DNA of 53,216 bases from Candidatus Woesearchaeota archaeon. GTDB lineage: Archaea; Nanobdellota; Nanobdellia; Woesearchaeales; WJIZ01. The notes below the pieces were generated by a model. The model was given only the letters and a program-made list of their open reading frames with translations. It searched no databases and had not been told where the DNA came from. The position numbers and the translations under genes were made by a program. The stretch spans positions 1 through 53,216 of the forward strand of contig JAAOYF010000028.1 in the NCBI GenBank assembly GCA_018221205.1. Direction: 5' to 3'. Positions 1-53,216 of the stretch are shown here, piece after piece; the first letter of the stretch is position 1, and the number at the start of each line of letters is the position of its first letter.

Positions 1-340
1 AGGGTGGGGGTGTTCACCCATTAAAAGGGATCGTGAGCTGGGTTCAGAACGCTGCGAGGCAGTTTGTTTGATATCTACTGGAATTGTTTGGTATCTGAGA
101 GGAAGGAGCCCCTAGTACGAGAGGAACGAGGCTTCGACGCCTCTGGTGTACCTGTTATCTGATAAGGTATGCAGGGCAGCTACGCGTCAATGGATAAGTG
201 CTGAAAGCATCTAAGTACGAAGTCAACCTCTAAAAGAGATACCACGAACGCTCCTAGAAGAGGAGTTTGATAGAGCTGGTGTGTAAGTACCAAGCTTCGG
301 CGAGGTATTCAGCATGCAGCAACTAATTGTTCATATCTTT
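1..340 (+). rRNA. rrl: 23S rRNA, 3' terminal part (5' part outside window; 3' end approximate)
   Basis: A-loop TGTTC, GAGCTGGGTTCAGAAC (PTC), sarcin-ricin loop AGTACGAGAGGAAC at 114-127, GCTGAAAGCATCTAAG. Confidence 0.97.
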
Positions 341-350
341 GTGCATGGTC

Positions 351-369
351 TTTTTTTTCTTTCTTTTTT
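351..369 (+). terminator. oligo-T tract after 23S rRNA, probable archaeal terminator
   Basis: TTTTTTTTCTTTCTTTTTT immediately after the rRNA. Confidence 0.6.
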
Positions 370-431
370 AGAACCTTTAGTAAACCTTTTTATCATGATT
401 AGCGTGAGCTTTATAATTTCTAAGAAAAAAA

Positions 432-779
432 TTAAGGACAGAGAACAGTTAACCAGTCTTCATCTACAGTATTTTTTGTGACGGTTTCAGCTTGTGAAAT
501 CTGATTACCGTTTAGATAAATGTCAACAGTGTACGCTGTTGGCGATACTGAGATTATATTATAGACTATCCTTCCTGATTTAGTTATGCACTCTCCATCT
601 CTAAATCCAGCTGTTGAAGGAACAGGTGCTGTTTCAGTTGGCTGCTCATTCTCTTCTTGCTCGGTCGGAGCAGGAACTTCTTCAACTTCAATTTGCAGTG
701 CAGGATCGGCAGGCTGTGTCTCCTGTTGGCATGCAGTGATCACCAACATGGCACAAATGAGTATGATTGCAGTTTTCAT
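432..779 (-). CDS. hypothetical lipoprotein-like secreted protein
   Basis: Signal peptide ending in lipobox-like LVITAC, then a Pro/Glu-rich linker and a small beta domain. Confidence 0.7.
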   Translation of the reverse strand: MKTAIILICAMLVITACQQETQPADPALQIEVEEVPAPTEQEENEQPTETAPVPSTAGFRDGECITKSGRIVYNIISVSPTAYTVDIYLNGNQISQAETVTKNTVDEDWLTVLCP

Positions 780-869
780 ATGTGCTTCTGAGCATTACAG
801 GTATACGAATCTTTTCTTTATATGTTACTTTTCGTAATCCTTTTAAATCACCTTATTGTATCTTGTTCT

Positions 870-1400
870 ATGCAAGTGAAAGATAAACTCGCATTGTTAG
901 AAAAAGACAAGCTGTTTTTAGGATGGAGAAAAGACAACCATAACAGTCATTTAGCGCATGTGTTCAGAATGCTCGATGAAGCGAACAAGAACATCTGGCA
1001 ATTCGGCTACTATAATGAGGATGACACCATAACCACGTTTATTCTTGATAATGATGAAGTGAAAGAGATTCCAGAACAGAAGATATTCAAGAAGGACAAA
1101 CATAAACTGCCTGAGCTTGAGGTGTCTAAGATCAAAGTGAGCCTTGATGATGCTGTTGCGAAGGCAACGGAACTGCATGGTGAGAAGTATAAACAGCATC
1201 CTATCATGAAGACCATCGTCATTCTCCAGACCATAGAAAAGAAACAACTCTATAACATCACGTTTGTCACTGAGACGTTCCATACATTGAATGTAAGGAT
1301 TGATTGTGTTACTGGAAAGGTCGTAAAAGAGAAATTAGCAAGCCTTATGGAAATGGCCAAATTTGAGAAAGGCACGGGCAAATCAGATTATATCGGATGA
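870..1400 (+). CDS. hypothetical protein with PepSY-like C-terminal region
   Basis: ATG 870 lies 28 nt after TTTAAAT; C-terminal pattern SLDDAVAKA...YNITF...VRIDCVTGKVV resembles PepSY. Confidence 0.65.
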   Translation: MQVKDKLALLEKDKLFLGWRKDNHNSHLAHVFRMLDEANKNIWQFGYYNEDDTITTFILDNDEVKEIPEQKIFKKDKHKLPELEVSKIKVSLDDAVAKATELHGEKYKQHPIMKTIVILQTIEKKQLYNITFVTETFHTLNVRIDCVTGKVVKEKLASLMEMAKFEKGTGKSDYIG

Positions 1401-1419
1401 ACTATATCTTGTAAAACAT

Positions 1420-1896
1420 ATGAATTTAAATACAAGCAAGGAATGCAAAAAGTGGGGATGCACGATAGTTGAACTCAAGATCCAACGGATTTCTGATGTC
1501 ACTTTACCGAGTTATGCACATGAGGGAGATGCAGGCATGGACCTGTATGCAGCGCACGATGAAATACTCAAGCCTGGCGAACATAAGATCATCAAAACAG
1601 GCATCAAGATTGCGGTTCCTGTCGGTTATGAAGCACAGGTCAGACCAAAATCAGGACTGGCATTGAAACATGGATTGAGCATCGTCAACACCCCGGGCAC
1701 GGTCGATTCTGGCTATCGGGGAGAAGTGGGTGTCATCGTTATCAATCACGGCAAAGAGGATTTTCTAGTCAAGAAGAACATAAAAATAGCACAGATGATC
1801 ATCAATAAAATCGAACAGGCGAATTTAATAGAAGTGAAAGAACTCGACGATACAGCAAGAGGCGAGGGTGGCTTTGGCAGTACTGGCCACAAGTGA
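1420..1896 (+). CDS. dut: trimeric dUTP diphosphatase (start uncertain)
   Basis: Motifs AGMDL, RPKSGLA, GTVDSGYRGE, IAQM, RGEGGFGSTG. Confidence 0.95.
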   Translation: MNLNTSKECKKWGCTIVELKIQRISDVTLPSYAHEGDAGMDLYAAHDEILKPGEHKIIKTGIKIAVPVGYEAQVRPKSGLALKHGLSIVNTPGTVDSGYRGEVGVIVINHGKEDFLVKKNIKIAQMIINKIEQANLIEVKELDDTARGEGGFGSTGHK

Positions 1897-1933
1897 TAAA
1901 GTTTTATAAAGAAGCGAAAAAGATGGTGAATGA

Positions 1934-2032
1934 ATGAGCAACATCAGCTATGGCACATTAGTGAAGAATAAGAGACTTGGGGATTTTATTGAGGGGGTGG
2001 ATGATGAAAAAGACAAGGATGAAGTATCTTAG
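1934..2032 (+). CDS. putative 32-aa microprotein MSNISYGTLVKNKRLGDFIEGVDDEKDKDEVS
   Basis: ATG 31 nt after TTTATAAA (1903); manual translation. Confidence 0.35.
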   Translation: MSNISYGTLVKNKRLGDFIEGVDDEKDKDEVS

Positions 2033-2129
2033 CTTAAGTAACATCGAATATTTCTTTTCGGCTGAGGAATCACTGAAACTTACAGTAGAAGAACTGCTTT
2101 CAGATCCTGATGTGAAGATTGCAGGATAG
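2001..2129 (+). CDS. putative 42-aa microprotein MMKKTRMKYLSLSNIEYFFSAEESLKLTVEELLSDPDVKIAG
   Basis: SD-like GAGGGGGTG directly upstream; fills the intergenic gap; manual translation. Confidence 0.45.
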   Translation: MMKKTRMKYLSLSNIEYFFSAEESLKLTVEELLSDPDVKIAG

Positions 2130-2177
2130 CCATTAGGGAGTGGCAAACTTTAAAAATCCCTCTTCATTCTTCTCGGT

Positions 2178-2561
2178 ATGAACAAACGAGCAGATTTTGG
2201 AATAGGATGGATATTGCTGATTATCGTCATCATCCTTGCACTCGGCTGGCTGGTCAATGAGGGCTGGAAGGAGTGCAGGGTAGACAGCGATTGCAGTGAG
2301 GCTCAGTATTGCGGCAGTGATTTCAGCTGCCATGATATGCAGATTTTCCGTGAAGTGGGTTCGCCACAAGGGATACATTTAAATTCTGCTGTTGTCTTTT
2401 TGGGTATAAGCATCATCATCGCTGCAGTCATCATGAAATGGGACACGTTGTTCAAGAAGAAGAAAAAGAAGAAGCCAGAACATATGGGCCATAATATTGA
2501 GGAAAAAGGGCTTTATCAGGATGACCTTGATGAAGAGGAAGAGCCTCAGAGCCACCACTAA
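2178..2561 (+). CDS. 2-TM membrane protein with a 4-Cys extracellular loop
   Basis: Hydrophobic N-terminus, CRVDSDC..YCGSDFSC, second TM, then Lys and acidic tail; TATA 29 nt upstream. Confidence 0.8.
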   Translation: MNKRADFGIGWILLIIVIILALGWLVNEGWKECRVDSDCSEAQYCGSDFSCHDMQIFREVGSPQGIHLNSAVVFLGISIIIAAVIMKWDTLFKKKKKKKPEHMGHNIEEKGLYQDDLDEEEEPQSHH

Positions 2562-2599
2562 TAATAACTTTTATAAACGCCCTTTCTTTGTTTTCTGCT

Positions 2600-3220
2600 A
2601 TGAAAAATCTTTTCATAGTCTTTGATGGAATGGACGGTACTGGGAAAAGCACACAGATTTCTATGCTTCACGATTATCTCTTCAAGAAGAATAAACGTGT
2701 CAGAATACTCACCACGAGAGAACCTACTTATGGGATCCATGGCGCAAAGATCAGGAAGAAGCTGAAGCAGCATAAGGATCCCTATAAGGACAGCAAAGAT
2801 CTTCTTGATCTCTATGTCAAAGACAGGAGAGACCATGTCAACAGGATGATCAAACCTTTCTTGCGCAAGGATGGTGAGAATGTCTCTATCGTCCTTTGTG
2901 ATCGCTATTATTACTCTACTATCGCTTATCAGCATGCACAAGGCATAGAGCTGAAGAAAACACTAAGCCTGAACAAGAGATTTCTCAAGCCAGATATCGC
3001 CATCATCTTGGATCTGCATCCCGAGACTGCCCTTAAGCGGATATCTAAAGCACGGGCTGTTGAAAAATTCGAGAAACTGGAATTCATGAAAAAATTACGT
3101 ACTAATTTTCTTCTGCTGCATGAACTCATCGATGATAATATGGTCATCATCGATACTTCTGGCAAAGAAGAGGAAGCATTTGAGAAGATCTGCAAAAAAG
3201 TCGATAAGCTTCTGAGATGA
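2600..3220 (+). CDS. tmk: thymidylate kinase
   Basis: P-loop DGMDGTGKST, TREP, CDRYYYSTIAYQ, PDIAIILD. Confidence 0.95.
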   Translation: MKNLFIVFDGMDGTGKSTQISMLHDYLFKKNKRVRILTTREPTYGIHGAKIRKKLKQHKDPYKDSKDLLDLYVKDRRDHVNRMIKPFLRKDGENVSIVLCDRYYYSTIAYQHAQGIELKKTLSLNKRFLKPDIAIILDLHPETALKRISKARAVEKFEKLEFMKKLRTNFLLLHELIDDNMVIIDTSGKEEEAFEKICKKVDKLLR

Positions 3221-3224
3221 GTCT

Positions 3225-3752
3225 ATGAAAACCAAGGCTATGATGTATGTCGCACTCTTTGCTGCGCTGACTGCAGCAGTCTCTCCTATAAGAATACCTT
3301 TAGGTTTCACTCCCGTTCCCATAACTCTGCAAACACTTATTGTGCTGTTGTCTGGCATGGTTTTAGGGAGGAACCTTGGGGCATTGTCCCAGATTGTATA
3401 CGTTATCGTCGGCCTGATAGGTCTGCCTGTCTTTTCAGGCGGCAGTTCTGGATTCGGTGTCCTCTTCGGACCTACTGGCGGGTTTCTGTTCGGGTTCATT
3501 GCCGCAGCTTATGTTGCGGGTTACCTTGCAGAGAGGAAAAGATCTTTTCTTACTCTTCTTATCTCAGGGGCGGGCGGGACGATCACCCTTTATGTTTTCG
3601 GTATTATCGGAGGGATGTTGACAACAGAATTAGCCCTTCCTGCTATCTTAGTAGGGTGGGTCGTGCCATTTATCATTAGCGATATCATCAAACTGACCGT
3701 TGCAGCAATGATAGCTTTCAAATTCGATACGAGAAAGTATCTTAAGCTATGA
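3225..3752 (+). CDS. bioY: biotin ECF transporter S component BioY
   Basis: PVPITLQT, GLPVFSGG, GPTGGFLFGF. Confidence 0.93.
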   Translation: MKTKAMMYVALFAALTAAVSPIRIPLGFTPVPITLQTLIVLLSGMVLGRNLGALSQIVYVIVGLIGLPVFSGGSSGFGVLFGPTGGFLFGFIAAAYVAGYLAERKRSFLTLLISGAGGTITLYVFGIIGGMLTTELALPAILVGWVVPFIISDIIKLTVAAMIAFKFDTRKYLKL

Positions 3753-4423
3753 TAGAAGTCAAGAATCTCAGCTACAGACTTAAAAAGCCTATTTTGCAGA
3801 ATATCTCTTTTTCTATAAAAGAGGGAATATCTGTTGCTCTTTTAGGACATAATGGTTCAGGCAAGACCACTCTCGTAAAGCATCTGAATGGGTTGCTGAA
3901 AGCACAAACTGGCTCTGTCAGTGTCGATGATCTTTCTACTGATTGGGAAGTGAAGAAGAATGTCGGCTTTCTTTTCCAGAATCCGGATGAGCAGCTGTTC
4001 AGTTCTATTGTTGAGGAAGATATCGCTTTCGGCCTTGAGAATCTGGGAGAGAAGCCTGCTGTGATGAAAGCCAAAGTGAAGAAGATCCTGAACAGTCTGC
4101 GTATCGAACAATTGGCTCAACAGGATGTCAATGAATTGTCTTTCGGACAGAAGCAGCTTGTCGCACTTGCCGGAGTGTTGGTGATGGAGCCAAAGTATCT
4201 TATCCTTGATGAGCCTTTCTCTCTGCTTGACCCAAAGAATAAATCAAATCTGATATCAATCCTTCATTCGCTCAAGACTACACTCATCTTAGTCACGAAT
4301 AATCTTGATGATCTGGCCTTGGTCGAGGAGGTTATCCTCTTAAAACAGGGAAAGATCGTCTTTAAAGGGAAGAGATCCAGATTGTCGAAACAGATCCTGA
4401 AGAAGGCTGATATGATTGGTTAA
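3749..4423 (+). CDS. ecfA: ECF transporter ATPase (EcfA/BioM)
   Basis: GHNGSGKTT, FQNPDEQ, LSFGQKQ, LILDEP. Confidence 0.92.
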   Translation: MIEVKNLSYRLKKPILQNISFSIKEGISVALLGHNGSGKTTLVKHLNGLLKAQTGSVSVDDLSTDWEVKKNVGFLFQNPDEQLFSSIVEEDIAFGLENLGEKPAVMKAKVKKILNSLRIEQLAQQDVNELSFGQKQLVALAGVLVMEPKYLILDEPFSLLDPKNKSNLISILHSLKTTLILVTNNLDDLALVEEVILLKQGKIVFKGKRSRLSKQILKKADMIG

Positions 4424-5102
4424 TATCCTGCAGAGATTGGACCCACGATCAAAGATCATCTTACTGTTGTTGCTCAGCATCTATCTCTTTGCCATTACGA
4501 GCAGCTCCTCATTTCTTCTGCTGAGTGCTTTTGGCATACTACTCTTAATCATCACTAAACTCCCTCTCGGTTACTTGCTGAAGAGGCTTTTTCCGTTCCT
4601 GTTCTTCTTTGTCTTTATCCTGGCAGCGCATTATGCAAATATTCTAGCTGGATTATTCACTATATGGAGATTTCTGCTGCTTGTCTTGTTTGCAGCTGTT
4701 CTACTCTGGACCACTACTATAAGCGAGATGGTCTCTGCGTTGGAGAAATTGCTTTCGCCTTTACGCTTTTTCGTCTCTCCACGGGACATCTCCCTCATGG
4801 TGGCTACAGCTGTCCGGTTCATCCCTCTTCTTATGCATGAGACGTCACAGCTGAGAGATGCGCAGAAATCGAGAGGATTAAAGAAATGGAGATTTAGGCA
4901 CGTAAGCCAATTAGTGCAGGGCATGCTGAAGAAGACCTTTCTGAAAGCAGGGGCAATTGCAGATGCATTGGATGCCCGATGCTATCGTGATAAAAATTAT
5001 ACAAGATATACTATACTGCAGATAAGCTATCGAGATATTGTAGCTGCTTTTGTTATTGCTCTTGTTCTGGTCATAGATATCCTAAAGATTCAATATCTTT
5101 GA
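4416..5102 (+). CDS. ecfT: ECF transporter T component (EcfT/BioN)
   Basis: LDPRSK start, RFIP, AQKSRG and DARC Arg motifs. Confidence 0.9.
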   Translation: MVNILQRLDPRSKIILLLLLSIYLFAITSSSSFLLLSAFGILLLIITKLPLGYLLKRLFPFLFFFVFILAAHYANILAGLFTIWRFLLLVLFAAVLLWTTTISEMVSALEKLLSPLRFFVSPRDISLMVATAVRFIPLLMHETSQLRDAQKSRGLKKWRFRHVSQLVQGMLKKTFLKAGAIADALDARCYRDKNYTRYTILQISYRDIVAAFVIALVLVIDILKIQYL

Positions 5103-5466
5103 TGACTCCAGGGACAAACTTGAATTCTTTTATCTGTTCTTTTGTTATCCATCGATAATCAGAATTCTCATGGCATAGCTCGATGTTGTCAGAAGAAGCT
5201 TTGCAGAGATAGACCATGACCAGGAATCTTCTCCCTTCTCTTACCTCTGTCTGGACCAGCTTTCCTTCAGTCTCTAATTCAACATCCAGGCCAGTCTCTT
5301 CTTTCGCTTCTCTCAATACTGCATCTTCTGTTGATTCGAATTCATCCAGGTATCCTGAGCAGAATGACCAATGGCCTGGAAAGTATCTATCATCATCAGC
5401 TTTTTTGAGGATGAGCATCTTATTGTTATATCTGATGATACCGGTCACGACAAAATAGGTCTTCAT
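5071..5466 (-). CDS. NUDIX hydrolase
   Basis: Nudix box GYLDEFESTEDAVLREAKEETGL. Confidence 0.92.
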   Translation of the reverse strand: MKTYFVVTGIIRYNNKMLILKKADDDRYFPGHWSFCSGYLDEFESTEDAVLREAKEETGLDVELETEGKLVQTEVREGRRFLVMVYLCKASSDNIELCHENSDYRWITKEQIKEFKFVPGVIKDIESLGYL

Positions 5467-5527
5467 TAGAAGAAGCAAAAAAGCTGAGCAATATAAAATT
5501 ATGCTTTAATAAAAATCGACCCCTTTT

Positions 5528-5659
5528 TCAGTCAAAATCTAAAAATAATTCGTCCATCTCATGATGTGAGACGATCTTCTTGTTCAAGACAGCCATCTTC
5601 GGCTTCTTGCCGTGGGTTCCACGGACCATATCAAATTCAAATTCATCTTCTGGCATCAT
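5528..5659 (-). CDS. 43-aa microprotein MMPEDEFEFDMVRGTHGKKPKMAVLNKKIVSHHEMDELFLDFD
   Basis: ATGA overlap with the upstream ORF stop, GGGTGG SD-like motif; manual translation. Confidence 0.6.
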   Translation of the reverse strand: MMPEDEFEFDMVRGTHGKKPKMAVLNKKIVSHHEMDELFLDFD

Positions 5660-5856
5660 TCCCACCCAACTACTTGCTCTCTGATCGACAGGCGTTCAAC
5701 CTGCGCCAGTCTCCGCTCCAATTCCTTGATCCTGATAGATTGCTCCTTGACGCGGACGTTCAGATTCCTCATCTGGTTCCAGCTATCATATTTCATAAAA
5801 TCGATATCTCTCCTCACTTGAGCAAAAGAGTTCTGAAGCTTTCTCTGTGAAATCAT
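5656..5856 (-). CDS. 66-aa coiled-coil protein
   Basis: SD GGAGGT upstream, heptad pattern, abuts neighbouring ORFs. Confidence 0.75.
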   Translation of the reverse strand: MISQRKLQNSFAQVRRDIDFMKYDSWNQMRNLNVRVKEQSIRIKELERRLAQVERLSIREQVVGWE

Positions 5857-5985
5857 TTAGACAACCTCCAAGTTCTCATAGTATTCTTTTCTGTGCATCT
5901 CTTTCTCTATCAAACGGGCTCTTTCCTCTTTAGTGAGGCTTCTTCCAGCCACTTTCTCGTCCATGAGTTTTTCTGTCAATGCCAT
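5857..5985 (-). CDS. 42-aa microprotein MALTEKLMDEKVAGRSLTKEERARLIEKEMHRKEYYENLEVV
   Basis: Stop TAA abuts the next ATG; charged helical peptide; manual translation. Confidence 0.6.
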   Translation of the reverse strand: MALTEKLMDEKVAGRSLTKEERARLIEKEMHRKEYYENLEVV

Positions 5986-5987
5986 TT

Positions 5988-6046
5988 TGAAAAAAGTGCC
6001 CAGGGCAATTTCGAGGGGATGAAGAAGAAAGTACCCCGGACTCTTA
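5988..6046 (-). promoter_or_regulatory. structured 5' leader or small RNA hairpin followed by a U-tract
   Basis: GUCCGGGGUA pairs with UGCCCUGGGC (3 G-U pairs), CU-rich loop, then UUUUUU; TATA TTTATATA at 6085-6078. Confidence 0.5.
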
Positions 6047-6136
6047 GTGTTATTACTGGAAAGTAGAAATCAGGTCATATATAAATGTTTCGCTTTATAG
6101 CTACTGCTAAGTGATGAAAGTATAGAACGAAGGATA

Positions 6137-6673
6137 TTACCCTACCCTTCTAACTGGCGCTTCTCGGGGCATATCACTAATTCCGTAAGTCTTCACGGTG
6201 CTTTCTCGGAAATAATTGCCGATAATATGGATGAGATCAGGTGTTGTTAGGATAACAACCTCACGGGTAGTAATGTCGGGTTCGACTTCTGCCAAGCCCT
6301 CAAGAATCTCCCTTCTTACATCATCTTCAGTGTGATATGCATCATCCATTCTCGCTGCTTTTCTCAGCTGCATCAACGTCGCGAGAGCAACAACAGGACG
6401 ATATATCCCTTGTTCAGACGTACCTAATGCAACAATTCTATCAACATATTTTGATCGTCCTTGATCATCTCTCGGGAAGTCTCCAATTTGATGATCTGCA
6501 TAACCATGCATATAATCTGCAAGGAAGAAAGGATTGTCATACCTCCTTATATCCCTGGCCAAAGATTTTTTGAGTGCTTCGGGAAGATCATTTGCAACCA
6601 AATACACAACTCGGTCTATTGTAGAATCAGAAGGTGCTCCTCTCACGCGCTCTGCTAGTGCAGTCTCTGGCAT
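6137..6673 (-). CDS. hypothetical protein (no recognisable family)
   Basis: 178-aa ORF with TTTAAATA upstream. Confidence 0.7.
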   Translation of the reverse strand: MPETALAERVRGAPSDSTIDRVVYLVANDLPEALKKSLARDIRRYDNPFFLADYMHGYADHQIGDFPRDDQGRSKYVDRIVALGTSEQGIYRPVVALATLMQLRKAARMDDAYHTEDDVRREILEGLAEVEPDITTREVVILTTPDLIHIIGNYFRESTVKTYGISDMPREAPVRRVG

Positions 6674-6787
6674 GTGGGTGTCCCATTAGCTATGAAGTAT
6701 TTAAATGTTTGTATTAATAGCTATATTAGTATACTAGTTCTATATAATCTACACTTTTTTATATATAAATGAGGAATCTATAGAAAA

Positions 6788-7102
6788 TCACTTTCTTAAG
6801 GGAAATCTCATGAATTTCTTGCATTCAAGGCAGGAATAGGTCATTTTCCCTTGAGTTGTCCTGACTCTGAGATTCTTTCCAGGCATGAGAAATGAATAAC
6901 AGTGCTTGCAGAATCTTTTCTGCAGGCTGGGGGTGATCCTTATCTTGTATTTCATGGCGATCCTTCTCGCTAGATAGACATATCTGTCTGCCAATGCTTT
7001 CTCTTCATCGAAGATATCTTCGGCCTGCTGGATGAGCTTCTTGATCCGCTGCTTAGCTACATCCAATACTATCTTTGAACGGCGGTGGTATTTCTTTGGC
7101 AT
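6788..7102 (-). CDS. rnp4: RNase P protein component 4 (Rpp21)
   Basis: AKQRI..LADRYVYLARRIAMK, FCKHC...CLEC zinc ribbon. Confidence 0.93.
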   Translation of the reverse strand: MPKKYHRRSKIVLDVAKQRIKKLIQQAEDIFDEEKALADRYVYLARRIAMKYKIRITPSLQKRFCKHCYSFLMPGKNLRVRTTQGKMTYSCLECKKFMRFPLRK

Positions 7103-7163
7103 AGCAGCTGAATAAGGCCCTCAATTATAAAATTTTTTAAATGGCAAAGGGAAAAAGGTCCCT

Positions 7164-8405
7164 ATGTTCGGTTTTTTGAAGAAATTATTCAAAAAAGAAG
7201 AGGAAATCATCGAGAAGATCAAAGCAGAAGAATTAGGAATATGGTTTGAACATAAGGCAGAGCAGATCGAAAGGAACTCTACGCAGCTTCTCGACACATT
7301 CCGCAAACAGCTGAGCAATAAGATGGTGCAGGTACGAGAGCTGCTCAAGAACCTCGAGAAAGCCAGCTTAAGGAATTCTAATATCACGATCAGAGAGAAG
7401 CAGTTCATGGAGGGCAACCGGAAATCATATGTCCAGCGCACCTTGCTCTATCTCAAAGAGATCGATGACATGCTCGAAGAAGAGCTTCATTTCTTTCTCT
7501 ATCATTATCCGCAGTATCTGGAAAATTTCTCGAAAAGCACCCAGCGATCATATCGAATCCTCCAGGAGTTCTTCTCGAACGAGACCAGAGAAATTGCACT
7601 GAAGATCAAGGAGCTGGACGATGTTGTCGGAGATATCCAAAAAGATGAAGAGATGCATAACTATAGCAAGATCGAAAAGATCAAGAAAGGGCTTGAAAAA
7701 GTAGTGCAGATGGTGCAGAAAGAAAAGGAGCTTGAGGAAGAGCTAAAAAAAGCAAAAAGGGAAGTGTCGACTATCGAGCAGGACAAGAAAACATTGGCTG
7801 ATACCAAGAAATCATTGGAAGAGTCCAAGGAATTCAAGGAATATACAAAGCTTGAACAGGACATCGGACACGCAGAAGAAAAAATCAAGAAACTCAAGCA
7901 GGATATCTATGACCTATTCTCACCCATAACACGGGCATTACGCAAGTATCAGAGGATTGCTCTGGAGCATGAGAAGAAAATTGAGCATTACTGCCAGGAT
8001 GCGTGGGATGCCCTGCTCAAAGATGAGGCTACAGATATCCTCCACATTGCCAAAGGACTCTCGACAAACATCAAGAACGGCAGCCTGGTGCTCAAGAACA
8101 AAGATAAAATTCTTGCATGCATCGATAAGATGGACAAGAAGTTCTTTTCAGACATGAAAAAGCAGCATGCCGATCATATCAAGAACAAGGAAGATATCCA
8201 TAAGAAACTCAAAGAGCATACCACTAAAAAAGAGTTCGATAAAGTGGCGAAAAAAATAGAGGACCGGAAGTCCAAGATATCGATGACGAAAGAGATGCTG
8301 GAACGATTGACTGAAGAGCTGAATTCAATAGACCTTGTCCATATGAGGGATGAACTGAAGAAAGATATTGAACATCTATTAAAAGTAAAGATAGAATTTA
8401 TGTAG
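7164..8405 (+). CDS. long coiled-coil hypothetical protein
   Basis: 413 aa, Lys/Glu-rich heptads, amphipathic MFGFLKKLF N-terminus. Confidence 0.85.
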   Translation: MFGFLKKLFKKEEEIIEKIKAEELGIWFEHKAEQIERNSTQLLDTFRKQLSNKMVQVRELLKNLEKASLRNSNITIREKQFMEGNRKSYVQRTLLYLKEIDDMLEEELHFFLYHYPQYLENFSKSTQRSYRILQEFFSNETREIALKIKELDDVVGDIQKDEEMHNYSKIEKIKKGLEKVVQMVQKEKELEEELKKAKREVSTIEQDKKTLADTKKSLEESKEFKEYTKLEQDIGHAEEKIKKLKQDIYDLFSPITRALRKYQRIALEHEKKIEHYCQDAWDALLKDEATDILHIAKGLSTNIKNGSLVLKNKDKILACIDKMDKKFFSDMKKQHADHIKNKEDIHKKLKEHTTKKEFDKVAKKIEDRKSKISMTKEMLERLTEELNSIDLVHMRDELKKDIEHLLKVKIEFM

Positions 8406-9570
8406 TTTTCAAGGCTTCTAGCGCATCCAGTTTTCCAGAGGTGATATATTGGATGGATGCTCCCCCACCAGTCGAGACTTTTGCATCGACACCTTCAGCT
8501 GCAGCAGCCAAATCTCCTCCGCCGATGACTGCGTAGCCTTTTGTCTCTCCGATCGCTTTGACTATGGCCTGAGTGCCTTCCTTAAAATTGAATTCATAAG
8601 CGCCCATCGGTCCGAACCAGACAATGCGTTCAGCTTCTTTGATTGCAGCCATATCTTCTTCAGTCGGCAGGACATCAGCAATGATGTGGCCTTCCTCTAT
8701 ACCCTCTTTCGGGTTTATCACTGCTTCTTTCTTGAAGTCAGCTGTCGCTAACACTGCCTGTGTGGGAAAGATTATCTTCTCTTTCACCGCTCCCGAAATG
8801 ATATCATTAGCCTCTTTGCAATAGTCTTTTCCTTTCTCCTCGCATTTGGAGGAACCAATCTTAAATCCAGCAGCATTCATGAAGACATTGGCGACAACCC
8901 CTCCAAGGATGATCCTGTCGAATGTCTTAGAAAACTTCTTGACTGCTTTGATCTTTTCCTTCAGCTTTGCGCCTCCGATAACTGCGACACTTTTTCCTGT
9001 ACCTTCAACAATGGGTTTCCAAATAGAAAGTTCCTTGTCCATCAAAAAGCCAGCTGCTATCGGTTTTTTTTCTTTTGCCAAGGTCAAAGGAAGTCCGTAT
9101 GTTGAGGCATGGGCGCGATGGGCAGTGCCAAAGGCATCATTTATGTAGACATCTGAAAGTTTTGCAAGACCTGCTACAAATATTGCTTCATTTTCCTGCT
9201 CGCCAGCGTGGAATCTAAGATTCTCTAGCAGAACTACATCACCATCGTTCATCGCATCAACAACAGCTTCAGTCTCGGCTCCGACACAATCGGGCGCGAG
9301 CTTCACTGCTTTTCCTAGTTTTTCTGATAATTTTTCGGCAACTGGCTTGAGCGTGAAATCAGGATTCTTCTGGCCTTCTGGCCTGCCTAGATGAGACATA
9401 AGGATGGCTTTGCCTTTGTTCTCCATTATATATTTGATTGTCTCTAGAGGAGCATCAATCCTTGTGGTATCTTTTACTTTTCCTTCTTTTATCGGCACGT
9501 TCAGGTCCAATCGTACCAACACCTTCTTTCCTGCAAGATCAAGATCCTTTATCGTCTTATAGTCTGACAT
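8398..9570 (-). CDS. pgk: phosphoglycerate kinase
   Basis: VRLDLNVP, SHLGRP, LLENLRF, NDAFGTAHRAHAS, STGGGAS. Confidence 0.97.
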   Translation of the reverse strand: MSDYKTIKDLDLAGKKVLVRLDLNVPIKEGKVKDTTRIDAPLETIKYIMENKGKAILMSHLGRPEGQKNPDFTLKPVAEKLSEKLGKAVKLAPDCVGAETEAVVDAMNDGDVVLLENLRFHAGEQENEAIFVAGLAKLSDVYINDAFGTAHRAHASTYGLPLTLAKEKKPIAAGFLMDKELSIWKPIVEGTGKSVAVIGGAKLKEKIKAVKKFSKTFDRIILGGVVANVFMNAAGFKIGSSKCEEKGKDYCKEANDIISGAVKEKIIFPTQAVLATADFKKEAVINPKEGIEEGHIIADVLPTEEDMAAIKEAERIVWFGPMGAYEFNFKEGTQAIVKAIGETKGYAVIGGGDLAAAAEGVDAKVSTGGGASIQYITSGKLDALEALKTT

Positions 9571-9675
9571 AACGTCACCCCTTGAATCAATTGAAGATTG
9601 GTCCTATATAAATATTCTTACAGTATTGTGTAGTAATGCAAACTTTTTTATATCATTTTTATGGGGAGAACAGTG

Positions 9676-10260
9676 ATGAAAGAAATGCGAAAGAAGCTGC
9701 TCCTTTTCCTTTTAGCAGTTGTCAGCATAGTGCTTATCGTGGAATTTATCTTTATCCTGTATAAACTTAATCCCTTAGAGTATCTCAAGACCCTTCCTAT
9801 CATCAGAGAGATCATCACTGCAGTGGTACTTCTTCTCGAGAATAAGAATTATGTGGGTGTGTATCTATTCTTTGCTTCTGCTGCCCTGTTCTTCTTTCCC
9901 TCTCCACTGGAACTGTTCTATTATGGATTTCTTCAGCAGGACTTTTCCTTTCTGCCGTTGTATGCTGCAACTTTGCTGGGAATCCTGACAGCACAGCATA
10001 TCAATTATGGCCTTGGAAGATTTTTCGGGAAATTACTCAGGAAATGGGTGAACGAGAAGACCATCGCTAAATATCAACGGAAGATCGAGAAACAGGGGCA
10101 TTACTTCATCCTGGTCATGCATGCTTTTCCTCTGCCTTATGCCATCTTCAATTTCGTCGTCGGACTATCGCATTATAGATATGGAAAATGGCTGGCCATG
10201 GCTGTGAGTGGATTGATGTTCAATTTTGTCTTAATCTATTCGATATTTCTCCTGTTCTAG
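9676..10260 (+). CDS. DedA/VTT-domain membrane protein
   Basis: PSPLE, INYGLGR, PLPYAIFNFVVG pattern; several TM segments. Confidence 0.75.
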   Translation: MKEMRKKLLLFLLAVVSIVLIVEFIFILYKLNPLEYLKTLPIIREIITAVVLLLENKNYVGVYLFFASAALFFFPSPLELFYYGFLQQDFSFLPLYAATLLGILTAQHINYGLGRFFGKLLRKWVNEKTIAKYQRKIEKQGHYFILVMHAFPLPYAIFNFVVGLSHYRYGKWLAMAVSGLMFNFVLIYSIFLLF

Positions 10261-10370
10261 AAAAAGGCCTTCAGCGAAAGATAGAGAATGATCATGAAAC
10301 CGATGAAGACCGTTATTTCTGAGGAAAGCCTTGCGAAATGAAGCAGCCTGACGTAGGATTCATTCTTCAA
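10257..10370 (-). CDS. 37-aa single-TM microprotein after atpD of operon B: (M)[36 protein letters not shown]
   Basis: TTG start with SD AAGGTGAT, overlaps the atpD end; hydrophobic C-terminal half. Confidence 0.6.
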   Translation of the reverse strand: MKNESYVRLLHFARLSSEITVFIGFMIILYLSLKAFF

Positions 10371-10962
10371 CCTTGATCACCTTCAATCTTGAGAACTCTT
10401 CTCTGGCGCGCTCTTCTAATCTGAAAGATATCCTTTTTGCTGTTTTCTTCAATCTGGGTAGGGTATGAAATTCTAAAGAGTTCACTCTTCTCTTTGTCTT
10501 CTGGATATGGTCTGCAAGCTTCTTCAGTTTGAGCTGCTTCTCGGCGAGAGTCATGATACTGGGGAATAACGCACGGTATTTGACCAATGCATTATCTAAT
10601 TCTACACTTTGGTCGAAATAACCAGGCCATTGATATTTCACCTCTAATTTGTCTATCTTCGGCACGGTGACACCCATGATCTTCTCCTGGGAGATATGAA
10701 AGGTAGAGTCTTCAGCCAACCCTAAAGAAAGGCGGTCGATATCGACCCTTCCTTCAATCGCGATGGCGTTGTATAAAGAAGCACGGGCTTTTCCCAGCTC
10801 TCCTGCGATCTTTCCCCTGGCCTCTTTGATCTCTTTCAGGACTTTGAAGAATTCCATGATCAATGCATCTCTTTTCTGCTTGAGGAGCTTATGGCCGCGG
10901 TCTGCCATATCGATCCTTTTCCTTGTCTTCAGCAATTCCATCCGGGTCGGTTTAGTTTGCAT
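10360..10962 (-). CDS. atpD: A/V-type ATPase subunit D (operon B)
   Basis: [29 protein letters not shown]. Confidence 0.95.
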
Positions 10963-12322
10963 AGTACTTCTCGATGAATTCTTTGGAGATCCTCTTCAAT
11001 TCTTCTTTGGGCAAGGTAGAAAGAAGCTGCCAGGCTTTTTTCAACGACTCCTCTATAGGGCGATCCTCATCATAGCTCTGATTGATGAATTCATGCTCGA
11101 ATGTATCGGCGAAATCAAGATACTTCAAGTCGAGCTCTGTCAAGGATTCTTTTCCTATGACAGCAACCAAATCTCTTAGCGAGCGGCCGCGGGCATAGCC
11201 AGCATATAGTTGATTGGACACATCTGCATGGTCCTCTCTTGTATGGCCTTTGCCTATTCCATGGGCCATCAATCTTGATAATGAAGGAAGTACATCATTC
11301 GGCGGATAGATCCCTTTATGCTGCATATCCCTGGAAAGGACAAACTGGCCCTCTGTGATATAGCCTGTCAGATCCGGAATGGGGTGGGTTATGTCATCAT
11401 CAGGCATGGATATGATGGGCACCTGGGTGAGAGAGCCTTTTCTTCCTTTAATGCGGCCGGCCCTTTCGTATAATGACGCAAGATCAGTGTACATGTATCC
11501 TGGATAGCCCCTTCTTCCTGGAATCTCATTCCTTGCTGCAGAGACCTCTCTCAGCGCTTCACAATAATTTGTCATATCAGTCAGGATAGCGAGAACATGC
11601 ATGTCTTTCTCGAACGCGAGATATTCGGCAGCACTCAACGCAATCCTCGGAGTGATTATCCTCTCGATAGCAGGATGATTTGCGAGATTGAGGAACAAGA
11701 TAGTATTCTGCAACGCGCCAGATTCCCTGAACTCATTCCTGAAGAACTGGGCCTCTTCGTGCGTTATGCCCATGGCCACAAACACCACAGCGAAATTCTC
11801 CTCTTTCGCAAGGACTTTTGCCTGTTTGACTATCTGAGCAGCAATCTTATTATGAGGAAGGCCTGCGCCTGAGAAAATGGGCAATTTCTGACCTCTTACG
11901 AGTGTGTTCATCAGATCTAAAGCAGATATTCCTGTCTGGATGAATTCTTTTGGATATTCTCTCCTGAACGGATTGATCGCAAGACCGTTGACATCGATAC
12001 GTTTCTCCGGGATGATATCTGGCTGGCCGTCAATCGGCTCGCCAAGACCATTGAACATCCTTCCTAACATCTCAGGACTGACATTCAGCTTCATCGTATC
12101 TGCGGTGAAGCGTACCCTGGTCTTGAGGGTGTCAATTCCAGAGGTGCCCTGAAAGATCTGCACCACAGCTTTTCCTTTCTCTACTTGCAAGACCTGGCCG
12201 AGCCGTCTTTGATCATCGGCAGTGATGATCTCAACAATCTCGCCGAATGCAACATCCTCTATGCCTTCGACTACGATGAGCGGGCCTTTCACATCGGTAA
12301 CAGAGCTATATTCCTTTATCAT
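10952..12322 (-). CDS. atpB: A/V-type ATPase subunit B (operon B)
   Basis: [38 protein letters not shown]. Confidence 0.97.
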
Positions 12323-13979
12323 ATTTCATCCTAGCTAATTTTTCATCCATCTTCGGATCCTTCAATTCTGACAGTTTCTTTCCTTGCTTGATATCTTTCA
12401 TCAGCTTTTCATGATATTCTAAGATCTCTTTCAGCATAAAGAACTGCTTTTTCGGAGCGCAATAGGAGTCTACTTTATCATAGGCATTCTGCTGCAGGAA
12501 ATCCTCTCTCAGTCTTTTTGTTGTGTCTAAGACGAGCTTGTCCTCTTCTGGAAGAGCATCTGGGCCGACCAATTGCACAATCTCCTGCAATTCTTCTTCT
12601 TTCTGAAGAAGGGCAAAGGCTTTCTCCCGTAGCTCTGGGAATTGCGGATCCACCTTAAGATAGAACTCTTTTACATCGTCGGCATATAGTGAATACGAGG
12701 TGAGCCAGTTGACAGCTGGAAAATGCCTTTGATATGCGAGAGGTGCGTCCAGTCCCCAGAAGACTTTTGTTATTCTCAGCGTATTTTGGGTAACGGGCTC
12801 TGAGAAGTCGCCTCCAGGGGGAGAGACAGCACCAATAACAGAGATAGAGCTTTCAGCATCATTAAGGGTGAGCACATTTCCTGCACGTTCATAGAACTCA
12901 GCAAGTTTCGAAGACAGGTAGGCAGGATAGCCTTCCTCTCCTGGCATCTCCTCCAATCGTGAAGAGATCTCTCTCAATGCTTCAGCCCATCTTGAGGTTG
13001 AATCTGCCATCAACGCCACATTGAAACCTTGGTCGCGAAAATACTCTGCAATCGTTATTCCAGTATAGATAGAGGCTTCTCTTGCTGCTACAGGCATATT
13101 TGAGGTGTTGGCGATCAAAACTGTTCTTTCCATCAATGGCTTATTGGTGCGGGGATCCATCAATCTTGGAAAATCATTCAGCACTTCTGTCATCTCATTT
13201 CCTCGTTCGCCGCAGCCGATATAGACGACAATATCTGCATCAACCCATTTTGCCAGCTGATGCTGGGATATGGTCTTTCCTGCTCCAAAAGGACCGGGAA
13301 TACAGGCTGTTCCGCCTTTTGCCAATGGGAAGAACGTATCAAATACCCTTTGTCCTGAAATCAATGGCTGTGAAGGGGTGAGCTTCTTCTTGATCGGTCT
13401 TGGTACTCGGACAGGCCAGCTCTGGCTCAAGGTTATCTCCTCTATACCCTTCTTTGTCTCTATTTTCGCAACAACACTCTCTGCCCTATGCACACCTTCA
13501 TAGATCTCTATCAATCTGCCTTCTTTGTCCGGAGGCACCATTATCTTATGCTGGATCAGCTCGGTTTCAGGAACGTGACCAATGACCTGACCAGGTAAAA
13601 GTGGGGTGCCCGGATGGACATTGGCCTTAAATTCAAATTCCTGTTCCTTGCTTAAGGAAGATGCTTCTATACCACGCTCAATAAAATCTCCAGACTGCGT
13701 AGCGAGATAGGGCAGAGGTCTGCCAATACCGTCGAGAATGCTGCCTAATAAGCCTGGGCCAAGATCGATGCTCAAGGGCAACCCTGTTGTCTCGATCTTC
13801 TCATCCGGTTTCAAACCTGTTGTATCTTCATAGACCTGTATAACCGCTAAGTCTCCTTTCAATTGGATGATCTCTCCAATCAGACCTTCTTCTCCTACTT
13901 TGACTACATCAAACATCCTAGAACCTTTCATGCCTTCCCCTATCACAACAGGTCCGGAAATCTTGTTGATGAATCCCAT
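12306..13979 (-). CDS. atpA: A/V-type ATPase catalytic subunit A (operon B)
   Basis: [36 protein letters not shown]. Confidence 0.97.
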
Positions 13980-14257
13980 CAGAGCTGCACTTCTCCGCCG
14001 ATGGCTTTCCTTGTTATCTCCTGCAGGTCATCTATCTTTGAAAAATCCTTCAATGTATCTGGAAATACAATGACATTCTCGTACTCTTTCAATTCAGGAA
14101 CAAGATCCATGATATCTACAGTGGCTATGATAAAGGCATCTTTGTCCATCTTCTTGAGCAATGAGATCGCCTGCACTCTTGAGGAGACGGCATGGCTGTT
14201 CTTTATGCCTGCCAGTCTCAATCCGAGGGCGAACTCCTCATTCGCCAAGACGATCAT
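13979..14257 (-). CDS. atpF: A/V-type ATPase subunit F (operon B)
   Basis: GLRLAGI, ITRKAIG; operon position. Confidence 0.9.
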
Positions 14258-15318
14258 ATGACCATCTCCTTCAGTTCTTTCTTATCGAGCTGTGCTGTAA
14301 TGCCTTTTGCGATGATGAGCAGATTGCGGAATTCCATCCTTTTCTTTGTGAGATAGGAGACCAACGGATAGGGGCCGATAGGATGTGAGAGATCTTCCTT
14401 CGAGACACTCGTTAAAAACCACCTATGCAGTTCCTGTTCGAAGCTGTAGAAATTGTCTGTCTTGTTGTATTTGGCCAAGGCGTTCTGCAGCGGCTGTTCT
14501 AATTCAGTAGACTCGAACGCATTGACGAATTCTTCCATGGTCTTCGCGTTGATCGCTTTTTCCTTCAGGGGAGAGTCAAGCTGCACTTTTTTCTGGATCT
14601 CTTTTTGTTTTCGTATCTTGCATTTCAAGAGCATGAGGATATTCTTGATGAGTTTTCTTTTTGCGAATATTCCTGCGATATGGTCCCTATCAGCGACCCT
14701 TAGTCCAGAGAGCGACTCATCAATGCCCTTCATCACTGTCTCTTCTAATGCAAGATCAAATTCCTCTATTGAGCTGATCTTCTGGTCGAAGATCTTTTCA
14801 TATTCGGTATTGTGCAAGACCAGCTGCACATCTGCAAGAGTCTTTGTCTGATGAAGCCTTGTCAGCAGCACTGGATTGATCGATCCTATGGGCTCGACTA
14901 AACTCTTGTCTAGGTGGGTATTGGAGAATCGGGATCGGAAGAATGTCTTTAAGATGCGGCCTTCATAGATCTTGTCATAAGCATCAAATACGGGCTGGAA
15001 CTTTTTCGGAGAAAGATTTTTTGTGTTCTGGATGGATTGGATGAATCCCTGCTCTACAGCCATAGAGAATTCCAGCAGGCTTTTCTTGTTGATTGTCCTG
15101 AGGAACTCCTGGGAATCAGTATTGTTCAGCTTAGCGACCAATTCAGGCAAGGAATCGCACTCTGCAAGTTTAAGGCATGCGTCATGATCCAGAACAGCAC
15201 GTGATATGATCCTTGCGTTGGCATAGAGGAAAGAGCTCTGGCTGGCATTCTTATACAGGACAATACCTAGCGCAGCACCGGTAACTGCTGTTATGCCTAA
15301 TGCGAGCTCAGCTACCAT
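14254..15318 (-). CDS. atpC: A/V-type ATPase subunit C (operon B), N-terminal hydrophobic helix
   Basis: YANARI, YLTKKRMEFRNLLIIAKG; operon position. Confidence 0.9.
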   Translation of the reverse strand: MVAELALGITAVTGAALGIVLYKNASQSSFLYANARIISRAVLDHDACLKLAECDSLPELVAKLNNTDSQEFLRTINKKSLLEFSMAVEQGFIQSIQNTKNLSPKKFQPVFDAYDKIYEGRILKTFFRSRFSNTHLDKSLVEPIGSINPVLLTRLHQTKTLADVQLVLHNTEYEKIFDQKISSIEEFDLALEETVMKGIDESLSGLRVADRDHIAGIFAKRKLIKNILMLLKCKIRKQKEIQKKVQLDSPLKEKAINAKTMEEFVNAFESTELEQPLQNALAKYNKTDNFYSFEQELHRWFLTSVSKEDLSHPIGPYPLVSYLTKKRMEFRNLLIIAKGITAQLDKKELKEMVI

Positions 15319-15844
15319 AGAATAACCTCCTCGCTATCTTATTTCTCAGCTCTTGCTTCTGTGCTTCAAGGAATCTCGTAAAGGTGAAATCCAATGTCAA
15401 TGTATCTTTCTCAATGGTGATCCCGTTTATGCTGGTGTCAATCTGTATATCTGGAAATAAACCCCTATATTCTTCGAACGTCCCCCTCACCTTGCCTTCT
15501 CCAGATGATCTCTTGACCCGTTCAATATATTCTGGATTCTTCAGCACTTGTCCGGATCGTTCTTCGGCCTGTTTGAAGGCTTCAATGAGCAGATCTTCCC
15601 TTTTCTGCTCATATTCCTTTTTCGCATGCAGCACCTCGTCAGCCATAGTAGAGGTATAGACTTTCTTCTCTTCATTGATCATCTCAGATTCTTTCTTTCT
15701 TAACGCGATGTCGTGGTCTGAGTCGATAGACAAGCGGTCTTTGGTGAAAAGCTCAAGCTGCTCTTTCTCGAAATCATCAAGAAGCTTCTGATAGTGCTTC
15801 TTGAGCTCCTCTCTGAGCAGTTCAAGATTTCCAGCAGTGTTCAT
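15308..15844 (-). CDS. atpE: A/V-type ATPase subunit E (operon B), divergent
   Basis: Helical N-terminus, GITI..LDFTF..L C-terminus; position between K and C. Confidence 0.85.
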   Translation of the reverse strand: MNTAGNLELLREELKKHYQKLLDDFEKEQLELFTKDRLSIDSDHDIALRKKESEMINEEKKVYTSTMADEVLHAKKEYEQKREDLLIEAFKQAEERSGQVLKNPEYIERVKRSSGEGKVRGTFEEYRGLFPDIQIDTSINGITIEKDTLTLDFTFTRFLEAQKQELRNKIARRLFYGS

Positions 15845-16323
15845 CCCAACACTCCAAGACCTACGACAAGCAAGATCAATGAGACGATAAAGCCGAAGAT
15901 AGCTGGCGTTTCACACTGGCCGCCAAAGATCAAGCTTGGCGCAAAGGCATCTGGATTCTTTGCGGAGCTCACTATCCCTGATGCAGCCACTGTTCCCTGG
16001 AAGATGGCAGAGATGCCTGTTATGGCGACTATGGCTCCTGCGCCGAACATCGCCAATCCTTGAAGGGTGGTGAGACTCTTGACACTGCCGCCGAGCAGAC
16101 CCGCACCCATGAGGATCAAGAGTGCGGTGATGAACGCATACACCGTCTGTGTCTGCGGCAGGGCCTGTAGGATCAAAGCTGAACGGAAGTTCTCTTTTTT
16201 TTCTGCGACCGCGCCGGTTCCTGCCAAGCCTGCAGTCTTCAATCCGAAGACTGTACTCAGACCTGCCACTCCCATTGCTAAAGCTGCTCCTGAAATTGCC
16301 CAAATTGTACCTTCAGTTACCAT
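15841..16323 (-). CDS. atpK: A/V-type ATPase proteolipid K, 4-TM duplicated form with Na+-binding motif
   Basis: LPQTQTVY, IFQG and CET; one carboxylate per 4 TM, as in E. hirae NtpK. Confidence 0.95.
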   Translation of the reverse strand: MVTEGTIWAISGAALAMGVAGLSTVFGLKTAGLAGTGAVAEKKENFRSALILQALPQTQTVYAFITALLILMGAGLLGGSVKSLTTLQGLAMFGAGAIVAITGISAIFQGTVAASGIVSSAKNPDAFAPSLIFGGQCETPAIFGFIVSLILLVVGLGVLG

Positions 16324-18202
16324 TTTCTATACCTCCGAATGGAACATATTTTTTTCCTTGTCCTTCATAGAATTTTGAGAAAAACTCAAGAAAGTGAAGC
16401 CTGATGGAGTGAACAAATGCACCTAAGCCATTCATCGCCAGATTGAAGAGATGGCCTATGATGAACACCATAGGGGCAGCTATCTTCCCTACAAAAGGAA
16501 TGCCCCATACCATCAGCGTCATGAAATTTACCGCTAATGCGATGCCTGCAGTCCCTACAGCAAGTGCCATCAATCTGCCATAGGAGAATAAATCTCCTAT
16601 GAAGCCAGTGAAATTGAACACTGATAAGAGAGAGGGAACAACTCCTGCTTCGTCATAGGTGAGACCTACCTGGAATACGAGCGAGAGCAAGAGCAAGCTG
16701 TAGCCGAATACAGGAATCTGCAGCACAAACATGATCAAAGAGAAGAGGAATAGAATCCACACCCCCTGCTTATGCAATGCGTCTTTGACTTTCTTCTTCT
16801 TCATATTTTCAAAAAAACCTACTGCCAATCCGGTGAAGAGATGGATTGCGCCAAGAGCAATTGCAATAACCAAGATGGTCGTGATGCTTCCCAACGAATC
16901 AAGGAGTTGAGGGACATTAAATCCTACTCGTTGAAAGAAATCTCCGAAATAGGAGCCGAAAAAACTTCCTAAGACAGCAGTAAAGATACCGAATGTTGTC
17001 AGGATGAGGCCGATATCTTTTGTTCTTCTATCATAGCTTCCTTTTCCCCTTATCAGGAGGAGGCCCAAGGCCAATAGGACGAAGCCATAGACGACATCAG
17101 TCAGCATGAAGCCGAAGAAGAATGAAAAGGTGATGGCAAGTATCGGAGTCGGGTCGATGTCCTTATAGCGGGGCAGGGAATAGAGTTCAGTGAACAGCTC
17201 GAACGGCTTGATGATCCTTGGATTTTTCAGCAGCGTAGGAGCATCTTCTGCTTCTTCATAGCTCAGATGGAACCCTTTGGCCTCTCGTCCGATGACATAT
17301 TCGAATTCATCCTTGTTCTTTTCAGGGAGCCAGCAGTCCAGTACAGAGAAAGATTCGGCTCCTTTGAGCATCTCTAAGGCAGTTATCTTCTCCTTCCAGA
17401 TATTCAACTCTTTCAGGAACGAATCGAGCAGGCGATGATTGGCCACAAAGAGACGGTATTGATCTTTCATTATCCTGTTTTCCTCTTGCAAGAGCTTCAG
17501 ATTCTCATCTTTTAATGTCTTTATTCTCAGATGAGGAAGGATACCTTCTTTCGACAATTGCAAGGCATCAAAACCGACAGTATGCAGGCCTGATTCGATC
17601 TTCTGCGCATCCTCATGCAGGCAGACGACAATAAGCAGGCAGACCTTCTCATCAATGGGTTTGGTGAGTATGATGGCTCTTTCCAATGATAGGCGATGTT
17701 GAGCTGAGTAGGAGATTATTCCGGCGAATTTCCTGAAAAACTGTGAATCTGCCAGCGCATCTAGCTTGATATCAGGCAGATATCTCAGATTCTCTATCTC
17801 ATAATCGTTCTTGTTCCTGTTTTCCTGGATAGCCTTGACCCTCTGTGCATTCTTTTTAACACGGTCTTCCATAGTATCGAGAATATCTGTTATTTCCCCG
17901 AACAATTCCTCTTTTTTCAGCTGGGCGACACTTTTCAGCGTGGTCTTTTTTGAGAAGAGGTCCTTGAAGAAATTCTTGGGGGTCGCTTTGCTATACTGGC
18001 CAAGGGTCTCTTTGAGGAATTTGACGCGGGCATAGAGGTTGATAGTCTGCTGCTCGTCTTCATCAAGGCTCTGCTCATCCAGATTCACTTCTGATTTTGT
18101 TAGTTGGCAGATGCCCTGCTTGTATAATGCAGAGATGACCTCTTGAGCATGGTCTTTAGGCAGAATCACTGAAGTCCTCACTATCTTTTCTGGCTTAAAC
18201 AT
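16313..18202 (-). CDS. atpI: A/V-type ATPase subunit I (operon B)
   Basis: PTLLKNP, IDPT, SYGRLMAL (essential Arg), HSIRLHFLEFFSKFY. Confidence 0.96.
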   Translation of the reverse strand: MFKPEKIVRTSVILPKDHAQEVISALYKQGICQLTKSEVNLDEQSLDEDEQQTINLYARVKFLKETLGQYSKATPKNFFKDLFSKKTTLKSVAQLKKEELFGEITDILDTMEDRVKKNAQRVKAIQENRNKNDYEIENLRYLPDIKLDALADSQFFRKFAGIISYSAQHRLSLERAIILTKPIDEKVCLLIVVCLHEDAQKIESGLHTVGFDALQLSKEGILPHLRIKTLKDENLKLLQEENRIMKDQYRLFVANHRLLDSFLKELNIWKEKITALEMLKGAESFSVLDCWLPEKNKDEFEYVIGREAKGFHLSYEEAEDAPTLLKNPRIIKPFELFTELYSLPRYKDIDPTPILAITFSFFFGFMLTDVVYGFVLLALGLLLIRGKGSYDRRTKDIGLILTTFGIFTAVLGSFFGSYFGDFFQRVGFNVPQLLDSLGSITTILVIAIALGAIHLFTGLAVGFFENMKKKKVKDALHKQGVWILFLFSLIMFVLQIPVFGYSLLLLSLVFQVGLTYDEAGVVPSLLSVFNFTGFIGDLFSYGRLMALAVGTAGIALAVNFMTLMVWGIPFVGKIAAPMVFIIGHLFNLAMNGLGAFVHSIRLHFLEFFSKFYEGQGKKYVPFGGIENGN

Positions 18203-18509
18203 TTTTCAGAAACTCCTCAAAGATGATATTGATGGCATCATTAATCCTGTTTTTGACAGCATCAAGCTGGTGTATCTTCTCGCTATAGGACTGTCTCAAT
18301 GAAGATGCTTCTTTCTTTGCCTCTTCCTGGGCTTTTTTCACCAGATTATGTTTGTAAGAGGATAGTTCAAAGAGCTCCATATGGTTCTTATCAAGAAGCT
18401 CTTTCTTCTGCTGCGAGAGGATATCTAGAAAGACCCTTTTTTTCTGCTCAAACGCTGACTCTTGACTCTTCTCGAAGAGTTGTAGCTCTTCCAGTACTGA
18501 AATGTCCAT
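18195..18509 (-). CDS. atpH: A/V-type ATPase subunit H/G (operon B)
   Basis: 104-aa charged helix preceding atpI; SD GGGGTGA. Confidence 0.75.
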   Translation of the reverse strand: MDISVLEELQLFEKSQESAFEQKKRVFLDILSQQKKELLDKNHMELFELSSYKHNLVKKAQEEAKKEASSLRQSYSEKIHQLDAVKNRINDAINIIFEEFLKNV

Positions 18510-18513
18510 CCGT

Positions 18514-18553
18514 CACCCCTTTTTATATCTCTTCTCGGAAGGGGTGTTTTTAA
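18514..18553 (-). promoter_or_regulatory. operon B promoter (TTTAAAAA) with inverted repeat CACCCCTT/AAGGGGTG covering the SD
   Basis: Arms at 18514-18521 and 18539-18546; TATA at 18553-18546. Confidence 0.55.
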
Positions 18554-18555
18554 AT

Positions 18556-18651
18556 CTTTTGCTAGAGATTTTTCGAAAATCTCGCAAAAGAGCACACAGG
18601 GTATTTCGCTTCGCTCAATACCCTAAGGCAACCCCTCGTCGAGCAGCGCCA
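18556..18651. repeat. multi-hairpin intergenic element, copy 1
   Basis: CTTTTGC/GAGATTTT..AAAATCTC/GCAAAAG hairpin, GAGCACAC, AGGGTATT..AATACCCT hairpin, GGCAACCCCTCGTCGAGCAGCGCCA (21/25 identical to 50109-50133). Confidence 0.7.
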
Positions 18652-18675
18652 ACTCCTACTTAAGTGGACTATTTG

Positions 18676-18813
18676 TTATAAGAACTTTTTAAAGAATACG
18701 ACGATTAAGGTAACGAACAAGGCAAGAACAACAGCATTTATCAATGCGACAATCAGCCAGAATTTAGTTGACGGCTTCTTTAGCCAATTCTTGAATCTTT
18801 TCCAGCGCTTCAT
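18676..18813 (-). CDS. 45-aa single-TM microprotein after atpD of operon A: MKRWKRFKNWLKKPSTKFWLIVALINAVVLALFVTLIVVFFKKFL
   Basis: ATGA overlap with the atpD stop; basic amphipathic N-terminus plus TM helix. Confidence 0.7.
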   Translation of the reverse strand: MKRWKRFKNWLKKPSTKFWLIVALINAVVLALFVTLIVVFFKKFL

Positions 18814-19427
18814 GTTTTTTTCTTTATGCGCTTCATCCTGAAGACATTCTCTCTTTCTGCCTCTTCTAGGCGGAGCTGGATAAAAGAGGAGGTCTTCTCC
18901 ATACGCGGGATGACTTCAAACTCGAGTGCATTCACCCTTCTTTTTGTCTTTTCGATCTCTCTCAACAGCTTTCTCATACCAGTCTCGACTTCTGCAGCCT
19001 TGATGATCTTCTCGACGACCTTCTCATAGCCGGATGCTGCCTCATCCACTGCAGCTGAGCTGTATAGGCCATATCCCCTTTTCAGGGTTGATTTCTGCAC
19101 TTCAATCTCACCGATATTCGGCACTAAAACTCCCATGATGTTCTTTGTGCCTATCTCGACTTCAGGAGATTTGGAAACAGCCAAGGCAATCGACTTTATC
19201 TTGAGATCAGATTCGAGCAGGCGGGCCATATTCATCTTGTCAAGAGCACTTTTGTACTCCTCGACAATCTCCCCTCTCAGATTCTTCACTTCTTTGAGGA
19301 TGTCAAAGAAATCCAAGATGAGGCCGTCACGCTTTTTCTTCAGGAGATTATACCCGGATTTAGCCAGCTTGATCTTCTTCTTCAATTCCATCAATTCCGA
19401 TCTTGTCGGTTTGACGTTCTGGGTCAT
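18810..19427 (-). CDS. atpD: A/V-type ATPase subunit D (operon A)
   Basis: KPTRSEL, GYNLLKKKRDGL, KTKRRVNALE. Confidence 0.96.
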   Translation of the reverse strand: MTQNVKPTRSELMELKKKIKLAKSGYNLLKKKRDGLILDFFDILKEVKNLRGEIVEEYKSALDKMNMARLLESDLKIKSIALAVSKSPEVEIGTKNIMGVLVPNIGEIEVQKSTLKRGYGLYSSAAVDEAASGYEKVVEKIIKAAEVETGMRKLLREIEKTKRRVNALEFEVIPRMEKTSSFIQLRLEEAERENVFRMKRIKKKT

Positions 19428-20890
19428 TACGCTACCTCTTTCTTCAAGTCGTCTTCATCGACGCCGCCTTCAAGGGGTTTTTTGTATTTGGGTGTTGTCT
19501 TTCCTGATCCTGCTATTTTTTCTACATGATCTTTGTAGTACTTCTTCTTCAGGTCTGGGGAGATCCTTGTCAATTCATCCGGTGGAATCATGCCAAAAAG
19601 CTTCCAGCCCATATTCAAGGTTGTGGTTATTGTCCTGTCTTCATCTTTTGACTGGGTCACGAACACTTTCTCGAACTCTTCTGCGAATTTCAAAAGCCGC
19701 TTATCTCTTGCTGACAATGCTTCTTCACCGACGATGGCCACTAGCCCTCTTAAGTCCCGGCCTTCTGCATAACCTGCATAGAGCTGGTCTGAGACTGATT
19801 TATGGTCATCTCTTGTTTTCTTCGGACCTATACCAAGGTTCATCAGCCGTGATAATGACGGCAAGACATCAACCGGAGGATATATCCCTTTTCTGTGCAG
19901 CTCTCGGCTCAGGACAATCTGGCCCTCAGTGATATATCCTGTCAGGTCGGGAATAGGATGTGTAATATCATCTCCGATCATGGTCAAGATAGGGAACTGA
20001 GTGATAGACCCCTTTTTGCCCTTGATGACTCCTGCCCTTTCATAGATAGAAGCCAAGTCAGTATACATGTATCCTGGATAGCCTCTTCGTCCTGGAACTT
20101 CTTCTCGTGCTGCTCCGATCTCTCGCAATGACTCACAATAGTTTGTCATATCGGTCAGGACAACCAAGACGTGATAGCCTTTCTCGAATGCAATGTATTC
20201 TGCAGCAGTCAAGGCCATCTTTGGTGTAACTAGTCTTTCGACAGCAGGATCATCTGCTAAGTTCAAGAAGATGATTGCTTTAGACAATGCACCTGTCCTC
20301 TCGAAATCTGCGATGAAGTATTGAGCTTCTTCATTTGTTATACCCATAGCTGCGAAGACAACGATGAACTTTTCTCCTTCTCCAAGCACCTTGGCCTGTC
20401 GGGCAATCTGCAATGCCATCTCACTATGAGGCAAACCAGAGCCTGAGAAAATAGGCAGTTTCTGCCCTCTTACGAGGGTATTTGTCGCGTCAATTGTTGA
20501 GATGCCTGTCTGGATAAAGTCTGCAGGAGTGTCTCTTGCGTATGGATTGATGGCTGCTCCGATGATATCCATCTTCTGCTCTGGAATTATGGGGGCCTTT
20601 CCATCAATGGGCTTTCCAGCGCCGTTGAAGACTCTTCCTAACATATCTCCAGAAACACCCAATTTAAGGGTCTCGCCAAGGAACTTCACTTTCGCCCCTT
20701 TTCCGATTCCTGATGTGCCCTCGAAGATCTGGACAACGACGAGATCATCAGAGGTATCAAGGACCTGTCCTGTCTTGACCTCTCCTGAATCCAGCTTGAT
20801 GCTGACGATATCAGCATATCCTATGGGCTCTGTCTTCTCTACGAAAATCAGAGGACCGGCGACTTTGGTTATTGTTTTATATTCTTTCAT
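19427..20890 (-). CDS. atpB: A/V-type ATPase subunit B (operon A)
   Basis: [23 protein letters not shown]; SD GGGTGAT before ATG 20890. Confidence 0.97.
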
Positions 20891-20895
20891 TATAA

Positions 20896-22626
20896 TCACC
20901 CTAGTGCTGCGAACTCTTTTGTCATACTTTTTTCAGCGTCCGTCAGGATCTTCTGATAGTCCTTATCGAACTTTGAGTTCACAATCTCGTTCTTTGACTT
21001 CACTTCAAGGATCTTCTGGATTCTCATCCCTTTGCCCAGGGCTTCCTGTCCAAGGTCCCTATATTTGAGAATAGTCTTCATGATCGCTCTTGTTTTCTTC
21101 AGATCGCAGAACGTATCAACTGCGTGGAACGCGTTCTGCTGCAGGAAAAATTCTCTGATCATCCTGGCAACCTCTAAGGTCAGCTGCTCTCTGTCAGGCA
21201 GGGCATCGGATCCTACTAACTGTACGATCTGAAGCAGTTTCTCTTCTTCCTGCAAGATGCTCATGAACTCGGTCTGGAGCTTCTTAAAATCCTTTCCGAC
21301 ATTCTCTGCAAACCAGGGCTCTAGTGCGTCTCGATATAGTGAATACGAGGTGAGCCAATTGATACTGGGGAAATGTCTTCTTTGGGCGAGCTTTGCGTCC
21401 AATGCCCAGAACGCCTTGGTGACCCTTAGGGTATTCTGAGTAACGGGCTCTGAGAAGTCGCCTCCTGGGGGAGAGACAGCTCCGATAAGTGTTACAGATC
21501 CTTCTTTCTTCTTTCCTTTCGGAATGGCCCTTCCTGCCCGTTCGTAGAACTGCGCAAGTCTTGTTGCGAGATATGCAGGGTAGCCTTCTTCACCAGGCAT
21601 CTCTTCCAGCCTTGAGGAGATCTCTCTCATGGCTTCAGCCCATCTTGAGGTTGAATCTGCCATCATAGCAACACTGTAACCCATATCCCTAAAGTATTCT
21701 GCTATCGTTACTCCAGTATAAACAGATGCTTCTCTTGCTGCTACTGGCATATTTGAGGTGTTCGCAATGAGGACTGTCCGATTCATGAGTGCTTTTCCGG
21801 ATTTTGGATCAATAAGTGCTGGGAATTCTTTCAGAACCTCTGTCATCTCATTTCCTCGTTCGCCGCAACCGACATAGACGACGATATCTGCGTCAGCCCA
21901 TTTAGCCAATGTCTGCTGAGCAACGGTTTTTCCTGCTCCGAACGGACCTGGAATGGCTGCTACCCCTCCTTTTGCTAGCGGGAAGAGTGCGTCGAAGATC
22001 CTTTGTCCTGTTATCAATGGAACAGTCGGATTGAGTTTCTTTCCAACAGGCCGCGCTTTTCTGACAGGCCAGAGCTGCTTCATCTTTAAGATAGTGCCGT
22101 CATCCAATTTTCCGACAGGTTCGTCAACAGTATATTTACCTGAGGATATCTCCTTGATCTTTCCTTCCTTGTCAAGAGGGACCATGATGCTGTGCATGAT
22201 TCCAGGTGTCTCTTCGACTTCGCCGATAACTTGGCCAGGCTTTACTGCATCACCTTTCTTCACTTTGGCCTTGAAATCCCACTTTTTCTTTGGGTCCAAG
22301 CCTGGAGCTTCGAGGCCGCGGAAGATATAATCTCCCTGTTCCTGCTGAAGCACAGGCAGCGGTCTCTGGATTCCGTCGTAGATGCTCGTCAATAATCCGG
22401 GACCGAGTTCGATGCTCAGCGGCTTTTTTGTATTAATGACCGGCTCGCCAGGCTGCAGGGCAGAGGTATCTTCATAGACCTGGATGATGATCTTATCCCC
22501 ATCTATCTGGATGACCTCACCCATGAGCTTTTCATTGCCTACTTTCACGAGATCGTACATGTTTGCACTGATTCCTTTTGCGACCACGACTGGGCCAGCA
22601 ATCCTATATAAAACACCTTTTTCCAT
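20896..22626 (-). CDS. atpA: A/V-type ATPase catalytic subunit A (operon A)
   Basis: [27 protein letters not shown]. Confidence 0.97.
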
Positions 22627-22940
22627 TATGATTCACCTTTCCATAGATCTACTCCTATAGATTTGATTATCAATTTGCGGATATTGTCTCCGCCTGCATC
22701 TTTTGAGAGTGAGATGAAGACCGGATCAACAGAGTCTTCGATGTCTGAGCGGTCTTGGGATTCCAATTTTTGCAAAACGCTTTCGTCGACAATGATGATG
22801 CCTACTTCTTTATTCTCTTTCAGCTGATACATCTTATCTAAAATATCTTTCTTGTCTTCTGTGTTGACCGACATCCTGATGCCTGCCAATTGGAATCCTA
22901 GCGTGAATGCCTCTGTCCCTATGCACGCCACTTTCTTCAT
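22626..22940 (-). CDS. atpF: A/V-type ATPase subunit F (operon A)
   Basis: [15 protein letters not shown]. Confidence 0.94.
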
Positions 22941-23965
22941 GCGATCACCAACGGCTCTACTTTTTCCATATCCATGCCGAAATTCTTGGCTTTGACGATG
23001 CTCTTGATATTCCGTATCTCGATCTCTTTTGCGAACAGATAGCTCAAGATGACATTGACTGAGAGAGGATTCTGATGCTGGAAGAGAAGTGTTTTCCTGA
23101 AGAGATACTGGTTCAACGCTATTTCCAAGGGAATCAATGAAGATTCGTCAATCTCTTTTATCGGATAAGGAGATTTTGCGATCAACCTATGGATCTCTTC
23201 TTTTGTTTTTGCTTTGAGCAATGATCTCATAAAGACATTGTCTGATCTGTCGAGAGTGAAGAAAATATGCTTCTTAATCTCATCGCTTGCAAAGTTTTCT
23301 TTCTTCAGTCTGAAAAATGTCAATAAATTCGTTGTCTGGATAATGCTCACTAAGAATTCTCTGAACAATTTTCCCTGCCGGGGAATGTTCTTCGCGAAAT
23401 CGAGGAGAGTTCTGAAATAAAAATGATCCAATGCAGTCTCGACATCTACCAATTGCTTTGAGGGCAGCTCTTTGTATCTAAGATAAAATTCATTCAGAGG
23501 AGGTTTCGCTGATTTGAACATCTCCTCATTCTCTTTTTTTCTCATCAGGTCCAGGTCTTGCTCGGACAGCAATCCTATGGGCAAGAGCAATGCTTTCAGC
23601 TCTTCATCAGGAAGATCAATGGCCTTTGCCCGCAATACCACTTTGATATTGTCGATGTCAAATTTGAGAAGATAGGCATCGATGACATCATTGAAATAAT
23701 CCGGAGAAATCCTCTTTAGCTTGGCAATGGTGTGCTTGAAATTCTTGTTCAGGGCCTGTTCTATGAGCTCAAGGCCAGAATACCTCACGCCAAGTTCATT
23801 CATCTCCTTACTGTACTGCGTCTCTCCAAGATAATTGGAGATCTCTGCAAGAGACATCTTCATGAGTTTCTTATAATCTGCTTTAGGTATGAGTAATGTG
23901 CGCATCACCGCGGTCCTCACATAGGTGTAAGGACTTTCCCATAACCTCATCTTACCTTTTTTCAT
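22937..23965 (-). CDS. atpC: A/V-type ATPase subunit C (operon A)
   Basis: YTYVRTAVM, DIDNIKVVLR, KEIEIRNIK. Confidence 0.93.
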   Translation of the reverse strand: MKKGKMRLWESPYTYVRTAVMRTLLIPKADYKKLMKMSLAEISNYLGETQYSKEMNELGVRYSGLELIEQALNKNFKHTIAKLKRISPDYFNDVIDAYLLKFDIDNIKVVLRAKAIDLPDEELKALLLPIGLLSEQDLDLMRKKENEEMFKSAKPPLNEFYLRYKELPSKQLVDVETALDHFYFRTLLDFAKNIPRQGKLFREFLVSIIQTTNLLTFFRLKKENFASDEIKKHIFFTLDRSDNVFMRSLLKAKTKEEIHRLIAKSPYPIKEIDESSLIPLEIALNQYLFRKTLLFQHQNPLSVNVILSYLFAKEIEIRNIKSIVKAKNFGMDMEKVEPLVIA

Positions 23966-24495
23966 CTGAACAACTCTTGTGCTATCTCCTGCAGATATTT
24001 TTCTTTGATACCTCCAACCACTGTATCAAAAGAATAATTTATGCTGACACTGCCATCACTGTTCTCAGAGATCAATCCACCATCTATATCTCCAACTGTT
24101 GCTTTAACTCCTTTGAGGAATTTCGCGTCCTGCTTGTTGCAGTATACCCGAGCTATCTTCATCTGTCTCTGAGCTTTCTTGAGGATGCTCTTCAGATAGG
24201 ATTCTCTCTTTTTTGAAAGTTCCTTCTTCGCTTCCTGAATGGCTTCTTCAATCAACTCCCGTTTCTTCTCGAGCACAAGATGGGCAGCCTCTCCTTGAGA
24301 CTCCGCCTCCTTGATCTGCATTCTGCGCTCCTTCTCTTCTTCAAGAGAATTCTGCAGATGCTTTTTCTTCTCCTGCACGAAATCCTTGAGTTCCTGCTCC
24401 AGTTGCTGTAGTTTGTTTCTGGTTTCTGTCTCTATCTGAGCGATCTCTCTGTCTCTACTCTGTTCGATATCCTTCTTGATTTCTTCAAGTCCCAT
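23962..24495 (-). CDS. atpE: A/V-type ATPase subunit E (operon A)
   Basis: MGLEEIK, GGLISENSDG..NYSFD. Confidence 0.92.
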   Translation of the reverse strand: MGLEEIKKDIEQSRDREIAQIETETRNKLQQLEQELKDFVQEKKKHLQNSLEEEKERRMQIKEAESQGEAAHLVLEKKRELIEEAIQEAKKELSKKRESYLKSILKKAQRQMKIARVYCNKQDAKFLKGVKATVGDIDGGLISENSDGSVSINYSFDTVVGGIKEKYLQEIAQELFR

Positions 24496-24497
24496 GC

Positions 24498-24743
24498 TTA
24501 TCCAGCCATACCGATGATCAAAATGGCGATAACAAGTCCGAAGATAACGATTGTCTCTGGAATAACGGTCAAGATAAGACCTTTTCCGAACAACTCTTCT
24601 TTCTCTGCCATTGCACCTATAGCTGCGGTACCAATTCCTTTTTCAGCCCATGCTGCTGCAAAAGCTGATGCACTGATAGCGATGCCTGCTGCGAGAGCAA
24701 TCATCCCTGTACTTCCATTTGTTATTGCGGCTCCAACTGCCAT
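24498..24743 (-). CDS. atpK: A/V-type ATPase proteolipid K, 2-TM form
   Basis: AWAEKGIG..AIGAMAE..LFGKGLILTVIPETIVIFGLV, Methanosarcina AhaK-like. Confidence 0.96.
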   Translation of the reverse strand: MAVGAAITNGSTGMIALAAGIAISASAFAAAWAEKGIGTAAIGAMAEKEELFGKGLILTVIPETIVIFGLVIAILIIGMAG

Positions 24744-24746
24744 GTT

Positions 24747-26558
24747 TTATCCCTCCTTATAGCCAAACGGCTTAAATCTTATTCCGCCTCCTTTGTAGAA
24801 CTTACTGAACAGTTCCACATAGTGGAGTCGTAATGAGTGTAAAAAGCTTCCTAACATTCCTATCCCTATGTTGATGATATGGCCGACAATCAATAGGAGT
24901 GCACCCCAGACATAGCCAAGGCCTCCAGCTGCGAACAGCGGCGCGGCCTGGTCGTTGATGACCAATGCTAATCCTACTGAACTTAATCCAATTGCCATTA
25001 ATCTTAGATAACTAAGGATGTTGCCGAAGATGCTCGGAATCTCCACCAATCCTCTCACTCCTTCTCCTTTGTAGAGCATGAAGAGTGATAGTGCAAGGAC
25101 GATCCAGCCCACTATGGGCAAGAGCAGGATGACTTTTGTATAAGATAATGCGAGCAGTGCTACTGAGGCCTGCAGGAATATCCAGCCGAACTTCTCGTAA
25201 AATGCTGTCATGAAACCATGTGCCCTGAATTCATTGATGAAGCCAGCGATCAAACCAGCATTCACATGGATAACGCCTGCAAAAAGTGCAGCGATCATCA
25301 AAGGCTCCAATGCGTGATGAGGATTTCTGCTGATCAAGGGATGCCAAAATTCATAGCCGAAAAATTCTCCAAAGATCAATCCGAAAAATATCGTGCCGAA
25401 TGAGGCAAAGATGAGGATATTGAAAAATCTCTTGAATTGAGGCATGGCTTTCTTCATAAACCAAAATAGTACCAGTGTAGTAAGGCCGTAGCCATAATCT
25501 CCGAGCATGAACCCGAACAATAACGGGAAGGTGATGAACATGAACCACGTAGGATCTATCTCCTTGTACTTCGGCAGGGTATAAAGGTCGAGGAAAAACT
25601 GGAAGCTATTGACGCCCTTCTGATTCTCGAGCTCTATCGGTACTTTGTCTTTCTTGTCTATTGCATGGATCTCGACAACGAGCCTATCATTCGCAGCGTT
25701 TCTCAGTTCTTTTATCGAATGCTCGATATCTTCTTTCGGGACAAAACCCCAGACAACAAATGCTTTGTCTGTCTCCTGGAATCTTAATGGTGCTTCAGCT
25801 TTCTCAAGCTCATTGCTTAGGAGGAACTCATAATCAGGCAGCTTCTTCGCATATTCTTTCTTCAGATTTATGCGTTTTCTTCCGATACCCTTAAGATTGG
25901 ACTGCGCTTTTGCCACTGTCTCTTTTATCCTCTTCTCAGAGCTTTGTTTCATATCTGAGAAATCGATGGAGATGAAATCATGGGCAGTGAGCATGGATTT
26001 TGCAGAATCAAAGAAAGAACTGTCGATGAACAGGGCAATGACAGCTTTCTTTTCAATGATCGCCTTTCTCAATGAATACTTTGTCGTCTTTTCTTTCAGC
26101 TTTGCTTCGAAAGCCTCGATGTTTTTGATGAAGCCGACAGTATAGGAGAGGGTGCTGTATTCCTGAAATGCATCCAGATCAAGCTTCAATGCTTTGAGGA
26201 TCTTTGCCTTTTCGAGATGGTCCTGCTGCTTTCTCAGGATATCGTTGCTTTCTTTCTCCTCATCGGCTATTTTGATGAGCTTTTGAGCGAGAGCTTCGAT
26301 CTCTTTGGCGATCCCCTTCACTGATCCCTTCTGGGCAGCATGCTCTTTTCTGAGCGGGATATTGAATTTTGAGGCAATAGCACGGATCTTTACCAAGGTA
26401 GAAGAAAGAAGCTCTGCATCGGGCAAGGATGAGCCTTTCTCTGCCTCATTCTGGCCTTCTACGATATGGAGGATCTTCAGTTCCTGCAGCCTGGCGATTA
26501 TCTTCGGCATGACAGCCTTCGAGCCTACCAGACGTAATTTAGTCATGTCATTAATCAT
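24747..26558 (-). CDS. atpI: A/V-type ATPase subunit I (operon A)
   Basis: IDPT, GDYGYG, SYLRLMAIG, HSLRLHYVE. Confidence 0.96.
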   Translation of the reverse strand: MINDMTKLRLVGSKAVMPKIIARLQELKILHIVEGQNEAEKGSSLPDAELLSSTLVKIRAIASKFNIPLRKEHAAQKGSVKGIAKEIEALAQKLIKIADEEKESNDILRKQQDHLEKAKILKALKLDLDAFQEYSTLSYTVGFIKNIEAFEAKLKEKTTKYSLRKAIIEKKAVIALFIDSSFFDSAKSMLTAHDFISIDFSDMKQSSEKRIKETVAKAQSNLKGIGRKRINLKKEYAKKLPDYEFLLSNELEKAEAPLRFQETDKAFVVWGFVPKEDIEHSIKELRNAANDRLVVEIHAIDKKDKVPIELENQKGVNSFQFFLDLYTLPKYKEIDPTWFMFITFPLLFGFMLGDYGYGLTTLVLFWFMKKAMPQFKRFFNILIFASFGTIFFGLIFGEFFGYEFWHPLISRNPHHALEPLMIAALFAGVIHVNAGLIAGFINEFRAHGFMTAFYEKFGWIFLQASVALLALSYTKVILLLPIVGWIVLALSLFMLYKGEGVRGLVEIPSIFGNILSYLRLMAIGLSSVGLALVINDQAAPLFAAGGLGYVWGALLLIVGHIINIGIGMLGSFLHSLRLHYVELFSKFYKGGGIRFKPFGYKEG

Positions 26559-26872
26559 TTTATCTCTTCTTCAAATTTCTGTACTACAAGAGAAACCGCT
26601 TTTTGCATGTTCTTCCTGGTATCCCGTTCTAGGGCCTGAGCTTCACTCTTTCCCTTAGCAAGGCTTTTTTCCTTGATCTTTTCCATCTCTTTGTCATACT
26701 GCTCTAATGTCTGAGCATGCTCTTTGTCTAATCTTTCCTCTTCCATCTGTTTCTGTCCTTGGATCTTATCAGAAATCTCTCTCAGTCTCAGCTCTGCTTT
26801 TTTTCTTGCCTGCTCAACCTTTTTCTTGGCATCAGTCTCTGCAAGCTTGATTTTTTTCAGGATTGCATCCAT
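26555..26872 (-). CDS. atpH: A/V-type ATPase subunit H/G (operon A)
   Basis: ILKKIKLAE..A.KKVEQARKKA helix; overlaps the atpI start. Confidence 0.85.
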   Translation of the reverse strand: MDAILKKIKLAETDAKKKVEQARKKAELRLREISDKIQGQKQMEEERLDKEHAQTLEQYDKEMEKIKEKSLAKGKSEAQALERDTRKNMQKAVSLVVQKFEEEIK

Positions 26873-26940
26873 ATTTCCACCCTTCCGGCTTGATTTCTGG
26901 CCGTTATATAACGTTTTGCTCTTTAGTCTATGAAAAGTAT

Positions 26941-27816
26941 TTAGTTCTCTATCTTTTTGCTGATCGACCAGTCTAAGATGATCTCTCCGATGCTATGGAA
27001 GAGACGGCTGATCCGATATTTGTTGAAATTCTTGATGGTGATCCCTTTTGATTTCATCAATATAAGCACTGTTTTCATGAAGGAAGCCCCTTTTATATAA
27101 TCGAGATCATTTATGTTCTCGAGGACATCCTTCAGTTTTTCCACTATCTTAAGGACTTCCTGCAGATATGCTTTATCTTTTGGATCAAGCAGAATGCTGT
27201 AATCCACTATCCTCTCAAGCTCAGTGGCTAACTGGACAGTATAATACATATCGATGGATTTTAGCGTCGTGGGTTGATTGAGGACCAAAGCAGAGATGAC
27301 AGACTTCTGGATAAGGATCTTGCTCCTGTCTATCTCCTCTTCATATTTCTGGATCAGGCCTGCGTCATACTTCTCTATGAATACATAGAAAAGGTTCTTG
27401 ATCTTCTTCACCATGGTCTTCAACAGTGAATCTGGTTCGTGGATGGTCATGCTTGATTCATAGGTGACATGCTCTCCATCCAATTCGACGAACTCCAGGG
27501 CGGAGATGATATGTTTCTGCTCGAGGATAGAGGTCATGTCGATCTTCTTGTCCAATTTGATATTAAAAGAATGGGTAGGGTTGACATAGCAGGCCATGAT
27601 GATATTTATCAAGGCGTCTTTATATTTTGAGGGAACAGTGAGGTCGATGTTAGCGAGGCCTTTCTCTTTCAATTCAGGTGTTATCAAGAGAGAGCCATCA
27701 GCATTTTCTCTCACCGCAATCTTGGTGTCAGAGTTGATCTTGAACTTTTTGCACCAGCTTGTAGGCAGATAGACATAGTGCATCTTCCCTGTACGCTGGA
27801 TATTCCTTATCTCCAT
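26941..27816 (-). CDS. AbrB-PhoU family regulator (archaeal phosphate-uptake-regulator-like)
   Basis: N-terminal RNIQRTG..YVYLPTSWCKK AbrB motif; PhoU-like EEEIDR and ELERIVDY. Confidence 0.8.
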   Translation of the reverse strand: MEIRNIQRTGKMHYVYLPTSWCKKFKINSDTKIAVRENADGSLLITPELKEKGLANIDLTVPSKYKDALINIIMACYVNPTHSFNIKLDKKIDMTSILEQKHIISALEFVELDGEHVTYESSMTIHEPDSLLKTMVKKIKNLFYVFIEKYDAGLIQKYEEEIDRSKILIQKSVISALVLNQPTTLKSIDMYYTVQLATELERIVDYSILLDPKDKAYLQEVLKIVEKLKDVLENINDLDYIKGASFMKTVLILMKSKGITIKNFNKYRISRLFHSIGEIILDWSISKKIEN

Positions 27817-27925
27817 GTATTTAGGAGTAAGTATAGTATATATAAATATATAGGTTTTCTTGAATATCTATGAGATAGAGCTTATAAGCTCAAAATTTAT
27901 TTATAAAAAAAGAAGAATTATATAA

Positions 27926-28933
27926 TCATTCACGCTTATTCATAATATGCCTGACCATATCGATCATCCGGTTGGAGTAGCCCCATTCGTTGTCATACCA
28001 GCCTGTAACCGATAATAGATTGTCTTCTATGACTTCGGTCATCAAAGAGTCAAAGACACAAGAATGGGGGTTGCCGATGATATCTGTCGAGACCAAGGGT
28101 TCGTCAGTATATTGCAATATCCCTTTCATATGGTGCTCTGAGACACTCCTGAATAATTCATTCACTTGATCCTTGTTCACCCTTTCCTGCAATTCTGTCA
28201 CGAAGCTCACTAATGAAGAGTCAGGGGTGGGTACTCTGATCGCTGATGCGACTAATTTTCCTTTCAGATTCGGGATGACTTTCATGACTGCTGTCGCTGC
28301 TCCAGTCGATGTCGGGATGATGTTTATGGCAGCCGCCCTCGCCCTTCTCAAATCTTTATGGGAAGAATCAACAGTCCGTTGGTCTGCGGTATAAGAATGG
28401 ACAGTTGTCATGACTCCGCCGATGATGCCATAGTTATCATGGATCACTTTTGCCATGGGCGCAAAGCAGTTTGTCGTACAGGATGCGTTGCTGACAAAAG
28501 CTTCATTATTGTATTCATGCTCATTGACACCTTTGACTAACGTCTTGATGCCTTCATCGTTTCCTTTTGTCGGCGCTGAGAGAAGGACTTTTTTTGCTCC
28601 TGCATTCAGATGTTTCTGCATGCCCTCTTTGTCTCTAAAGACACCGGTGCATTCGATAGCGACATCAACATCCAAATCACGCCAGGGAAGCTCCTCTGGA
28701 TTTCTTGTCGAGAACATCTGGATGTCCTGATTGCGGACGTGTAATTTTTTTTCATAAGCCATCAGCTCATGAGGGAATCTTCCATGCACTGAATCATGCC
28801 TTAACAGATGTGCTAAAGCCCAAGGATCATTAGGATCATTTATACCGACGAATTGGATATCTGGATTGTCGATTCCTGCTCTCAGAACTAATCTTCCTAT
28901 TCTACCGAAACCATTGATTGCAACCTTAATCAC
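27926..28933 (-). CDS. gap: class I glyceraldehyde-3-phosphate dehydrogenase
   Basis: AINGFGRIGR, SNASCTTNC, IIPTSTGAA, WYDNEWGYS. Confidence 0.97.
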   Translation of the reverse strand: MIKVAINGFGRIGRLVLRAGIDNPDIQFVGINDPNDPWALAHLLRHDSVHGRFPHELMAYEKKLHVRNQDIQMFSTRNPEELPWRDLDVDVAIECTGVFRDKEGMQKHLNAGAKKVLLSAPTKGNDEGIKTLVKGVNEHEYNNEAFVSNASCTTNCFAPMAKVIHDNYGIIGGVMTTVHSYTADQRTVDSSHKDLRRARAAAINIIPTSTGAATAVMKVIPNLKGKLVASAIRVPTPDSSLVSFVTELQERVNKDQVNELFRSVSEHHMKGILQYTDEPLVSTDIIGNPHSCVFDSLMTEVIEDNLLSVTGWYDNEWGYSNRMIDMVRHIMNKRE

Positions 28934-28970
28934 TCTACCACCTCTTTTTTTACTTTTGGAAAAGGAGTTT

Positions 28971-29291
28971 TTAAAGCTTTGCTATAACTTCATCAATCTC
29001 GTTTTTCAGCTGATCTTCCTGTTTGAATCCTATCAGTCTTGCCACTTCTTTTCCCTTGCTGAAGACAACTAAGCAGGGAATTGATCTTATCTCGTATTGT
29101 ACTGCCAGATCTTTCTGTTCTTCGGTATTGACTTTGCCGAATTTCAGCTTGCCTTCATACTGCTTGCTCACTCTTTCGAATACAGGGGCCATGGCCATAC
29201 ACGGTCCGCACCAGCTTGCCCAGAAATCAACAATAACAGGCAGATCAGATTGATCCACTTCTTCCCAGTTTGTCTTTTTGAGTTCTAACAT
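28971..29291 (-). CDS. trxA: thioredoxin
   Basis: DFWASWCGPC, IRSIP. Confidence 0.96.
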   Translation of the reverse strand: MLELKKTNWEEVDQSDLPVIVDFWASWCGPCMAMAPVFERVSKQYEGKLKFGKVNTEEQKDLAVQYEIRSIPCLVVFSKGKEVARLIGFKQEDQLKNEIDEVIAKL

Positions 29292-29321
29292 GGTTCCACC
29301 TACATATCCTGAATAAATATT

Positions 29322-29795
29322 CTATTTAATCTTTTCCCCTGCGATGAAGATACTGCTTTCTCTCTCGAATAATAATATACGGTTGTACAGGATCCTTGTC
29401 TTGATCGTATGCGGGCCAGGCGCGATGAGCCTATTGATATCGAATTCACTTAACGGAAGGGTGTAGGTGAAATCTCCTGTGAATCCTAATCCTTGATATT
29501 TTGCTGCGAGCAGCTCTCCTGATGCTATCTCATAAGGTTGATTTGTCTTTTGGATGAATGATTCCACTGTAAGAGAAGCCATCTGATCATCCAACTCTAT
29601 CTCGACTATCGCTTTGAGGGGAATGATCTCTTCTGACGTTGTCTTCAGGGAGATAGCCGCATCCACTTCTTGCAGCCCTTCAGGCTGCAATATAGCTAAT
29701 CCTGTTGTCGTGGGTTTCATCAATAGAGCAGCAGCGAAGAAGATGAGTATGGAGATAATAGGAAGCGCCATTGAGATGATCTTTTCTCTTTTCAT
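29322..29795 (-). CDS. membrane-anchored hypothetical protein
   Basis: N-terminal TM followed by TTGLAI, beta-rich body. Confidence 0.75.
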   Translation of the reverse strand: MKREKIISMALPIISILIFFAAALLMKPTTTGLAILQPEGLQEVDAAISLKTTSEEIIPLKAIVEIELDDQMASLTVESFIQKTNQPYEIASGELLAAKYQGLGFTGDFTYTLPLSEFDINRLIAPGPHTIKTRILYNRILLFERESSIFIAGEKIK

Positions 29796-30751
29796 TCTTT
29801 TCTTATCTTTGCGACGAAAAAGCCCTCTGTATCATTGTCTTGGGGCCAGATCCTCAGGCATTTCTCTATCTCTTCATTATATGATCTTCCTTCGAATTCT
29901 AAGATGGATGGGGAGGATTTCAGTCCTTTGAGGGAGACGGTCTCGAGCTTTGCATTCCCGTATCTCTGCAGAAGGAAATCGATGATGCCTTCATTCTCTT
30001 CTGGCTCCAACGAGCAGGTCGAATAGACCATTGTCCCTTTTTCTTTAAGACAGTTGAATGCTGTATCGATCAGTCTTCTTTGCTCTCCAGCTATCTTTTT
30101 TACCATGTTGGGGTTCCAGATCCTTAGCGTTTTGAGGCTTTTTCTTATCGTGCCAGTTCCTGAACAGGGAGCATCTACCAGGATCCTGTCAAATTCAATC
30201 CCTGCTTTTGCGAACCACTGGCCTTTCATCATGGTAACAATGGTGTTGGTGGTGGACATCCTCTGCAGATTGATGCCTAATGCAGCCATCCGTGCTCCGG
30301 TGAGATCATTTGTCACCAATGCCCCTCTGTTTTCCATGTATTGCGCAATCTGGGTCGATTTTGAGCCAGGAGCTGCGCACATATCCAATATGAGTTCCCC
30401 TGGTCTGGGTTCTAGAACCAATGGGGGGATCATTGAGGCTGCTTCCTGGATGTAGATATAGCCTAACTGATGCTCTCGGGTGTTACCGACATCTCTTCGA
30501 TAGTCTTCGCCCTTGCCTTTATGGTCGATCCAGAAGCCTTCTTTGCACCAAGGTATGGGATCTAACTGCCAGACCTTTTCCATTCTTTTCTTTACTTCTT
30601 CTACTGAGATCTTCAAGGTGTTTACCCTGATGCTTCTTCTGAGAAATGATAATGAATATTCTTTGAACGGCTCCCAATCTGTCAATAGCTCATATCTTTT
30701 CTTGAACTTATCTTTTATCTCGATCTTGTCATTTGGGATGGCTTTTGGCAT
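29792..30751 (-). CDS. RsmB/NOP2/Sun family RNA m5C methyltransferase
   Basis: QEAASM, DMCAAPGSKS, DAPCSG, YSTCS. Confidence 0.95.
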   Translation of the reverse strand: MPKAIPNDKIEIKDKFKKRYELLTDWEPFKEYSLSFLRRSIRVNTLKISVEEVKKRMEKVWQLDPIPWCKEGFWIDHKGKGEDYRRDVGNTREHQLGYIYIQEAASMIPPLVLEPRPGELILDMCAAPGSKSTQIAQYMENRGALVTNDLTGARMAALGINLQRMSTTNTIVTMMKGQWFAKAGIEFDRILVDAPCSGTGTIRKSLKTLRIWNPNMVKKIAGEQRRLIDTAFNCLKEKGTMVYSTCSLEPEENEGIIDFLLQRYGNAKLETVSLKGLKSSPSILEFEGRSYNEEIEKCLRIWPQDNDTEGFFVAKIRKE

Positions 30752-30858
30752 ACGTCTAGAGTTATCAACACCTACTTAAACTATGCCGTTTTTTTATGTC
30801 CTACTACTTAATGGTAACAAATGCAAACACTTATATGAAGATAATAAATTCTATCCCT

Positions 30859-31926
30859 ATGGAAAACGAAGACCAATCTACTTTGCCTTTTAATTTAGAT
30901 AATCTTCTCTATGTTTTAAGAGCAGATATTCCTATTGTTCTTATGAGCTTTGCTGCGGTTGCTAATGGTGATGATTTTTGTCTTGCACATGTTATAAGGG
31001 ACATAAATTCAAATTTGTCAAAGGGTCAACGACTACCTTCAAAAGTGATGGCCCGTGCAGCTGAATGGCTTACCCAACAGGGAATATTGGGAAGGACCTC
31101 TAATAAAAATAGGACCAAAGGACAAAATACACACTATCGTCTCAATCCAGAATATCAAACCTTTGGATTAGCAGCACAAGGATTACTCTATACTATCGCA
31201 CGAACTGAAATCCCTATGAATAAGCTGGTAGGCCAATATTATCCACATACGCTAGAGGGAAGTAAAGGACTTCAAAGCTGGTGGGCAGCAATGCATAAGA
31301 TTCACGAAGCAAGGCCCATGCACTCATCAGATCTTAATGAATGCCAATACTTAACCCTTACAGATCTGCTTGATCTTCCCGATTTACCTATGAGAGACGC
31401 TTTACATGAAAGAGTGAAACAACTGGCTGAATATGGTTGGGCACATTTGGTAGTCAATCCTTCAGAAATTGGTACATTTACGCATGCATTGATGAAACGA
31501 CTCGATACTAAAGGGGCCCATAATGTAAATACTCCTCTAGGGAAGATGAGAAGATATGCAGAGAACAGTGGAATTATTTCTAATGAGGGAGTGTCACCTA
31601 AACTCTATGGAAGAAGTGCGATTTGTAGGGATATGGAAAGGTATGGTACTACTCAAAGATCGGCTACAGTTATTATCGATAGATTGAGACAGCACGGCGC
31701 TTATCAGAAAGTACATCCTCCAAGGACTCTTGAACTGCAATCAACACCGATGGGTGTCCGCGTTTTTTCAGCATTTGATGATCAAATTACAAACATGTTA
31801 CTGGTCTATGATAAACGTGGAGCTGTACCGGATTTTCAAACACCTTTACTGAGATTTGGAATAGATCGGGCAGCAGCGATTGCTATTCATAATTATACGG
31901 AATCTAGAAATATCAAAGGTTCTTAA
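30859..31926 (+). CDS. hypothetical protein, possibly several winged-helix repeats
   Basis: ATG 28 nt after TTATATGA; three L..LxxxG-hydrophobic motifs. Confidence 0.65.
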   Translation: MENEDQSTLPFNLDNLLYVLRADIPIVLMSFAAVANGDDFCLAHVIRDINSNLSKGQRLPSKVMARAAEWLTQQGILGRTSNKNRTKGQNTHYRLNPEYQTFGLAAQGLLYTIARTEIPMNKLVGQYYPHTLEGSKGLQSWWAAMHKIHEARPMHSSDLNECQYLTLTDLLDLPDLPMRDALHERVKQLAEYGWAHLVVNPSEIGTFTHALMKRLDTKGAHNVNTPLGKMRRYAENSGIISNEGVSPKLYGRSAICRDMERYGTTQRSATVIIDRLRQHGAYQKVHPPRTLELQSTPMGVRVFSAFDDQITNMLLVYDKRGAVPDFQTPLLRFGIDRAAAIAIHNYTESRNIKGS

Positions 31927-33589
31927 CCATGTAACATCCTTCTAAATTATAACTCATTTTTCGATAGTATTCTCTCACACCGACTCCAGAGATGACGACT
32001 ATTTTATTATAGGAATGCTTTTTGGCAATGTCTTCTGCTTTTTTCAATAGTTTTTTACCGATGCCCTTGTGCTGGACATCTCCTTCTTCGCCTATTTCGG
32101 CAGCCATGCCGTAGACATGGAGTTCTCTTATTAATGCAGAAGAGTCTGTTATCTCAGGCCGTAATTGTTGTGAGGGAAATCTTAATCTGCAATAACCGAT
32201 CAAGGCGCCATTCTTTTCAGCGACGATGAAGAATTCTTTTCCTTGGGAAGCTTCGTATTCTTCTATTTTGATCTTATAGCCTTTTATGGTCTCTTTAGTT
32301 CGGCCTATCTCTCTACAACGGATGCATCTGCATGTTATCCCTTTCTTCTTCACTATTTTATCGACATACTGCCGTAAATTAGTTTTATCAACACCATCTT
32401 CTGTCATGTAGGTAGGAATGTCTCTCTGGACGCGCATCATCCTGCACCATTCAGGAATAGAAGGTTTGAATTCAGCTATGAGTTTGGCAGCTTCTGCTGT
32501 CCGTATCGGTTCAAACTTTCCTTTTTTCCAATCTTCATAGAGCTTTGTGCCTTTCATGACTAAACACGGATAGATCTTCAGCATGTCTGGCCGGAAATCA
32601 GGATTTGAGAATATCTCTTTCAATGACTCCATGTCTTTCTTTCTCGTCACTCCCGGCAGGCCAGGCATCATATGATAGTTGATCTTGAATCCTAAATCTT
32701 TGAGGATTCTCGTCGATTCTCTACTGTCTGCTAAGGTATGTCCTCGGTTGACTGCTTCCAACACTTTATCATAGACTGTCTGGATCCCTAGTTCAACTCT
32801 TGTGCATCCTAATCGTAACATCTCGTTCGCATGATCCAGCTTTGCATGACTTGGCCTTGTCTCTAAAGTCATGCCGATCTGTCTTATGTCGCTTGTTTCG
32901 TTCTTCACCTGCTCTTTTTCTAGTCCGCATTTTCCTTTTTTCTCGAGCAGTTTATCGTGTATACGCTTTTGCCTTTTCGGATCATTGATATCTCCGGGTA
33001 GCTCAAAAAATTTCTTGAAAAGATTGATCTTGAATTTTCCTTTGTCGAAGAATAATCTTGAGAAATCGTTCATGGCTTTGAAGGTGTACTTGACAAACTC
33101 TTCCTGGAACTCTTTCGATAATGAGGGAAGGGTGCCGCCCATGATTATCAGATCGACTTTTTCAGGTGTATGTCCAGTTACCATATATTGCTCTAATCTA
33201 TTCATGACTTGAAGATAAGGATCGAAATTATTTCTTATTGCTCTTCTGGTCGTGGGCTCTTTTCCAGTGTAGCTTTGAGGGACATCTCCAAATGCTGATT
33301 TCGGTCCGCCAGGGCAATACGTACAGGTGCCATGAGGACATTTATGCGGTCGAGACATGATGGCGACAGGTGCAACCCCCGAGATGCTTCTTGTGGGTTT
33401 GGTGAGAAGAAATTTCTTGACATCCTTTTGCTGAGATTCTGGAACGTTGAGGAGAATCTGGATATCTGTTGGAATGTAATGGAGATTGTGCTTCTTACAG
33501 AGCTTGGTCTTTATTCTGGCCAGCTTGTCCTTATTCGGCTTTTCTTTCTTTATGATGGAGATTAGCTCCTGAAAATACTTCTTTTCCAT
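31913..33589 (-). CDS. elp3: Elp3 tRNA U34 acetyltransferase (radical SAM + GNAT)
   Basis: CPHGTCTYCPGG, QSYTGKEP, RELHVYG, QHKGIG. Confidence 0.96.
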   Translation of the reverse strand: MEKKYFQELISIIKKEKPNKDKLARIKTKLCKKHNLHYIPTDIQILLNVPESQQKDVKKFLLTKPTRSISGVAPVAIMSRPHKCPHGTCTYCPGGPKSAFGDVPQSYTGKEPTTRRAIRNNFDPYLQVMNRLEQYMVTGHTPEKVDLIIMGGTLPSLSKEFQEEFVKYTFKAMNDFSRLFFDKGKFKINLFKKFFELPGDINDPKRQKRIHDKLLEKKGKCGLEKEQVKNETSDIRQIGMTLETRPSHAKLDHANEMLRLGCTRVELGIQTVYDKVLEAVNRGHTLADSRESTRILKDLGFKINYHMMPGLPGVTRKKDMESLKEIFSNPDFRPDMLKIYPCLVMKGTKLYEDWKKGKFEPIRTAEAAKLIAEFKPSIPEWCRMMRVQRDIPTYMTEDGVDKTNLRQYVDKIVKKKGITCRCIRCREIGRTKETIKGYKIKIEEYEASQGKEFFIVAEKNGALIGYCRLRFPSQQLRPEITDSSALIRELHVYGMAAEIGEEGDVQHKGIGKKLLKKAEDIAKKHSYNKIVVISGVGVREYYRKMSYNLEGCYMVKNL

Positions 33590-33620
33590 GCCAAAAGAAA
33601 CTTCACATCTCTATAAAAAT

Positions 33621-33761
33621 CTATTCTATAACTTCAATAAACGGACGGACGCTTTTCCGTGCCCTTTCTGTCAAGAATTCTATATCCTGCTTTGATTCTG
33701 CTGGCCAGGGCTTGTTCAGGTCTAATTCGACAATCTCTTCTTTTTCAATCAGTTCTTGCAT
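33621..33761 (-). CDS. 46-aa microprotein MQELIEKEEIVELDLNKPWPAESKQDIEFLTERARKSVRPFIEVIE
   Basis: SD AAGGAG, overlaps the end of the upstream gene; manual translation. Confidence 0.55.
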   Translation of the reverse strand: MQELIEKEEIVELDLNKPWPAESKQDIEFLTERARKSVRPFIEVIE

Positions 33762-34050
33762 CTTTTATCTCCTTGAGTTCTTTGAGGAAATATTCCAGGC
33801 AGTCCATACCGCAGAATGATGCCCTTTTCTTGAAATCGTCAGGACCGAACAGGATGGTGAAATTATTTACTTGTTTTGTATCCATCTCTGAAGAACAGGT
33901 TGCGCAGAACTGCTTATGCTGCTTCTCGAGCTCTTTGATCCTTGTGTCGAGGAGGGTAAGGAAAGAGCCATCAGATTCAAAATCGTTTTTCAAGCTCAGA
34001 AGCTCATGGTAATCGAGGTTGTAGAGCATTGTCTTGAATTGATATGTCAT
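33745..34050 (-). CDS. TRASH/MYM-like metal-binding protein
   Basis: CATC...FCGMDC treble-clef pattern; SD AAGGTGG. Confidence 0.8.
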   Translation of the reverse strand: MTYQFKTMLYNLDYHELLSLKNDFESDGSFLTLLDTRIKELEKQHKQFCATCSSEMDTKQVNNFTILFGPDDFKKRASFCGMDCLEYFLKELKEIKDARTD

Positions 34051-34060
34051 TGGGCCACCT

Positions 34061-34088
34061 TAAAAAAATAGGGGTCATTTGACCCCCC
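34061..34088 (-). promoter_or_regulatory. palindrome GGGGTCA-TT-TGACCCC followed on the minus strand by a T-tract
   Basis: Arms at 34071-34077 and 34080-34086; A-run at 34062-34068. Confidence 0.55.
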
Positions 34089-34113
34089 GAATTCAAAACC
34101 ACGCCAAGGAATG

Positions 34114-34284
34114 TCATGTATGAGGTTCGAACTTAACGTACCACTTATTTGCATCAGGATCGAAAGCGAAGACCACGTTGTATTTTCTGGTTTTATCCAG
34201 GGCGAAGAGAAGAGGCATAGGTATAGTTGTTTCAAAGCTTGAGCCTCGCCTGTAGAGCTTCCGTCTGAATTCTGTTGGTGCCAT
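34114..34284 (-). CDS. 56-aa AbrB/SpoVT-like DNA-binding protein (not in ORF track)
   Basis: MAPTEFRRKLYRRGSSFETTIPMPLL... fits the RK...G.S...TIP AbrB motif. Confidence 0.75.
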   Translation of the reverse strand: MAPTEFRRKLYRRGSSFETTIPMPLLFALDKTRKYNVVFAFDPDANKWYVKFEPHT

Positions 34285-34483
34285 TTGTGAAAATACTTAT
34301 TTTCTTTCTTATTAATTTCCTTATATTTAAGCATTTTCATTTGCTCTTACGCTTGCTCTTTCGAAATACTTATTTAAGTATTTCTTTATCTCAATATAAA
34401 AATACTTATATTTAAAGGTTCTGATTTCAGCTTGTTTTTCAGACGAGCAGAGGTTTTTTAAGTGAAACCGGCTGACACTTTCT

Positions 34484-35296
34484 ATGGCCTTTGCAATCAT
34501 TGTTTCAGAGCAGGATCCTGCAGGGATGAATATCAAAGCAAGGTTACTTGAGAGTTATGGGTTCAAAGAAAAAGGTGAATTTGAAGGAACAGCTGTTTTC
34601 GTTCTCGGTGATACTACACTTTATACTATCAAAGGTCCATTGATAACTGCAGAAGGGATCGATAAACAAATCCCTGAGGATTTTCTTATCTTTGGCAGCA
34701 AGCATGCGAGCAAAGAAGAAGTCCATTCTCTGAGCTGCCATTGCACTGGAAATTTTGGAGAGGCAAAGTATGGTGGGCAGGATAAGAAATTGAGCATGGG
34801 TTCTGCATTGATGTTGAAAAAAGCGTATTTGGAATTATTACGACATAAAGAAGAAGTGCCTGATCATCAGATCACTTTAGAGGCGACGCATCATGGTCCT
34901 TTACTGGAGAAACCCCACTTGTTCATTGAGATCGGTTCGACTGAAGAGCATTGGGGGAATGAAAAAGCAGGAAAGATCATTGCTCAGACCATCATGCATC
35001 TGATTGAAGGTGAAGATCTAGCGGAACAAGAGATTGTCTTTGCAATCGGAGGAACGCATTATTGTGCGACCTTCAATAAGATCCTTCAACGGACGAATCT
35101 TGCTTTTGCTCATGTCTGTGCGAAATATGGATTAGAACATCTTGACGAGGAATTGATACAAGAGGCATTTGAAAAGACTTCTGAGAAAGCAACGTCTGTT
35201 CTTCTTGACTGGAAAGGATTGGGAAAAGAAAAAGAACGGATCAAGAGCTTATTAGAAACAATGGGTATAGAATATAAAAGATCAGATAAATTATGA
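34484..35296 (+). CDS. dtdA: D-aminoacyl-tRNA deacylase (archaeal DTD2)
   Basis: SKH.S, SCHCTGN, EATHHGP, FIEIGS, GGTHY. Confidence 0.94.
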   Translation: MAFAIIVSEQDPAGMNIKARLLESYGFKEKGEFEGTAVFVLGDTTLYTIKGPLITAEGIDKQIPEDFLIFGSKHASKEEVHSLSCHCTGNFGEAKYGGQDKKLSMGSALMLKKAYLELLRHKEEVPDHQITLEATHHGPLLEKPHLFIEIGSTEEHWGNEKAGKIIAQTIMHLIEGEDLAEQEIVFAIGGTHYCATFNKILQRTNLAFAHVCAKYGLEHLDEELIQEAFEKTSEKATSVLLDWKGLGKEKERIKSLLETMGIEYKRSDKL

Positions 35297-36046
35297 TTTC
35301 TTCTCTTCTGGCTTGGCAGCTGGTTTCTCTCCAGGCTTGGCATCGCCTTCTTTCTCGTCAGGCATCAATTCTTTGATGATTGGATCAGGGATGCCGTCGT
35401 CTTTCATGCGCTTCTTGATGACATTGGCCTCTTTTCCTTTCAGCTCTTCTAAGATGGCCTTTGCTTTTGCTTCGAACTCACTCTTTCGAGCTTCCATCTC
35501 TTCGGCAAGCTTCTTCTTCTCTTCTTCCAGATGCTTCTTCTCTTCTTCAGATAATTCTGTCTTACCTGAAGCGATCTTTTCGTCGAATTTACCGGCGTTG
35601 ATCTCAGCAATAGCTTCATTAGCGGGCTTTCCCTCTACAAGTATGCCCATGGATTGGCATGTTCCGCAGATCTCTTTGACTTTCTCTTTTGTGGTCTTGC
35701 CAAGAGTAGCGTCTTCTTTCATCTTTGCAATCTTGATGATCTGCTCTATGAGTAAATCTGCGACTTTATCAGTAAGAGGATTTCCTGCTCCTTTCGCCAC
35801 TCCAGCCTCTTTCTTGATCAAAGCTGTAGCAGGCGGAGTTCCTACTGTTATCTCAAATTCTTTTGAATCAGAATCGACAATGACTTTTACAGGCACTTGC
35901 ATGCCTTTGAATGACTCGGTCTTCTTGTTTATCTCGGCAACGACCTGGCCAATATTCACTCCTAATGGTCCTAGGGCTGGGCCTAAAGGGGGTGCAGCTG
36001 TCGCTTTGCCGCCTTCAACCAATGATTCTATAGTTTGTGTTGCCAT
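35291..36046 (-). CDS. rpl11: 50S ribosomal protein uL11 with long C-terminal extension
   Basis: VEGGKATAAPPLGPALGP, GTPPATALI, GTCQSMG. Confidence 0.96.
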   Translation of the reverse strand: MATQTIESLVEGGKATAAPPLGPALGPLGVNIGQVVAEINKKTESFKGMQVPVKVIVDSDSKEFEITVGTPPATALIKKEAGVAKGAGNPLTDKVADLLIEQIIKIAKMKEDATLGKTTKEKVKEICGTCQSMGILVEGKPANEAIAEINAGKFDEKIASGKTELSEEEKKHLEEEKKKLAEEMEARKSEFEAKAKAILEELKGKEANVIKKRMKDDGIPDPIIKELMPDEKEGDAKPGEKPAAKPEEKKS

Positions 36047-36078
36047 CGTATTTAGGACCTTCAGCCAATTTATAAAGT

Positions 36079-36555
36079 TTACTCAGAAGAATCGTCAGTT
36101 TCTTCATCGCTTTCCCTTCTTATCACCTTCACTGCATCCATCTTCACAGTGATAGGAATGGGTACGGCGGATTCAAGCAACTCTACTACTACCTCTTCTT
36201 TCTGTTTGTCAATCCTTGTTATTTTCGCGTTTTCACGCTTGAATGGACCACTGATGATCTCTACAATATCATTCTTCTGGATGTTCATCTCAGTCTTGAC
36301 CTGTTCAAGCATATGCTCGATCTCTTTATAATCGATGACATTAGGCAGAACGCCTCTTGCATAAGGAACATTGAAAGCCGATTGCTCTGCATCTGATCTT
36401 GAGCCTGCTTCGACGAAGATATAGCCTCGCATGCCATGCGGCCTGATGACTGCATAGACCTCTAATTTCTTCCTTTTGGCATTACTCGTAACGAAGTCCA
36501 TGACTTGGTCTTCGCGGTTTGCCGTTGTCCTGATTGCATATATCTGTGCTTCCAT
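36079..36555 (-). CDS. spt5: transcription elongation factor Spt5
   Basis: NGN domain (TTANRE, GYIFVE) plus KOW (DIVEIISGPFK). Confidence 0.96.
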   Translation of the reverse strand: MEAQIYAIRTTANREDQVMDFVTSNAKRKKLEVYAVIRPHGMRGYIFVEAGSRSDAEQSAFNVPYARGVLPNVIDYKEIEHMLEQVKTEMNIQKNDIVEIISGPFKRENAKITRIDKQKEEVVVELLESAVPIPITVKMDAVKVIRRESDEETDDSSE

Positions 36556-36556
36556 T

Positions 36557-36742
36557 TTAGACCGGGAAAAATAGCTGTCTTGCGATTGAGATGACAAAGC
36601 CAAGAAGGCCGATAATAGCCATCCCTAAAGCAGATGCCTTGACGATAGTCATGAACTCCTGCCTGTCTGCTTTTTTTGTCACTCTCAAAACTCTCCGACA
36701 TTCAATCGCGAATGATTTGAGCTTCTGTATGGGCTGTTTCAT
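36557..36742 (-). CDS. secE: protein translocase SecE/Sec61-gamma
   Basis: ECRRVLRVTKK..EF, GMAIIGLLGF; ftsZ-secE-spt5-rpl11 synteny. Confidence 0.94.
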   Translation of the reverse strand: MKQPIQKLKSFAIECRRVLRVTKKADRQEFMTIVKASALGMAIIGLLGFVISIARQLFFPV

Positions 36743-36743
36743 T

Positions 36744-37838
36744 TTATTCGATGAATTCTATCCCTAACTCCTTTTCAATCTCTTTTCTTTTTACGTCTGA
36801 TGTCTTGAAATCATGTCCGAAAATCTGTGAGGACTTTACTCCTGTAACGATGAGCATCACTCTGACAGTTTTATCGAGGTCTTTATAAATCTGTGCACCC
36901 CAAATCACCCTGGCTTCATCACTCAGCCTTTCTGTAACCGCTTCGACGACCTTTCGTGCTTCATCTAAGGTCATATCATCTCCGCCTGCGACATTGATCA
37001 ATGCTCCGTTAGCATTGCTGATATCAACATCCAATAATGGGTTGTTTATTGATTTCTCGACAGCTTCGATAGCCCTGTTATCAGTATCTGATTCGCCCAG
37101 GCCAATCAATGCGACACCGCCGCCTTTCATGACTGCCCTTATATCGGCAAAGTCTAAGTTGACCAATCCTGCTTTCGTGACCAACTCTGCAATCCCTTTG
37201 ACTGAATTGGTCAGGATCTCATCTGCGACTTTGAAAGCAGTGTGAAGCGGTAGATCGGGTGCAAGTTCCAGTAATTTATCATTCGGGATGACGATCAAGG
37301 TGTCGACGATCTGCTCCATCTTCTCCAGACCAATGACTGCATTATCATATCTTCGATGGCCTTCCATAGTGAAAGGCATAGTAACAACACCGACTGTAAG
37401 GGCACCTACTTTCTTGGCAGCCTCTGCAATGATAGGAGCTGAGCCGGTCCCTGTTCCACCACCCAGGCCGCAGGTGATGAATACCATATCAGCACCCTGC
37501 ATGGCGTTTCTTAAGTCGTGCTCGTTCTCTTTGGCTGCCTCTTCCCCTAATTTCGGATTGGAGCCAGCGCCCATTCCCCTTGTGGATTCGCGGCCAATGA
37601 GTATCTTTTGATCAGCAGTCGTATAGAGCAGATCCTGGGCGTCTGTGTTGACAGCAATGGCCTGTGCGCCTTTGATCCCTACTTCTGCAATTCTTGTTAT
37701 AGTATTATTGCCACCGCCACCAGTGCCGATGACCTTTATCTTTGCCTGCTGATTCGCAAGATATTGCTCTAATTCAGCATCAGCTTCGTTGAACGGCTGT
37801 TCAGCCTGTTTTGCATTTTCGATTATTGAGTCCATCAT
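36744..37838 (-). CDS. ftsZ: cell division protein FtsZ (FtsZ1-type context)
   Basis: GGGGNN, NTDAQDL, GGGTGTG, NLDFAD. Confidence 0.98.
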   Translation of the reverse strand: MMDSIIENAKQAEQPFNEADAELEQYLANQQAKIKVIGTGGGGNNTITRIAEVGIKGAQAIAVNTDAQDLLYTTADQKILIGRESTRGMGAGSNPKLGEEAAKENEHDLRNAMQGADMVFITCGLGGGTGTGSAPIIAEAAKKVGALTVGVVTMPFTMEGHRRYDNAVIGLEKMEQIVDTLIVIPNDKLLELAPDLPLHTAFKVADEILTNSVKGIAELVTKAGLVNLDFADIRAVMKGGGVALIGLGESDTDNRAIEAVEKSINNPLLDVDISNANGALINVAGGDDMTLDEARKVVEAVTERLSDEARVIWGAQIYKDLDKTVRVMLIVTGVKSSQIFGHDFKTSDVKRKEIEKELGIEFIE

Positions 37839-37887
37839 TCCACCTCAAATCCCACTACTTCAAATCTGAGGATACTCCTATATAAAT

Positions 37888-38541
37888 TTATTTATTACTC
37901 TCCGGTTGTGCTTTGAATGTCACTTCCTTGATGGAAGGGATCACTTCTTTGATCTTTTTCATCACTTCAACCTGCAACGGCTTCTGGAGAGTCATCTCAA
38001 CCTCTGCCTTTCCTTCTTTTATACTTGCCTTAACCTCTTTATGGCCTAAGCTGATCTTGAGGAATCCTTTGAGCTTGTCGATATCATCTTCCACTTTCTT
38101 CAGGATCTTCACTTGGTAGATGAGGGTCTTTCCAGACAATGGATGATTGAAATCAACCAATATCCTGCCGCCTGTAACTGTCTTTATCACTCCAGTCAGG
38201 CCATCCACATTGATCTGCAGACCAGGCATAGGATCGATCTTTTGATCGCGAAATTTTCTTGCCGGGATGAGCTGCACTAATTTAGCAGATTTCTTGCCAA
38301 AACCCTTTTCTGCAGGAAGTGTGATATCGTATTCTTTACCCACTTCCTTATCCAGAAGTTCGTGCTCAAGGCCCTCTAACAATTGGCCCTGACCCAGGCA
38401 GATGACAATTGGTCCGAAGATGGAAGTAGGAGAATCTATTCCAGTCTCTTTTGCCAGCTCTTCATTTGTGGTGTCAAAGACCTGGTGGTCTTCAGTCTCT
38501 CCCGTATAGGTTATTTCGATGAAATCGTTGTTCTTGAACAT
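37888..38541 (-). CDS. long-type archaeal FKBP peptidyl-prolyl isomerase (SlyD-like)
   Basis: YTG..VFDTT, GLE..L, VDFNHPLSGKTL. Confidence 0.93.
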   Translation of the reverse strand: MFKNNDFIEITYTGETEDHQVFDTTNEELAKETGIDSPTSIFGPIVICLGQGQLLEGLEHELLDKEVGKEYDITLPAEKGFGKKSAKLVQLIPARKFRDQKIDPMPGLQINVDGLTGVIKTVTGGRILVDFNHPLSGKTLIYQVKILKKVEDDIDKLKGFLKISLGHKEVKASIKEGKAEVEMTLQKPLQVEVMKKIKEVIPSIKEVTFKAQPESNK

Positions 38542-38625
38542 TTTTTAGTTCCTTCTAGCTCGTCTTAAATGACTCAGAAGAATTTGTTTTAGTGTTGTTA
38601 TTTGATTTATAAAGGTATCGGATTG

Positions 38626-39207
38626 CTAGAAATGTGCTCGGCCTATCTTGAGCGAGAGAATAAATTTCCTCGCAGTCTCGATCTGCTTGTCATGTGTGAA
38701 GTTTCTATCTTCGTCCATGACTTTTCCCATCCGTTTGCATATGTGGTGGAAGGGCTTTCCTGCATGTTGAACCCATTGCCTACCGATGAAAGAGACTGGG
38801 TCTGACAAAGGCTCAGGATTGACTTCTTCAGGATGCAATGGGGTTGCTACACCATATTCAAAAACTGCCATCAGCTTTGGAAGAGCTTCAATGAGGAAGC
38901 CTGCATTGTCTCTATAATGCGTAGGTAGAAATCTTGCCATTATATTCCTGACTTCATGCAATTGTGTGACAAGCATTTGACTGAATTGTCCTTTATGAAC
39001 CTGAAGCAAGCTGCCACTTACTTCATCATAGTGTTTATCGAAACTCTTATCGAATAATCTTGCCAATCTACCTTTCTCATCAATTCTCAGTTCAGCATGT
39101 ACAAGAAATATATGATTAAAGTCATCTTTCGCTGCTTCAAAATCTAATTTTTGAACTATCTTTCTAACTTTGGGTTCTTTTACTTTCTGCTCTGCTTCGA
39201 TGGCCAT
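38626..39207 (-). CDS. hypothetical protein coupled to cmk
   Basis: TAATG overlap with the cmk stop; no motif recognised. Confidence 0.7.
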   Translation of the reverse strand: MAIEAEQKVKEPKVRKIVQKLDFEAAKDDFNHIFLVHAELRIDEKGRLARLFDKSFDKHYDEVSGSLLQVHKGQFSQMLVTQLHEVRNIMARFLPTHYRDNAGFLIEALPKLMAVFEYGVATPLHPEEVNPEPLSDPVSFIGRQWVQHAGKPFHHICKRMGKVMDEDRNFTHDKQIETARKFILSLKIGRAHF

Positions 39208-39737
39208 TACTTTCTCACTTTCTTCACTATTTTCTCTATCGCTTGCTCTGGTGTTATGCTTGTTGTGTCGATGATGAGGTCGAAATCACTTTTTGTAGGA
39301 AAATCGATGCCGTAATATTCTTTATACCTGATATTCTCAGACCTCATCCTTTCTTTGACATATTTTTCTGCCTCTTTCTGGCTCTTGTATCTCTCTTCTG
39401 CCCTCCTATGGCCTATGATCCTCTTGGCAGCCTCTTTCAGATTGACATTCAAGAATATCTTATATGAATCCGGGATGAAATGAAACCCTAACCTGGAGTC
39501 GATGACAAAACCGTCATGCTCCTGTCCGAACTTCACTTGCTTTTCGTCTAATTCTTCATCGATGGTCGAGTCAACCTCAGCCCTCTTCGAGAGATCCATG
39601 ATGGTGAGATGTCTTTTCTTCGCGATCCCCCTCATAAAGTCGCCGATAGAAACAAATTCCAATCTCAGTTTTTTAGCGAGCATCTTGGAGACGGTGCTTT
39701 TGCCTGAACCCACAGCCCCCGATACCGTGATTTTCAT
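39207..39737 (-). CDS. cmk: cytidylate kinase (archaeal type)
   Basis: ITVSGAVGSGKST, DSRLG, RYKEYYGID, DLIIDT. Confidence 0.93.
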   Translation of the reverse strand: MKITVSGAVGSGKSTVSKMLAKKLRLEFVSIGDFMRGIAKKRHLTIMDLSKRAEVDSTIDEELDEKQVKFGQEHDGFVIDSRLGFHFIPDSYKIFLNVNLKEAAKRIIGHRRAEERYKSQKEAEKYVKERMRSENIRYKEYYGIDFPTKSDFDLIIDTTSITPEQAIEKIVKKVRK

Positions 39738-39818
39738 AATTTTGCCAGAAGAAATATTCTTTATAAATGTTGTTAATTTTTGAGCTGTTAAGTTAGCGTC
39801 ATCTGAGGTATAAAAAAA

Positions 39819-40016
39819 TTAATCCATAAAATATTTTGAATATTTATTTTTTAGATGTGATAACTTTTCTTTATCAATCTGCTCTCCGAATTTCTTTATG
39901 ACAGTTAGATATGCATCTACTCTACCTAAATTACTTTCTGGTGCCGAATTATAATTTTCAATAACTGCTTCAAATTGTTCAACACAGTATTCAAAAATGT
40001 CTTTTGCATCTACCAT
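39819..40016 (-). CDS. 65-aa hypothetical cargo protein
   Basis: SD AGGAGGA; directly downstream of the AbrB gene. Confidence 0.7.
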   Translation of the reverse strand: MVDAKDIFEYCVEQFEAVIENYNSAPESNLGRVDAYLTVIKKFGEQIDKEKLSHLKNKYSKYFMD

Positions 40017-40025
40017 TTATTCCTC

Positions 40026-40187
40026 CTAATCCCTCTCAATAATCAGCTTTCCTTTCTTAACTTCAGCTTCCAGTTCTTCCCCTTCCTTCCAGCCCAATTT
40101 CTCTATGGTGCTAGGCTTTACAACAATAACATACTTAGCATATTCCTTATCCCCTACTTTTCGAGAAAGCTGTTTTTGGAGCTTCAT
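40026..40187 (-). CDS. 53-aa AbrB/MazE/SpoVT-family DNA-binding protein (not in ORF track)
   Basis: MKLQKQLSRKVGDKEYAKYVIVVKPSTIEKLGWKEGEELEAEVKKGKLIIERD; LGWxxGxxL motif. Confidence 0.85.
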   Translation of the reverse strand: MKLQKQLSRKVGDKEYAKYVIVVKPSTIEKLGWKEGEELEAEVKKGKLIIERD

Positions 40188-40195
40188 AATGGGTA

Positions 40196-40232
40196 TAGGT
40201 ACCTACTAGTATAAATAATTTTCGGTACCGAA
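40196..40232 (-). promoter_or_regulatory. abrB promoter bracketed by GGTACC palindromes
   Basis: TAGGTACCTA (40196-40205) and TTCGGTACCGAA (40221-40232) flank TTTATACT. Confidence 0.75.
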
Positions 40233-40321
40233 GGCTTTTACAAAGAGATAATTGAACTGTAGAGTAAAAGTCAGGAAAAGCTAAATTAATAAATAAATAT
40301 TTTTATTTTTAGAAAACATGT

Positions 40322-40489
40322 TTAATGTTTTGCTAATTCTTTAAATAATACTTCGTCTTCTTTAAACACTATTTCTTTAGCTACTTTAACCAATTCTAAT
40401 AACTTTTTATCGTTTTTAGAAATTTCATAAACTTCTTTTTCTGTAAGTTTATATGTATCCTTTTTTTCTTCATTTTTCATTTTCATCAT
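40322..40489 (-). CDS. 55-aa putative antitoxin-like peptide downstream of the Doc gene
   Basis: Overlaps the toxin stop; ends ..EDEVLFKELAKH, resembling Phd-type neutralising helices. Confidence 0.6.
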   Translation of the reverse strand: MMKMKNEEKKDTYKLTEKEVYEISKNDKKLLELVKVAKEIVFKEDEVLFKELAKH

Positions 40490-41090
40490 TTTCCAGAGTT
40501 ATAGTAACAAAAACACCATTTAAATAATTTGCTATATCTTTATCTTCAATCATAACACAATTCCTATCCAACCATTCTTTTATTTCTTGAAAAGTTACTT
40601 TACTTTCATATTTTGCGACCTCTAAAATAAAAGTAACTGCTTCATTAAATTGTATCCTCAAATGGCATTTATTGACTAACATAAAGATCTTTGCTATTGC
40701 ATAAGCCACTCTTTTATTACCATCTGTAAAGTAATGACGTTTAGCAAATTCATTCAAGGCAAAGGTTCCTATACTAGTGGGATTTCTTTGGTTCTTATAT
40801 TGATGGTTTATTAGTTTATAAGTTGAATTGTATATGCCTCCTCTATCCCTAATTCCATGTTCTCCACCACTTAATTCAATTATAGTGTCGTGAACCCTTA
40901 TAATCATCTCTTCCATTTTTAGTACAATGCCTTTGGATATTCTTTTTCTAGGTTTATTCCAATAAGGACTATGGCATTTTGGGTTTGGACAAGAATTGGG
41001 GTTTTGTTCTTTTCTTCTTTTCCAAGTATGGTAACATCTAAAACAAAATAGTATATTATCATTATTAACCATATGTGTATTGTTAACCAT
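40470..41090 (-). CDS. Doc/Fic-family protein with N-terminal zinc ribbon
   Basis: HYFTDGNKRVA Doc-type motif, HD..I..SGG..GIRD; CFRC..W...CPNPKC.SPYW. Confidence 0.9.
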   Translation of the reverse strand: MVNNTHMVNNDNILFCFRCYHTWKRRKEQNPNSCPNPKCHSPYWNKPRKRISKGIVLKMEEMIIRVHDTIIELSGGEHGIRDRGGIYNSTYKLINHQYKNQRNPTSIGTFALNEFAKRHYFTDGNKRVAYAIAKIFMLVNKCHLRIQFNEAVTFILEVAKYESKVTFQEIKEWLDRNCVMIEDKDIANYLNGVFVTITLENDENEK

Positions 41091-41132
41091 ATGTGGTTGG
41101 AAATAACCATATACATTTAAATCTTTCTATTG

Positions 41133-41166
41133 TATATTGTATGGTTATATCTAACCATACAATATA
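41133..41166. promoter_or_regulatory. perfect 15-bp inverted repeat upstream of the doc promoter
   Basis: TATATTGTATGGTTA-TATC-TAACCATACAATATA; further TAACCATA copies at 41066, 41084 and 41104. Confidence 0.75.
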
Positions 41167-41167
41167 T

Positions 41168-41263
41168 TAGCTACCTATCCTTTATAAGTATTTCGGTACC
41201 TAAAACTATACTTCTCAATAGATATGATTAGGTACCTAAGTATTTATATACGTTAGGTACCTA
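41168..41263. promoter_or_regulatory. divergent promoter pair with four GGTACC-type palindromes
   Basis: Cores at 41170 (GCTACC), 41195, 41231 and 41256; each pair is 25 bp apart around a TATA box. Confidence 0.75.
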
Positions 41264-41272
41264 CTAATACAT

Positions 41273-42169
41273 ATGAAACAAACAACCAAATGTAAGCATT
41301 GTGGCGAAAGCCACTACATAAAAAAGGGATTTCGTAAAACAGAAAATCGTGGCAAAATTCAGAAATATAAGTGCTTAGATTGTGGAATGTATTTTACTAG
41401 TGATGAAGGCTTTTATAGAATGAGAAACTCTGAAAAGAAGATAACTCAAGCCATAGACCTTTACTTCTCTAATCTCTCAAGCAGAAAGGTAAGAAACTTC
41501 TTTAGAAGGCATTTAGACCACAATGCAAGCCATATAACAGTATTGGATTGGTGTAGAAGGTATGTTCTAAAGGTACAGAAGTATGTGAATAAACTACACC
41601 CAGAATTAAGTGGAGAGTTCTATGCAGATGAAACAGAGATACCAAGAGGATGTAACACTAAAAGAAAAGGTGGCGATAAATTCTGGTGTGCGGTTGATTG
41701 GGGAACAAGATACATCAACGCTACTCTTTATTCACCTAATAATCAGAGTGTAGACGAAGCGGTTGAATTTTTGAAGAAAACAACAAAACACAGAAAGCCA
41801 AAATTTATCCAAACAGATGCAGCACAATTTTATCCAAAAGCAATGAAGAAACTTTTTAGTTCTTGTATCCCTCATGAAACTACATTCGGAAAAAGAACGA
41901 CAGTAGAACATCGTATTAACAACGTCAGAAAGACAGGAAAACATAATGTAAGGATTGAAACCGTATTCTCGAAAATTAAGGACAGAGTTGATGATTTTCG
42001 AGGGTTGAAAGCGTTATGGAGTGCCCCTATCCTCATGGAAGGCATTATCATACAACACAACTGGATTGAAGCCCATACAACAACAGGAAGGATACCCTCA
42101 GAACTGGCAGGGATGAAGATTGATACAGGGGCTAATCGGTGGTTAGGGATGATTAAATCTTCCTTATAA
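41273..42169 (+). CDS. IS6-family-like DDE transposase with N-terminal zinc ribbon
   Basis: CKHC..CLDC, HTH (LSSRKV..TVLDW), ADET, QTD, NVRIE, HN..H..P. Confidence 0.9.
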   Translation: MKQTTKCKHCGESHYIKKGFRKTENRGKIQKYKCLDCGMYFTSDEGFYRMRNSEKKITQAIDLYFSNLSSRKVRNFFRRHLDHNASHITVLDWCRRYVLKVQKYVNKLHPELSGEFYADETEIPRGCNTKRKGGDKFWCAVDWGTRYINATLYSPNNQSVDEAVEFLKKTTKHRKPKFIQTDAAQFYPKAMKKLFSSCIPHETTFGKRTTVEHRINNVRKTGKHNVRIETVFSKIKDRVDDFRGLKALWSAPILMEGIIIQHNWIEAHTTTGRIPSELAGMKIDTGANRWLGMIKSSL

Positions 42170-43052
42170 TTCTTAATTCCGTAAATTTTTTCTGTTTTTT
42201 CAGTTTTTCTAGCTCCTTTAAAATTATATCATTAATCTTTTTATTAAACTTTGAATTTTTTGAACTGACCTCTAACTTATCTTCTGCTATAGTAATCCAA
42301 TTAGCATAGGAATCTCCAAACATCCAAAAAAGGAAAGGAGAGTAGATTCTTATTTTACAAAAGTTACTATCATAGTCAAAAGAATCTTTAATTTTTAACT
42401 TCTTGTTCCCGAAAAAGCCCTTCTTGCTAAAAGACTTTCTAAAAATTGCTAAAAGGTCCCTATTTTTAGCTAATTTAAACCTATAAGTGTAGATATTTTT
42501 TAACAAATCTTTATTATAATGGAAATGAAGAGCTACGGAAATTGTAATTAGAATAAGCCCAACAAGCGCCATTGAATAAAGTATAATGTTATTTGAAAGT
42601 AGGTTAATTGCTTGAATTTCATATGGAAGTCTTTCTGTTAGTGTGAGTGCTGAAAAATTTACTTCATTCCTATTTAGAACAGTTGTATAAGCTTGTGTTT
42701 CACTAATCTTCAACAGAAATTGTAATCCTGCTTCAACCATAAGGGAAATCCCAATACCTAAAAGAATTCCTGTGAAGAAAGTATTAATTTTTCTCTTTTT
42801 TTGCTGTTCATCAGGAAGCGTTAAATGAATATCAGTAACCTTATTTTTAATATCATCCAAATCCTTCTTAATTTCGTTTGTGTTAGTTGCCACGAATATC
42901 CTCAATATGTTCACTAGACATACTAAGGTATTATACCCCCCTATTTTAATAATTATCTCATTTACATATATAAATCCAGCGAGTATAGCAAAAAAAGACC
43001 ATATCAATAAAAAAGGCAACAAGAAGTAAGTTATAACAACCCAGTTCTCCAT
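42153..43052 (-). CDS. cargo membrane protein, 2-3 TM (start may be GTG 42893)
   Basis: AT-rich ORF with hydrophobic segments; GAGGAT precedes GTG 42893. Confidence 0.7.
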   Translation of the reverse strand: MENWVVITYFLLPFLLIWSFFAILAGFIYVNEIIIKIGGYNTLVCLVNILRIFVATNTNEIKKDLDDIKNKVTDIHLTLPDEQQKKRKINTFFTGILLGIGISLMVEAGLQFLLKISETQAYTTVLNRNEVNFSALTLTERLPYEIQAINLLSNNIILYSMALVGLILITISVALHFHYNKDLLKNIYTYRFKLAKNRDLLAIFRKSFSKKGFFGNKKLKIKDSFDYDSNFCKIRIYSPFLFWMFGDSYANWITIAEDKLEVSSKNSKFNKKINDIILKELEKLKKQKKFTELRIIRKI

Positions 43053-43080
43053 CCGTAGGTGACGTTTACTTAACAGCCCA

Positions 43081-43863
43081 TTAATTTTTCAGACCAGGAT
43101 TTCCGCAGATCCTGATGGCAGTGACGAAGAGAATCAAGTAGAGCGTGATCGCGATCCAGGAGAAATAAACTCCCACCAGGGGTGATTGGACAATAAGATA
43201 GCTCTTGAAGTCAAACGGAATAGTAAGAACCTCGATGAGGATCATGATGGTCGCAGTATGGAACGAAAGAGAGAGCACTTGGGGGAGAGTCACGATGTTC
43301 TTCATCGGCTTGGCGAAGGCATAGAAGAGAAATGCCAGGGGATAGATGATCAGGACGTATTTGACCATATAGGTGAAGAAGAGGAAGACAAAAACACTGG
43401 GCAAGAGGAGCGTGAAGATCAGGATAGTAATTCTTTTTGAGCTTTCCCTGTCAGCGGTGAAATCATATTCACCGAGATCAATGGTCCCTTCCTGGAACCC
43501 TATATCATAGAACAGCCTTTCGTTCGTCAGGAGGAGCACTTCTGTGTCGATCTGTTTGGTATCGGTCGTGTCCAACGTTATAATAGGATTAGTATTGGGC
43601 AGGGAGACGGGCTGGGCAGTCTCGAAATCTGCCTTGATCTTCAGTTCTGCGATGTTCAAGAGAGCCTGATCGAGCTCAGTCTTTATCAGCAGCATCTTCG
43701 GAGCAGCGATGACCAGCATGAGCAGTAATGCGCTAAAGAGCACTGCGAGGAAATATGTTATTGCACTGGAGACTCTCCTCTCCCCTATATAGATATAATA
43801 CCTCGGATGCAGACTCTTCAGGATAAGAAAGATAAAATGCTTCAGCTTTGATCTAACGCCCAT
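43081..43863 (-). CDS. multi-TM membrane protein (DUF1189-like layout)
   Basis: TM, extracellular domain, then 4 TM; stop codon lies inside the TSD. Confidence 0.75.
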   Translation of the reverse strand: MGVRSKLKHFIFLILKSLHPRYYIYIGERRVSSAITYFLAVLFSALLLMLVIAAPKMLLIKTELDQALLNIAELKIKADFETAQPVSLPNTNPIITLDTTDTKQIDTEVLLLTNERLFYDIGFQEGTIDLGEYDFTADRESSKRITILIFTLLLPSVFVFLFFTYMVKYVLIIYPLAFLFYAFAKPMKNIVTLPQVLSLSFHTATIMILIEVLTIPFDFKSYLIVQSPLVGVYFSWIAITLYLILFVTAIRICGNPGLKN

Positions 43864-44882
43864 GTATCTATGACCTCTTTTTCTAATGCTATGATATCAT
43901 TTACCTTGTTTATATTTCTTTCGTCTATCATCTCCTTGAAGAGGACAGAGCTCTGGCGGAATTTTCCTGCCTGCTCCTTATCGTCCAGCCAGTCTGCCAG
44001 CGCTTTCCGGGTGATGAAGCCCTGTTTCAGCTGCTGCTCTGATAGCTCCCTTTTCAATACATTATGGCTGAGGAGGATATCTTTCCTTATGGTGACTTTT
44101 GCCTCTTCCTCGTCTATGGGATCACTTTCCCTCAAGACATACCAGGTGAACAGAGGGCCATAGTCATTCACCTCACTCAGCCATCCGTCGTAGAAATCCT
44201 GGGGAGTGATATCAAGATAAGAAGCGCCGGCCAAGGTGGGGTTGTTGATCTTGATATTCTGATCGTAGCCTACAACCGGAACGAAGATAGGGTCATGGAA
44301 CTTCTCTTTCTCCTGCTGGTATCTCCGCAGCAGTTCGTGATGGAGGTAAAAACGGTCGACTGCGACTATAGGCACTGCATTGGATGAGGTTATCAGCTGG
44401 AGATAGACGATGCTGCCCTGGCCTTTTATGGGGGTGGCTTTGAGATCGTATTTTGCATAGAACTGCCTCAGCTTGCTATTCAGCTCTGCACTTGCGTAGA
44501 ATGCCTTGAATCCATAAAGGGACAGGCGGCTGCCCAAGAATTCTTCCAGGGAGGCACCTTTATCATCCAGCTTAGCAGCCCCGGACAATGCGACGATAAA
44601 AGAATAGGGAAGATCAGGATTGAATCTCCTCATAGATACTGCAGTGGCAGCCACGAAATCAATGCACCCATTACATCCATCATAGATGTTCTCTACAGCC
44701 TTCACGGTATGGCTTGCTGGTGTCTCGGTCCTCAGCTTGAATTCAGGAAGATCTGTTGTCTCTTTTTCCTCAAATGTTCCGGCTGTGGAATTGAAGTCTT
44801 TTACACTCAACTGTACGGCTTGCGGAGTCTCATAGATGCAGCCAGCGAGAATGATAAGTGCAAGTAAAAAGAGAGTTTTCAT
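43842..44882 (-). CDS. lipoprotein with papain/C39-like fold signature, probably non-catalytic
   Basis: Lipobox IILAGC; PIVAVD, FVPVVGYD..I.INNP, F..GW. Confidence 0.6.
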   Translation of the reverse strand: MKTLFLLALIILAGCIYETPQAVQLSVKDFNSTAGTFEEKETTDLPEFKLRTETPASHTVKAVENIYDGCNGCIDFVAATAVSMRRFNPDLPYSFIVALSGAAKLDDKGASLEEFLGSRLSLYGFKAFYASAELNSKLRQFYAKYDLKATPIKGQGSIVYLQLITSSNAVPIVAVDRFYLHHELLRRYQQEKEKFHDPIFVPVVGYDQNIKINNPTLAGASYLDITPQDFYDGWLSEVNDYGPLFTWYVLRESDPIDEEEAKVTIRKDILLSHNVLKRELSEQQLKQGFITRKALADWLDDKEQAGKFRQSSVLFKEMIDERNINKVNDIIALEKEVIDTWALDQS

Positions 44883-44907
44883 GGTTGCAACAAGAAGGAG
44901 ATGATTA

Positions 44908-45396
44908 TTAAATGTTTTGGAAAAAGATGATGTCTTTGTCTTCTTCAATCTCGTTGGTTATCGAGAAGATTTTTTCTATTAATTCCTTTATCCTGGCAGT
45001 TTTTGAGCTGTTTTTTAGTGTTGTTAAAATAAATTTTTTCTTACCTGCCCTTCTTATCTCTTTCAGTCCTTTTTCGATGTCCTGGAAGTTCTGGATGGCT
45101 GTTATCGAGATGACATAATCGAAATAGTTGTCTGGATAAGGGATGTTCTCTGCTGGTGCTATCTTGTAGGTTATCCTGTCTTTTTGTCTTGCTCGCTCGA
45201 TGAGTTTTTTTGCAGGATCTATGCCGAATCTTTTACAGGGCCAGGGCTCTGTTGTCAGGCCAGTGCCGCAGCCGACGTCTAATAACTTATCTTCTTGCTT
45301 TGGTTTGAGAAATCTTGCTATAAGATCTATCTTCTTTCTCTGTTCTGCTTCATGCAGTTCTTCATACCCTTCTGCTATATCATCGTAATAACCCAT
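44908..45396 (-). CDS. class I SAM-dependent methyltransferase
   Basis: LLDVGCGTG, GIDP, AENIPY..FDYV. Confidence 0.92.
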   Translation of the reverse strand: MGYYDDIAEGYEELHEAEQRKKIDLIARFLKPKQEDKLLDVGCGTGLTTEPWPCKRFGIDPAKKLIERARQKDRITYKIAPAENIPYPDNYFDYVISITAIQNFQDIEKGLKEIRRAGKKKFILTTLKNSSKTARIKELIEKIFSITNEIEEDKDIIFFQNI

Positions 45397-45445
45397 AGTT
45401 TCTGTAAATGGGACAATCTTTTTAAAGGTTAGCGGCTTAATTTCG

Positions 45446-46249
45446 GTGATGAAATCTGAGGTCATTGAACTGCTGAAGAAGTATACAGGTAAGAGGACAG
45501 TCTATCTGACGCAGAGGGGCAATAAATCGATCTTTCTTGCATTGAAGATCGTCAAAGCAATGGGCATGACCAAGATCATTGTCCAGGACCAAGGCGGCTG
45601 GATCACCTATCCACAATATATAGATAGGCTGAAGCTGCAGATGGTCGAGTTAAAGACTGACTATGGTCTTTTTGATATGAATTCATTGGGGAAAAGCCTT
45701 GATGGAGAGAGTGCTGTCTTAGTTAACGGCTTATCCGGTTATTTTGCCGATCAGCCTATGGGCATGATCAATTCTCTCTGCAAGCAGAAGAATGCTCTGC
45801 TGATCAATGATGCTTCTGGAAGCATAGGTACGGAGATTGCCCGTTATGGGGATATTGTCATAGGCAGCTTTGGCGAGGACAAGCCAGTCAATCTTCAGTA
45901 TGGCGGCTTTCTGGCTTTTGATGAGCTGGATTTTGATAAAGGCATCTTAGATGATGCAGTGTTTGACGCTGATAAAATACAGCGACTGGCTGATAAATTG
46001 AAGCAGCTTCCTGAACGACTGAAATTTTTTGAGAAGCATACCCATAAAATCAAGAAAGAGCTTGCTGAATTTGAGATTCTTCATTCTGACAGGAAAGGAC
46101 TTAATGTCATTGTCAAATATAAGGATGACCATGAAAGGGAAAGGATTATAAAATACTGCGAGAAAGGAGGATATCAATACGTGGAATGTCCTCGTTATCA
46201 TAAAGTGAATGTTCCTGCAATCAGTATTGAAGTGAAGAGGTTAAAATGA
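45446..46249 (+). CDS. short DegT/DnrJ-like PLP-dependent enzyme
   Basis: INDASGSIG and GSFGEDKPVNLQYGG (candidate PLP Lys). Confidence 0.75.
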   Translation: MMKSEVIELLKKYTGKRTVYLTQRGNKSIFLALKIVKAMGMTKIIVQDQGGWITYPQYIDRLKLQMVELKTDYGLFDMNSLGKSLDGESAVLVNGLSGYFADQPMGMINSLCKQKNALLINDASGSIGTEIARYGDIVIGSFGEDKPVNLQYGGFLAFDELDFDKGILDDAVFDADKIQRLADKLKQLPERLKFFEKHTHKIKKELAEFEILHSDRKGLNVIVKYKDDHERERIIKYCEKGGYQYVECPRYHKVNVPAISIEVKRLK

Positions 46250-46638
46250 AACTGCCAGAATCTGCTGAAGAATGCTTTTATTTTACAAATAGGGCTATTG
46301 ACGAAAAAGGATATGCTAAAGCTTTTGTTTTAAAACCAGATTGCCCTAAGTGTGGCAAGGCAAAGATGGGCAAACCAATCGCTAAAGGCAAGGTCAAGAT
46401 ACGGGCTAAAGAATATGTCTGCCCTGCCTGCAATTATACGGTCAGCAAGGAAGAGTTTGAGCCGACCCTGCCGATGAACGTAATCTATACCTGTCCTTTC
46501 TGTGAACATAGGGGTGAAACCACAACACCTTATAAGAGAAAGAGGTTCAAGAAAGTGGATGCGTATGTGTTTGAGTGCGACAGTTGCCATGAGCAAGTCC
46601 CTATAACAAAGAAACTGAAGGATATCAAAGAAAAATAG
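46246..46638 (+). CDS. multi zinc-ribbon protein
   Basis: Four CxxC motifs (CPKC, CPAC, CPFC, CDSC); ATGA-type overlap with the upstream gene. Confidence 0.8.
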   Translation: MKLPESAEECFYFTNRAIDEKGYAKAFVLKPDCPKCGKAKMGKPIAKGKVKIRAKEYVCPACNYTVSKEEFEPTLPMNVIYTCPFCEHRGETTTPYKRKRFKKVDAYVFECDSCHEQVPITKKLKDIKEK

Positions 46639-46683
46639 ATTTCTGCGTTATATTTATATATAGTCTATCTATCCTAGATATAG

Positions 46684-48762
46684 GTGATTTCATTCACAGG
46701 AAAAAAACGAATTGTGGTAACGTCAGCGTTGCCGTATGCGAACGGGTCCATACACATCGGACACCTTGTTGAATACATTCAGACAGATATATTTGTACGC
46801 TTTCTCAAGCTGATCGGTGAAGATGCTATCTATTGCTGCGCAGATGACACTCATGGCACCCCAATCTCTATCAAAGCTGAGGAATTGGGCATCAGTCCCG
46901 AGGAATTGATCGAGAAAGTCTCTAAAGAGCATCAAGAGGATTTCAAATCATTCTTGATCGAATTCGATTCTTATTATTCTACCAACAGCCCTGAAAATAA
47001 AGAATATGCAGATAAGATATTTGCTGCACTGAAGAAAAAAGACCTGATCTATACCAAAGAGGTAGAGAATTTCTTTGACGAAAAACAAGGAAGATTCCTT
47101 CCTGATAGGTATGTCAAAGGAGAGTGCCCTAAATGCAGGGCTAAAGATCAATATGGGGATGTGTGCGAGAAGTGCAATGCGACGTATAAGCCAATAGATC
47201 TAGTGAAGCCTTATTCGACAGTCTCTGGGGAGAAACCTATACGGAAGAGTTCTCTTCATTATTTCTTCAAATTGAGCGAGCTGGCTCCGAAACTTGATAA
47301 ATGGCTGTCTTCGAATGAAAAATTGCAGCCTGAGGTCGTCAATTATGTCAGGAACTGGATAAAAGAAGGGCTGCAGGATTGGGATATCTCTCGAGATGGC
47401 CCTTACTTTGGCTTTAAGATCCCTGGCGAAGAGAATAAATATTATTATGTCTGGCTGGATGCACCCATCGGGTATATCTCTTCGACTCAGAACTATTGCA
47501 AGCAGCATGGTCTTGATGCTGAGAAGGATTACTGGAAGAGCAAGGATTCACAGATTGTCCATTTCATCGGCAAAGACATCATCTATTTCCATTATCTATT
47601 CTGGCCGGCTATGCTTTCTGAGTCTGGCTTCAATCTGCCTGATTATTTAGTTACTCATGGTTTTTTGACAGTCAATGGAGAGAAGATGTCTAAAAGCCGC
47701 GGGACATTCTTCACTGCCAAGGATTTTTTGAAGAGATATCATCCAGAGTATCTTCGTTATTATTATGCACGTGCTCTCAGCAGGAAGATGGCTGATATTG
47801 ATCTGGATTTTGCAGATTTCAGGAGTACGGTGAACAATGAACTAGTCGCAAATATAGGAAACTTTTGCTATAGGGCATTATCGTTCTTAGAGAAGAATTA
47901 TGATTCTTCTTTTGACAGCATTGAGGAGGAATCAGAACTGTTCGGAGAGATCATCAAGCTGACAGAGGAGATAAAAACAGATTATCATGATGCCAATTTC
48001 AAGAATGTCATCCAGAAGATCTCTGCTATAGGGAGCCTGGGCAATAAATACTTCCAGGATAATGAGCCCTGGAAACTCATCAAAGAGGATAAGGAGAAAG
48101 TGCAGCGTATCTTAGGGAGCTGTGTCAACATCGTGAAGATTTTAGGAATATTGATCAGTCCTGTACTGCCTGGATTCTTTGAAAAGCTGAAGAAACAGCT
48201 TGACCTTCCATCTTTAGGTTGGAAGGATGTGAATTTTGAGCTTACTTCACATAAACTAAGCAAGGTTTCTATCCTGTTCGATAAGATCGATGAGGAAGAG
48301 GAGAAGATCTTTCCATTGAATCTGAAGGTTGCGGAAGTCTTTGAAGTGAAGGATCATCCGAATGCTGATAAGCTTATGATACTGCAAGTGAATATCGGGA
48401 ATGAGAAACGGCAGGTAGTTGCGGGAAAGTTCAAAGAGTATTCATTGGATGATTTCAAAGGCAAGAAGATTGTCCTTGTCACTAATCTGAAATATGCAAA
48501 ATTGCGGGGAGAGGAAAGCCAAGGCATGTTGCTTGCTGGCGATGACGGCAAAACTGAAGGATTAGTAAGTACTGATGCTGTTGTTGGGAGCCCTATTGGT
48601 GTTGAAGGATATACTACTGGAACAGCCCAAGTGAGTTTTGACAGCTTCAAGAAGCTTGATCTGAAAGTCAAAAACGGGAAGCCGTATTATAATAATACAC
48701 TGCTCAAAGCAGGAGATAAAGAACTGGTTGTTGAGAAGGTCAAAGACGGCATCATCCGCTAG
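46684..48762 (+). CDS. metG: methionyl-tRNA synthetase with C-terminal tRNA-binding domain
   Basis: ALPYANG.IHIGH, Zn knuckle, KMSKS, HPNADKL..SQGMLL. Confidence 0.98.
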   Translation: MISFTGKKRIVVTSALPYANGSIHIGHLVEYIQTDIFVRFLKLIGEDAIYCCADDTHGTPISIKAEELGISPEELIEKVSKEHQEDFKSFLIEFDSYYSTNSPENKEYADKIFAALKKKDLIYTKEVENFFDEKQGRFLPDRYVKGECPKCRAKDQYGDVCEKCNATYKPIDLVKPYSTVSGEKPIRKSSLHYFFKLSELAPKLDKWLSSNEKLQPEVVNYVRNWIKEGLQDWDISRDGPYFGFKIPGEENKYYYVWLDAPIGYISSTQNYCKQHGLDAEKDYWKSKDSQIVHFIGKDIIYFHYLFWPAMLSESGFNLPDYLVTHGFLTVNGEKMSKSRGTFFTAKDFLKRYHPEYLRYYYARALSRKMADIDLDFADFRSTVNNELVANIGNFCYRALSFLEKNYDSSFDSIEEESELFGEIIKLTEEIKTDYHDANFKNVIQKISAIGSLGNKYFQDNEPWKLIKEDKEKVQRILGSCVNIVKILGILISPVLPGFFEKLKKQLDLPSLGWKDVNFELTSHKLSKVSILFDKIDEEEEKIFPLNLKVAEVFEVKDHPNADKLMILQVNIGNEKRQVVAGKFKEYSLDDFKGKKIVLVTNLKYAKLRGEESQGMLLAGDDGKTEGLVSTDAVVGSPIGVEGYTTGTAQVSFDSFKKLDLKVKNGKPYYNNTLLKAGDKELVVEKVKDGIIR

Positions 48763-49918
48763 TCTGCGCTAAAGTAGTGCAGGATTTCTTGAGATAGGTG
48801 TTTATTATCTTGTCGCAGACAGTATAATCTCCATCGATTGCAAAATTGATATAGCAGTTATCCCTTCTTGATTCTTTCTGGATGTTTTCACAGATGGCCT
48901 GGTTGTTCAAAGACTGAGCTACTTGAGTGAAGCACCTGTCTCTGTTGTATTGCTCTGTTATCTTGTCGCAGACAGCAGGATCACTCGATTCTTCTCCGAT
49001 GTTCTCCAAACACTTATCCCTGAAGCTTTCAGGCAGCTTACTGCACTCTACCTTTGCCTGATTCTTGTCTGTTTTCGCCAGCTGTTTTATTCTCTCTAAT
49101 TCATCCCACGGATTGGCTGTTGTCTGTTCCTGGCAGTCTTGGGAGCATGATTCTGTAGATTCATCTTTTGAGCAGATCGAATCTCCGCAGACACTTATAG
49201 GATCGTGCTTGCATTCAAAATCTGTCTCTGCATTGCAATAATCCTGGGTATTGGCATTATCATCCTCACAACTTGCTGGACAGTCTTTGCATGCTTTGCA
49301 TGAGCCGCCGCAATCAATGTCTTCTTCATCCTGATTCTTGATGCCATCTGAACAGGTAGGTTGTTTATCTGATGTCACACTGAACTTTTTTGATGCCTGG
49401 GGAGACTGGCCGCTATATCGGGCAGTTATGGTAAGAGTATAGCTTCCTTCCTGGAGTGAGTTGGGCAGTTTTATTGAGAGCGAAACAGTATCTGAGTTCC
49501 CTACTGCTGCTGTCTGGCTTCTGAAAGCCACCCTTTTATCGTTCCGGTCGAAAACTTCTGCCTTGAGAAAGATATCTTCATCCTGTTTTGAATCCTTGGA
49601 TAGATCTATAGATGCTTGTACAGATGCGCCTGCCTTCACTGTCGAATCAAGATCCATGATCCTCATCTCCAGGCTGTCAGAGGAGGCGTCAGGCCAGAAC
49701 CAGAACAAGGCAAAGGCGCTTATCGCGACTACTATAATAATAAGGATGATGGTGCTGGCCAAGGACAATGGTAAGGTTGATCTGTGGCCCTGTACATTAT
49801 ATAATGCTTGATCGATGGTCTTTTCAGGGTAGCCATATTTTCTTAAGTACTGTTTTATGTAGCGTGTATCGTACCCTTGTTTAATCAGCTTTCTAATATA
49901 AGAAGTTAAATCTGCCAT
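48752..49918 (-). CDS. membrane-anchored Ig-like and Cys-rich surface protein
   Basis: Short cytoplasmic domain, TM, beta-sandwich, CSDGIKNQDEEDIDCGGSC, CGDSIC, repeated C..I....RD.C. Confidence 0.85.
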   Translation of the reverse strand: MADLTSYIRKLIKQGYDTRYIKQYLRKYGYPEKTIDQALYNVQGHRSTLPLSLASTIILIIIVVAISAFALFWFWPDASSDSLEMRIMDLDSTVKAGASVQASIDLSKDSKQDEDIFLKAEVFDRNDKRVAFRSQTAAVGNSDTVSLSIKLPNSLQEGSYTLTITARYSGQSPQASKKFSVTSDKQPTCSDGIKNQDEEDIDCGGSCKACKDCPASCEDDNANTQDYCNAETDFECKHDPISVCGDSICSKDESTESCSQDCQEQTTANPWDELERIKQLAKTDKNQAKVECSKLPESFRDKCLENIGEESSDPAVCDKITEQYNRDRCFTQVAQSLNNQAICENIQKESRRDNCYINFAIDGDYTVCDKIINTYLKKSCTTLAQTSG

Positions 49919-50005
49919 TTTCCTCTTTTTTTGTTTAAATCTGAAAGAGAGGTATTTAAAATTTTGCTAAAGAAAGGCAAAGAGGAGTATTAGCTATAGG
50001 TTAGA

Positions 50006-50134
50006 ATGGCGGCTGTCGCATTGCTGCGCAATGCTCGTCGACCATGTCAGAAATCGAAGATTTATGAGCACACCAGAAATGCCTTGCATTTCTAAGTGCC
50101 CCGAAGGGGGCAACCCCCGGTCGACCAGCACCAT
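50006..50134. repeat. multi-hairpin intergenic element, copy 2
   Basis: GCATTGC/GCAATGC, outer GTCGACC/GGTCGAC, AAATC/GATTT, GAGCACAC, AGAAATGC/GCATTTCT, GGGGGCAACCCCC; shares 3' motif with 18627-18651. Confidence 0.75.
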
Positions 50135-50209
50135 GGCTTGAATTGATTTTCTTCTCAAAAGAGAGGTTAGGAAGAAAGCTTTATATATAATCTTTCTTAG
50201 GGAGTAGTT

Positions 50210-52438
50210 ATGACTCGCAAAGGTCAAGCGACCATTTTCATAATTCTTGGAATAGTCATCTTAATCGGCGCTGGTCTGTTGGTCTATCTTCGTTCTGATG
50301 ATGTCGACAGATCGATCGAGACAGAATTTCCGACTGAAGTTACTCATGCCGGACAACAAGAATTGCGTTCTTATATGGACACTTGTCTGAGGGATGCTGC
50401 TTACAATGGTCTTGAGATTGTCCGATTGCAGGCAGGACATATTGATTTTCCTCCAGGAACGTCTACTGTTCGTCTTGCCAATGATGCTGATGAGAAGATT
50501 GTTTTTGAGGACGGTATCAAGAAAGTGATTCTTCAACCAGATGCACAAAATGAGATGGCATATTGGTTTGATTCTAACAATAAATTAGCTATTCCTTCTC
50601 AAGCGTATGTTGAGAATAGTTTAGCTGAGTATATTGAGGACAGCATTGCCTTATGTGTTGATAATTTTGATTCATTCAGACAGCAGAATTATGATATCAC
50701 CTTGGGCAATGTAGATGTGACTGTTGAATTAAGCGATGAAGTCCTTGTTAAGGTTGATTACCCTATTACGTTTGAACGAGGAGATGTTAGTTTTGATGAG
50801 AAAGAATTCATCCTTCGAATAGATGTCCCTTTACGAGATGCGTTGGAAATTGCGACTGACCTTACTTTGGCTGAGTACTATGGCAAATATCTTGAACGAG
50901 ATGTTAAATATCTTATTTCATTATATCAGTATTCTGGTGGAGAAAAAAGCAGCTATGATCTCCCACCCTTAAGTCACACTGTGGCAAATGCAGACTGCAG
51001 CATCGTCACGTGGCAGACTGATGAAGCGAATACCTTGTTACAGACCAATCTTGCGAGCAATATTAGGTATCTTACTGTTAATGGTTTTGGAGATAATGCT
51101 CCTTTTGCAGAGAGTGATATAGCACAGGGAGTGTATGAAGGATTGACTCACGATCTTGTTTCCAAGCCCTATGCAGGAGTATTGATAGATTTTCTTTTTG
51201 AACAAAATAATGATTTTTCCATGGACATTTCTCCAAAACTAGGCACGGAAATCAAGCCCGATATTCATCGTGCCACTAATTTACGGTTCTTGCCTATGTT
51301 CTGCAATGTCCGTTATCGATTCAAATATGATCTTAAATTTCCACTCTTTCCCAAACAGACGTTTACCTTATCAAATGCTATCAATATTGAAGGAAAAACT
51401 CTAGAGCGAGAAAGAGTATATGAGTTTATTTCTCCCCTAGGAGTTTTTGTGTGCGGTAATCAAGAACGTGACTGTACAGGAAGTCCTGATGAGAGCTTCA
51501 CTCTCGATGAAGATGCACTTGGCTTTGCCTTACCGCAAGAAACACTCTTTTGCGAAGACGATAATCAAAGAAGCCAACCAATGAAAATAACTGTTGTTGA
51601 TAAGGTGAGTCAGGAACTTCTCGATAATATTCCTCTTTCTTATCGCTGCGGCAGGACAGAAGATGATTGTCTTTTAGGGAGCACTCAAAATGGAGTTTAT
51701 GAAGGAAAGCTGCCATTATGCGTGAATGGACAATTATATGCATTGAAACAAGGCTATGCTGAAAGTTATTCTTTACTCACTACAGAGAAAGGGGAGACTG
51801 TTAAAGATGTTCGTTATGAAATATTTCCTTTACAACCGTATGAAGTAGATATCAAAATTGTTGATCTGCCTATATATATGTTTAATTATATGCGTACAAA
51901 CGGATATACAGAAGCTTATTGTGAAGAGGAATTTAGAGTGGAGGATTCCTTTGATCCACAAGGAGATGAATTGTTCACCTTGGTTTCCGCTAAGGAAGGG
52001 GCTTCTGAGATTGCTTTTGCCTATCCACCTGACCCAGAACAAGAGCCTTTCACGATTGACCTTGCGCCTGGTGCTTATTCCTTTATCTACTATGTCCAAG
52101 GTAGCAAGATCATAGCAGATGGCTCTCTTGAAGGACAGACATTTAGTCTGAATAATGGAGGATTGTCAGATTATATTTATCCTGCGTATCCTGGAGTAGG
52201 GACAAGCTTCGGAGATGAAATTCTTGATCATTCAAAAATTACTTTCTATGTTCCTTTGGAAAGCACTTCTCGCAATGAGAATTTACTCAATGTCCATAGA
52301 CTTATCCAAGATGATGAGTCTGTTAAATACACGAGGCAGTATGATCATGATTGTGATCCTCTGACTCCTATCATTAGTCGTACGCTTACGCTAACTAAAG
52401 AACAAATGCATACCTTGTTTAAACCGACACTAGAATGA
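50210..52438 (+). CDS. large acidic secreted protein with class III (pilin-like) signal peptide
   Basis: MTRKGQ-ATIFIILGIVILI, Y..SCL motif, several Cys pairs. Confidence 0.85.
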   Translation: MTRKGQATIFIILGIVILIGAGLLVYLRSDDVDRSIETEFPTEVTHAGQQELRSYMDTCLRDAAYNGLEIVRLQAGHIDFPPGTSTVRLANDADEKIVFEDGIKKVILQPDAQNEMAYWFDSNNKLAIPSQAYVENSLAEYIEDSIALCVDNFDSFRQQNYDITLGNVDVTVELSDEVLVKVDYPITFERGDVSFDEKEFILRIDVPLRDALEIATDLTLAEYYGKYLERDVKYLISLYQYSGGEKSSYDLPPLSHTVANADCSIVTWQTDEANTLLQTNLASNIRYLTVNGFGDNAPFAESDIAQGVYEGLTHDLVSKPYAGVLIDFLFEQNNDFSMDISPKLGTEIKPDIHRATNLRFLPMFCNVRYRFKYDLKFPLFPKQTFTLSNAINIEGKTLERERVYEFISPLGVFVCGNQERDCTGSPDESFTLDEDALGFALPQETLFCEDDNQRSQPMKITVVDKVSQELLDNIPLSYRCGRTEDDCLLGSTQNGVYEGKLPLCVNGQLYALKQGYAESYSLLTTEKGETVKDVRYEIFPLQPYEVDIKIVDLPIYMFNYMRTNGYTEAYCEEEFRVEDSFDPQGDELFTLVSAKEGASEIAFAYPPDPEQEPFTIDLAPGAYSFIYYVQGSKIIADGSLEGQTFSLNNGGLSDYIYPAYPGVGTSFGDEILDHSKITFYVPLESTSRNENLLNVHRLIQDDESVKYTRQYDHDCDPLTPIISRTLTLTKEQMHTLFKPTLE

Positions 52439-53216
52439 AAACACTCCACTATAAAGCATTATTTATGATTTGCTTAGTGTTGACTCTTCCGTTCTATATT
52501 TCTTCTGCGTATGCTGTAACTGATCCCGTTGCAACTAATGAGGCACCACCCCTGCCAGGAGAGCAATGTGAGGATGTTGTCCAGAAAGGAGAGACGTTCC
52601 TTGATATTATGGATAGTGGCATTATCAATACTCTTGAAATTATCGCTTCAATCATGTTTGCCATTGCTCAAGTAGTGAATACTATTGATATGGTGTTGAG
52701 TGTCATTGGCAATATAACCGGCCATTCTGGGGCTAACTGGTGCTGTCGATTGCCACCACCTGCTGGAGAGGGAGTTTGTATTGGAAAAGCAGCAATATAT
52801 ACTAAATGGAAGAACTTAAAGGCGGATGTTCCTTTACTTGATGCTATTGTTGCTATTGGTAGTTGTGCCTGCTGCTCTGGAGGAGAAGGAAGGGGCGCAG
52901 CACTAAAAGCAACGGGAGCTGCAAGTGGAATATGTGGAGCAGGATTCCTCTTTGATGAATTAGGGGGTGCTTTAGGGGGAACTGATGATGGAGGCGTCAA
53001 TCAGTTTAAGCTGAGTGCTTTTGATAATATCTATACTGCTGTTGGCTGTTTGTGTCCTACTGCAATTTTATTTAATCTCCGTAAATTAAAGACTATTTAT
53101 CAAGTGAGGAATTGTTGTTATCAAGAAGCCTGCAAAGAAGGCTTTTCAACAGAAGTATGTGATCAGCAATACGATGAAGCTAATTGCATGTACTGGGAAG
53201 GAGCCCTCTATAAGAC
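52435..53216 (+). CDS. secreted Cys-rich protein, runs off the window end (not in ORF track)
   Basis: ATGA overlap; MKTLHYKALFMICLVLTLPFYISSAYA signal peptide; CC, CACC, GCLCPTAILFNLRKLK, CC..AC..C..C; no stop before the window end. Confidence 0.85.
   Translation, partial: MKTLHYKALFMICLVLTLPFYISSAYAVTDPVATNEAPPLPGEQCEDVVQKGETFLDIMDSGIINTLEIIASIMFAIAQVVNTIDMVLSVIGNITGHSGANWCCRLPPPAGEGVCIGKAAIYTKWKNLKADVPLLDAIVAIGSCACCSGGEGRGAALKATGAASGICGAGFLFDELGGALGGTDDGGVNQFKLSAFDNIYTAVGCLCPTAILFNLRKLKTIYQVRNCCYQEACKEGFSTEVCDQQYDEANCMYWEGALYK

Follow-up and report, generated by a model that had tools for sequence, protein, structure and literature searches.

Two intact A/V-type ATPase operons of different evolutionary lineages lie in tandem in a Woesearchaeota-like archaeon

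Why would a DPANN archaeon carry two complete rotary ATPase operons side by side? ATP synthase is believed to be missing from many DPANN archaea, and how these cells balance their energy is a standing question. We analyzed a contig of 53,216 nucleotides (the window) from a 74-contig metagenome assembly estimated to be 94.8% complete. The host, a sediment archaeon with a small genome, falls in the Woesearchaeota group. Its nearest named relatives are Candidatus Woesearchaeota, and an A subunit of any kind was found in just 17 of 41 close relatives, which agrees with the DPANN context invoked in the initial annotation of this DNA. The window contains two intact rotary A/V-type ATPase operons that belong to different evolutionary lineages. 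Both lie on the minus strand, operon 1 at 10360-18509 and operon 2 at 18810-26872, and the ORF listing gives each the full gene order H-I-K-E-C-F-A-B-D. We call operons resembling them type 1 and type 2, and we number subunits by operon (A1, A2). The features and the evidence for each are as follows.

26941..27816, minus strand: o291 (291 aa); weak PhoU match (E 9.7e-5, 23.1 bits against a cut-off of 23.5); conserved, directly upstream of the ATPase operon
26873..26940, minus strand: putative promoter region of operon 2; TATA-like TTATATAA followed by a GGGTGG ribosome site ahead of the H2 start (sequence read)
26555..26872, minus strand: operon 2 subunit H, peripheral stalk, G/H-like; V-ATPase_G_2 below cut-off (21.7 bits against 28, E 3e-4) and operon position
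24747..26558, minus strand: operon 2 subunit I, stator a subunit; PF01496, equivalents of R573/R629
24498..24743, minus strand: operon 2 subunit K, 81 aa, one hairpin; PF00137, best solved match T. thermophilus subunit K
23962..24495, minus strand: operon 2 subunit E; PF01991
22937..23965, minus strand: operon 2 subunit C (d/AC39); PF01992
22626..22940, minus strand: operon 2 subunit F; PF01990
20896..22626, minus strand: operon 2 catalytic subunit A; PF00006, PF16886, PF22919, PF02874; GPFGAGKT
19427..20899, minus strand: operon 2 subunit B; PF00006, PF22919, PF02874
18810..19427, minus strand: operon 2 subunit D, central stalk; PF01813
18676..18813, minus strand: 45-aa single-helix membrane ORF; ATG overlaps the D2 stop (ATGA) (sequence read)
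18510..18675, minus strand: inter-operon spacer; two hairpins, near-palindrome GAGATTTTCGAAAAATCTC, BRE/TATA-like GCAAAAGATTTAAAAA, GGGGTGA ribosome site
18195..18509, minus strand: operon 1 subunit H; hhalign 88% to the type-2 H family, conserved in sister genomes G003 and G004
16313..18202, minus strand: operon 1 subunit I, both arginines kept; PF01496
15841..16323, minus strand: operon 1 subunit K, 160 aa, two hairpins, four helices, one Glu; full-length alignment to 2bl2
15308..15844, minus strand: operon 1 subunit E; hhalign profile-profile match to the type-2 E family, 98% probability, full length
14254..15318, minus strand: operon 1 subunit C; PF01992
13979..14257, minus strand: operon 1 subunit F; weak PF01990 (E 0.004, below cut-off), BLASTP E 9e-4 to F2
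12306..13979, minus strand: operon 1 catalytic subunit A; four Pfam domains, best solved match P. horikoshii A (794 bits)
10952..12322, minus strand: operon 1 subunit B; Pfam above cut-off
10360..10962, minus strand: operon 1 subunit D; PF01813

We defined an A1AO enzyme by a catalytic A subunit with a Walker A motif and the A-specific insert, a non-catalytic B, D, C(d), E, F, H/G, a stator I with its arginine, and a proteolipid K with a carboxylate. Operon 2 encodes all nine, including the K glutamate and the stator arginines, with H as its one assignment below the Pfam cut-off. Operon 1 also encodes all nine; H (without a match in the Pfam profile search) and F are its weak assignments, and a gene of 92-95 aa is conserved at the F position across type-1 operons. 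Pfam matches above cut-off were obtained for I, K, C, A, B and D in both operons and for E and F in operon 2 alone. The initial annotation had described two complete tandem operons with preserved P-loops, subunit I arginine and K glutamate. The co-directional gene runs and their exact coordinates bear out the first of these claims, and no reading frame is broken. The GPFGAGKT P-loop is present in the translations of both A subunits, and the equivalents of E. hirae R573 and R629 are kept in both I subunits. The glutamate claim needs amending: it stands for K2, which has one Glu in its single hairpin, but K1 has one Glu for two hairpins because its first hairpin reads PQTQ. A PF00006 search of the whole genome returned four matches, all on this contig and all from the four A and B genes, and no further PF00006 gene.

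The two operons are strongly diverged. Pairwise BLASTP gave identities of 57% for A, 61% for B and 40% for D, 32% for I over the C-terminal half, and 42% for K over 43 residues. The peripheral subunits are barely alignable, with E values of 9e-4 for F, 0.003 for C, 0.047 for E and 0.77 for H. These values uphold the earlier view that the pair did not arise by recent duplication. In a quick LG+G4 tree of concatenated A and B subunits (75 rows, after 16 near-duplicate rows had been dropped), operon 2 fell in a starred Woesearchaeal clade and operon 1 in a different starred clade. In a quick PMSF C20 tree of 60 rows, the type-1 clade comprised 14 rows and the type-2 clade 15, with SH-aLRT values of 99 each; operon 2, with o291 upstream, lies within the latter (99*), the resident Woesearchaeal A-ATPase clade. 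Forcing both types into one clade cost 174.5 log-likelihood units (p-AU 2.5e-5), in a test whose group was chosen after the tree was seen and whose trees came from quick searches. Together with the occurrence of each type alone in sister genomes, the separate clades and the rejected joint clade support the different origins proposed earlier. By these placements, operon 2 belongs to the common Woesearchaeal lineage and operon 1 to a rarer one.

We surveyed both types across 401 genomes of the order. Type 1, scored by C1-like genes (E<=1e-25), occurs in 22 genomes, and type 2, scored by C2-like genes (E<=1e-20), in 103. Only four genomes (G000, G043, G046 and G281) carry both. These four represent four families (f1, f38, f41 and f30), and the operons stand in tandem in two of them, G000 and G046; the latter has the full tandem with the operon order reversed relative to this window. 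Sister genomes G003 and G004 contain a type-1 operon as their sole rotary ATPase. The G004 locus reads Elp3-RsmB-o157-Trx-GAPDH-o291-[operon 1]...PGK-o413, which equals the flanks of the window without operon 2, and G003 has GAPDH-[operon 1]. The arrangement o291-[operon 2] was found in five of nine type-2 loci examined (G001, G013, G021, G031 and G040).

The intergenic regions link these loci. The first ~40 bases past the o291 stop are conserved in this window (before H2), in G004 (before H1) and in G001. Judged by the archaeal promoter consensus, 26873..26940 is the likely promoter of operon 2. In the spacer, GCAAAAGATTTAAAAA lies ~46 nt before the H1 ATG, and the near-palindrome GAGATTTTCGAAAAATCTC occurs once in the window; we read the spacer elements as a candidate operon 1 promoter and a putative terminator. 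Each operon thus probably has its own promoter. Small one-helix ORFs comparable to the 45-aa ORF lie 3' of D in 10 of 21 D genes examined in relatives. At the same locus, sister genomes hold either operon 2 alone or operon 1 alone, the latter apparently driven by the promoter that serves operon 2 here. This gives the window the look of an intermediate stage in the displacement of one operon by the other.

The c subunits suggest how the two enzymes may differ. K1 aligns over its full length to E. hirae NtpK (2bl2) and keeps L61, T64, Q65, Y68, Q110 and E139, and these residues are conserved across the type-1 clade. K2 reads AWAEKGIG in helix 1 and IPETIVIFG in helix 2, a motif conserved in the type-2 clade. 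Its pattern, (E)...ET-I-V-I-F, is nearly the same as that of the T. thermophilus c subunit and, as in that protein, has Ile and Phe at the positions of E. hirae Gln65 and Tyr68. The T. thermophilus enzyme is reportedly H+-coupled. The Na+-site residues of NtpK are listed as L61, T64, Q65, (Y68), Q110 and E139 (PMC10382590). A minimal Na+ motif pairs a Gln/Glu of helix 1 with a Glu-Ser/Thr of helix 2 (Mulkidjanian 2008, PMC2359735), beyond which further polar residues are seen in I. tartaricus and E. hirae. K2 has Glu...Glu-Thr and so contains this minimal motif; therefore, both enzymes could use Na+. On the strength of the K1 site we infer that operon 1 is Na+-coupled, and operon 2 is probably H+-coupled. 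A difference in coupling ion between them is plausible.

Gene content across the order bears on the direction in which each enzyme runs. PF02508, an Rnf marker, is present in 17 of 22 type-1 genomes (14 of 19 without the unpublished G137, G212 and G214), in 5 of 99 type-2-only genomes and in 18 of 280 genomes with neither type; these raw counts overstate the association because related genomes are not independent. PF02508 was not found in the remaining five type-1 genomes, and one genome (G006) has Rnf and yielded no ATPase in our search. A complete RnfCDGEAB set lies ~5 kb from the type-1 operon, a candidate Na+ ATP synthase, in the relative G029, and no such set was found in the present genome. 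Here we detected an RnfD-like gene and two low-scoring Rnf-Nqr genes, together with two Na+/H+ exchangers; Complex1_51K (RnfC, PF01512) and FMN_bind (RnfG, PF04205) were not found in this 94.8% complete genome. No canonical Rnf was found, so no primary Na+ pump feeding operon 1 was identified in this genome.

We propose a scenario that joins these observations. Operon 2 would be the resident enzyme of the order, sitting behind o291 and its promoter as in other families. The operon 1 lineage would move among genomes as a whole operon and would have landed beside operon 2; later, in sister genomes, deletion of operon 2 would have placed operon 1 under the old operon 2 promoter. Insertion followed by deletion is the simplest reading of the synteny, and the order of events is undated. 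Most likely, the tandem is an intermediate that was retained from this in-place displacement. Operon 1 would be Na+-coupled, from a lineage normally paired with an Rnf Na+ pump, and could make ATP as the V-type-c A1AO synthase of Eubacterium callanderi does. E. callanderi has Rnf. Operon 2 would be the ordinary enzyme, probably coupled to H+, and its main role in these fermenters would be to energize the membrane at the cost of ATP. These running directions are suggested by gene content and motifs. Taken as a whole, the reading of a resident pump-like operon 2 and an incoming Na+-type operon 1 able to make ATP, caught in displacement, has our moderate confidence.

The initial annotation offered, as examples, one synthase and one ion pump, or switching with salinity or pH. 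Read in the way opposite to ours, operon 1 would serve solely to extrude Na+ at the expense of ATP when cells meet salt or alkaline stress, and operon 2 would be the ATP synthase. K1 matches the proteolipid of the Na+-pumping E. hirae V-ATPase with all site residues kept, V-type c subunits do occur in dedicated pumps such as that enzyme, the genome has two Na+/H+ exchangers without a canonical Rnf, and the separate promoter-like region of operon 1 contains a palindrome that could be an operator. We nevertheless consider this assignment unlikely. Operon 1 lies outside the Enterococcus/Clostridia V-type clade, and as the sole rotary ATPase of two sister genomes it can cover whatever the cell needs. 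The tie between the V-type-c operon and Rnf, itself a Na+ exporter, fits a consumer of the Na+ gradient better than a second exporter and, if anything, argues against the intuitive role of operon 1 as a pump. A primary ion pump able to feed a synthase is nearly always missing from type-2 genomes (Rnf in 5 of 99). Less probable still is redundancy in transit, with displacement under way, one operon unexpressed and due to be lost, and no division of labor. The rarity of co-residence and the sufficiency of either type alone in sister genomes would suit it, but all 18 genes are open with catalytic and ion-path residues kept, each operon shows just one departure at 293 near-invariant A+B columns of the 60-row alignment, and the terminal branches of operon 1 (0.34 in the 60-row tree) and of its sister G003 (0.24) are similar in magnitude. 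Recurrence in four families, twice in tandem, also speaks against it.

Two further explanations concern how the tandem itself arose. A metagenome assembly in 74 contigs could have joined two strains with different operons at the same locus, and a 34-base stretch identical in A1 and A2 could confuse a de Bruijn graph. The join, however, falls in a non-homologous spacer outside that stretch. Contigs of run X1, which may be the source sample of this assembly, cover 9500-28000 in all 30 bins, evenly and to a depth of 1.7-6.5, and show no joint or loose end at 18500-18810, with no single bridging contig among those listed. The tetranucleotide make-up of the operons correlates at r 0.97 (0.91-0.94 against the rest of the contig), and the independent genome G046 carries the same two types in tandem. 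An artifact is thus very improbable. Least credible is an old duplication inside the Woesearchaeal lineage followed by divergence: shared gene order and adjacency are what it would predict, but the AU test rejects the joint clade, and in the trees the two types are separated by sequences from methanogens, Thermoplasmatota and Micrarchaeota and by bacterial V-type sequences.

With displacement as the preferred reading, the locus offers a natural series at one promoter (operon 2 only, both, operon 1 only) in which the role of each type and the cause of replacement can be asked. If type 1 truly goes together with Rnf, some Woesearchaeales conserve energy by a sodium cycle, which would bear on their host dependence. 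A broader and quite tentative proposal, possible in our view, is that type 1 is a mobile Na+ ATP synthase operon spreading in DPANN archaea with Rnf and making some Woesearchaeales chemiosmotic ATP producers instead of substrate-level fermenters or energy parasites. The window would then capture this module displacing an ATP-consuming pump at the same promoter, in an order home to four or more rotary ATPase lineages, among them one whose rotor is a single polypeptide of 13 hairpins. Having both operons in one genome is also convenient for comparing the expression and biochemistry of V-type and single-hairpin c rings against the same cellular background.

We compared the locus to known systems. 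In the parts of the ProAD account considered here (PMC11738941), more than one complete A-ATPase is reported for 3% of archaeal genera. Two enzymes that differ in predicted ion specificity are found in seven genera, and enzymes that share a genome are noted as typically using different ions. Archaea with several A-ATPases are already catalogued, and the present locus therefore serves as a clear example, not as a new type of system. The multi-ATPase cases named in those parts are Methanomicrobiales, Methanosarcina and Methanothrix_A, whereas ours is in Woesearchaeales, and they describe neither tandem placement nor a displacement series. Hadal Nitrosopumilus carries A-type and V-type-like operons, and horizontal transfer of operons has been described for Thaumarchaeota (Wang et al. 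2019, PMC6863869). According to the sections of that paper used here, some thaumarchaeal genomes, like ours, hold both a resident operon (theirs congruent with the species tree) and a second nine-gene operon gained by whole-operon transfer. Proton selectivity was predicted for the thaumarchaeal c rings; K1, in contrast, carries a complete Na+ site. We recovered the acidophile/piezophile V-type-like clade of that study (99*) without either of our operons in it, and Nitrosotalea grouped with Micrarchaeota and Cuniculiplasma, away from operon 1.

The E. hirae V-type Na+-ATPase (NtpFIKECGABD; PDB 2bl2; PMC10382590) shares with operon 1 the four-helix, one-site c subunit, both stator arginines and the gene order. 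In E. hirae this enzyme works as a pump, and the bacterium has an F-ATPase as well. Operon 1 lies in a starred clade of its own type, apart from Enterococcus, Finegoldia, Oscillospiraceae and Clostridia, and so did not group with bacterial V-types. Among solved structures, A1 matches Pyrococcus horikoshii A at 794 bits and Thermus A at 693 bits; our trees are without Thermococcales sequences. The A1AO synthases of Pyrococcus furiosus and E. callanderi have a V-type c subunit, as operon 1 does; the portion of the work drawn on here describes Na+ dependence and ATP synthesis for those enzymes, including synthesis by the Na+-dependent E. callanderi enzyme (Litty and Muller 2022, PMC9171764). For operon 2, A2 scores 754 bits against Thermus A and 759 bits against Pyrococcus A. 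K2 most resembles the single-hairpin c subunit of the Thermus thermophilus V/A-ATPase (PETIVIFG in K2 and PETLVIFG in Thermus), but its helix 1 has Glu where Thermus has Gln. This gives K2 a two-carboxylate site, of the kind discussed for F. nucleatum and M. acetivorans (PMC3692424).

The initial annotation placed two ATPase operons in tandem at 10360-26872, and an ORF listing put two co-directional gene runs there on the minus strand, at 10360-18509 (operon 1) and 18810-26872 (operon 2), each in the order H-I-K-E-C-F-A-B-D. We mark subunits of the two operons with the suffixes 1 and 2, and call the corresponding lineages type 1 and type 2. The genome comprises 1.28 Mb in 74 contigs with an estimated completeness of 94.8%, and the window is one entire contig of 53,216 bases. 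Apart from the operons, it carries archaeal housekeeping genes (Elp3, Spt5-NGN, L11, FtsZ, archaeal D-aminoacyl-tRNA deacylase, GAPDH and PGK). Pfam identified I, K, C, A, B and D in both operons, and E and F only in operon 2, the upstream run. E, H and F of operon 1 had no Pfam match above the cut-off and are correctly positioned. Profile comparison matched E1 and H1 to their type-2 counterparts (98% and 88%, respectively), and the homology of F1 to type-2 F was seen in weak matches (Pfam E 0.004; BLASTP 9e-4). All four PF00006 matches in this genome fall within the window, with none elsewhere. Separately, we observed a low-GC island at 39500-43000 (GC 0.30-0.33 against about 0.42) with a Fic-domain gene and a DDE (IS240-type) transposase. 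Its tetranucleotide make-up departs from that of the remaining contig (r 0.66), and it is probably a recent mobile insertion.

The catalytic features that had been read from the sequence were largely borne out. The P-loop GPFGAGKT is present in A1 and A2, and equivalents of E. hirae R573 and R629 are kept in both I subunits. The preserved Glu of subunit K was found in both copies, with an amendment for K1: this protein (160 aa, four helices) is a duplicated c subunit with a single Glu, because its first hairpin reads PQTQ. K2 is a single hairpin of 81 aa.

We found that the two operons belong to separate lineages. Identity between them is 57% for A, 61% for B, 40% for D and 32% for I over half its length, and essentially absent for H, E, C and F, which agrees with the earlier view that the peripheral subunits are barely alignable and the pair is not a recent duplication. 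For phylogeny, we collected 80 named loci of public genomes through the A1/A2 alignment, together with operon regions from 16 genomes of the same order. With 16 near-duplicate Nitrosotalea, Methanoregula and Intestinimonas rows dropped, the first A+B tree had 75 rows. Operon 2 fell in a starred clade with three genomes of the same family (G001, G002 and G005), followed by records titled Candidatus Woesearchaeota and then by Aenigmatarchaeota, Nanobdellati and Mnemosynella. Operon 1 paired with G003 in a different starred clade that includes G029 and records titled Iainarchaeum and Altiarchaeota. After twelve regions were added, we ran a quick search under a site-heterogeneous model (PMSF C20) on 60 chosen rows, omitting the long-branched L036, L055 and L081 among others. 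The type-1 clade (14 rows) and the type-2 clade (15 rows) each received 99; supports quoted are SH-aLRT values from quick searches. Between them lie methanogens, Thermoplasmatota, Micrarchaeota with Nitrosotalea, and an Enterococcus/Clostridia V-type clade. Forcing both types into one clade, a group chosen after the tree was seen, cost 174.5 log-likelihood units (p-AU 2.5e-5). These results uphold the proposal of two enzymes of different origin, and we regard an in-lineage duplication that gave rise to both operons as extremely improbable. Searching with C1 returned only 14 close relatives, which did not reveal where the type-1 lineage came from. Two of these 14 closest homologues (P0004 and P0008; identity 47-49%) are from MAGs labelled Candidatus Kariarchaeaceae, a family that NCBI taxonomy places under Promethearchaeati, Asgard archaea. 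Their contigs span 8.8 and 12 kb; either binning went wrong or the type-1 operon was transferred beyond DPANN.

We then weighed artefact and decay. The operons meet in a unique 300-base stretch (18510-18809, between D2 and H1), at the start of which lies a small ORF:

18676-18813, minus strand: ORF of 45 aa, N-terminus basic, a single membrane helix; start codon and D2 stop overlap in ATGA

Among the 21 D genes inspected in relatives, 10 (of both operon types) have a comparable small one-helix ORF that overlaps their stop or comes immediately after it; the ORF in the window may be an unannotated tenth subunit or an assembly factor. Beyond it, the spacer contains two hairpins followed by a near-palindrome; a BRE/TATA-like GCAAAAGATTTAAAAA comes next, some 46 nt ahead of the H1 start. 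By the archaeal consensus, GCAAAAGATTTAAAAA is a putative H1 promoter. Scans for sigma-70 sites (19 against 25.3 in shuffles) and terminators (19 against 15.5) gave no excess and are unsuited to archaea. The operons have a single identical stretch in common, 34 bases long and located within the A genes (21632-21665 in A2, with its counterpart in A1), remote from the join; strong constraint on a motif or a small patch of gene conversion may explain it. Short contigs from a sediment metagenome (run X1), which may be the source sample of the genome, covered all 30 bins of 9500-28000 at a depth of 1.7-6.5, and neither a joint nor a loose end fell near the spacer. None of the 8 contig pieces listed, out of 41, bridged 18510-18809, and this coverage lends the join weak support. 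A single X1 loose end at 21617 had no match within the window and probably comes from another organism's A gene. Run X2 contained next to no matching sequence. Both operons are alike in composition and near the remaining contig. A chimeric join is unlikely because it would sit in a unique stretch with even X1 coverage and like composition on both sides, and because another genome (G046) carries a tandem too; we judge an assembly artefact very unlikely. The initial annotation had also raised decay of one operon, which we did not find: all 18 genes are open, and at 293 near-invariant A+B columns each operon shows one departure, as few as any departing row. That one copy is silent seems improbable.

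The flanks of the operons suggested how the tandem arose. Directly upstream of the putative operon 2 promoter region (26873-26940) is the gene we call o291:

26941-27816, minus strand: o291, 291 aa, with a sub-threshold PhoU-domain match

In 5 of the 9 type-2 loci examined (G001, G013, G021, G031 and G040), this gene immediately precedes the operon. Its position upstream of an ATPase operon is conserved across several families of the order, whichever type comes next, and it may encode an ATPase regulator or accessory protein. G004 belongs to the same family as the window and has only type 1. Its upstream flank (Elp3, RsmB, o157, Trx, GAPDH, o291) and downstream flank (PGK, o413) are as in the window, and H1 comes straight after o291. 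In G003, H1 comes after GAPDH. The window and G001, where H2 follows, and G004, where H1 follows, have in common about 40 bases past the o291 stop, including a TTATA(A/T)AA box. We propose that the old state of the order was o291-promoter-operon 2 and that operon 1 arrived beside it. Deletion of operon 2 in G004 and G003 would then have brought operon 1 under the old operon 2 promoter, and the window would be a retained intermediate of this displacement. Arrival followed by deletion is the simplest reading, drawn from synteny. When MetRS was tried as a rapid marker for species relationships, identities were uneven (46-72%) and two matches were partial, and it was not used for a family tree.

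We examined how often the two types occur together. An A subunit is present in 17 of 41 close genomes, which split by identity into A1-like and A2-like sets. Across the order, we probed an evenly drawn sample of 401 genomes with type-specific C subunits. C1-like proteins (E<=1e-25) occurred in 22 genomes; a search at E<=1e-5 gave 46, from which 24 with E of 2e-10 or weaker were removed as cross-matches to other types. C2-like proteins (E<=1e-20) occurred in 103. Unpublished genomes account for three of the 22 (G137, G212 and G214) and one of the 103 (G318). Both types reside together in four (the window's own genome G000, G043, G046 and G281). G046 has a complete tandem in reverse order, type 1 and then type 2, and in G035 type 2 adjoins a fourth, long-branched operon. 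Two-operon genomes are therefore rare, but recurrent and real.

L098:9000-16900 (G035:C12): fourth-lineage operon adjoining the type-2 operon, from protein searches

Those searches detected just I, A, B, D and a K of 73 aa in the fourth operon, and did not find C, E, F or H; either strong divergence or reduction would account for this. The order also contains a third ATPase lineage, placed near Thermoplasmatota in the tree, with K genes of 1100-1123 aa:

L093:2198-5569: giant K gene, G015
L095:6669-9971: giant K gene, G025
L099:2158-5463: giant K gene, G037
L091:6845-8101: giant K gene, G009, cut by the contig end

The G015 protein has 13 hairpin repeats at 81-residue spacing, one with PQTQ and twelve with PET, and would be an entire rotor in one polypeptide. 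To our knowledge, Methanopyrus kandleri is the sole precedent for such a rotor. Its c subunit has 13 hairpins (PMC2359735).

The c subunits bear on the coupling ions. K1 aligned with E. hirae NtpK over its full length and keeps L61, T64, Q65, Y68, Q110 and E139, which form the Na+ pocket of NtpK (PMC10382590). All six residues are kept throughout the type-1 clade, and by this criterion operon 1 very probably binds Na+. K2 is closest to the T. thermophilus c subunit, and both are hydrophobic where E. hirae has Gln65 and Tyr68. The K2 motif, Glu...Pro-Glu-Thr-Ile-Val-Ile-Phe, satisfies the minimal Na+ motif Gln/Glu...Glu-Ser/Thr (Mulkidjanian 2008, PMC2359735), and the second carboxylate is expected to act like Gln (Schulz 2013, PMC3692424). 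We lean slightly towards operon 2 being H+-coupled, or mixed H+/Na+, the sequence alone being indecisive.

We searched the window's own genome for sources of an ion gradient. It encodes a membrane pyrophosphatase, split over two contig ends, and two Na+/H+ exchangers; no Proton_antipo_M or NADHdh proteins were found in it. In 4 of 16 ATPase-bearing relatives, no more than a few kb separate a membrane pyrophosphatase gene from the ATPase operon, and all three operon types are represented:

G004:C29:21927-23873: membrane pyrophosphatase
G009:C112:659-2578: membrane pyrophosphatase
G021:C8:42440-44359: membrane pyrophosphatase
G007:C16:10970-12691: membrane pyrophosphatase

The genome's only Rnf-like genes form a trio that adjoins a DUF7121 gene and ribosomal L10/L1 genes:

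L118:7331-9382 (G000:C26:57330-59381): RnfD-like gene and two divergent, low-scoring Rnf-Nqr membrane subunits

No RnfC, RnfG or RnfB lies beside the trio, and a search of the remaining genome gave no RnfC- or RnfG-type domain. The genome is thus without a canonical Rnf. An RnfC_N match of 26.5 bits was rejected, as it contains a stop. The Rnf-like copies in G004 are similarly low-scoring.

In the order sample, the Rnf-Nqr family PF02508 occurs in 40 of 401 genomes. Of the 22 type-1 genomes, 17 have it, or 14 of 19 once unpublished genomes are set aside; 15 of the 22 have canonical-Rnf-like scores, and G000 and G004 score low. Among type-2-only genomes the count is 5 of 99, three of them in the genus of G035, and among genomes with neither type it is 18 of 280, two of which have the third operon type. 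In G029, a complete RnfCDGEAB set lies roughly 5 kb away from the type-1 operon. These are counts over related genomes, which are not independent, so we treat the association as a pattern, with no statistical test.

We suggest that operon 1 encodes a Na+-coupled A1AO enzyme of a lineage that would normally consume the Na+ gradient made by Rnf, and that it could therefore synthesise ATP. In this respect we liken operon 1 to the E. callanderi enzyme with a V-type c subunit, for which ATP synthesis is reported (PMC9171764). In the window's own genome, the pyrophosphatase and the reduced trio of Rnf-like genes are candidate sources of a Na+ gradient. Operon 2 would be the order's ordinary enzyme, probably H+-coupled, and mainly an ATP-driven pump in fermenters without a primary ion pump. 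The directions, synthesis by operon 1 and pumping by operon 2, are assigned tentatively; the reverse assignment, with operon 1 as the pump and operon 2 as the synthase, is a less likely but live alternative.

We compared the locus to known systems. In the ProAD report, two or more A-ATPases occur in 3% of archaeal genera, and seven genera have two enzymes of different predicted ions (PMC11738941). Wang 2019 (PMC6863869) reports the transfer of whole operons, hadal Nitrosopumilus genomes in which an A-type operon coexists with a V-type-like one, and expression of a thaumarchaeal V-ATPase in E. coli. According to Huang 2021, a V-type ATPase is encoded by some Woesearchaeota, with coupling of Rnf and ATP synthase proposed for subgroup J. 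A 2026 preprint treats V/A-ATPase as a single category, present in about 40% of complete Woesearchaeales genomes, and nowhere uses the word Rnf. In the parts of the open-access literature available to us, we found no description of distinct ATPase lineages, tandem operons or a displacement series in Woesearchaeales or Woesearchaeota. Archaea with multiple ATPases are already known, so the locus is not a new kind of system; its use lies in the evolutionary series that comes with it.

Follow-up and report, generated by a model that had tools for sequence, protein, structure and literature searches.

A complete unit transposon with a distantly IS6-related transposase, a probable repressor gene and variable cargo in a Woesearchaeota-type archaeon

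Within the 53,216-nucleotide stretch of DNA analyzed here (the window), which belongs to a DPANN (Woesearchaeota-type) archaeon, sequence inspection and an inverted-repeat search delimit an insertion of 3300 bp at positions 39781-43080. The span of 39773-43088 given in the initial annotation corresponds to this element plus the two duplications that flank it. The features of the locus are as follows.

39773-39780, no strand: left target-site duplication, 8 bp, TTAATTTT, identical to 43081-43088
39781-39804, plus strand: left terminal inverted repeat (IRL), TGAGCTGTTAAGTTAGCGTCATCT, a motif that also bounds related elements
39819-40016, minus strand: p65, a 65-aa ORF, passenger or possibly no real gene, 9 bp downstream of the AbrB-like gene
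40026-40187, minus strand: small DNA-binding protein of AbrB/MazE fold, 53 aa (PF04014, 21.7 bits, cutoff 24.7, E 1.9e-4)
40196-40226, no strand: putative operator and promoter just upstream of the AbrB-like gene, two GGTACC sites around an A/T-rich TATA-like box (repeat search)
40322-40489, minus strand: p55, a 55-aa ORF, putative antitoxin, sharing 20 nt with the 3' end of the Doc gene
40470-41090, minus strand: Zn-ribbon–Doc (Fic/Doc fold) toxin-like protein, 206 aa (TIGR01550, 50.5 bits, cutoff 38.65; PF02661, 31.1 bits, cutoff 24)
41061-41166, no strand: putative operator of the Doc module, comprising a perfect 15-nt palindrome and direct repeats of AACCATA type that precede and overlap the Doc start (repeat search)
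41190-41272, plus strand: transposase promoter region, GGTACC at -78, -42 and -17, with TTTATATA enclosed by the sites at -42 and -17
41273-42169, plus strand: transposase, 298 aa, N-terminal CxxC…CxxC zinc finger and IS6/IS240-type DDE domain
42153-43052, minus strand: mem299, a predicted membrane protein of 299 aa, passenger (hydrophobic stretches judged by eye)
43057-43080, minus strand: right terminal inverted repeat (IRR), reverse complement TGGGCTGTTAAGTAAACGTCACCT
43081-43088, no strand: right target-site duplication, TTAATTTT, overlapping the stop codon of a 260-aa host gene

Positions 39781-43080 constitute a real and complete unit transposon, that is, an insertion sequence together with passenger genes. 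Specifically, the initial description of terminal inverted repeats with an exact 8-bp duplication is borne out by 24-nt arms that match at 20 of 24 positions and by identical copies of TTAATTTT at both edges, and the element contains, as described, a single DDE transposase among six ORFs, all of which are open. GC content is 0.24-0.37 within the element as opposed to 0.42-0.47 in the flanks (overall, approximately 30% versus 43% outside). There is a single pair of ends: the 18-nt end core has no internal match on the window contig at up to 3 mismatches and no other copy at 0 mismatches in the whole 1.28-Mb genome, in which the two extra matches obtained at 3 mismatches do not exceed the reversed-pattern control.

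The host neighbors of the insertion are the 260-aa membrane-protein gene (43081-43863) and cmk, whose start at 39737 lies 35 bp from the left duplication. In all six same-family genomes (G001-G006), cmk comes immediately after a homolog of the 260-aa gene, at a distance of approximately 25-160 bp; an unoccupied gene order is thus present in relatives, and this synteny supports the earlier proposal that removal of the element restores a clean junction.

The transposase is a zinc-finger DDE enzyme which, judged by its sequence, is distantly related to IS6 as its nearest family. It passes the cutoff of Pfam PF13610 (45.2 bits, cutoff 27), a model matched by 13/13 aligned family members, and the IS6 model is the top NCBIfam match in each of 10 relatives tested, and a relative at 32% identity scores 142 bits. 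The window protein itself scores 68.8 bits on this model (NF033587), under the curated cutoff of 125, and shares only 23% identity with the one annotated IS6 transposase that a search of 72,556 plasmids yielded. The label "IS6-like" holds as a statement of nearest family but not by the curated cutoff. Residues C7, C10, C34, C37, D119, D182, E229, K236, and R238 are invariant in the family alignment, and the window transposase keeps them all. Following the catalytic E229 are F at +3, K at +7, and R at +9, and "E--F---K-R" is given as the signature of archaeal IS6-like transposases in the part of that account consulted (PMC6807381). Similarly, the CTGTT motif named for IS6 ends in the consulted part of a family survey (PMC7986276) is present in the ends of the window element. 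The non-GG tip, initially singled out as an oddity, is indeed TG, but non-GG tips are already on record for archaeal IS6-like elements in the former source (PMC6807381).

Transposase relatives are numerous (726 protein matches, the best 120 of the 726 at 63-79% identity), and the few with source names are labeled Woesearchaeota or archaeon. A survey of 58 related loci in DPANN MAGs revealed that the end motif TGAGCTGTWAAGT… flanks the transposase in these loci as well; in a scan of 476 kb the motif matched 84 times, versus 2 for a reversed control, and 82 of the 84 matches point inward around a transposase. Both ends could be located in 30 of the 58 loci, in elements of 1419-6788 bp, with perfect 8-bp duplications in 28 and none in the remaining 2. 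Each of the 28 sister elements flanked by matching duplications contains further ORFs in addition to its transposase gene, and this cargo varies from element to element, most often comprising restriction-modification genes, in agreement with the variable cargo anticipated at the outset. The shared core of the group consists of inverted ends of approximately 24 nt starting TGAGCTGT(A/T)AAGT, a DDE transposase with a zinc finger and a distant relationship to IS6, and a 50-60-aa protein of AbrB/MazE fold encoded upstream. The window element is a member of this large, apparently undescribed DPANN-wide group, a new subgroup of IS6-like transposons for which no printed description was found; with the nearest families compared by NCBIfam and Pfam models and by published descriptions, the initial suggestion of an undescribed family is plausible.

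The linkage of an AbrB-like gene to these transposases was likewise confirmed, the gene being present in 24/29 elements and upstream of the transposase every time. The gene is therefore a core gene of the family rather than a passenger, as the initial annotation had counted it, and the window copy has four passengers, not five. PF04014 is matched by 18 of 24 AbrB-like family members, the window protein's own score lying below the cutoff, and an AlphaFold2 model of the latter (pLDDT 91.8) finds its best fold matches in MazE, AbrB, and SpoVT, with weak E-values (0.054 or higher). Co-occurring with the gene are repeated GGTACC-type sites that bracket a TATA box. GGTAC density reaches 9.3 per kb within a 170-nt region surrounding the start of the transposase gene, versus 0.29 per kb elsewhere in the elements, and a direct 10-mer repeat (at least 8/10) at a spacing of 24-29 nt lies upstream of the transposase in 21/24 AbrB-positive elements, as compared with 0/5 AbrB-negative elements and 45/1160 shuffles. 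Two of the three AbrB-positive elements failing the test (L067, L076, and L102) show such sites by eye, and the site sequence varies by subgroup (GGTACC, GATACC, GGCACC…). This co-occurrence, on which the predicted binding is based, suggests that the AbrB-like protein is probably the repressor of the element, acting at its own promoter and that of the transposase.

The toxin-antitoxin-like module is present as initially described, but it is not a family trait, with only 1 further Fic-domain gene among 87 cargo ORFs. The Doc protein, for which a second Met at 41072 may be the real start, has the invariant residues H119, F121, and D123-G124-N125-K126-R127. The module is atypical in that the toxin gene comes first and p55 has no DNA-binding domain; p55 is kept as the downstream partner in 3/3 full-length Zn-ribbon-Doc loci, two of them away from any transposase. 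A model of the Doc–p55 complex scores 0.89, versus 0.02 for the best of three controls, by a mark that 58/80 solved complexes and 2/110 mismatched pairs reached; its alignments hold 3 rows only, and the score may partly reflect memory of solved Phd-Doc complexes. Model runs share at least 83% of contacts, with partner pLDDT of at least 68, and place p55 residues 26-55 in contact with residues 124 and 126-127 of Doc, which lie in the Fic-motif loop. From the conserved partnership and this model we infer that p55 would be an antitoxin neutralizing the Zn-ribbon–Doc toxin. The N-terminal zinc ribbon of Doc also occurs as free-standing small ORFs, some beside related transposases. Neither p65 nor mem299 belongs to a Pfam or NCBIfam family; p65 has no similarity to a 64-aa ORF at the same position in L064, and mem299, which yielded no usable Atlas match, has one homolog (47% identity), which is carried in the right arm of a decayed sister element (L073) as cargo inside the IRR.

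The checks suggested with the initial annotation all favored its reading. Considered together, these data make it very probable that the locus is a complete cargo unit transposon of the DPANN group, equipped with a repressor and cargo. In the mechanism envisaged, the transposase would bind the ends and join them to target DNA cleaved at an 8-bp stagger; by analogy with IS6, transposition would probably be replicative, giving a cointegrate that host recombination then resolves. The AbrB-like protein would bind the GGTACC-type sites around its own TATA box and that of the transposase, keeping transposase expression low, and the Doc toxin and its small downstream partner, lying between the two core promoters, would probably penalize loss of the element. 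The orphan membrane-protein gene (mem299) is cargo of the right arm and the 65-aa ORF cargo of the left arm.

That the element is active is our inference, and it could be inactive, given that it is single-copy in its own genome and its ends differ at 4/24 positions. These same two observations favor the view that this copy is a dead relic, inserted once, immobile, and with decaying genes; no empty-site form was found among the contigs of the single run holding the element, a weak point in that contigs drop rare variants. We regard such a relic as unlikely, though a prospect of some weight, since all six ORFs are open, the transposase retains every family-invariant residue, the two copies of the duplication are identical, and the arrangement of promoters and operators is preserved. 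Far less probable still is a mobile unit smaller than 3.3 kb, in which the transposase, alone or together with the AbrB-like gene, would be the true insertion sequence, and the Doc module or the membrane gene would be neighbors or separate nested elements not moving with it. The Doc–p55 module does stand alone in L123 (73% nucleotide identity, neither a transposase nor an end motif lying less than 1.5 kb away), it is flanked in the window by two 21-nt promoter segments that resemble each other (40196-40216 and 41254-41274), and in the sister genus (G001), where the assembly breaks inside these elements, an end and the AbrB-like gene adjoin the transposase without it. Against this reading, only one pair of ends exists, both the 8-bp duplication and the fall in GC delimit the entire 3.3 kb, duplications enclose transposase and cargo in 28 sister elements too, and the mem299 homolog lies as right-arm cargo within the IRR of a second, decayed element.

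The family assignment and the role of the AbrB-like protein each admit a competing view. IS1 and IS1595 also have zinc-finger transposases and 8-bp duplications, with passenger genes in some groups. Placement there would accord with weak matches of the window protein to the IS1 model (34 bits) and to an IS1/IS1595 zinc-domain model (22.6 bits), and with NCBI labels of some members as "IS1 family" or "IS1/IS6 family transposase". We consider this placement improbable, in that the IS6 score exceeds the IS1 score in the window protein and in 10/10 relatives tested, no Pfam IS1595 or IS1 DDE match appears at E up to 0.1 while PF13610 is above cutoff, and the post-catalytic signature and CTGTT end motif are of IS6 type in the consulted parts of both accounts (PMC6807381; PMC7986276). 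Comparably doubtful is the proposal that the AbrB-like protein is a MazE-type antitoxin of a second pair with the 65-aa ORF as toxin, as the name of its best Pfam match (MazE_antitoxin), the MazE chains at the head of its fold matches, and the position of p65 9 nt downstream on the same strand might suggest. The gene is kept in 24/29 elements without a conserved downstream partner and in many directly adjoins the inverted end, p65 matches no toxin family and no relative of it could be detected at the corresponding position, and the repeated sites lie on the transposase promoter as well as on the AbrB-like gene's own, all of which speaks against this proposal.

Among known systems, the passenger-carrying IS1595/IS1 groups ISNha5, ISPna2+, ISNwi1+, and ISMhu11 share a single zinc-finger DDE transposase, 8-bp duplications, and passengers within the ends, and some are archaeal. 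To our knowledge none of them has an AbrB-like core gene, and the catalytic domain and ends of the present element score as IS6-type, not as IS1595 or IS1. Closest is IS6 (IS6/IS26) itself, with its zinc-finger clades h and i and its archaeal clades, as described in the consulted parts of two accounts (Varani et al., 2021, PMC7986276; Harmer & Hall, 2019, PMC6807381): shared with the window element are a PF13610-type DDE domain, the 8-bp duplication, CTGTT close to the tips of the inverted repeats, the E--F---K-R signature of archaeal members, and a zinc finger at the N terminus, which long clostridial IS6 members also have. In contrast, the window transposase is approximately 23% identical to the annotated IS6 enzyme and does not reach the NCBIfam cutoff, the tip is TG rather than GG, the ends measure 24 nt as opposed to 15-20, the group spans 1.4-6.8 kb as opposed to 0.7-0.9 kb (the window element being 4x the usual length), a dedicated AbrB-like gene and operator arrays are present, and the hosts are DPANN archaea, which are absent from the consulted parts of those accounts. 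An IS6-type transposase and a passenger within one pair of ends are similarly combined in ISDsp3 of Dehalococcoides, described as the only passenger-bearing IS6 member in the part of the survey consulted (Varani et al., 2021, PMC7986276); ISDsp3 is an isolated case with one hypothetical gene, whereas here a whole DPANN lineage carries variable multi-gene cargo on both sides together with a conserved regulator.

The Doc module resembles type II Phd-Doc (Doc family TIGR01550) in its Doc/Fic fold with an H-x-F-x-D-G-N-K-R loop and in the C-terminal helix of p55, modeled over the Fic loop, but its partner gene lies downstream rather than upstream and lacks Phd/YefM or any other known domain, and its toxin has an N-terminal zinc ribbon. 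Toxin-antitoxin pairs are also embedded in Tn3-family transposons (Lima-Mendez et al., 2020, PMC7157771). The transposase families are unrelated, the window element has an archaeal host and no resolvase or res site, and its toxin is Doc-type, the term "doc" having no occurrence in the consulted part of that survey. In both systems, however, the pair lies inside the transposition module, between regulator and transposase genes, and is not distal, a position that suggests stabilization of the transposon itself (PMC7157771).

The element at 39781-43080 is a bounded insertion, 3300 bp long and comprising six open reading frames (ORFs), that lies between two copies of an 8-bp duplication of its target.

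Features of the element and its flanks (window coordinates)
39207-39737, flanking host gene, cytidylate kinase (PF13189 match)
39773-39780, left 8-bp target-site duplication, TTAATTTT (direct sequence reading of 39600-43300)
39781-39804, left inverted end, 24 nt, TGAGCTGTTAAGTTAGCGTCATCT (sequence reading and repeat finder)
39819-40016, minus strand, ORF, p65
40026-40187, minus strand, ORF, AbrB-like protein, 53 aa
40322-40489, minus strand, ORF, p55
40470-41090, minus strand, ORF, Doc-type protein, 206 aa
41273-42169, plus strand, ORF, transposase, 298 aa
42153-43052, minus strand, ORF, membrane protein, 299 aa
43057-43080, right inverted end, reverse complement of TGGGCTGTTAAGTAAACGTCACCT (sequence reading and repeat finder)
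43081-43088, right duplication copy, TTAATTTT, identical to the left copy
43081-43863, flanking host gene, 260-aa membrane protein

The two end arms agree at 20 of 24 positions, the same pair being reported by the repeat finder, and both carry TG at the tip and CTGTT at positions 5-9. Without mismatches, the 18-nt core of the ends occurs only at these two sites in the 1.28-Mb genome, and allowing three mismatches adds two further matches, no excess over a reversed control. GC content is 0.24-0.37 within the element as opposed to 0.42-0.47 outside. In all six of the other genomes searched from this taxonomic family, homologs of the two flanking host genes are direct neighbors in the same order, separated by about 25-160 bp, and removal of the element with one copy of the duplication leaves a 43-bp spacer between the host genes of the window. 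One sequencing run, X1, was found to contain the window stretch, as contigs, and no RNA run was listed for it. One X1 contig spans the left junction in its occupied form and shows no differences; no joint that bypasses the element is listed and no cointegrate joint is seen among these contigs, from which rare variants are lost, so that they weigh neither for nor against an empty site. A search of Rfam over 39000-44000 gave no match at E up to 0.1, and a scan for bacterial-type promoters and terminators, a model unsuited to an archaeon, gave 18 promoter-like sites where 15.7 were expected.

The family nearest to the transposase is IS6. The protein matches Pfam PF13610 (DDE_Tnp_IS240) at 45.2 bits (cutoff 27), as do 13 of 13 aligned family members. 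Its best-scoring NCBIfam model is the IS6 equivalog NF033587, yet the score of 68.8 bits fails the cutoff of 125; the IS1 equivalog NF033558 fails as well (34 bits, cutoff 100), and neither an IS1 nor an IS1595 DDE family of Pfam is among the matches at E up to 0.1. The zinc-binding domain of IS1 and IS1595 (NF050000) scores 22.6 bits on the window transposase, below its cutoff of 28, and is passed by three distant relatives, P0131, P0138, and P0142 (29.9, 37.4, and 32.1 bits, respectively). The last of these, 32% identical to the window transposase, passes the IS6 model too, at 142 bits against 125. When the window protein was aligned with 11 homologs and a paralog from the same genome, the zinc-finger cysteines C7, C10, C34, and C37 proved invariant, the catalytic residues D119, D182, and E229 were kept, E229, K236, and R238 were invariant or nearly so, and F232 was conserved except in the distant paralog. 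Counting from E229, with F at +3, K at +7, and R at +9, the spacing agrees with the signature 'E--F---K-R' given for archaeal IS6-like transposases in the accessible text of a study by Harmer and Hall (PMC6807381). In a scan of 1.84 billion protein representatives, 1117 clusters passed an E threshold of 1e-3 and 34 passed 1e-30, and IS6 was the best NCBIfam model in 10 of 10 cluster relatives tested. The single match in a collection of 72,556 plasmids is an annotated IS6 transposase of 23% identity, while no relative was found by sequence among solved structures (two zinc-finger matches, E 0.28 and 0.58, are at chance level) or in viral contigs searched with six peptide patterns. The transposase, as judged from its sequence, therefore belongs to a divergent branch of zinc-finger IS6-like transposases.

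No second copy of the element was found in the same genome, where the only relative is another zinc-finger IS6-like transposase, 33% identical, on a different contig (L002:1462-2385; locus L002 is C28:69537-73412). The ends of this paralogous element could not be defined by eye or with an inverted-repeat tool. At L002:1162-1317, on the minus strand, a divergent 51-aa zinc-ribbon ORF resembling the N-terminus of the window Doc protein occupies the slot in which the AbrB-like gene would be expected, which suggests that the small-regulator slot may be modular.

Related elements are widespread in DPANN archaea. A word-indexed protein search with the transposase yielded 726 matches, the best 120 of which are 63-79% identical; the few named sources are Woesearchaeota or 'archaeon', and annotations vary among DDE-type, IS1, and IS1/IS6 transposase. 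A scan of one genome per species yielded 58 loci, all from MAGs and labeled Woese-, Pace-, Nano-, Aenigm-, or Nanohalarchaeota, 'archaeon', or Methanosarcinales (the last in third-party assemblies); these taxon labels are the depositors' own, and the related elements are non-independent samples. Allowing four mismatches, the 18-nt end motif was found 84 times in the 476 kb of these loci, vs. twice for a reversed control, and 82 of the 84 matches point inward and flank the transposase. Of the 58 loci, 40 have a left end, 40 have a right end, and 30 have both; contig ends cut many of the loci. Perfect 8-bp direct repeats lie just outside the ends in 28 of the 30 two-ended loci; two of the 30 (L072 and L101) each offered two right-end candidates, of which the one with a matching duplication was retained, and the two with non-matching duplications (L084 and L100) were excluded from the cargo and AbrB counts, leaving 28 loci or, with the window, 29. 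The 60 ends listed for the 30 loci have the tip TG in 56 cases, TA in three, and GG in one, and the family end motif reads CTGT(A/T). Element lengths range from 1419 to 6788 bp, with arms of 282-4186 bp upstream and 80-3006 bp downstream of the transposase. A single pair of ends and a single duplication thus enclose a transposase plus unrelated genes in the window, and the same ends enclose other cargo in relatives, the organization of a tIS or unit transposon; the 3300 bp and six ORFs of the window element lie outside the IS6 definition of 700-900 bp with a transposase only.

In the sister genus (G001), the elements are interrupted by breaks in the assembly. One of its loci (L030) displays an end followed directly by an AbrB-like gene and the start of a transposase, without the Doc module, and two different right arms with small membrane-protein ORFs are present (L022/L044 and L028). 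At L052 (contig C4:1-2798 of the same genome) an end and an AbrB-like gene are followed by 84-aa and 160-aa ORFs instead of a transposase, a likeness to the window Doc module in that extra genes stand between the regulator and the expected transposase position. Exact end-motif matches with no transposase match within 1.5 kb on either side occur at two G001 loci (L035 and L041) and in another genome of the family (L036, G004), and may represent solo ends or traces of elements since lost. The paired right ends (L072:6741 and 6780; L101:5554 and 5584) lie 30-39 bp apart in the same orientation, and could be the trace of an end duplication or of cargo capture via the outer end. Additionally, one X1 contig at ~24x coverage, vs. 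~3-5x for the rest, matches only 42825-43106 of the window, with 8-10 differences; this region spans the right end and the first part of the membrane-protein gene, and the contig probably derives from a related element in a more abundant organism of the sample.

Beyond the ends and the transposase, the family shares a small gene. A hidden Markov model built from relatives of the 53-aa protein detects a homolog in 24 of the 29 elements, located upstream of the transposase in every AbrB-positive element and in either orientation. PF04014 (SpoVT/AbrB/MazE) is matched by 18 of these 24 family members at E up to 0.01 (best 3.2e-7), the window protein itself scoring below cutoff for both PF04014 (21.7 bits vs. 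24.7) and TIGR01439 (18.9 vs. 28.3). An AlphaFold2 model from a 24-row alignment has a pLDDT of 91.8, and its best PDB matches are MazE, AbrB, SpoVT, and two AbrB-like proteins of Sulfolobus plasmid-viruses; the best five, all MazE/AbrB chains, have Foldseek probabilities of 0.93-1.00 but E values of 0.054-0.32 and TM scores of 0.51-0.60, for a monomer model with the swapped dimer beyond its reach.

The promoter regions of these elements carry a corresponding pattern. Most elements have two to five TT(C/A)GGTACC(G/T)AA-like sites upstream of the transposase start, the last two ~25 nt apart and bracketing a TTTATATA box whose end is ~25-30 nt upstream of the ATG, and GGTAC density is 9.3 per kb in the 170-nt region at the transposase start vs. 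0.29 per kb over the remaining element sequence. Subgroups have variants, with GATACC, GGAACC/GGTTCC, GGCACC, or others in place of GGTACC. In the window, two sites bracket an A/T-rich box beside the AbrB-like gene (40196-40226), and three stand at the transposase promoter (41195, 41231, and 41256). A box-free test, which called for a 10-mer direct repeat at least 8/10 identical at 24-29 nt spacing, was passed by 21 of 24 AbrB-positive elements, none of five AbrB-negative elements, and 45 of 1160 shuffles. As for the three misses, the A/T-rich site of L067 was excluded by a GC filter (it scores 10/10 in the strict-box test), L076 has half-site variants, and a truncated transposase match displaced the search window in L102. 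With the strict TTTATATA box, 16 of 24 AbrB-positive elements pass, and the other eight have variant boxes. From this co-occurrence and the promoter geometry of the sites, we infer that the AbrB-like protein represses both its own promoter and that of the transposase. Two AbrB-negative elements, L073 and L080, share a conserved stretch ~90 nt upstream of the transposase match, with an in-frame ATG before the usual start, and their transposases may have an N-terminal extension that replaces the AbrB and operator arrangement.

Around this conserved core of ends, transposase, and AbrB-like gene, the cargo is interchangeable across the family. In the 28 sister elements, 87 ORFs of at least 60 aa outside the core were scanned, and the Pfam families commonest among them are N6_N4 DNA methylase (11 ORFs), the UPF0020 methyltransferase domain (6), and D12 methylase (4), followed by TrmB regulators (3) and MvaI/BcnI endonuclease (2); single matches include ThaI, Eco57I, an MmeI-type methylase, type III Res, and Fic. 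Scans of single loci revealed an Eco57I/MmeI-like fusion (L067), a Res helicase with a methylase (L077), a methylase with an MvaI/BcnI endonuclease (L092), an LD-carboxypeptidase (L088), and a Fic-HTH protein (L107), as well as many ORFs without any family match. Eight elements carry a methylase cluster, and adding L067 and L077 brings those with restriction-modification-type genes to at least 10 of 28.

The window element carries different cargo. Its 206-aa protein passes both TIGR01550 (Doc; 50.5 bits vs. 38.65) and PF02661 (Fic; 31.1 vs. 24), and the residues of the Doc catalytic loop, whose motif is H-x-F-x-D-(A/G)-N-K-R, are invariant in three of three homologs. The N-terminus forms a CxxC…CPxC-SPYW-(N)-x-PR zinc ribbon that gave no match to any Pfam family. 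No Phd/YefM-type antitoxin gene is present upstream, there being no same-strand ORF between the Doc gene and the transposase promoter; the partner gene, p55, is downstream and has no family match in Pfam or NCBIfam. When 301 genomes of the order (the window genome included) were searched with the Doc protein, 47 gave some match, and full-length relatives outside the window genome were found only in G146 (70% identity) and G061 (48%). Among the 55 matches listed, about half are the zinc ribbon alone, as free-standing ORFs of ~50-70 aa, and most of the remainder are the Doc domain alone. The free-standing ribbons bear the motif C-x2-C…C-P-x-C-x-S-P-Y-W-x-x-P-R (for example at L130, L132-L134, L136, and L137), and zinc-ribbon ORFs adjoin related transposases at L029, L082, L085, and L117. 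Each of the three full-length Doc genes is overlapped at its 3′ end by a small ORF that terminates …EDxxF(L)KELAK(H/Y). The two other full-length pairs have neither a transposase nor an end motif within 1.5 kb, and Doc-p55 is therefore an independent two-gene module picked up by the transposon.

When residues 52-206 of Doc were modeled in complex with p55, the score was 0.89, the best of three controls scoring 0.02; the former value is reached by 58 of 80 solved complexes and two of 110 mismatched pairs, a benchmark that is approximate here given the 3-row alignments used. Runs share at least 83% of contacts, with a partner pLDDT of at least 68, and residues 26-55 of p55 contact Doc residues 124 and 126-127 of the catalytic loop. 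The model may have been helped by solved Phd-Doc structures, and in it p55 can be read as a Phd-like neutralizing helix without a DNA-binding domain. The zinc ribbon is likely the DNA-binding part of the module; that it acts on the AACCATA repeats and 15-nt palindrome at 41061-41166 is speculation. The module is situated between the AbrB-side and transposase-side sites, so that neither core promoter is broken.

The remaining two ORFs are less readily classified. The 299-aa membrane protein has no family in Pfam or NCBIfam and no usable Protein Atlas match; its one homolog, at 47% identity, occurs at L073, immediately within the right end of a decayed member of the family (L073:2763-4279), which retains the last 27 transposase codons, a 91-aa ORF, and the membrane-protein homolog, and whose right end reaches 4271. 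An intact element (L073:4280-6322) begins 8 bp past that end, tail-to-head, and since these 8 bp are the duplication of the intact copy, insertion may target an existing end. For p65, no relatives were found in Pfam, NCBIfam, or a comparison of same-position ORFs, and it may not be a gene.

By analogy with the available IS6 literature (PMC7986276), transposition would involve strand transfer with an 8-bp stagger. The route would probably be replicative, via a cointegrate subsequently resolved by host recombination, and cut-and-paste would fit the data equally well. The anatomy of the element suggests that the AbrB-like protein would exert autorepression via sites flanking both TATA boxes, that transcripts would be leaderless or near-leaderless, and that the Doc/p55 addiction module would penalize loss of the element. 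Cargo may be captured through insertion beside an existing end and subsequent use of the outer one, as hinted at by the doubled right ends of L072 and L101 and by the two elements that abut each other in L073.

Very small genomes and dependence on hosts characterize DPANN archaea, in which the gain and exchange of genes are poorly known. A single window has led to hundreds of related transposases and 28 sister elements with clean boundaries, which frequently carry cargo of the restriction-modification type and which provide a concrete, testable route for the spread of defense and addiction genes in DPANN. The conserved small putative repressor and its operator code offer a compact and experimentally tractable case of transposon self-control in archaea, and the short ends and 298-aa transposase could serve as a candidate genetic tool in a group for which, to our knowledge, none exists. 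We tentatively propose, with slightly less than even confidence, that these elements are self-repressed unit transposons that make up an unrecognized group spread across DPANN, either a family of their own or a deep subgroup of IS6, defined by an AbrB-fold repressor and lineage-matched operator arrays; that they are perhaps a main vehicle for restriction-modification, toxin-antitoxin, and membrane-protein genes among the small genomes of Woese-, Pace-, and Nanoarchaeota; and that the gap between repressor and transposase promoter would then be a preferred slot for addiction modules.

The element resembles IS6 in its Pfam domain, in the length of its duplication, in the motif at its ends, and in its catalytic signature, and it departs from IS6 in curated-model score, GG tip, size, and gene content. 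The ends of IS6 members, as described in the accessible part of the IS6 review, are 15-20 bp long with GG tips and an internal cTGTt (Varani et al., PMC7986276); CTGTT is shared by the window element, whereas its tip is TG, and many archaeal IS6-like members likewise have no GG tip (PMC6807381, available text). In the same portion of the IS6 review, a passenger gene is described for a single member and zinc fingers for clostridial clades only (PMC7986276), and a review of archaeal integrated elements, in its accessible text, reports passenger-carrying transposons as undetected in archaea (PMC6563490). In the available text of a 2026 survey of archaeal insertion sequences, the word 'passenger' is absent and 'DPANN' occurs twice, at least once in a reference-list title. 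The accessible literature yielded no description of this group, and likewise no AbrB-type gene as an IS core gene and no transposon-borne restriction-modification in DPANN; IS lists in ISfinder, TnPedia, or supplements may bear on this apparent novelty. Passenger-carrying IS1595 and IS1 groups of haloarchaea and methanogens are included in ISfinder, and elements of this general kind are therefore known. The element is ordinary in principle; the breadth of its family, its cargo, and a dedicated putative repressor whose operator code can be read make it notable.

Follow-up and report, generated by a model that had tools for sequence, protein, structure and literature searches.

A transposon with six open reading frames

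The window, i.e. the whole stretch of 53,216 nucleotides analysed here, contains a 3,300-bp transposon carried by a DPANN archaeon. The initial annotation had spoken of an element at this position, and the element is real, as it is delimited by inverted ends and an 8-bp target duplication. Its features are the following:

39773..39780: left copy of the 8-bp target-site duplication, TTAATTTT, identical to 43081-43088
39781..43080: host-genome transposon, IS6-like, six ORFs
39781..39804, plus strand: left terminal inverted repeat, 24 nt, TGAGCTGTTAAGTTAGCGTCATCT; the same repeat lies at both ends in most siblings
39819..40016, minus strand: 65-aa ORF downstream of abrB, without family match
40026..40187, minus strand: abrB, 53-aa AbrB/MazE-fold protein, proposed repressor
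40322..40489, minus strand: 55-aa ORF overlapping the 3' end of doc, weakly like a 41-aa ORF beside the Doc gene of stretch G057
40470..41090, minus strand: doc, Doc-family (Fic fold) toxin-like passenger gene with an N-terminal zinc ribbon
41273..42169, plus strand: IS6-like DDE transposase of 298 aa whose N-terminus includes a zinc finger
42153..43052, minus strand: 299-aa passenger ORF, membrane protein as predicted by sequence, without family match
43057..43080, minus strand: right terminal inverted repeat, 24 nt, identical to the left end at 20 of 24 positions
43081..43088: right copy of the target-site duplication, TTAATTTT

No other copy of the element was found in its own 1.28-Mb genome. 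Given that it is single-copy, its ends were not definable by a comparison of copies, and sibling elements were used instead. Further 8-bp target duplications flank the siblings L022, L026 and L029, and siblings with both ends located measure approximately 2-4.8 kb from end to end. The transposase reached 45.2 bits with Pfam PF13610 (cut-off 27) and 68.8 bits with the NCBIfam IS6 equivalog, which is below the cut-off of 125. The archaeal IS6-like motif E--F---K-R described by Harmer and Hall 2019 (PMC6807381) is present in the transposase ORF as ETVFSKIKDR, located after the catalytic E. Instead of the compact transposase-only layout of IS6, six ORFs occupy the element.

The Doc protein was recognized by PF02661 (31.1 bits, cut-off 24) and TIGR01550 (50.5 bits, cut-off 38.65). 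Among the 61 stretches searched by tblastn, the Doc domain was matched in the window and G057 only; the siblings L038, L039 and L078, all three of which lack AbrB, matched the Doc query in the zinc ribbon alone. With PADLOC, Doc gave a weak candidate-family match (PDC-M59B, E 2.4e-9) and nothing was obtained for the other five proteins of the element. A homologue of the 299-aa passenger protein is encoded in L032 (47% identity), while a tblastn-type search of the sibling stretches yielded no match to the 65-aa ORF. Among public sequencing runs, none on record as RNA matched the stretch. One run containing 0.71 of the sampled words produced low-depth contigs over 38500-44500, which are probably DNA and exhibit neither joints nor starts. 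The promoter and terminator scan returned 18 promoter-like sites versus 15.7 expected, using a bacterial model that is uninformative for an archaeon.

Three cassettes of paired sites

According to the initial annotation, six related palindromes form three cassettes in which two sites, 25-26 bp apart, enclose a TATA box. This arrangement was recovered, with five exact GGTACC words at 40198, 40224, 41195, 41231 and 41256 and a sixth site at 41170 that reads GCTACC and thus carries one mismatch. The start-to-start spacing within cassettes A, B and C is 26, 25 and 25 nt, respectively. The sites and neighbouring promoter features are:

40196..40205: cassette A proximal site TAGGTACCTA, -9 to -18 from the abrB ATG
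40210..40218, minus strand: cassette A TATA-like box, reading TTATTTATA on that strand
40222..40231: cassette A distal site TCGGTACCGA, which extends into the BRE position (CGAAAA)
41066..41159: second operator-like array, before doc; its TATA-like box (41115-41122) is surrounded by five TAACCATA words, three of them direct and two as an inverted pair
41168..41177: cassette B proximal site TAGCTACCTA, which deviates at one base and lies at -10 to -19 relative to a vestigial ATG (41158)
41181..41188, minus strand: cassette B TATA-like box, at the place where siblings have their abrB promoter
41193..41202: cassette B distal site TCGGTACCTA
41229..41238: cassette C distal site TAGGTACCTA, abutting the BRE position of the transposase promoter
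41243..41250, plus strand: cassette C TATA box TTTATATA, its centre 26.5 nt from the transposase ATG (41273)
41254..41263: cassette C proximal site TAGGTACCTA, located at -19 to -10 relative to the transposase ATG

The candidate sites lie 4 nt to either side of each TATA-like box. The centres of these boxes are located 25.5-26.5 nt from the ATGs at 40187, 41158 and 41273 (in cassette A, TTTATA at 40210-40215 is centred 25.5 nt from the abrB ATG), a distance expected for leaderless archaeal transcripts. The sites had also been said to overlap both the BRE and the start region. More precisely, the distal site abuts the BRE position or overlaps it by about 3 nt, and the proximal site is not on the start itself but placed between TATA and start, at approximately -9 to -19 from the ATG.

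The number of GGTACC words in the window, six versus 2.09 expected, is unremarkable on its own and was reached in five of 100 shuffles. Their clustering is distinctive: the genome carries 65 GGTACC in 1,281,894 bases, and pairs less than 200 bp apart occur only in these cassettes. For at least five GGTACC in 1,064 bp, the Poisson probability amounts to 3.6e-9; multiplied by the number of such windows, it becomes 4.4e-6. The longer word TNGGTACCNA is present nine times genome-wide, five times in the element and four times as isolated sites in G+C-rich, coding-looking sequence. The host promoter adjoining the element is devoid of GGTACC-type sites. A reading of the 39-nt inverted repeat 41165-41203 / 41228-41266 as an RNA structure or cruciform was rejected because its arms are two mirror-image promoter cassettes that lie upstream of both predicted starts. 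GGTACCTA was likewise ruled out as a transposase end, given that GGTACC is absent after 41261 and that the true ends are of other sequence.

Cassette B had been assigned to a leftward transcript towards doc. Both sites and the TATA-like box are indeed present, but the proposed assignment to doc calls for revision. The ATG at 41158 is in leaderless position and followed by 13 codons only, and judging from position and sequence the cassette is the ancestral abrB promoter that sibling elements possess. As doc has its own TATA-like box flanked by the different repeat TAACCATA, it is probably not controlled by AbrB alone. All five occurrences of TAACCATA in the window belong to this array (0.99 expected), and none of 100 shuffles reached five.

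Site cores and AbrB proteins in sibling elements

The 53-aa protein remained below the family cut-offs (PF04014: 21.7 bits versus 24.7, E 1.9e-4; TIGR01439: 18.9 bits versus 28.3), with MazE_antitoxin as the best family name in profile searches. A profile built from 24 homologues matched AbrB-N (1z0r) with an E-value of 0.0067 and MazE with 0.048-0.12. The AF2 model (pLDDT 93.8) has the order beta-beta-alpha-beta-beta, with strands at residues 2-11, 14-22, 39-44 and 47-52 and a helix at 25-31. Foldseek ranks 1-10 in the PDB were all MazE, AbrB-N, SpoVT, C56 or C68, with probabilities of up to 0.99 and weak E-values of 0.076-1.2. The 53 residues correspond to the DNA-binding domain alone, without a tail for a toxin. 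The homodimer prediction scored 0.44 versus 0.00 for the best of three controls. Among solved structures, 20 of 30 one-chain pairs and one of 23 single chains attained that mark; since dimers of the AbrB fold have already been solved, this pass may reflect likeness. The runs agreed in at least 96% of contacts, with a partner pLDDT of at least 73. The protein models as an AbrB/MazE swapped-hairpin dimer, whose predicted interface comprises residues 1-5 and 17-52 and therefore leaves residues 6-16 outside. The presumed specificity residues 7-12, which co-vary with the site core, are located on a hairpin outside the predicted interface.

To score the design in sibling elements, the 62 nt upstream of the transposase ATG were examined for two matching 8-mers (at most one mismatch) flanking an A/T hexamer. 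Two such sites around the TATA box of the transposase were present in 38 of 38 AbrB-bearing siblings and in none of ten siblings without AbrB. The proximal site (-10 to -19) was retained at all transposase promoters examined. The core is common to all sites within one element and different between elements, where GGTACC, GATACC, GGAACC, GGGTACC, GGGCACC and others were found; GATACC and GGAACC are non-palindromic, so that a symmetric dimer is not an obvious explanation for them. A G+C-containing 7-mer is common to the abrB promoter and the element's own transposase promoter in 37 of 38 cases. Even where abrB is located 900-2,900 bp from the transposase gene, the private core recurs at the abrB promoter in eight of nine cases. 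The abrB promoter of L024 has no site. In a subgroup comprising L043, L045 and L050-L066, the abrB promoter retains the distal site only. Elements in which a zinc-ribbon gene replaces abrB have unrelated palindromes.

Over approximately 100 related elements, the site sequence changes with the AbrB protein and not with the transposase. The initial annotation had proposed to check whether the operator co-varies with AbrB in sibling elements, and the core indeed follows the AbrB tree rather than the transposase tree. When the GGTACC state was mapped on trees of 25 elements, it required one change on the AbrB tree versus five on the transposase tree, although independent class changes are few (about four on the AbrB tree) and the physical linkage of abrB to most operators leads one to expect some co-inheritance without any function. 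A single GGTACC clade on the transposase tree was rejected by the AU test (lnL difference 117.5, p 4.5e-66), and a tree of transposase residues 1-62 needs six changes. The clade L037/L039/L044, with a transposase support of 100, includes three different operator states. Each of the two N-terminal types of the transposase, GKIQ...GFYRMRN and GKQQ...GFWKMKN, occurs with GGTACC, GATACC and GGAACC cores.

A rule deriving the core from AbrB residues 7-12 was fixed before metagenomes were scanned. The metagenome set consisted of 38 non-duplicate new elements from the best 80 of 172 relatives. The rule applied to 23 of these 38 elements and was correct in 22. The proposed link between AbrB and the operators is supported by the 38 of 38 versus 0 of 10 occurrence of the design, the agreement of the trees, the eight of nine distant abrB promoters and the 22 of 23 correct predictions. 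In all 67 elements taken together, a glycine at residue 8 goes with GGAACC (8/8), a histidine with GGGTACC (8/8) and a serine with GGTACC or GATACC (49/50). A binary rule that had also been written beforehand, "residue 10 K/R/N = GGTACC", was wrong in five of 21 new elements and half right in one; its replacement, residue 8 plus context, is post hoc. L096 has GGTACC at only one of its two sites.

AbrB as a candidate repressor and its relation to known systems

We consider it likely that the transposon brings along its own transcription repressor, namely the 53-residue AbrB-fold product of 40026-40187. In the form of a swapped-hairpin homodimer, this protein would bind the 10-bp near-palindromes T(A/C)GGTACC(T/G)A, whose paired copies bracket the TATA boxes of abrB (A), of the transposase (C) and of the ancestral divergent promoter now pointing at doc (B). 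A first dimer would be positioned on or beside the BRE and a second between TATA and the leaderless start, so that both might jointly exclude TBP/TFB and RNA polymerase from the promoter. In this way, AbrB would negatively regulate its own gene and keep the transposase at a low level that depends on copy number. We infer the binding itself, its repressive sign and a brief de-repression of the transposase upon entry into a host cell without AbrB. The repression is deduced solely from where the sites sit. At a spacing of 25-26 nt, the two sites face roughly opposite sides of the helix, and cooperative binding is hence not evident.

Other regulatory modes would fit parts of these observations. 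Some archaeal activators bind around -40, and the centre of the distal site near -40 from the predicted start, together with the abrB promoters of L043, L045 and L050-L066 that keep the distal site alone, could indicate that bound AbrB activates or acts in a mixed manner, with the distal site recruiting TFB/TBP and only the proximal one being inhibitory. We regard this as improbable, because the proximal site, kept at all transposase promoters examined, occupies the region in which RNA polymerase and TFB have to load, and because promoter occlusion, with which the geometry of the sites is compatible, is the mechanism named for archaeal virus repressors (PMC5569661). The sites directly before the transposase gene might also be bound by the zinc finger/helix-turn-helix N-terminus of the transposase for autoregulation, with AbrB as a bystander. 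Transposases of several IS families do bind near their own promoters. Here, however, the core is at odds with the trees of the transposase and of its first 62 residues (five and six changes), both N-terminal types are found with the same three cores, and the same sites stand before abrB genes up to 1.9 kb away. The inverted ends, its obligatory target, are moreover unrelated in sequence to the sites, so its expected binding sites are elsewhere, and this explanation appears very unlikely.

We attach equally little weight to a toxin-antitoxin module, in which AbrB would be the antitoxin of Doc or of the 65-aa ORF and the sites an ordinary operator of a module that stabilises the element. The AbrB/MazE fold is common in antitoxins, MazE_antitoxin is the best family name and a Doc-family gene is part of the element; but among the stretches searched the Doc domain was matched in the window and G057 only, the 65-aa ORF was found in no sibling, and the protein has no toxin-binding tail. 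A conserved adjacency of abrB and a toxin gene was not seen in the 61 stretches, and in G001 nothing but abrB separates the element end from the transposase, without a partner. Furthermore, the sites stand at the transposase promoter too, and Doc is accompanied by a small ORF and an operator-like array of its own. That the sites are ordinary promoter elements, read by the basal machinery or by a transcription factor of the host, is extremely unlikely: the promoter position of the sites and nothing more speaks for it, whereas the host genome has no other such pair, the host promoter beside the element lacks the sites, and elements in related hosts have different cores, which follow the AbrB of each element.

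Going beyond repression by AbrB, it is conceivable, although we lean against it, that the elements form immunity groups as in temperate phages, each element carrying a private repressor-operator pair. These groups would include at least six AbrB site cores and also zinc-ribbon and further regulators, each with palindromes of its own, and the regulator module would have been exchanged between transposase lineages. If this is true, a resident copy would silence newcomers only when they belong to its class, and an element could escape by switching class. It would also reveal a natural code of swapped-hairpin recognition, in which residue 8 (S/G/H) and residues 7 and 10-12 are related to the central bases of the 10-mer. 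DNA recognition by the AbrB fold is poorly understood, and we know of no recognition code so far. The approximately 67 natural AbrB-operator pairs, each consisting of a 53-residue protein and a 10-bp site, are a ready specificity series; they might also give small, putatively orthogonal repressor-operator parts for archaeal genetics. DPANN archaea cannot be cultivated on their own, and next to nothing is known about how they regulate their genes. The cassettes provide explicit and conserved DPANN examples of BRE/TATA/leaderless-start promoters with candidate operators, and a whole archaeal branch of IS6-type transposases appears to use a dedicated trans-acting repressor.

A protein that is encoded by an element and acts between two divergent genes is familiar from the Tn3 family, where TnpR at res, between tnpA and tnpR, represses its own gene and that of the transposase. 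In contrast to the AbrB-like protein, TnpR is a bacterial serine recombinase that also resolves cointegrates, works at sigma-70 promoters and does not have the AbrB fold. C68 of the Sulfolobus element pSSVx and C56 of pSSVi, which are among the best structural matches to AbrB, are likewise small proteins consisting only of the swapped hairpin and encoded by archaeal mobile elements. C68 binds between its own and a divergent promoter, with a high-affinity site overlapping the BRE; its target TATG(C/GG)TTTTC is non-palindromic, and its transcriptional effect is given as unknown (PMC5569661). The C68 host is a plasmid-virus, whereas here a transposon carries paired near-palindromes around each TATA, that of the transposase promoter included.

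A tiny IS-encoded repressor has been described for IS605-family transposons by Moon, Zedaveinyte, Wiegand and Sternberg, where the ribbon-helix-helix protein Arc binds the promoter of its element and lowers the expression of mobility genes (bioRxiv 10.64898/2026.09.24.754181). The likeness lies in a tiny element-encoded protein at an element promoter, which in the present case is a putative repressor. The IS605 system differs in being bacterial, in its RHH fold and in its HUH TnpA plus TnpB chemistry, and its abstract does not speak of specificity classes differing between sister elements (10.64898/2026.09.24.754181). Genes of the AbrB/MazE or RHH type have also been found to precede tnpB in archaea (Altae-Tran et al., PNAS 2023, PMC10691335), again linking a small AbrB/MazE-family gene to a transposon-type gene. 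In that case, however, the TnpB has a rearranged catalytic site, and the account given of these genes favours a toxin-antitoxin-like reading and describes no operator design (PMC10691335). A literature search at the level of titles retrieved none that concerned a transposon of IS6-like or DPANN type with an AbrB repressor, and no paper combining DPANN, transposase and AbrB.

With IS6/IS26 and the contested archaeal "IS6-like" clades, the element shares the 8-bp duplication and terminal inverted repeats and, going by the Pfam profile, probably the IS240-type DDE domain. Classical IS6 members are 0.8-0.9 kb long and have one gene (Varani et al. 2021, PMC7986276; PMC6807381), and the IS6 review describes the control of transposase expression as little known and names one member with a passenger gene (PMC7986276). 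The present element differs from IS6 by its 3.3 kb, its six ORFs, the proposed repressor and ends that start with TG instead of GG, and by not reaching the NCBIfam IS6 equivalog cut-off. The N-domain of Bacillus subtilis AbrB and E. coli MazE have the same fold as the 53-aa protein by model and profile, and a dimer is predicted for the 53-aa protein as well. While AbrB is known for the want of a crisp consensus site, the candidate sites described here are crisp 10-mers, and the protein possesses neither a C-terminal oligomerisation part nor a toxin-binding one.

Paired sites around TATA-like boxes

Private, conserved sites lie on either side of the TATA boxes at the abrB and transposase promoters of the IS6-like transposon. 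The initial annotation had described six palindromes arranged as three cassettes, and three cassettes of this kind exist: each pair of sites surrounds an A/T-rich, TATA-like box, with GGTACC at five of the positions and GCTACC, not GGTACC, at the sixth (41170).

Features of the transposon (site positions from a word search of the window; ATGs of the cassettes read from the sequence)
39781-39804 and 43057-43080: terminal inverted repeats, 24 nt, 20 of 24 positions matching
First of six open reading frames: 65 aa
Second, 40026-40187, minus strand: abrB, 53 aa
40198 and 40224: cassette A, abrB promoter, ATG at 40187
Third: 55 aa
Fourth, 40470-41090, minus strand: Doc-family gene with N-terminal zinc ribbon (TIGR01550, 50.5 bits, above cut-off)
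41170 and 41195: cassette B, facing doc, vestigial ATG at 41158
41231 and 41256: cassette C, transposase promoter, ATG at 41273
Fifth: IS6-like DDE transposase (PF13610, 45.2 bits, above cut-off; NCBIfam IS6 equivalog below cut-off)
Sixth: 299 aa

In its 10-mer form, the site is the near-palindrome T(A/C)GGTACC(T/G)A. The number of GGTACC in the window is unremarkable by itself (6 versus 2.09 expected; 6 were reached in 5 of 100 shuffles), whereas the clustering is significant beyond chance: among the 65 GGTACC of the 1,281,894-base genome, pairs less than 200 bp apart are the element's alone, and the Poisson probability of at least five within 1,064 bp is 3.6e-9. Five of the nine genomic TNGGTACCNA sites also fall in the element. 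Genome-wide, GGTACC is about threefold rarer than predicted from base composition (65 vs 213), a scarcity that may reflect restriction avoidance; several other palindromes with four G+C are rarer than GGTACC (ACGCGT 23, CGTACG 30).

Read from the sequence, the box centre lies 25.5-26.5 nt from the ATG in every cassette, which is the spacing of a leaderless promoter in archaea. As originally proposed, the distal site touches the BRE position; the proximal site, which had been placed over the start, instead occupies the interval between TATA and start at -9 to -19. The cassettes are located within an A+T-rich island (G+C ~0.30 vs 0.43 in the flanks), whose limits are the two inverted repeats.

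The genome contains one copy of the element, with the 8-bp direct repeat TTAATTTT outside both inverted repeats. Most siblings are bounded by the same terminal repeat, and 8-bp duplications are visible in three of them (L022, L026, L029). At the junctions (read at 39760-39781 and 43081-43083), one side of the insertion has a host-gene stop codon, and on the other side a cytidylate-kinase-like gene has its TATA box 12 nt downstream of the insertion. The target duplication includes the stop codon, which belongs to the upstream host gene of 260 aa. At the right end of the element (43050-43080), the start of the 299-aa reading frame is 4 nt inside the inverted repeat; this leaves the frame no space within the element for a separate promoter, and it may be read from the upstream host gene.

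Co-variation of the site core with AbrB

Relatives of the transposase were present in 9 of 60 related genomes and at 58 loci in genome_contigs, the latter titled mostly Woese-, Pace-, Nano-, Aenigmat- and Nanohalarchaeota and in a few cases 'uncultured Methanosarcinales archaeon' or plain archaeon; from metagenomes, the best 80 of 172 stretches were kept. In the related genome G001, only abrB separates the element end from the divergent transposase gene, with GGTACC/GGTACA around the abrB TATA box and GGTACC/GGTACC around that of the transposase. The layout in G057 is the same, but with four AGGTATC sites and a different AbrB N-terminus. According to a profile search of the first sibling set, an AbrB-family ORF is present in 38 elements and absent in 10. 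A motif-free test (two 8-mers in direct or inverted orientation with at most one mismatch, separated by 22-38 nt, around an A/T hexamer and at most 62 nt from the transposase ATG) detected site pairs in 38/38 AbrB elements and 0/10 others, counts that lack independence given the kinship of the elements. These 10 elements carry other private palindromes, farther upstream, and other small genes (a zinc ribbon, or longer AbrB-like ORFs).

One core is common to all sites of an element, and cores vary between elements. The classes, set from the sequences ahead of any tree building, were GGTACC, GATACC/GGTATC, GGAACC/GGTTCC, GGGTACC(C), GGGCACC, CATGTACC, and GGACACC with GGTAACC. In siblings L065 and L067, the sites of a cassette are unequal (GGACACC upstream, GGTAACC or GGTTACC downstream) and the unequal pair recurs at the distant abrB promoter, so that the two site positions may not be equivalent.

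The co-variation of operator and AbrB anticipated for siblings was borne out by the trees. For 25 elements with both proteins complete (L018, L027, L060 and L066 were omitted due to a cut transposase), the state 'GGTACC' changed once on the AbrB tree versus five times on the transposase tree, and a four-state coding of the core required 4 versus 8 changes. When the tree was built from transposase residues 1-62 (28 elements), the GGTACC state changed six times. For the transposase tree, an AU test, run after a quick transposase tree had already been inspected, rejected a single GGTACC clade (lnL difference 117.5, p 4.5e-66). In the 29-row AbrB tree, a branch with support of 94/97 separates 18 GGTACC rows from 11 others. 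Different regulators accompany very close transposases, as in the clade L037/L039/L044 (support 100), and on the transposase tree the zinc-ribbon elements L051, L056 and L062 stand beside the GGTACC elements L050-L064 (clade support 99). Physical linkage of abrB and operator would explain part of the co-variation. However, of nine abrB genes at a distance of 900-2,900 bp from the start codon of the transposase, eight repeat the element's private core in the abrB promoter, the exception being L024.

The rule assigning a core to AbrB residues 7-12 was fixed ahead of the metagenome scan, in which 80 new loci gave 64 with a usable transposase start, 48 of these with a class-1 AbrB, and 38 elements after the removal of 10 duplicates (at least 95% identity). 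The four-class rule was correct in 22 of the 23 elements covered; the sole miss, L096, has GGTACC at one of two sites. Residue 10 was E, D or A in 16 elements, all 16 with a core other than plain GGTACC. The binary simplification, in which K, R or N at residue 10 predicts GGTACC, failed (n=21: 15 GGTACC, 1 partial, 5 GGTTCC). Residue 8 sorted the classes post hoc in 67 elements: G with GGAACC (8/8), H with GGGTACC (8/8), S with GGTACC or GATACC (49/50), and one T with a new core. At the level of sequence comparison, the sites co-vary with the AbrB hairpin, and the finding is of unusual value as a naturally occurring set of specificities for this fold.

The AbrB protein and its proposed action

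Sequence matches of the 53-aa protein to AbrB/MazE are below curated cut-offs; a 24-sequence profile matches AbrB-N at E 0.0067. AF2 gives a confident model (pLDDT 93.8) with the order beta-beta-alpha-beta-beta, and the top ten Foldseek matches in the PDB are all MazE, AbrB-N, SpoVT, C56 (pSSVi) or C68 (pSSVx), at weak E values of 0.076-1.2. The predicted homodimer scored 0.44 versus 0.00 for the best of three controls, passing a mark reached by 20/30 proteins solved as one-chain pairs and 1/23 solved as single chains, a pass that shows likeness, given that solved dimers of the AbrB fold exist. Contact agreement of the runs was at least 96% and partner pLDDT at least 73. The predicted interface comprises residues 1-5 and 17-52; outside it, residues 6-16 form the predicted hairpin tip, which holds the class-specific residues 7-12.

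We propose that AbrB dimers would bind the sites and block access both to the BRE/TATA region and to the region of polymerase loading, resulting in negative autoregulation of abrB and a low transposase level, and that an element arriving in a cell without AbrB would undergo a transposase burst. It is the position of the sites that suggests repression as the effect of AbrB on its promoters. The initial interpretation of an AbrB protein that represses itself, the transposase and a leftward transcript is supported in its core. The AbrB-dimer model does not account for the several cores that are non-palindromic, nor for the 25-26-nt spacing, which places the sites on roughly opposite helix faces.

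A precedent from Sulfolobus is C68, an AbrB-like factor of a mobile element that binds between divergent promoters (PMC5569661). A tiny repressor encoded by an insertion sequence, Arc, was recently shown for IS605 (bioRxiv 10.64898/2026.09.24.754181), and AbrB/MazE genes have been recorded upstream of archaeal tnpB (PMC10691335). A 2021 review of IS6-type elements describes the control of transposase expression as little known and mentions one member that carries a passenger gene (PMC7986276). A literature search by title found no published title on an AbrB-operator circuit in an IS6-like or DPANN transposon.

Cassette B, Doc and other control designs

By position and the flanking sequence CCTAAAACTATA, cassette B is the counterpart of the sibling abrB promoter. 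Downstream of it in the window, an ATG at the leaderless position is followed by 13 codons only, and doc starts 68 nt after this vestigial ATG. The pair facing doc was confirmed, but AbrB is probably not the sole control of Doc: a separate TATA-like box precedes doc (at 41115-41122, 28.5 nt from its start codon), with TAACCATA words on its flanks. The five occurrences of this word in the window all lie within 41066-41159 (direct at 41066, 41084 and 41104; inverted pair at 41140/41152). Since these words repeat the design of sites around a TATA box with another word, the Doc module probably includes a second regulator-operator pair. A separate regulator probably controls Doc, and AbrB may co-control the leftward transcript.

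The N-terminus of the Doc protein (residues 16-50 of the 40470-41090 product) is a CxxC...CPxC zinc ribbon homologous to stand-alone zinc-ribbon genes of 47-51 aa (L039, L051, L056, L062; contig C28 of the same genome), which in siblings take the place of abrB and are divergent to the transposase gene. In the window Doc, a putative regulator domain is fused to a toxin-like domain. Passengers directly behind a divergent AbrB-type cassette, as in the window, were also seen in L022 (3429-3803, 124 aa) and L024 (3287-3871, 194 aa), with abrB itself 0.9-2.9 kb off; judged by gene arrangement, cargo capture under the promoter of the proposed repressor is recurrent.

The same genome also has a second, distant IS6-like transposase (L016, G000:C28:71037-71912, 33% identity). 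A zinc-ribbon gene of 51 aa diverges from it, TAGTATAT-type repeats surround the TATA boxes, and the leader contains a stem-loop; one host thus carries two elements of different regulator classes. In a subfamily without the window-type AbrB (L032, L039, L040, L046; region ~40-110 nt before the transposase coding sequence), a single palindrome immediately follows the TATA box. The leader is long and contains a conserved, G+C-rich stem-loop, after which come GGAGG and the ATG, a different control design that may act on RNA.

Follow-up and report, generated by a model that had tools for sequence, protein, structure and literature searches.

In the P1 Phd-Doc system (3K33, 3DD7), the antitoxin gene comes first and the antitoxin binds DNA with its N-terminal domain (PMC4803016). 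T382 of EF-Tu is the residue that Doc phosphorylates, and the corresponding site in eEF1A is modified by a eukaryotic Fic enzyme (PMC5851678). In E. faecalis, the antitoxin binds Doc through a C-terminal helix and dimerises the toxin (PMC13034048). The partners given for Fic/Doc proteins are AbrB, Xre, YhfG and Phd, with no ribbon fusion shown in the accessible part of PMC2701414, and accessory genes of this kind did not appear in the accessible part of PMC13343696. In type II systems as described, it is the antitoxin or a third gene that binds the operator; a toxin holding the operator-binding domain would reverse that logic. No description of such a ribbon-Doc architecture was found in the open-access literature searched.

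The locus described here, from a small-genome archaeon, lies in a window of 53,216 nucleotides (the whole stretch of DNA that was analysed). Compared with P1 Phd-Doc, its toxin gene comes first and carries the likely DNA-binding domain; the partner has no recognised one. The module comprised the following features:

40470..41090, minus strand: ribbon-Doc fusion ORF of 206 aa, recognised from the ORF list, TIGR01550 and PF02661 scores, homologues and a structural model.
40959..41045, minus strand: C4 zinc ribbon, residues 16-44 (C16-x2-C19..W23..C34PNPKC39HSPYW44), the likely operator-binding domain.
40992..40994, minus strand: codon of S33, a residue whose class predicts the variable base pair of the operator in covariation scans.
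40701..40736, minus strand: Doc-type catalytic motif HYFTDGNKRVAY (H119), located by the invariant residues of the alignment.
40322..40489, minus strand: likely antitoxin of 55 aa with a conserved C-terminal helix and no recognised DNA-binding domain, its ORF overlapped by the toxin stop by 20 nt.

The fusion protein passed the cut-offs of both TIGR01550 DOC_P1 (50.5 bits; cut-off 38.65) and PF02661 Fic (31.1; cut-off 24). A protein search recovered 136 homologues among 225 candidates, and the fusion is therefore not a product of chance; named homologues were mostly Pacearchaeota, Woesearchaeota, Nanoarchaeota and Aenigmarchaeota records. Among the 120 homologues listed, all 120 kept HxFxDGNKR and 104 had the ribbon pattern, most of the others being short calls that start after the ribbon. 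H119, F121, D123, G124, N125, K126 and R127 were invariant in 46 of 46 aligned sequences, and the motif HYFTDGNKR fits the Doc pattern HXFX(D/N)(A/G)NKR (PMC13034048). The four cysteines of the ribbon suggest that it binds zinc. In the AlphaFold model (mean pLDDT 81.7), residues 59-179 matched P1 Doc, 3dd7_A (Z = 15.8, rmsd 2.1, 117 aligned), the next Fic protein scoring Z = 8.8; identity to P1 Doc was about 20%, and the model had an extra C-terminal helix at residues 183-203. The closest solved sequence was E. faecalis Doc, 9VZC (E = 4.2e-6). AMPylating Fic enzymes carry a motif with GNGRxxR; the fusion has GNKRVAY and so lacks it.

The first ATG of the toxin gene (41090) is the start adjacent to the operator, for which reason a start at the second ATG (41072) was dropped. 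An 18-nt tandem duplication at the gene start (41061-41095) copies half an operator arm and adds six N-terminal residues. One sequencing run (probably DNA, and possibly the source sample) showed no differences from the locus. The full fusion was patchy in the phylum, occurring in 6 of 401 genomes (a tally that takes in the unpublished genomes G243 and G359, which bear on nothing else reported here), and a complete fused locus (L004) was present in a record titled Patescibacteria. Close relatives of the fusion were not found on viral contigs, where the best 80 of 129 matches were all at or below 36%; phage records contained generic Doc only, the ribbon fusion not being found among them.

The peptide gene lay downstream of the toxin in 30 of 31 de-duplicated fused loci (counting the frameshifted L027) and upstream in none; the contig of the 31st ended first. 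No Pfam or NCBIfam family matched the 55-aa peptide, a PDB search with its profile returned nothing meaningful, and the TIGR02609 model gave no match at E up to 10, the control L064 scoring 82.4. Members of the peptide family were 33-61 aa long and variable at the N-terminus, with A37, D45, L48, L52, A53 and K54 invariant in 32 aligned sequences. When the family profile was aligned with the AbrB-type antitoxin (TIGR02609) encoded ahead of doc in L064, the match covered its last 31 residues (pairwise E = 3.7e-4, probability 36%); the peptide thus resembles the Doc-binding tail of known antitoxins and may itself bind Doc. Peptides of the same type occurred 3' of ribbon-less Doc genes (L093-L102, L029, L053, L126) and upstream of ribbon-less doc (L121-L124), and therefore a partner without a DNA-binding domain is known from either gene order, whether the ribbon is present or not. 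The original prediction had read the 206-aa ORF as a C4 ribbon joined to a Doc-family domain with an intact motif, which is borne out by its coordinates, family scores and homologue conservation, and the overlapping 55-aa ORF as a putative antitoxin without a DNA-binding domain; the latter agrees with the missing family match, the variable N-terminus and the failure of any peptide column to track the operator, while the antitoxin role gains from the linkage and from the likeness to the C-terminal helix of the TIGR02609 Doc partner.

A family of 61-62-aa ORFs accompanied bacterial-type doc genes, with a tail, ED..LL..LA, as in the peptide and no NCBIfam match above cut-off (L030; L032, where it is directly upstream of doc; L034, L038, L043-L045, L048-L050, L054, L061, L062, L067, L072 and L074). 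The possibility that the peptide is a ribbon-helix-helix DNA binder was rejected, because the operator is retained where a short version has no strand (L019), and none of the peptide columns follows the operator.

The promoter of the fusion gene contained two palindromes flanking a predicted TATA box:

41090..41113, no strand: candidate operator O2, a 9-6-9 palindrome between TATA box and start codon with 8 of 9 arm pairs.
41115..41127, minus strand: TATA box (41115-41121) with a purine-rich BRE-like stretch, predicted from sequence.
41133..41166, no strand: candidate operator O1, a second copy 48 bp upstream of O2 with perfect 15-bp arms (core 41138-41161).

With up to 2 mismatches allowed, the 1.28-Mb assembly contained no such site besides O1 and O2. 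Archaeal promoter spacing was the basis for the predicted transcript start, and the distance from TATA box to start codon implies a leaderless transcript. Fused loci shared a layout of palindrome, BRE/TATA-like box, palindrome and ATG, the second palindrome copy often lying about 47 bp upstream. The ATG-anchored palindrome had a mean of 6.8 of 9 arm pairs, compared with 2.3-4.9 at 71 other offsets, and when arm partners were shuffled none of 10000 shuffles reached the 75 of 88 cells that were paired (mean 43). Pair 7/18 was complementary in all 22 loci with at least 6 arm pairs (22 of 27 loci), and came in three pair types. Scored blind to class, the site reached 13-17 in 29 fused loci and 9-13 in 11 ribbon-less Doc+peptide loci. 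In L118, where the ribbon had decayed, the palindrome was not evident (one case, judged by eye). An RNA hairpin was considered and discarded, given that the palindrome sits between the TATA box and the predicted start and has an upstream twin; its position suits a DNA operator at which initiation would be blocked.

New here are the promoter palindrome itself and the prediction of its variable pair by ribbon residue S33. Residue 33, which precedes the third Cys, was S, T or N where pair 7/18 was G:C, Y, F or W where it was A:T, and V or I where it was C:G. When sites were chosen blind to class, this rule held in 26 of 29 fused loci and in at most 20 after shuffling; the 26 of 29 is not an out-of-sample figure, because the rule came from inspecting by eye the loci that were later scored, and the polar class was widened to include N once L276 and L089 had been seen. 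Under the same blind choice it broke in L026, L090 and L091, three of the four members of an outlying clade. Two loci fetched after the rule had been fixed both fitted it, one having a perfect site and the other (L282) a site that overlaps the gene start. When 237 columns of toxin and peptide were scanned, a leave-one-out accuracy of 1.00 in 24 core loci was reached by residue 33 alone, the next column, like the best peptide column, reaching 0.70; across all 28 loci (the site of L090 set by eye, L027 left out) the corresponding values were 0.93 and 0.64. Neighbouring ribbon columns did not track the pair, and the nearest neighbour predicted the class linked to residue 33 at 0.46 by whole protein and at 0.71 by the rest of the ribbon. 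The upstream palindrome scored at least 13 in 17 of 24 loci and had the same pair as the downstream copy in all 17, and a two-residue insertion just after residue 33 was found with all three classes. The best tree needed 9 class changes, which together with the nearest-neighbour values speaks against plain ancestry; only 1 independent pair was on strongly supported branches, so that a formal co-evolution test cannot reach significance; ribbon and operator lie within about 100 bp of each other and could therefore move together.

A stand-alone ribbon gene of 42-60 aa was common in the phylum, and all scored copies had V, I or L at the position of residue 33. In their promoters (n = 76) the predicted half-site occurred 217 times against 132 +/- 11 in shuffled sequence (other classes, z = 0.5 and 1.3), and inverted pairs at spacer 4 occurred 20 times against 0.3, counts that are inflated by related loci. 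The 9-6-9 site was not found at stand-alone ribbons, where the spacer was 4 instead of 6, and fused ribbons were without an N-terminal stretch that is conserved in the stand-alone ones. Taken together, the residue-33 rule, the matching half-sites of stand-alone ribbons and the ribbon-less Doc loci without the site indicate that the ribbon is likely the operator binder, and that the toxin, not the antitoxin, likely acts as DNA-binding repressor. The proposal that the toxin carries the regulator thus has good, if indirect, support in the conserved palindrome of the promoter, the variable pair of which goes with residue 33 of the ribbon. As a whole, the original prediction was sustained in part and contradicted nowhere; the operators, the stand-alone ribbons and the carrier transposon described below had no place in it.

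Of 72 stand-alone ribbon loci with room for a neighbour, 47 had a DDE transposase in divergent orientation, compared with 8 of 26 fused genes (transposase or fragment). At L162 (G000 C28 70100-71500) and about 75 loci in the range L106-L194, a stand-alone ribbon was divergent to a DDE transposase, IS6-like or of another kind, and genes that looked methyltransferase- or restriction-like by eye often came next; the window's own genome had one such locus. Searches of Pfam and NCBIfam with the ribbon gave DUF7573, Zn_ribbon_8 and TIGR02605 as best matches, all under cut-off; no DNA-bound structure was matched among solved structures, and the ribbon model yielded nothing informative in fold searches (best E = 1.0 with Foldseek, best Z = 2.5 with VIA). 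PHROGs yielded one unnamed family, matched by 6 of 49 members, and the ESM Atlas unnamed clusters at 0.97.

Other ribbon architectures also came up in a profile search. In P0182 and P0221 the ribbon was fused to a different Doc-like clade with the motif HxFASxNRR, ribbon-less members of which occurred in 30 of 401 genomes; these proteins suggest a second fusion event, and none of 25 loci fetched as DNA had the ribbon, so that a fusion of the P0182/P0221 type was not placed. Two to four tandem ribbons were present in P0169, P0226, P0228, P0234, P0235, P0242, P0261 and P0264, one of them with a MUG113 domain; judged by eye, others had parts resembling HTH or HNH.

It is fairly probable, in our assessment, that the locus is a type II toxin-antitoxin module in which labour has been redistributed, the ribbon of the Doc toxin being the repressor and the peptide likely only neutralising. 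The ribbon would likely repress transcription by binding the palindromes on either side of the TATA box in its own promoter. That it reads the operator half-site, with residue 33 setting base pair 7/18, is very probable, and we are more confident still that the C-terminal helix of the peptide would fill the Phd groove of Doc. A more tentative step, which falls somewhat short of probable, is that Doc is joined into a dimer by the peptide, as by the Phd helix in E. faecalis, which would put two ribbons on the inverted repeat, such that antitoxin loss would free the toxin and lift repression at once. The alternative with most in its favour is that the ribbon binds the operator alone or through self-association of Doc, which would give plain negative autoregulation with the peptide only neutralising. 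In keeping with this alternative, matching sites occur at stand-alone ribbons, where Doc and peptide are both missing, and no peptide column predicts the operator (best 0.70); set against it, the spacer of 4 at stand-alone and 6 at fused ribbons and the N-terminal stretch absent from the latter suggest another dimer scaffold, and E. faecalis Doc is dimerised by the antitoxin helix (PMC13034048). We consider it rather doubtful, if deserving of serious weight.

Downstream of DNA binding, the Doc domain of the redistributed module is predicted to be an active kinase, which we hold to be probable, and that it would phosphorylate aEF1-alpha at T415 and stop translation is marginally favoured. In an alignment with the aEF1-alpha of this genome, T415 is the counterpart of T382 in EF-Tu and the Thr is kept, so that aEF1-alpha, already suggested as the target by the original prediction, is compatible with sequence conservation; this is weak evidence, since the EF-Tu Thr is conserved for other reasons. 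Doc might instead be active on another substrate (an archaeal, viral or host-cell protein) with the ribbon still the repressor. In favour of this are the identity of about 20% to P1 Doc, the extra helix at 183-203 and the fact that an archaeal Doc target was not found in the literature searched; against it stand the conserved target Thr, the fit to the Doc pattern (PMC13034048) and the eukaryotic Fic enzyme that modifies the equivalent eEF1A site (PMC5851678), and we judge another substrate unlikely.

The module sits within a 3300-bp IS6-like element (39781-43080) of 31% GC, compared with 43% in both flanks. IS6 family elements generate an 8-bp target duplication; terminal inverted repeats and an 8-bp duplication were both found here, together with further genes:

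39781..39804, plus strand: left terminal inverted repeat, with 8-bp target duplication at 39773-39780.
39819-40016, minus strand: 65-aa ORF, element passenger, no significant Pfam match.
40026..40187, minus strand: AbrB/MazE-like ORF of 53 aa with its own promoter; weak PF04014 and TIGR01439 matches, under cut-off.
41273..42169, plus strand: IS6-like DDE transposase, divergent from the fusion gene (PF13610, 45.2 bits; cut-off 27).
42153-43052, minus strand: 299-aa protein with hydrophobic stretches, element passenger, no significant Pfam match.
43057..43080, minus strand: right terminal inverted repeat, 20 of 24 positions identical to the left, with target duplication at 43081-43088.

The transposase scored 68.8 bits with NF033587, under the cut-off of 125. 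Among gene neighbours of fused loci only the peptide recurred in most; the AbrB-like ORF was near 6 of 29, marking it as an element passenger and not a constant part of the module, and another small ORF family was near 2 of 29. ORFs of roughly 90 aa, winged-helix-like by eye, adjoined two fused loci, upstream in L001 and downstream in L002. GGTACC at 40198, 40224, 41195, 41231 and 41256 formed a second operator type, at the AbrB-like ORF's own promoter and that of the transposase, and a TCGGT[AG]C-type site was present in 5 of 27 fused loci, all 5 of them loci with the AbrB-like ORF; these elements are probably a separate circuit for the transposase. It could be argued from the tight ribbon-promoter linkage, the poorly resolved tree and the occurrence of an AbrB-like gene near 6 of 29 and a transposase near 8 of 26 fused loci that the palindrome is bound by some other protein, be it a host regulator, the AbrB-like passenger or the IS6-like transposase, with residue 33 hitchhiking alongside the adjacent promoter. 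This is quite improbable, because the site is kept in most loci with neither gene nearby, the assembly contains just two sites of this kind, ribbon columns next to residue 33 fail to follow the site, stand-alone ribbons obey the rule as well, and the AbrB-like gene goes with another type of site. That the pair is a regulatory Fic enzyme without toxicity and its small cofactor, in place of a toxin-antitoxin system, is very unlikely given the patchy occurrence (6 of 401 genomes), transposon carriage, near-obligate overlapping partner and motif intact in all 120 homologues listed.

The likely role of the module is to keep the mobile element or to act in abortive defence. As to its origin, a small ribbon gene of the kind that commonly lies divergent to transposases in this phylum probably fused to a doc passenger whose antitoxin was already without a DNA-binding domain, which would be the simplest history. 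Beyond this locus, we tentatively propose, as an idea that may well fail, that an unrecognised 30-residue ribbon serves as a one-residue-code DNA reader on DPANN transposon promoters and, where fused to Doc, makes the toxin a repressor and the antitoxin a dimerising corepressor, paralogues being insulated by paired changes of residue and base pair. As a candidate DNA reader the ribbon is very small, and its specificity would follow a rule of three states; such a function would account for an abundant 'hypothetical' gene of DPANN archaea, in which gene regulation is barely known. The module offers a direct test case for the coupling of antitoxin loss to derepression, and, if true, action of Doc on aEF1-alpha would extend the kinase to the archaeal/eukaryotic-type elongation factor.

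The toxin is by profile and fold a member of the Doc family, and the module is predicted to work like a Phd-Doc type II system. It shares with P1 Phd-Doc the Doc fold (Z = 15.8), the type of catalytic motif, a small helical partner and palindromic operators in the promoter; two canonical features, the antitoxin upstream (0 of 31 fused loci) and a DNA-binding domain at the antitoxin N-terminus, were absent. The toxin-binding peptide of E. faecalis Phd ends in ELYKELVT, similar by eye to VLFKELAKH here, while its N-terminal domain binds DNA at a single palindrome (PMC13034048) and the archaeal promoter often has two. With TIGR02609 doc_partner, an AbrB-type antitoxin upstream of doc (e.g., L064), the likeness lies in the C-terminal 31 residues that align with the peptide profile; the peptide differs in having no AbrB domain, no match to the model and a downstream location. 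The rubredoxin-like ribbon of PF0610 (2GMG; PF23470) matches the ribbon profile weakly in sequence (E = 0.0032), under cut-off and without the HxW motif in the alignment, and we know of no residue-to-base rule for it. YjjJ, a HipA-like kinase, is likewise a kinase toxin with an N-terminal putative DNA-binding domain, but has another kinase fold, an HTH and not a ribbon, and is monocistronic without an antitoxin, the role of the domain being only suggested there (PMC8262856). In tripartite systems (omega-epsilon-zeta, paaR-paaA-parE) regulation has also moved off the antitoxin, to a third gene (PMC4803016), whereas the archaeal regulator is fused to the toxin and no separate regulator gene was constantly linked to the pair in fused loci. 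The nearest precedents, in the accessible parts of these sources, are the N-terminal HTH of YjjJ and the tripartite systems.
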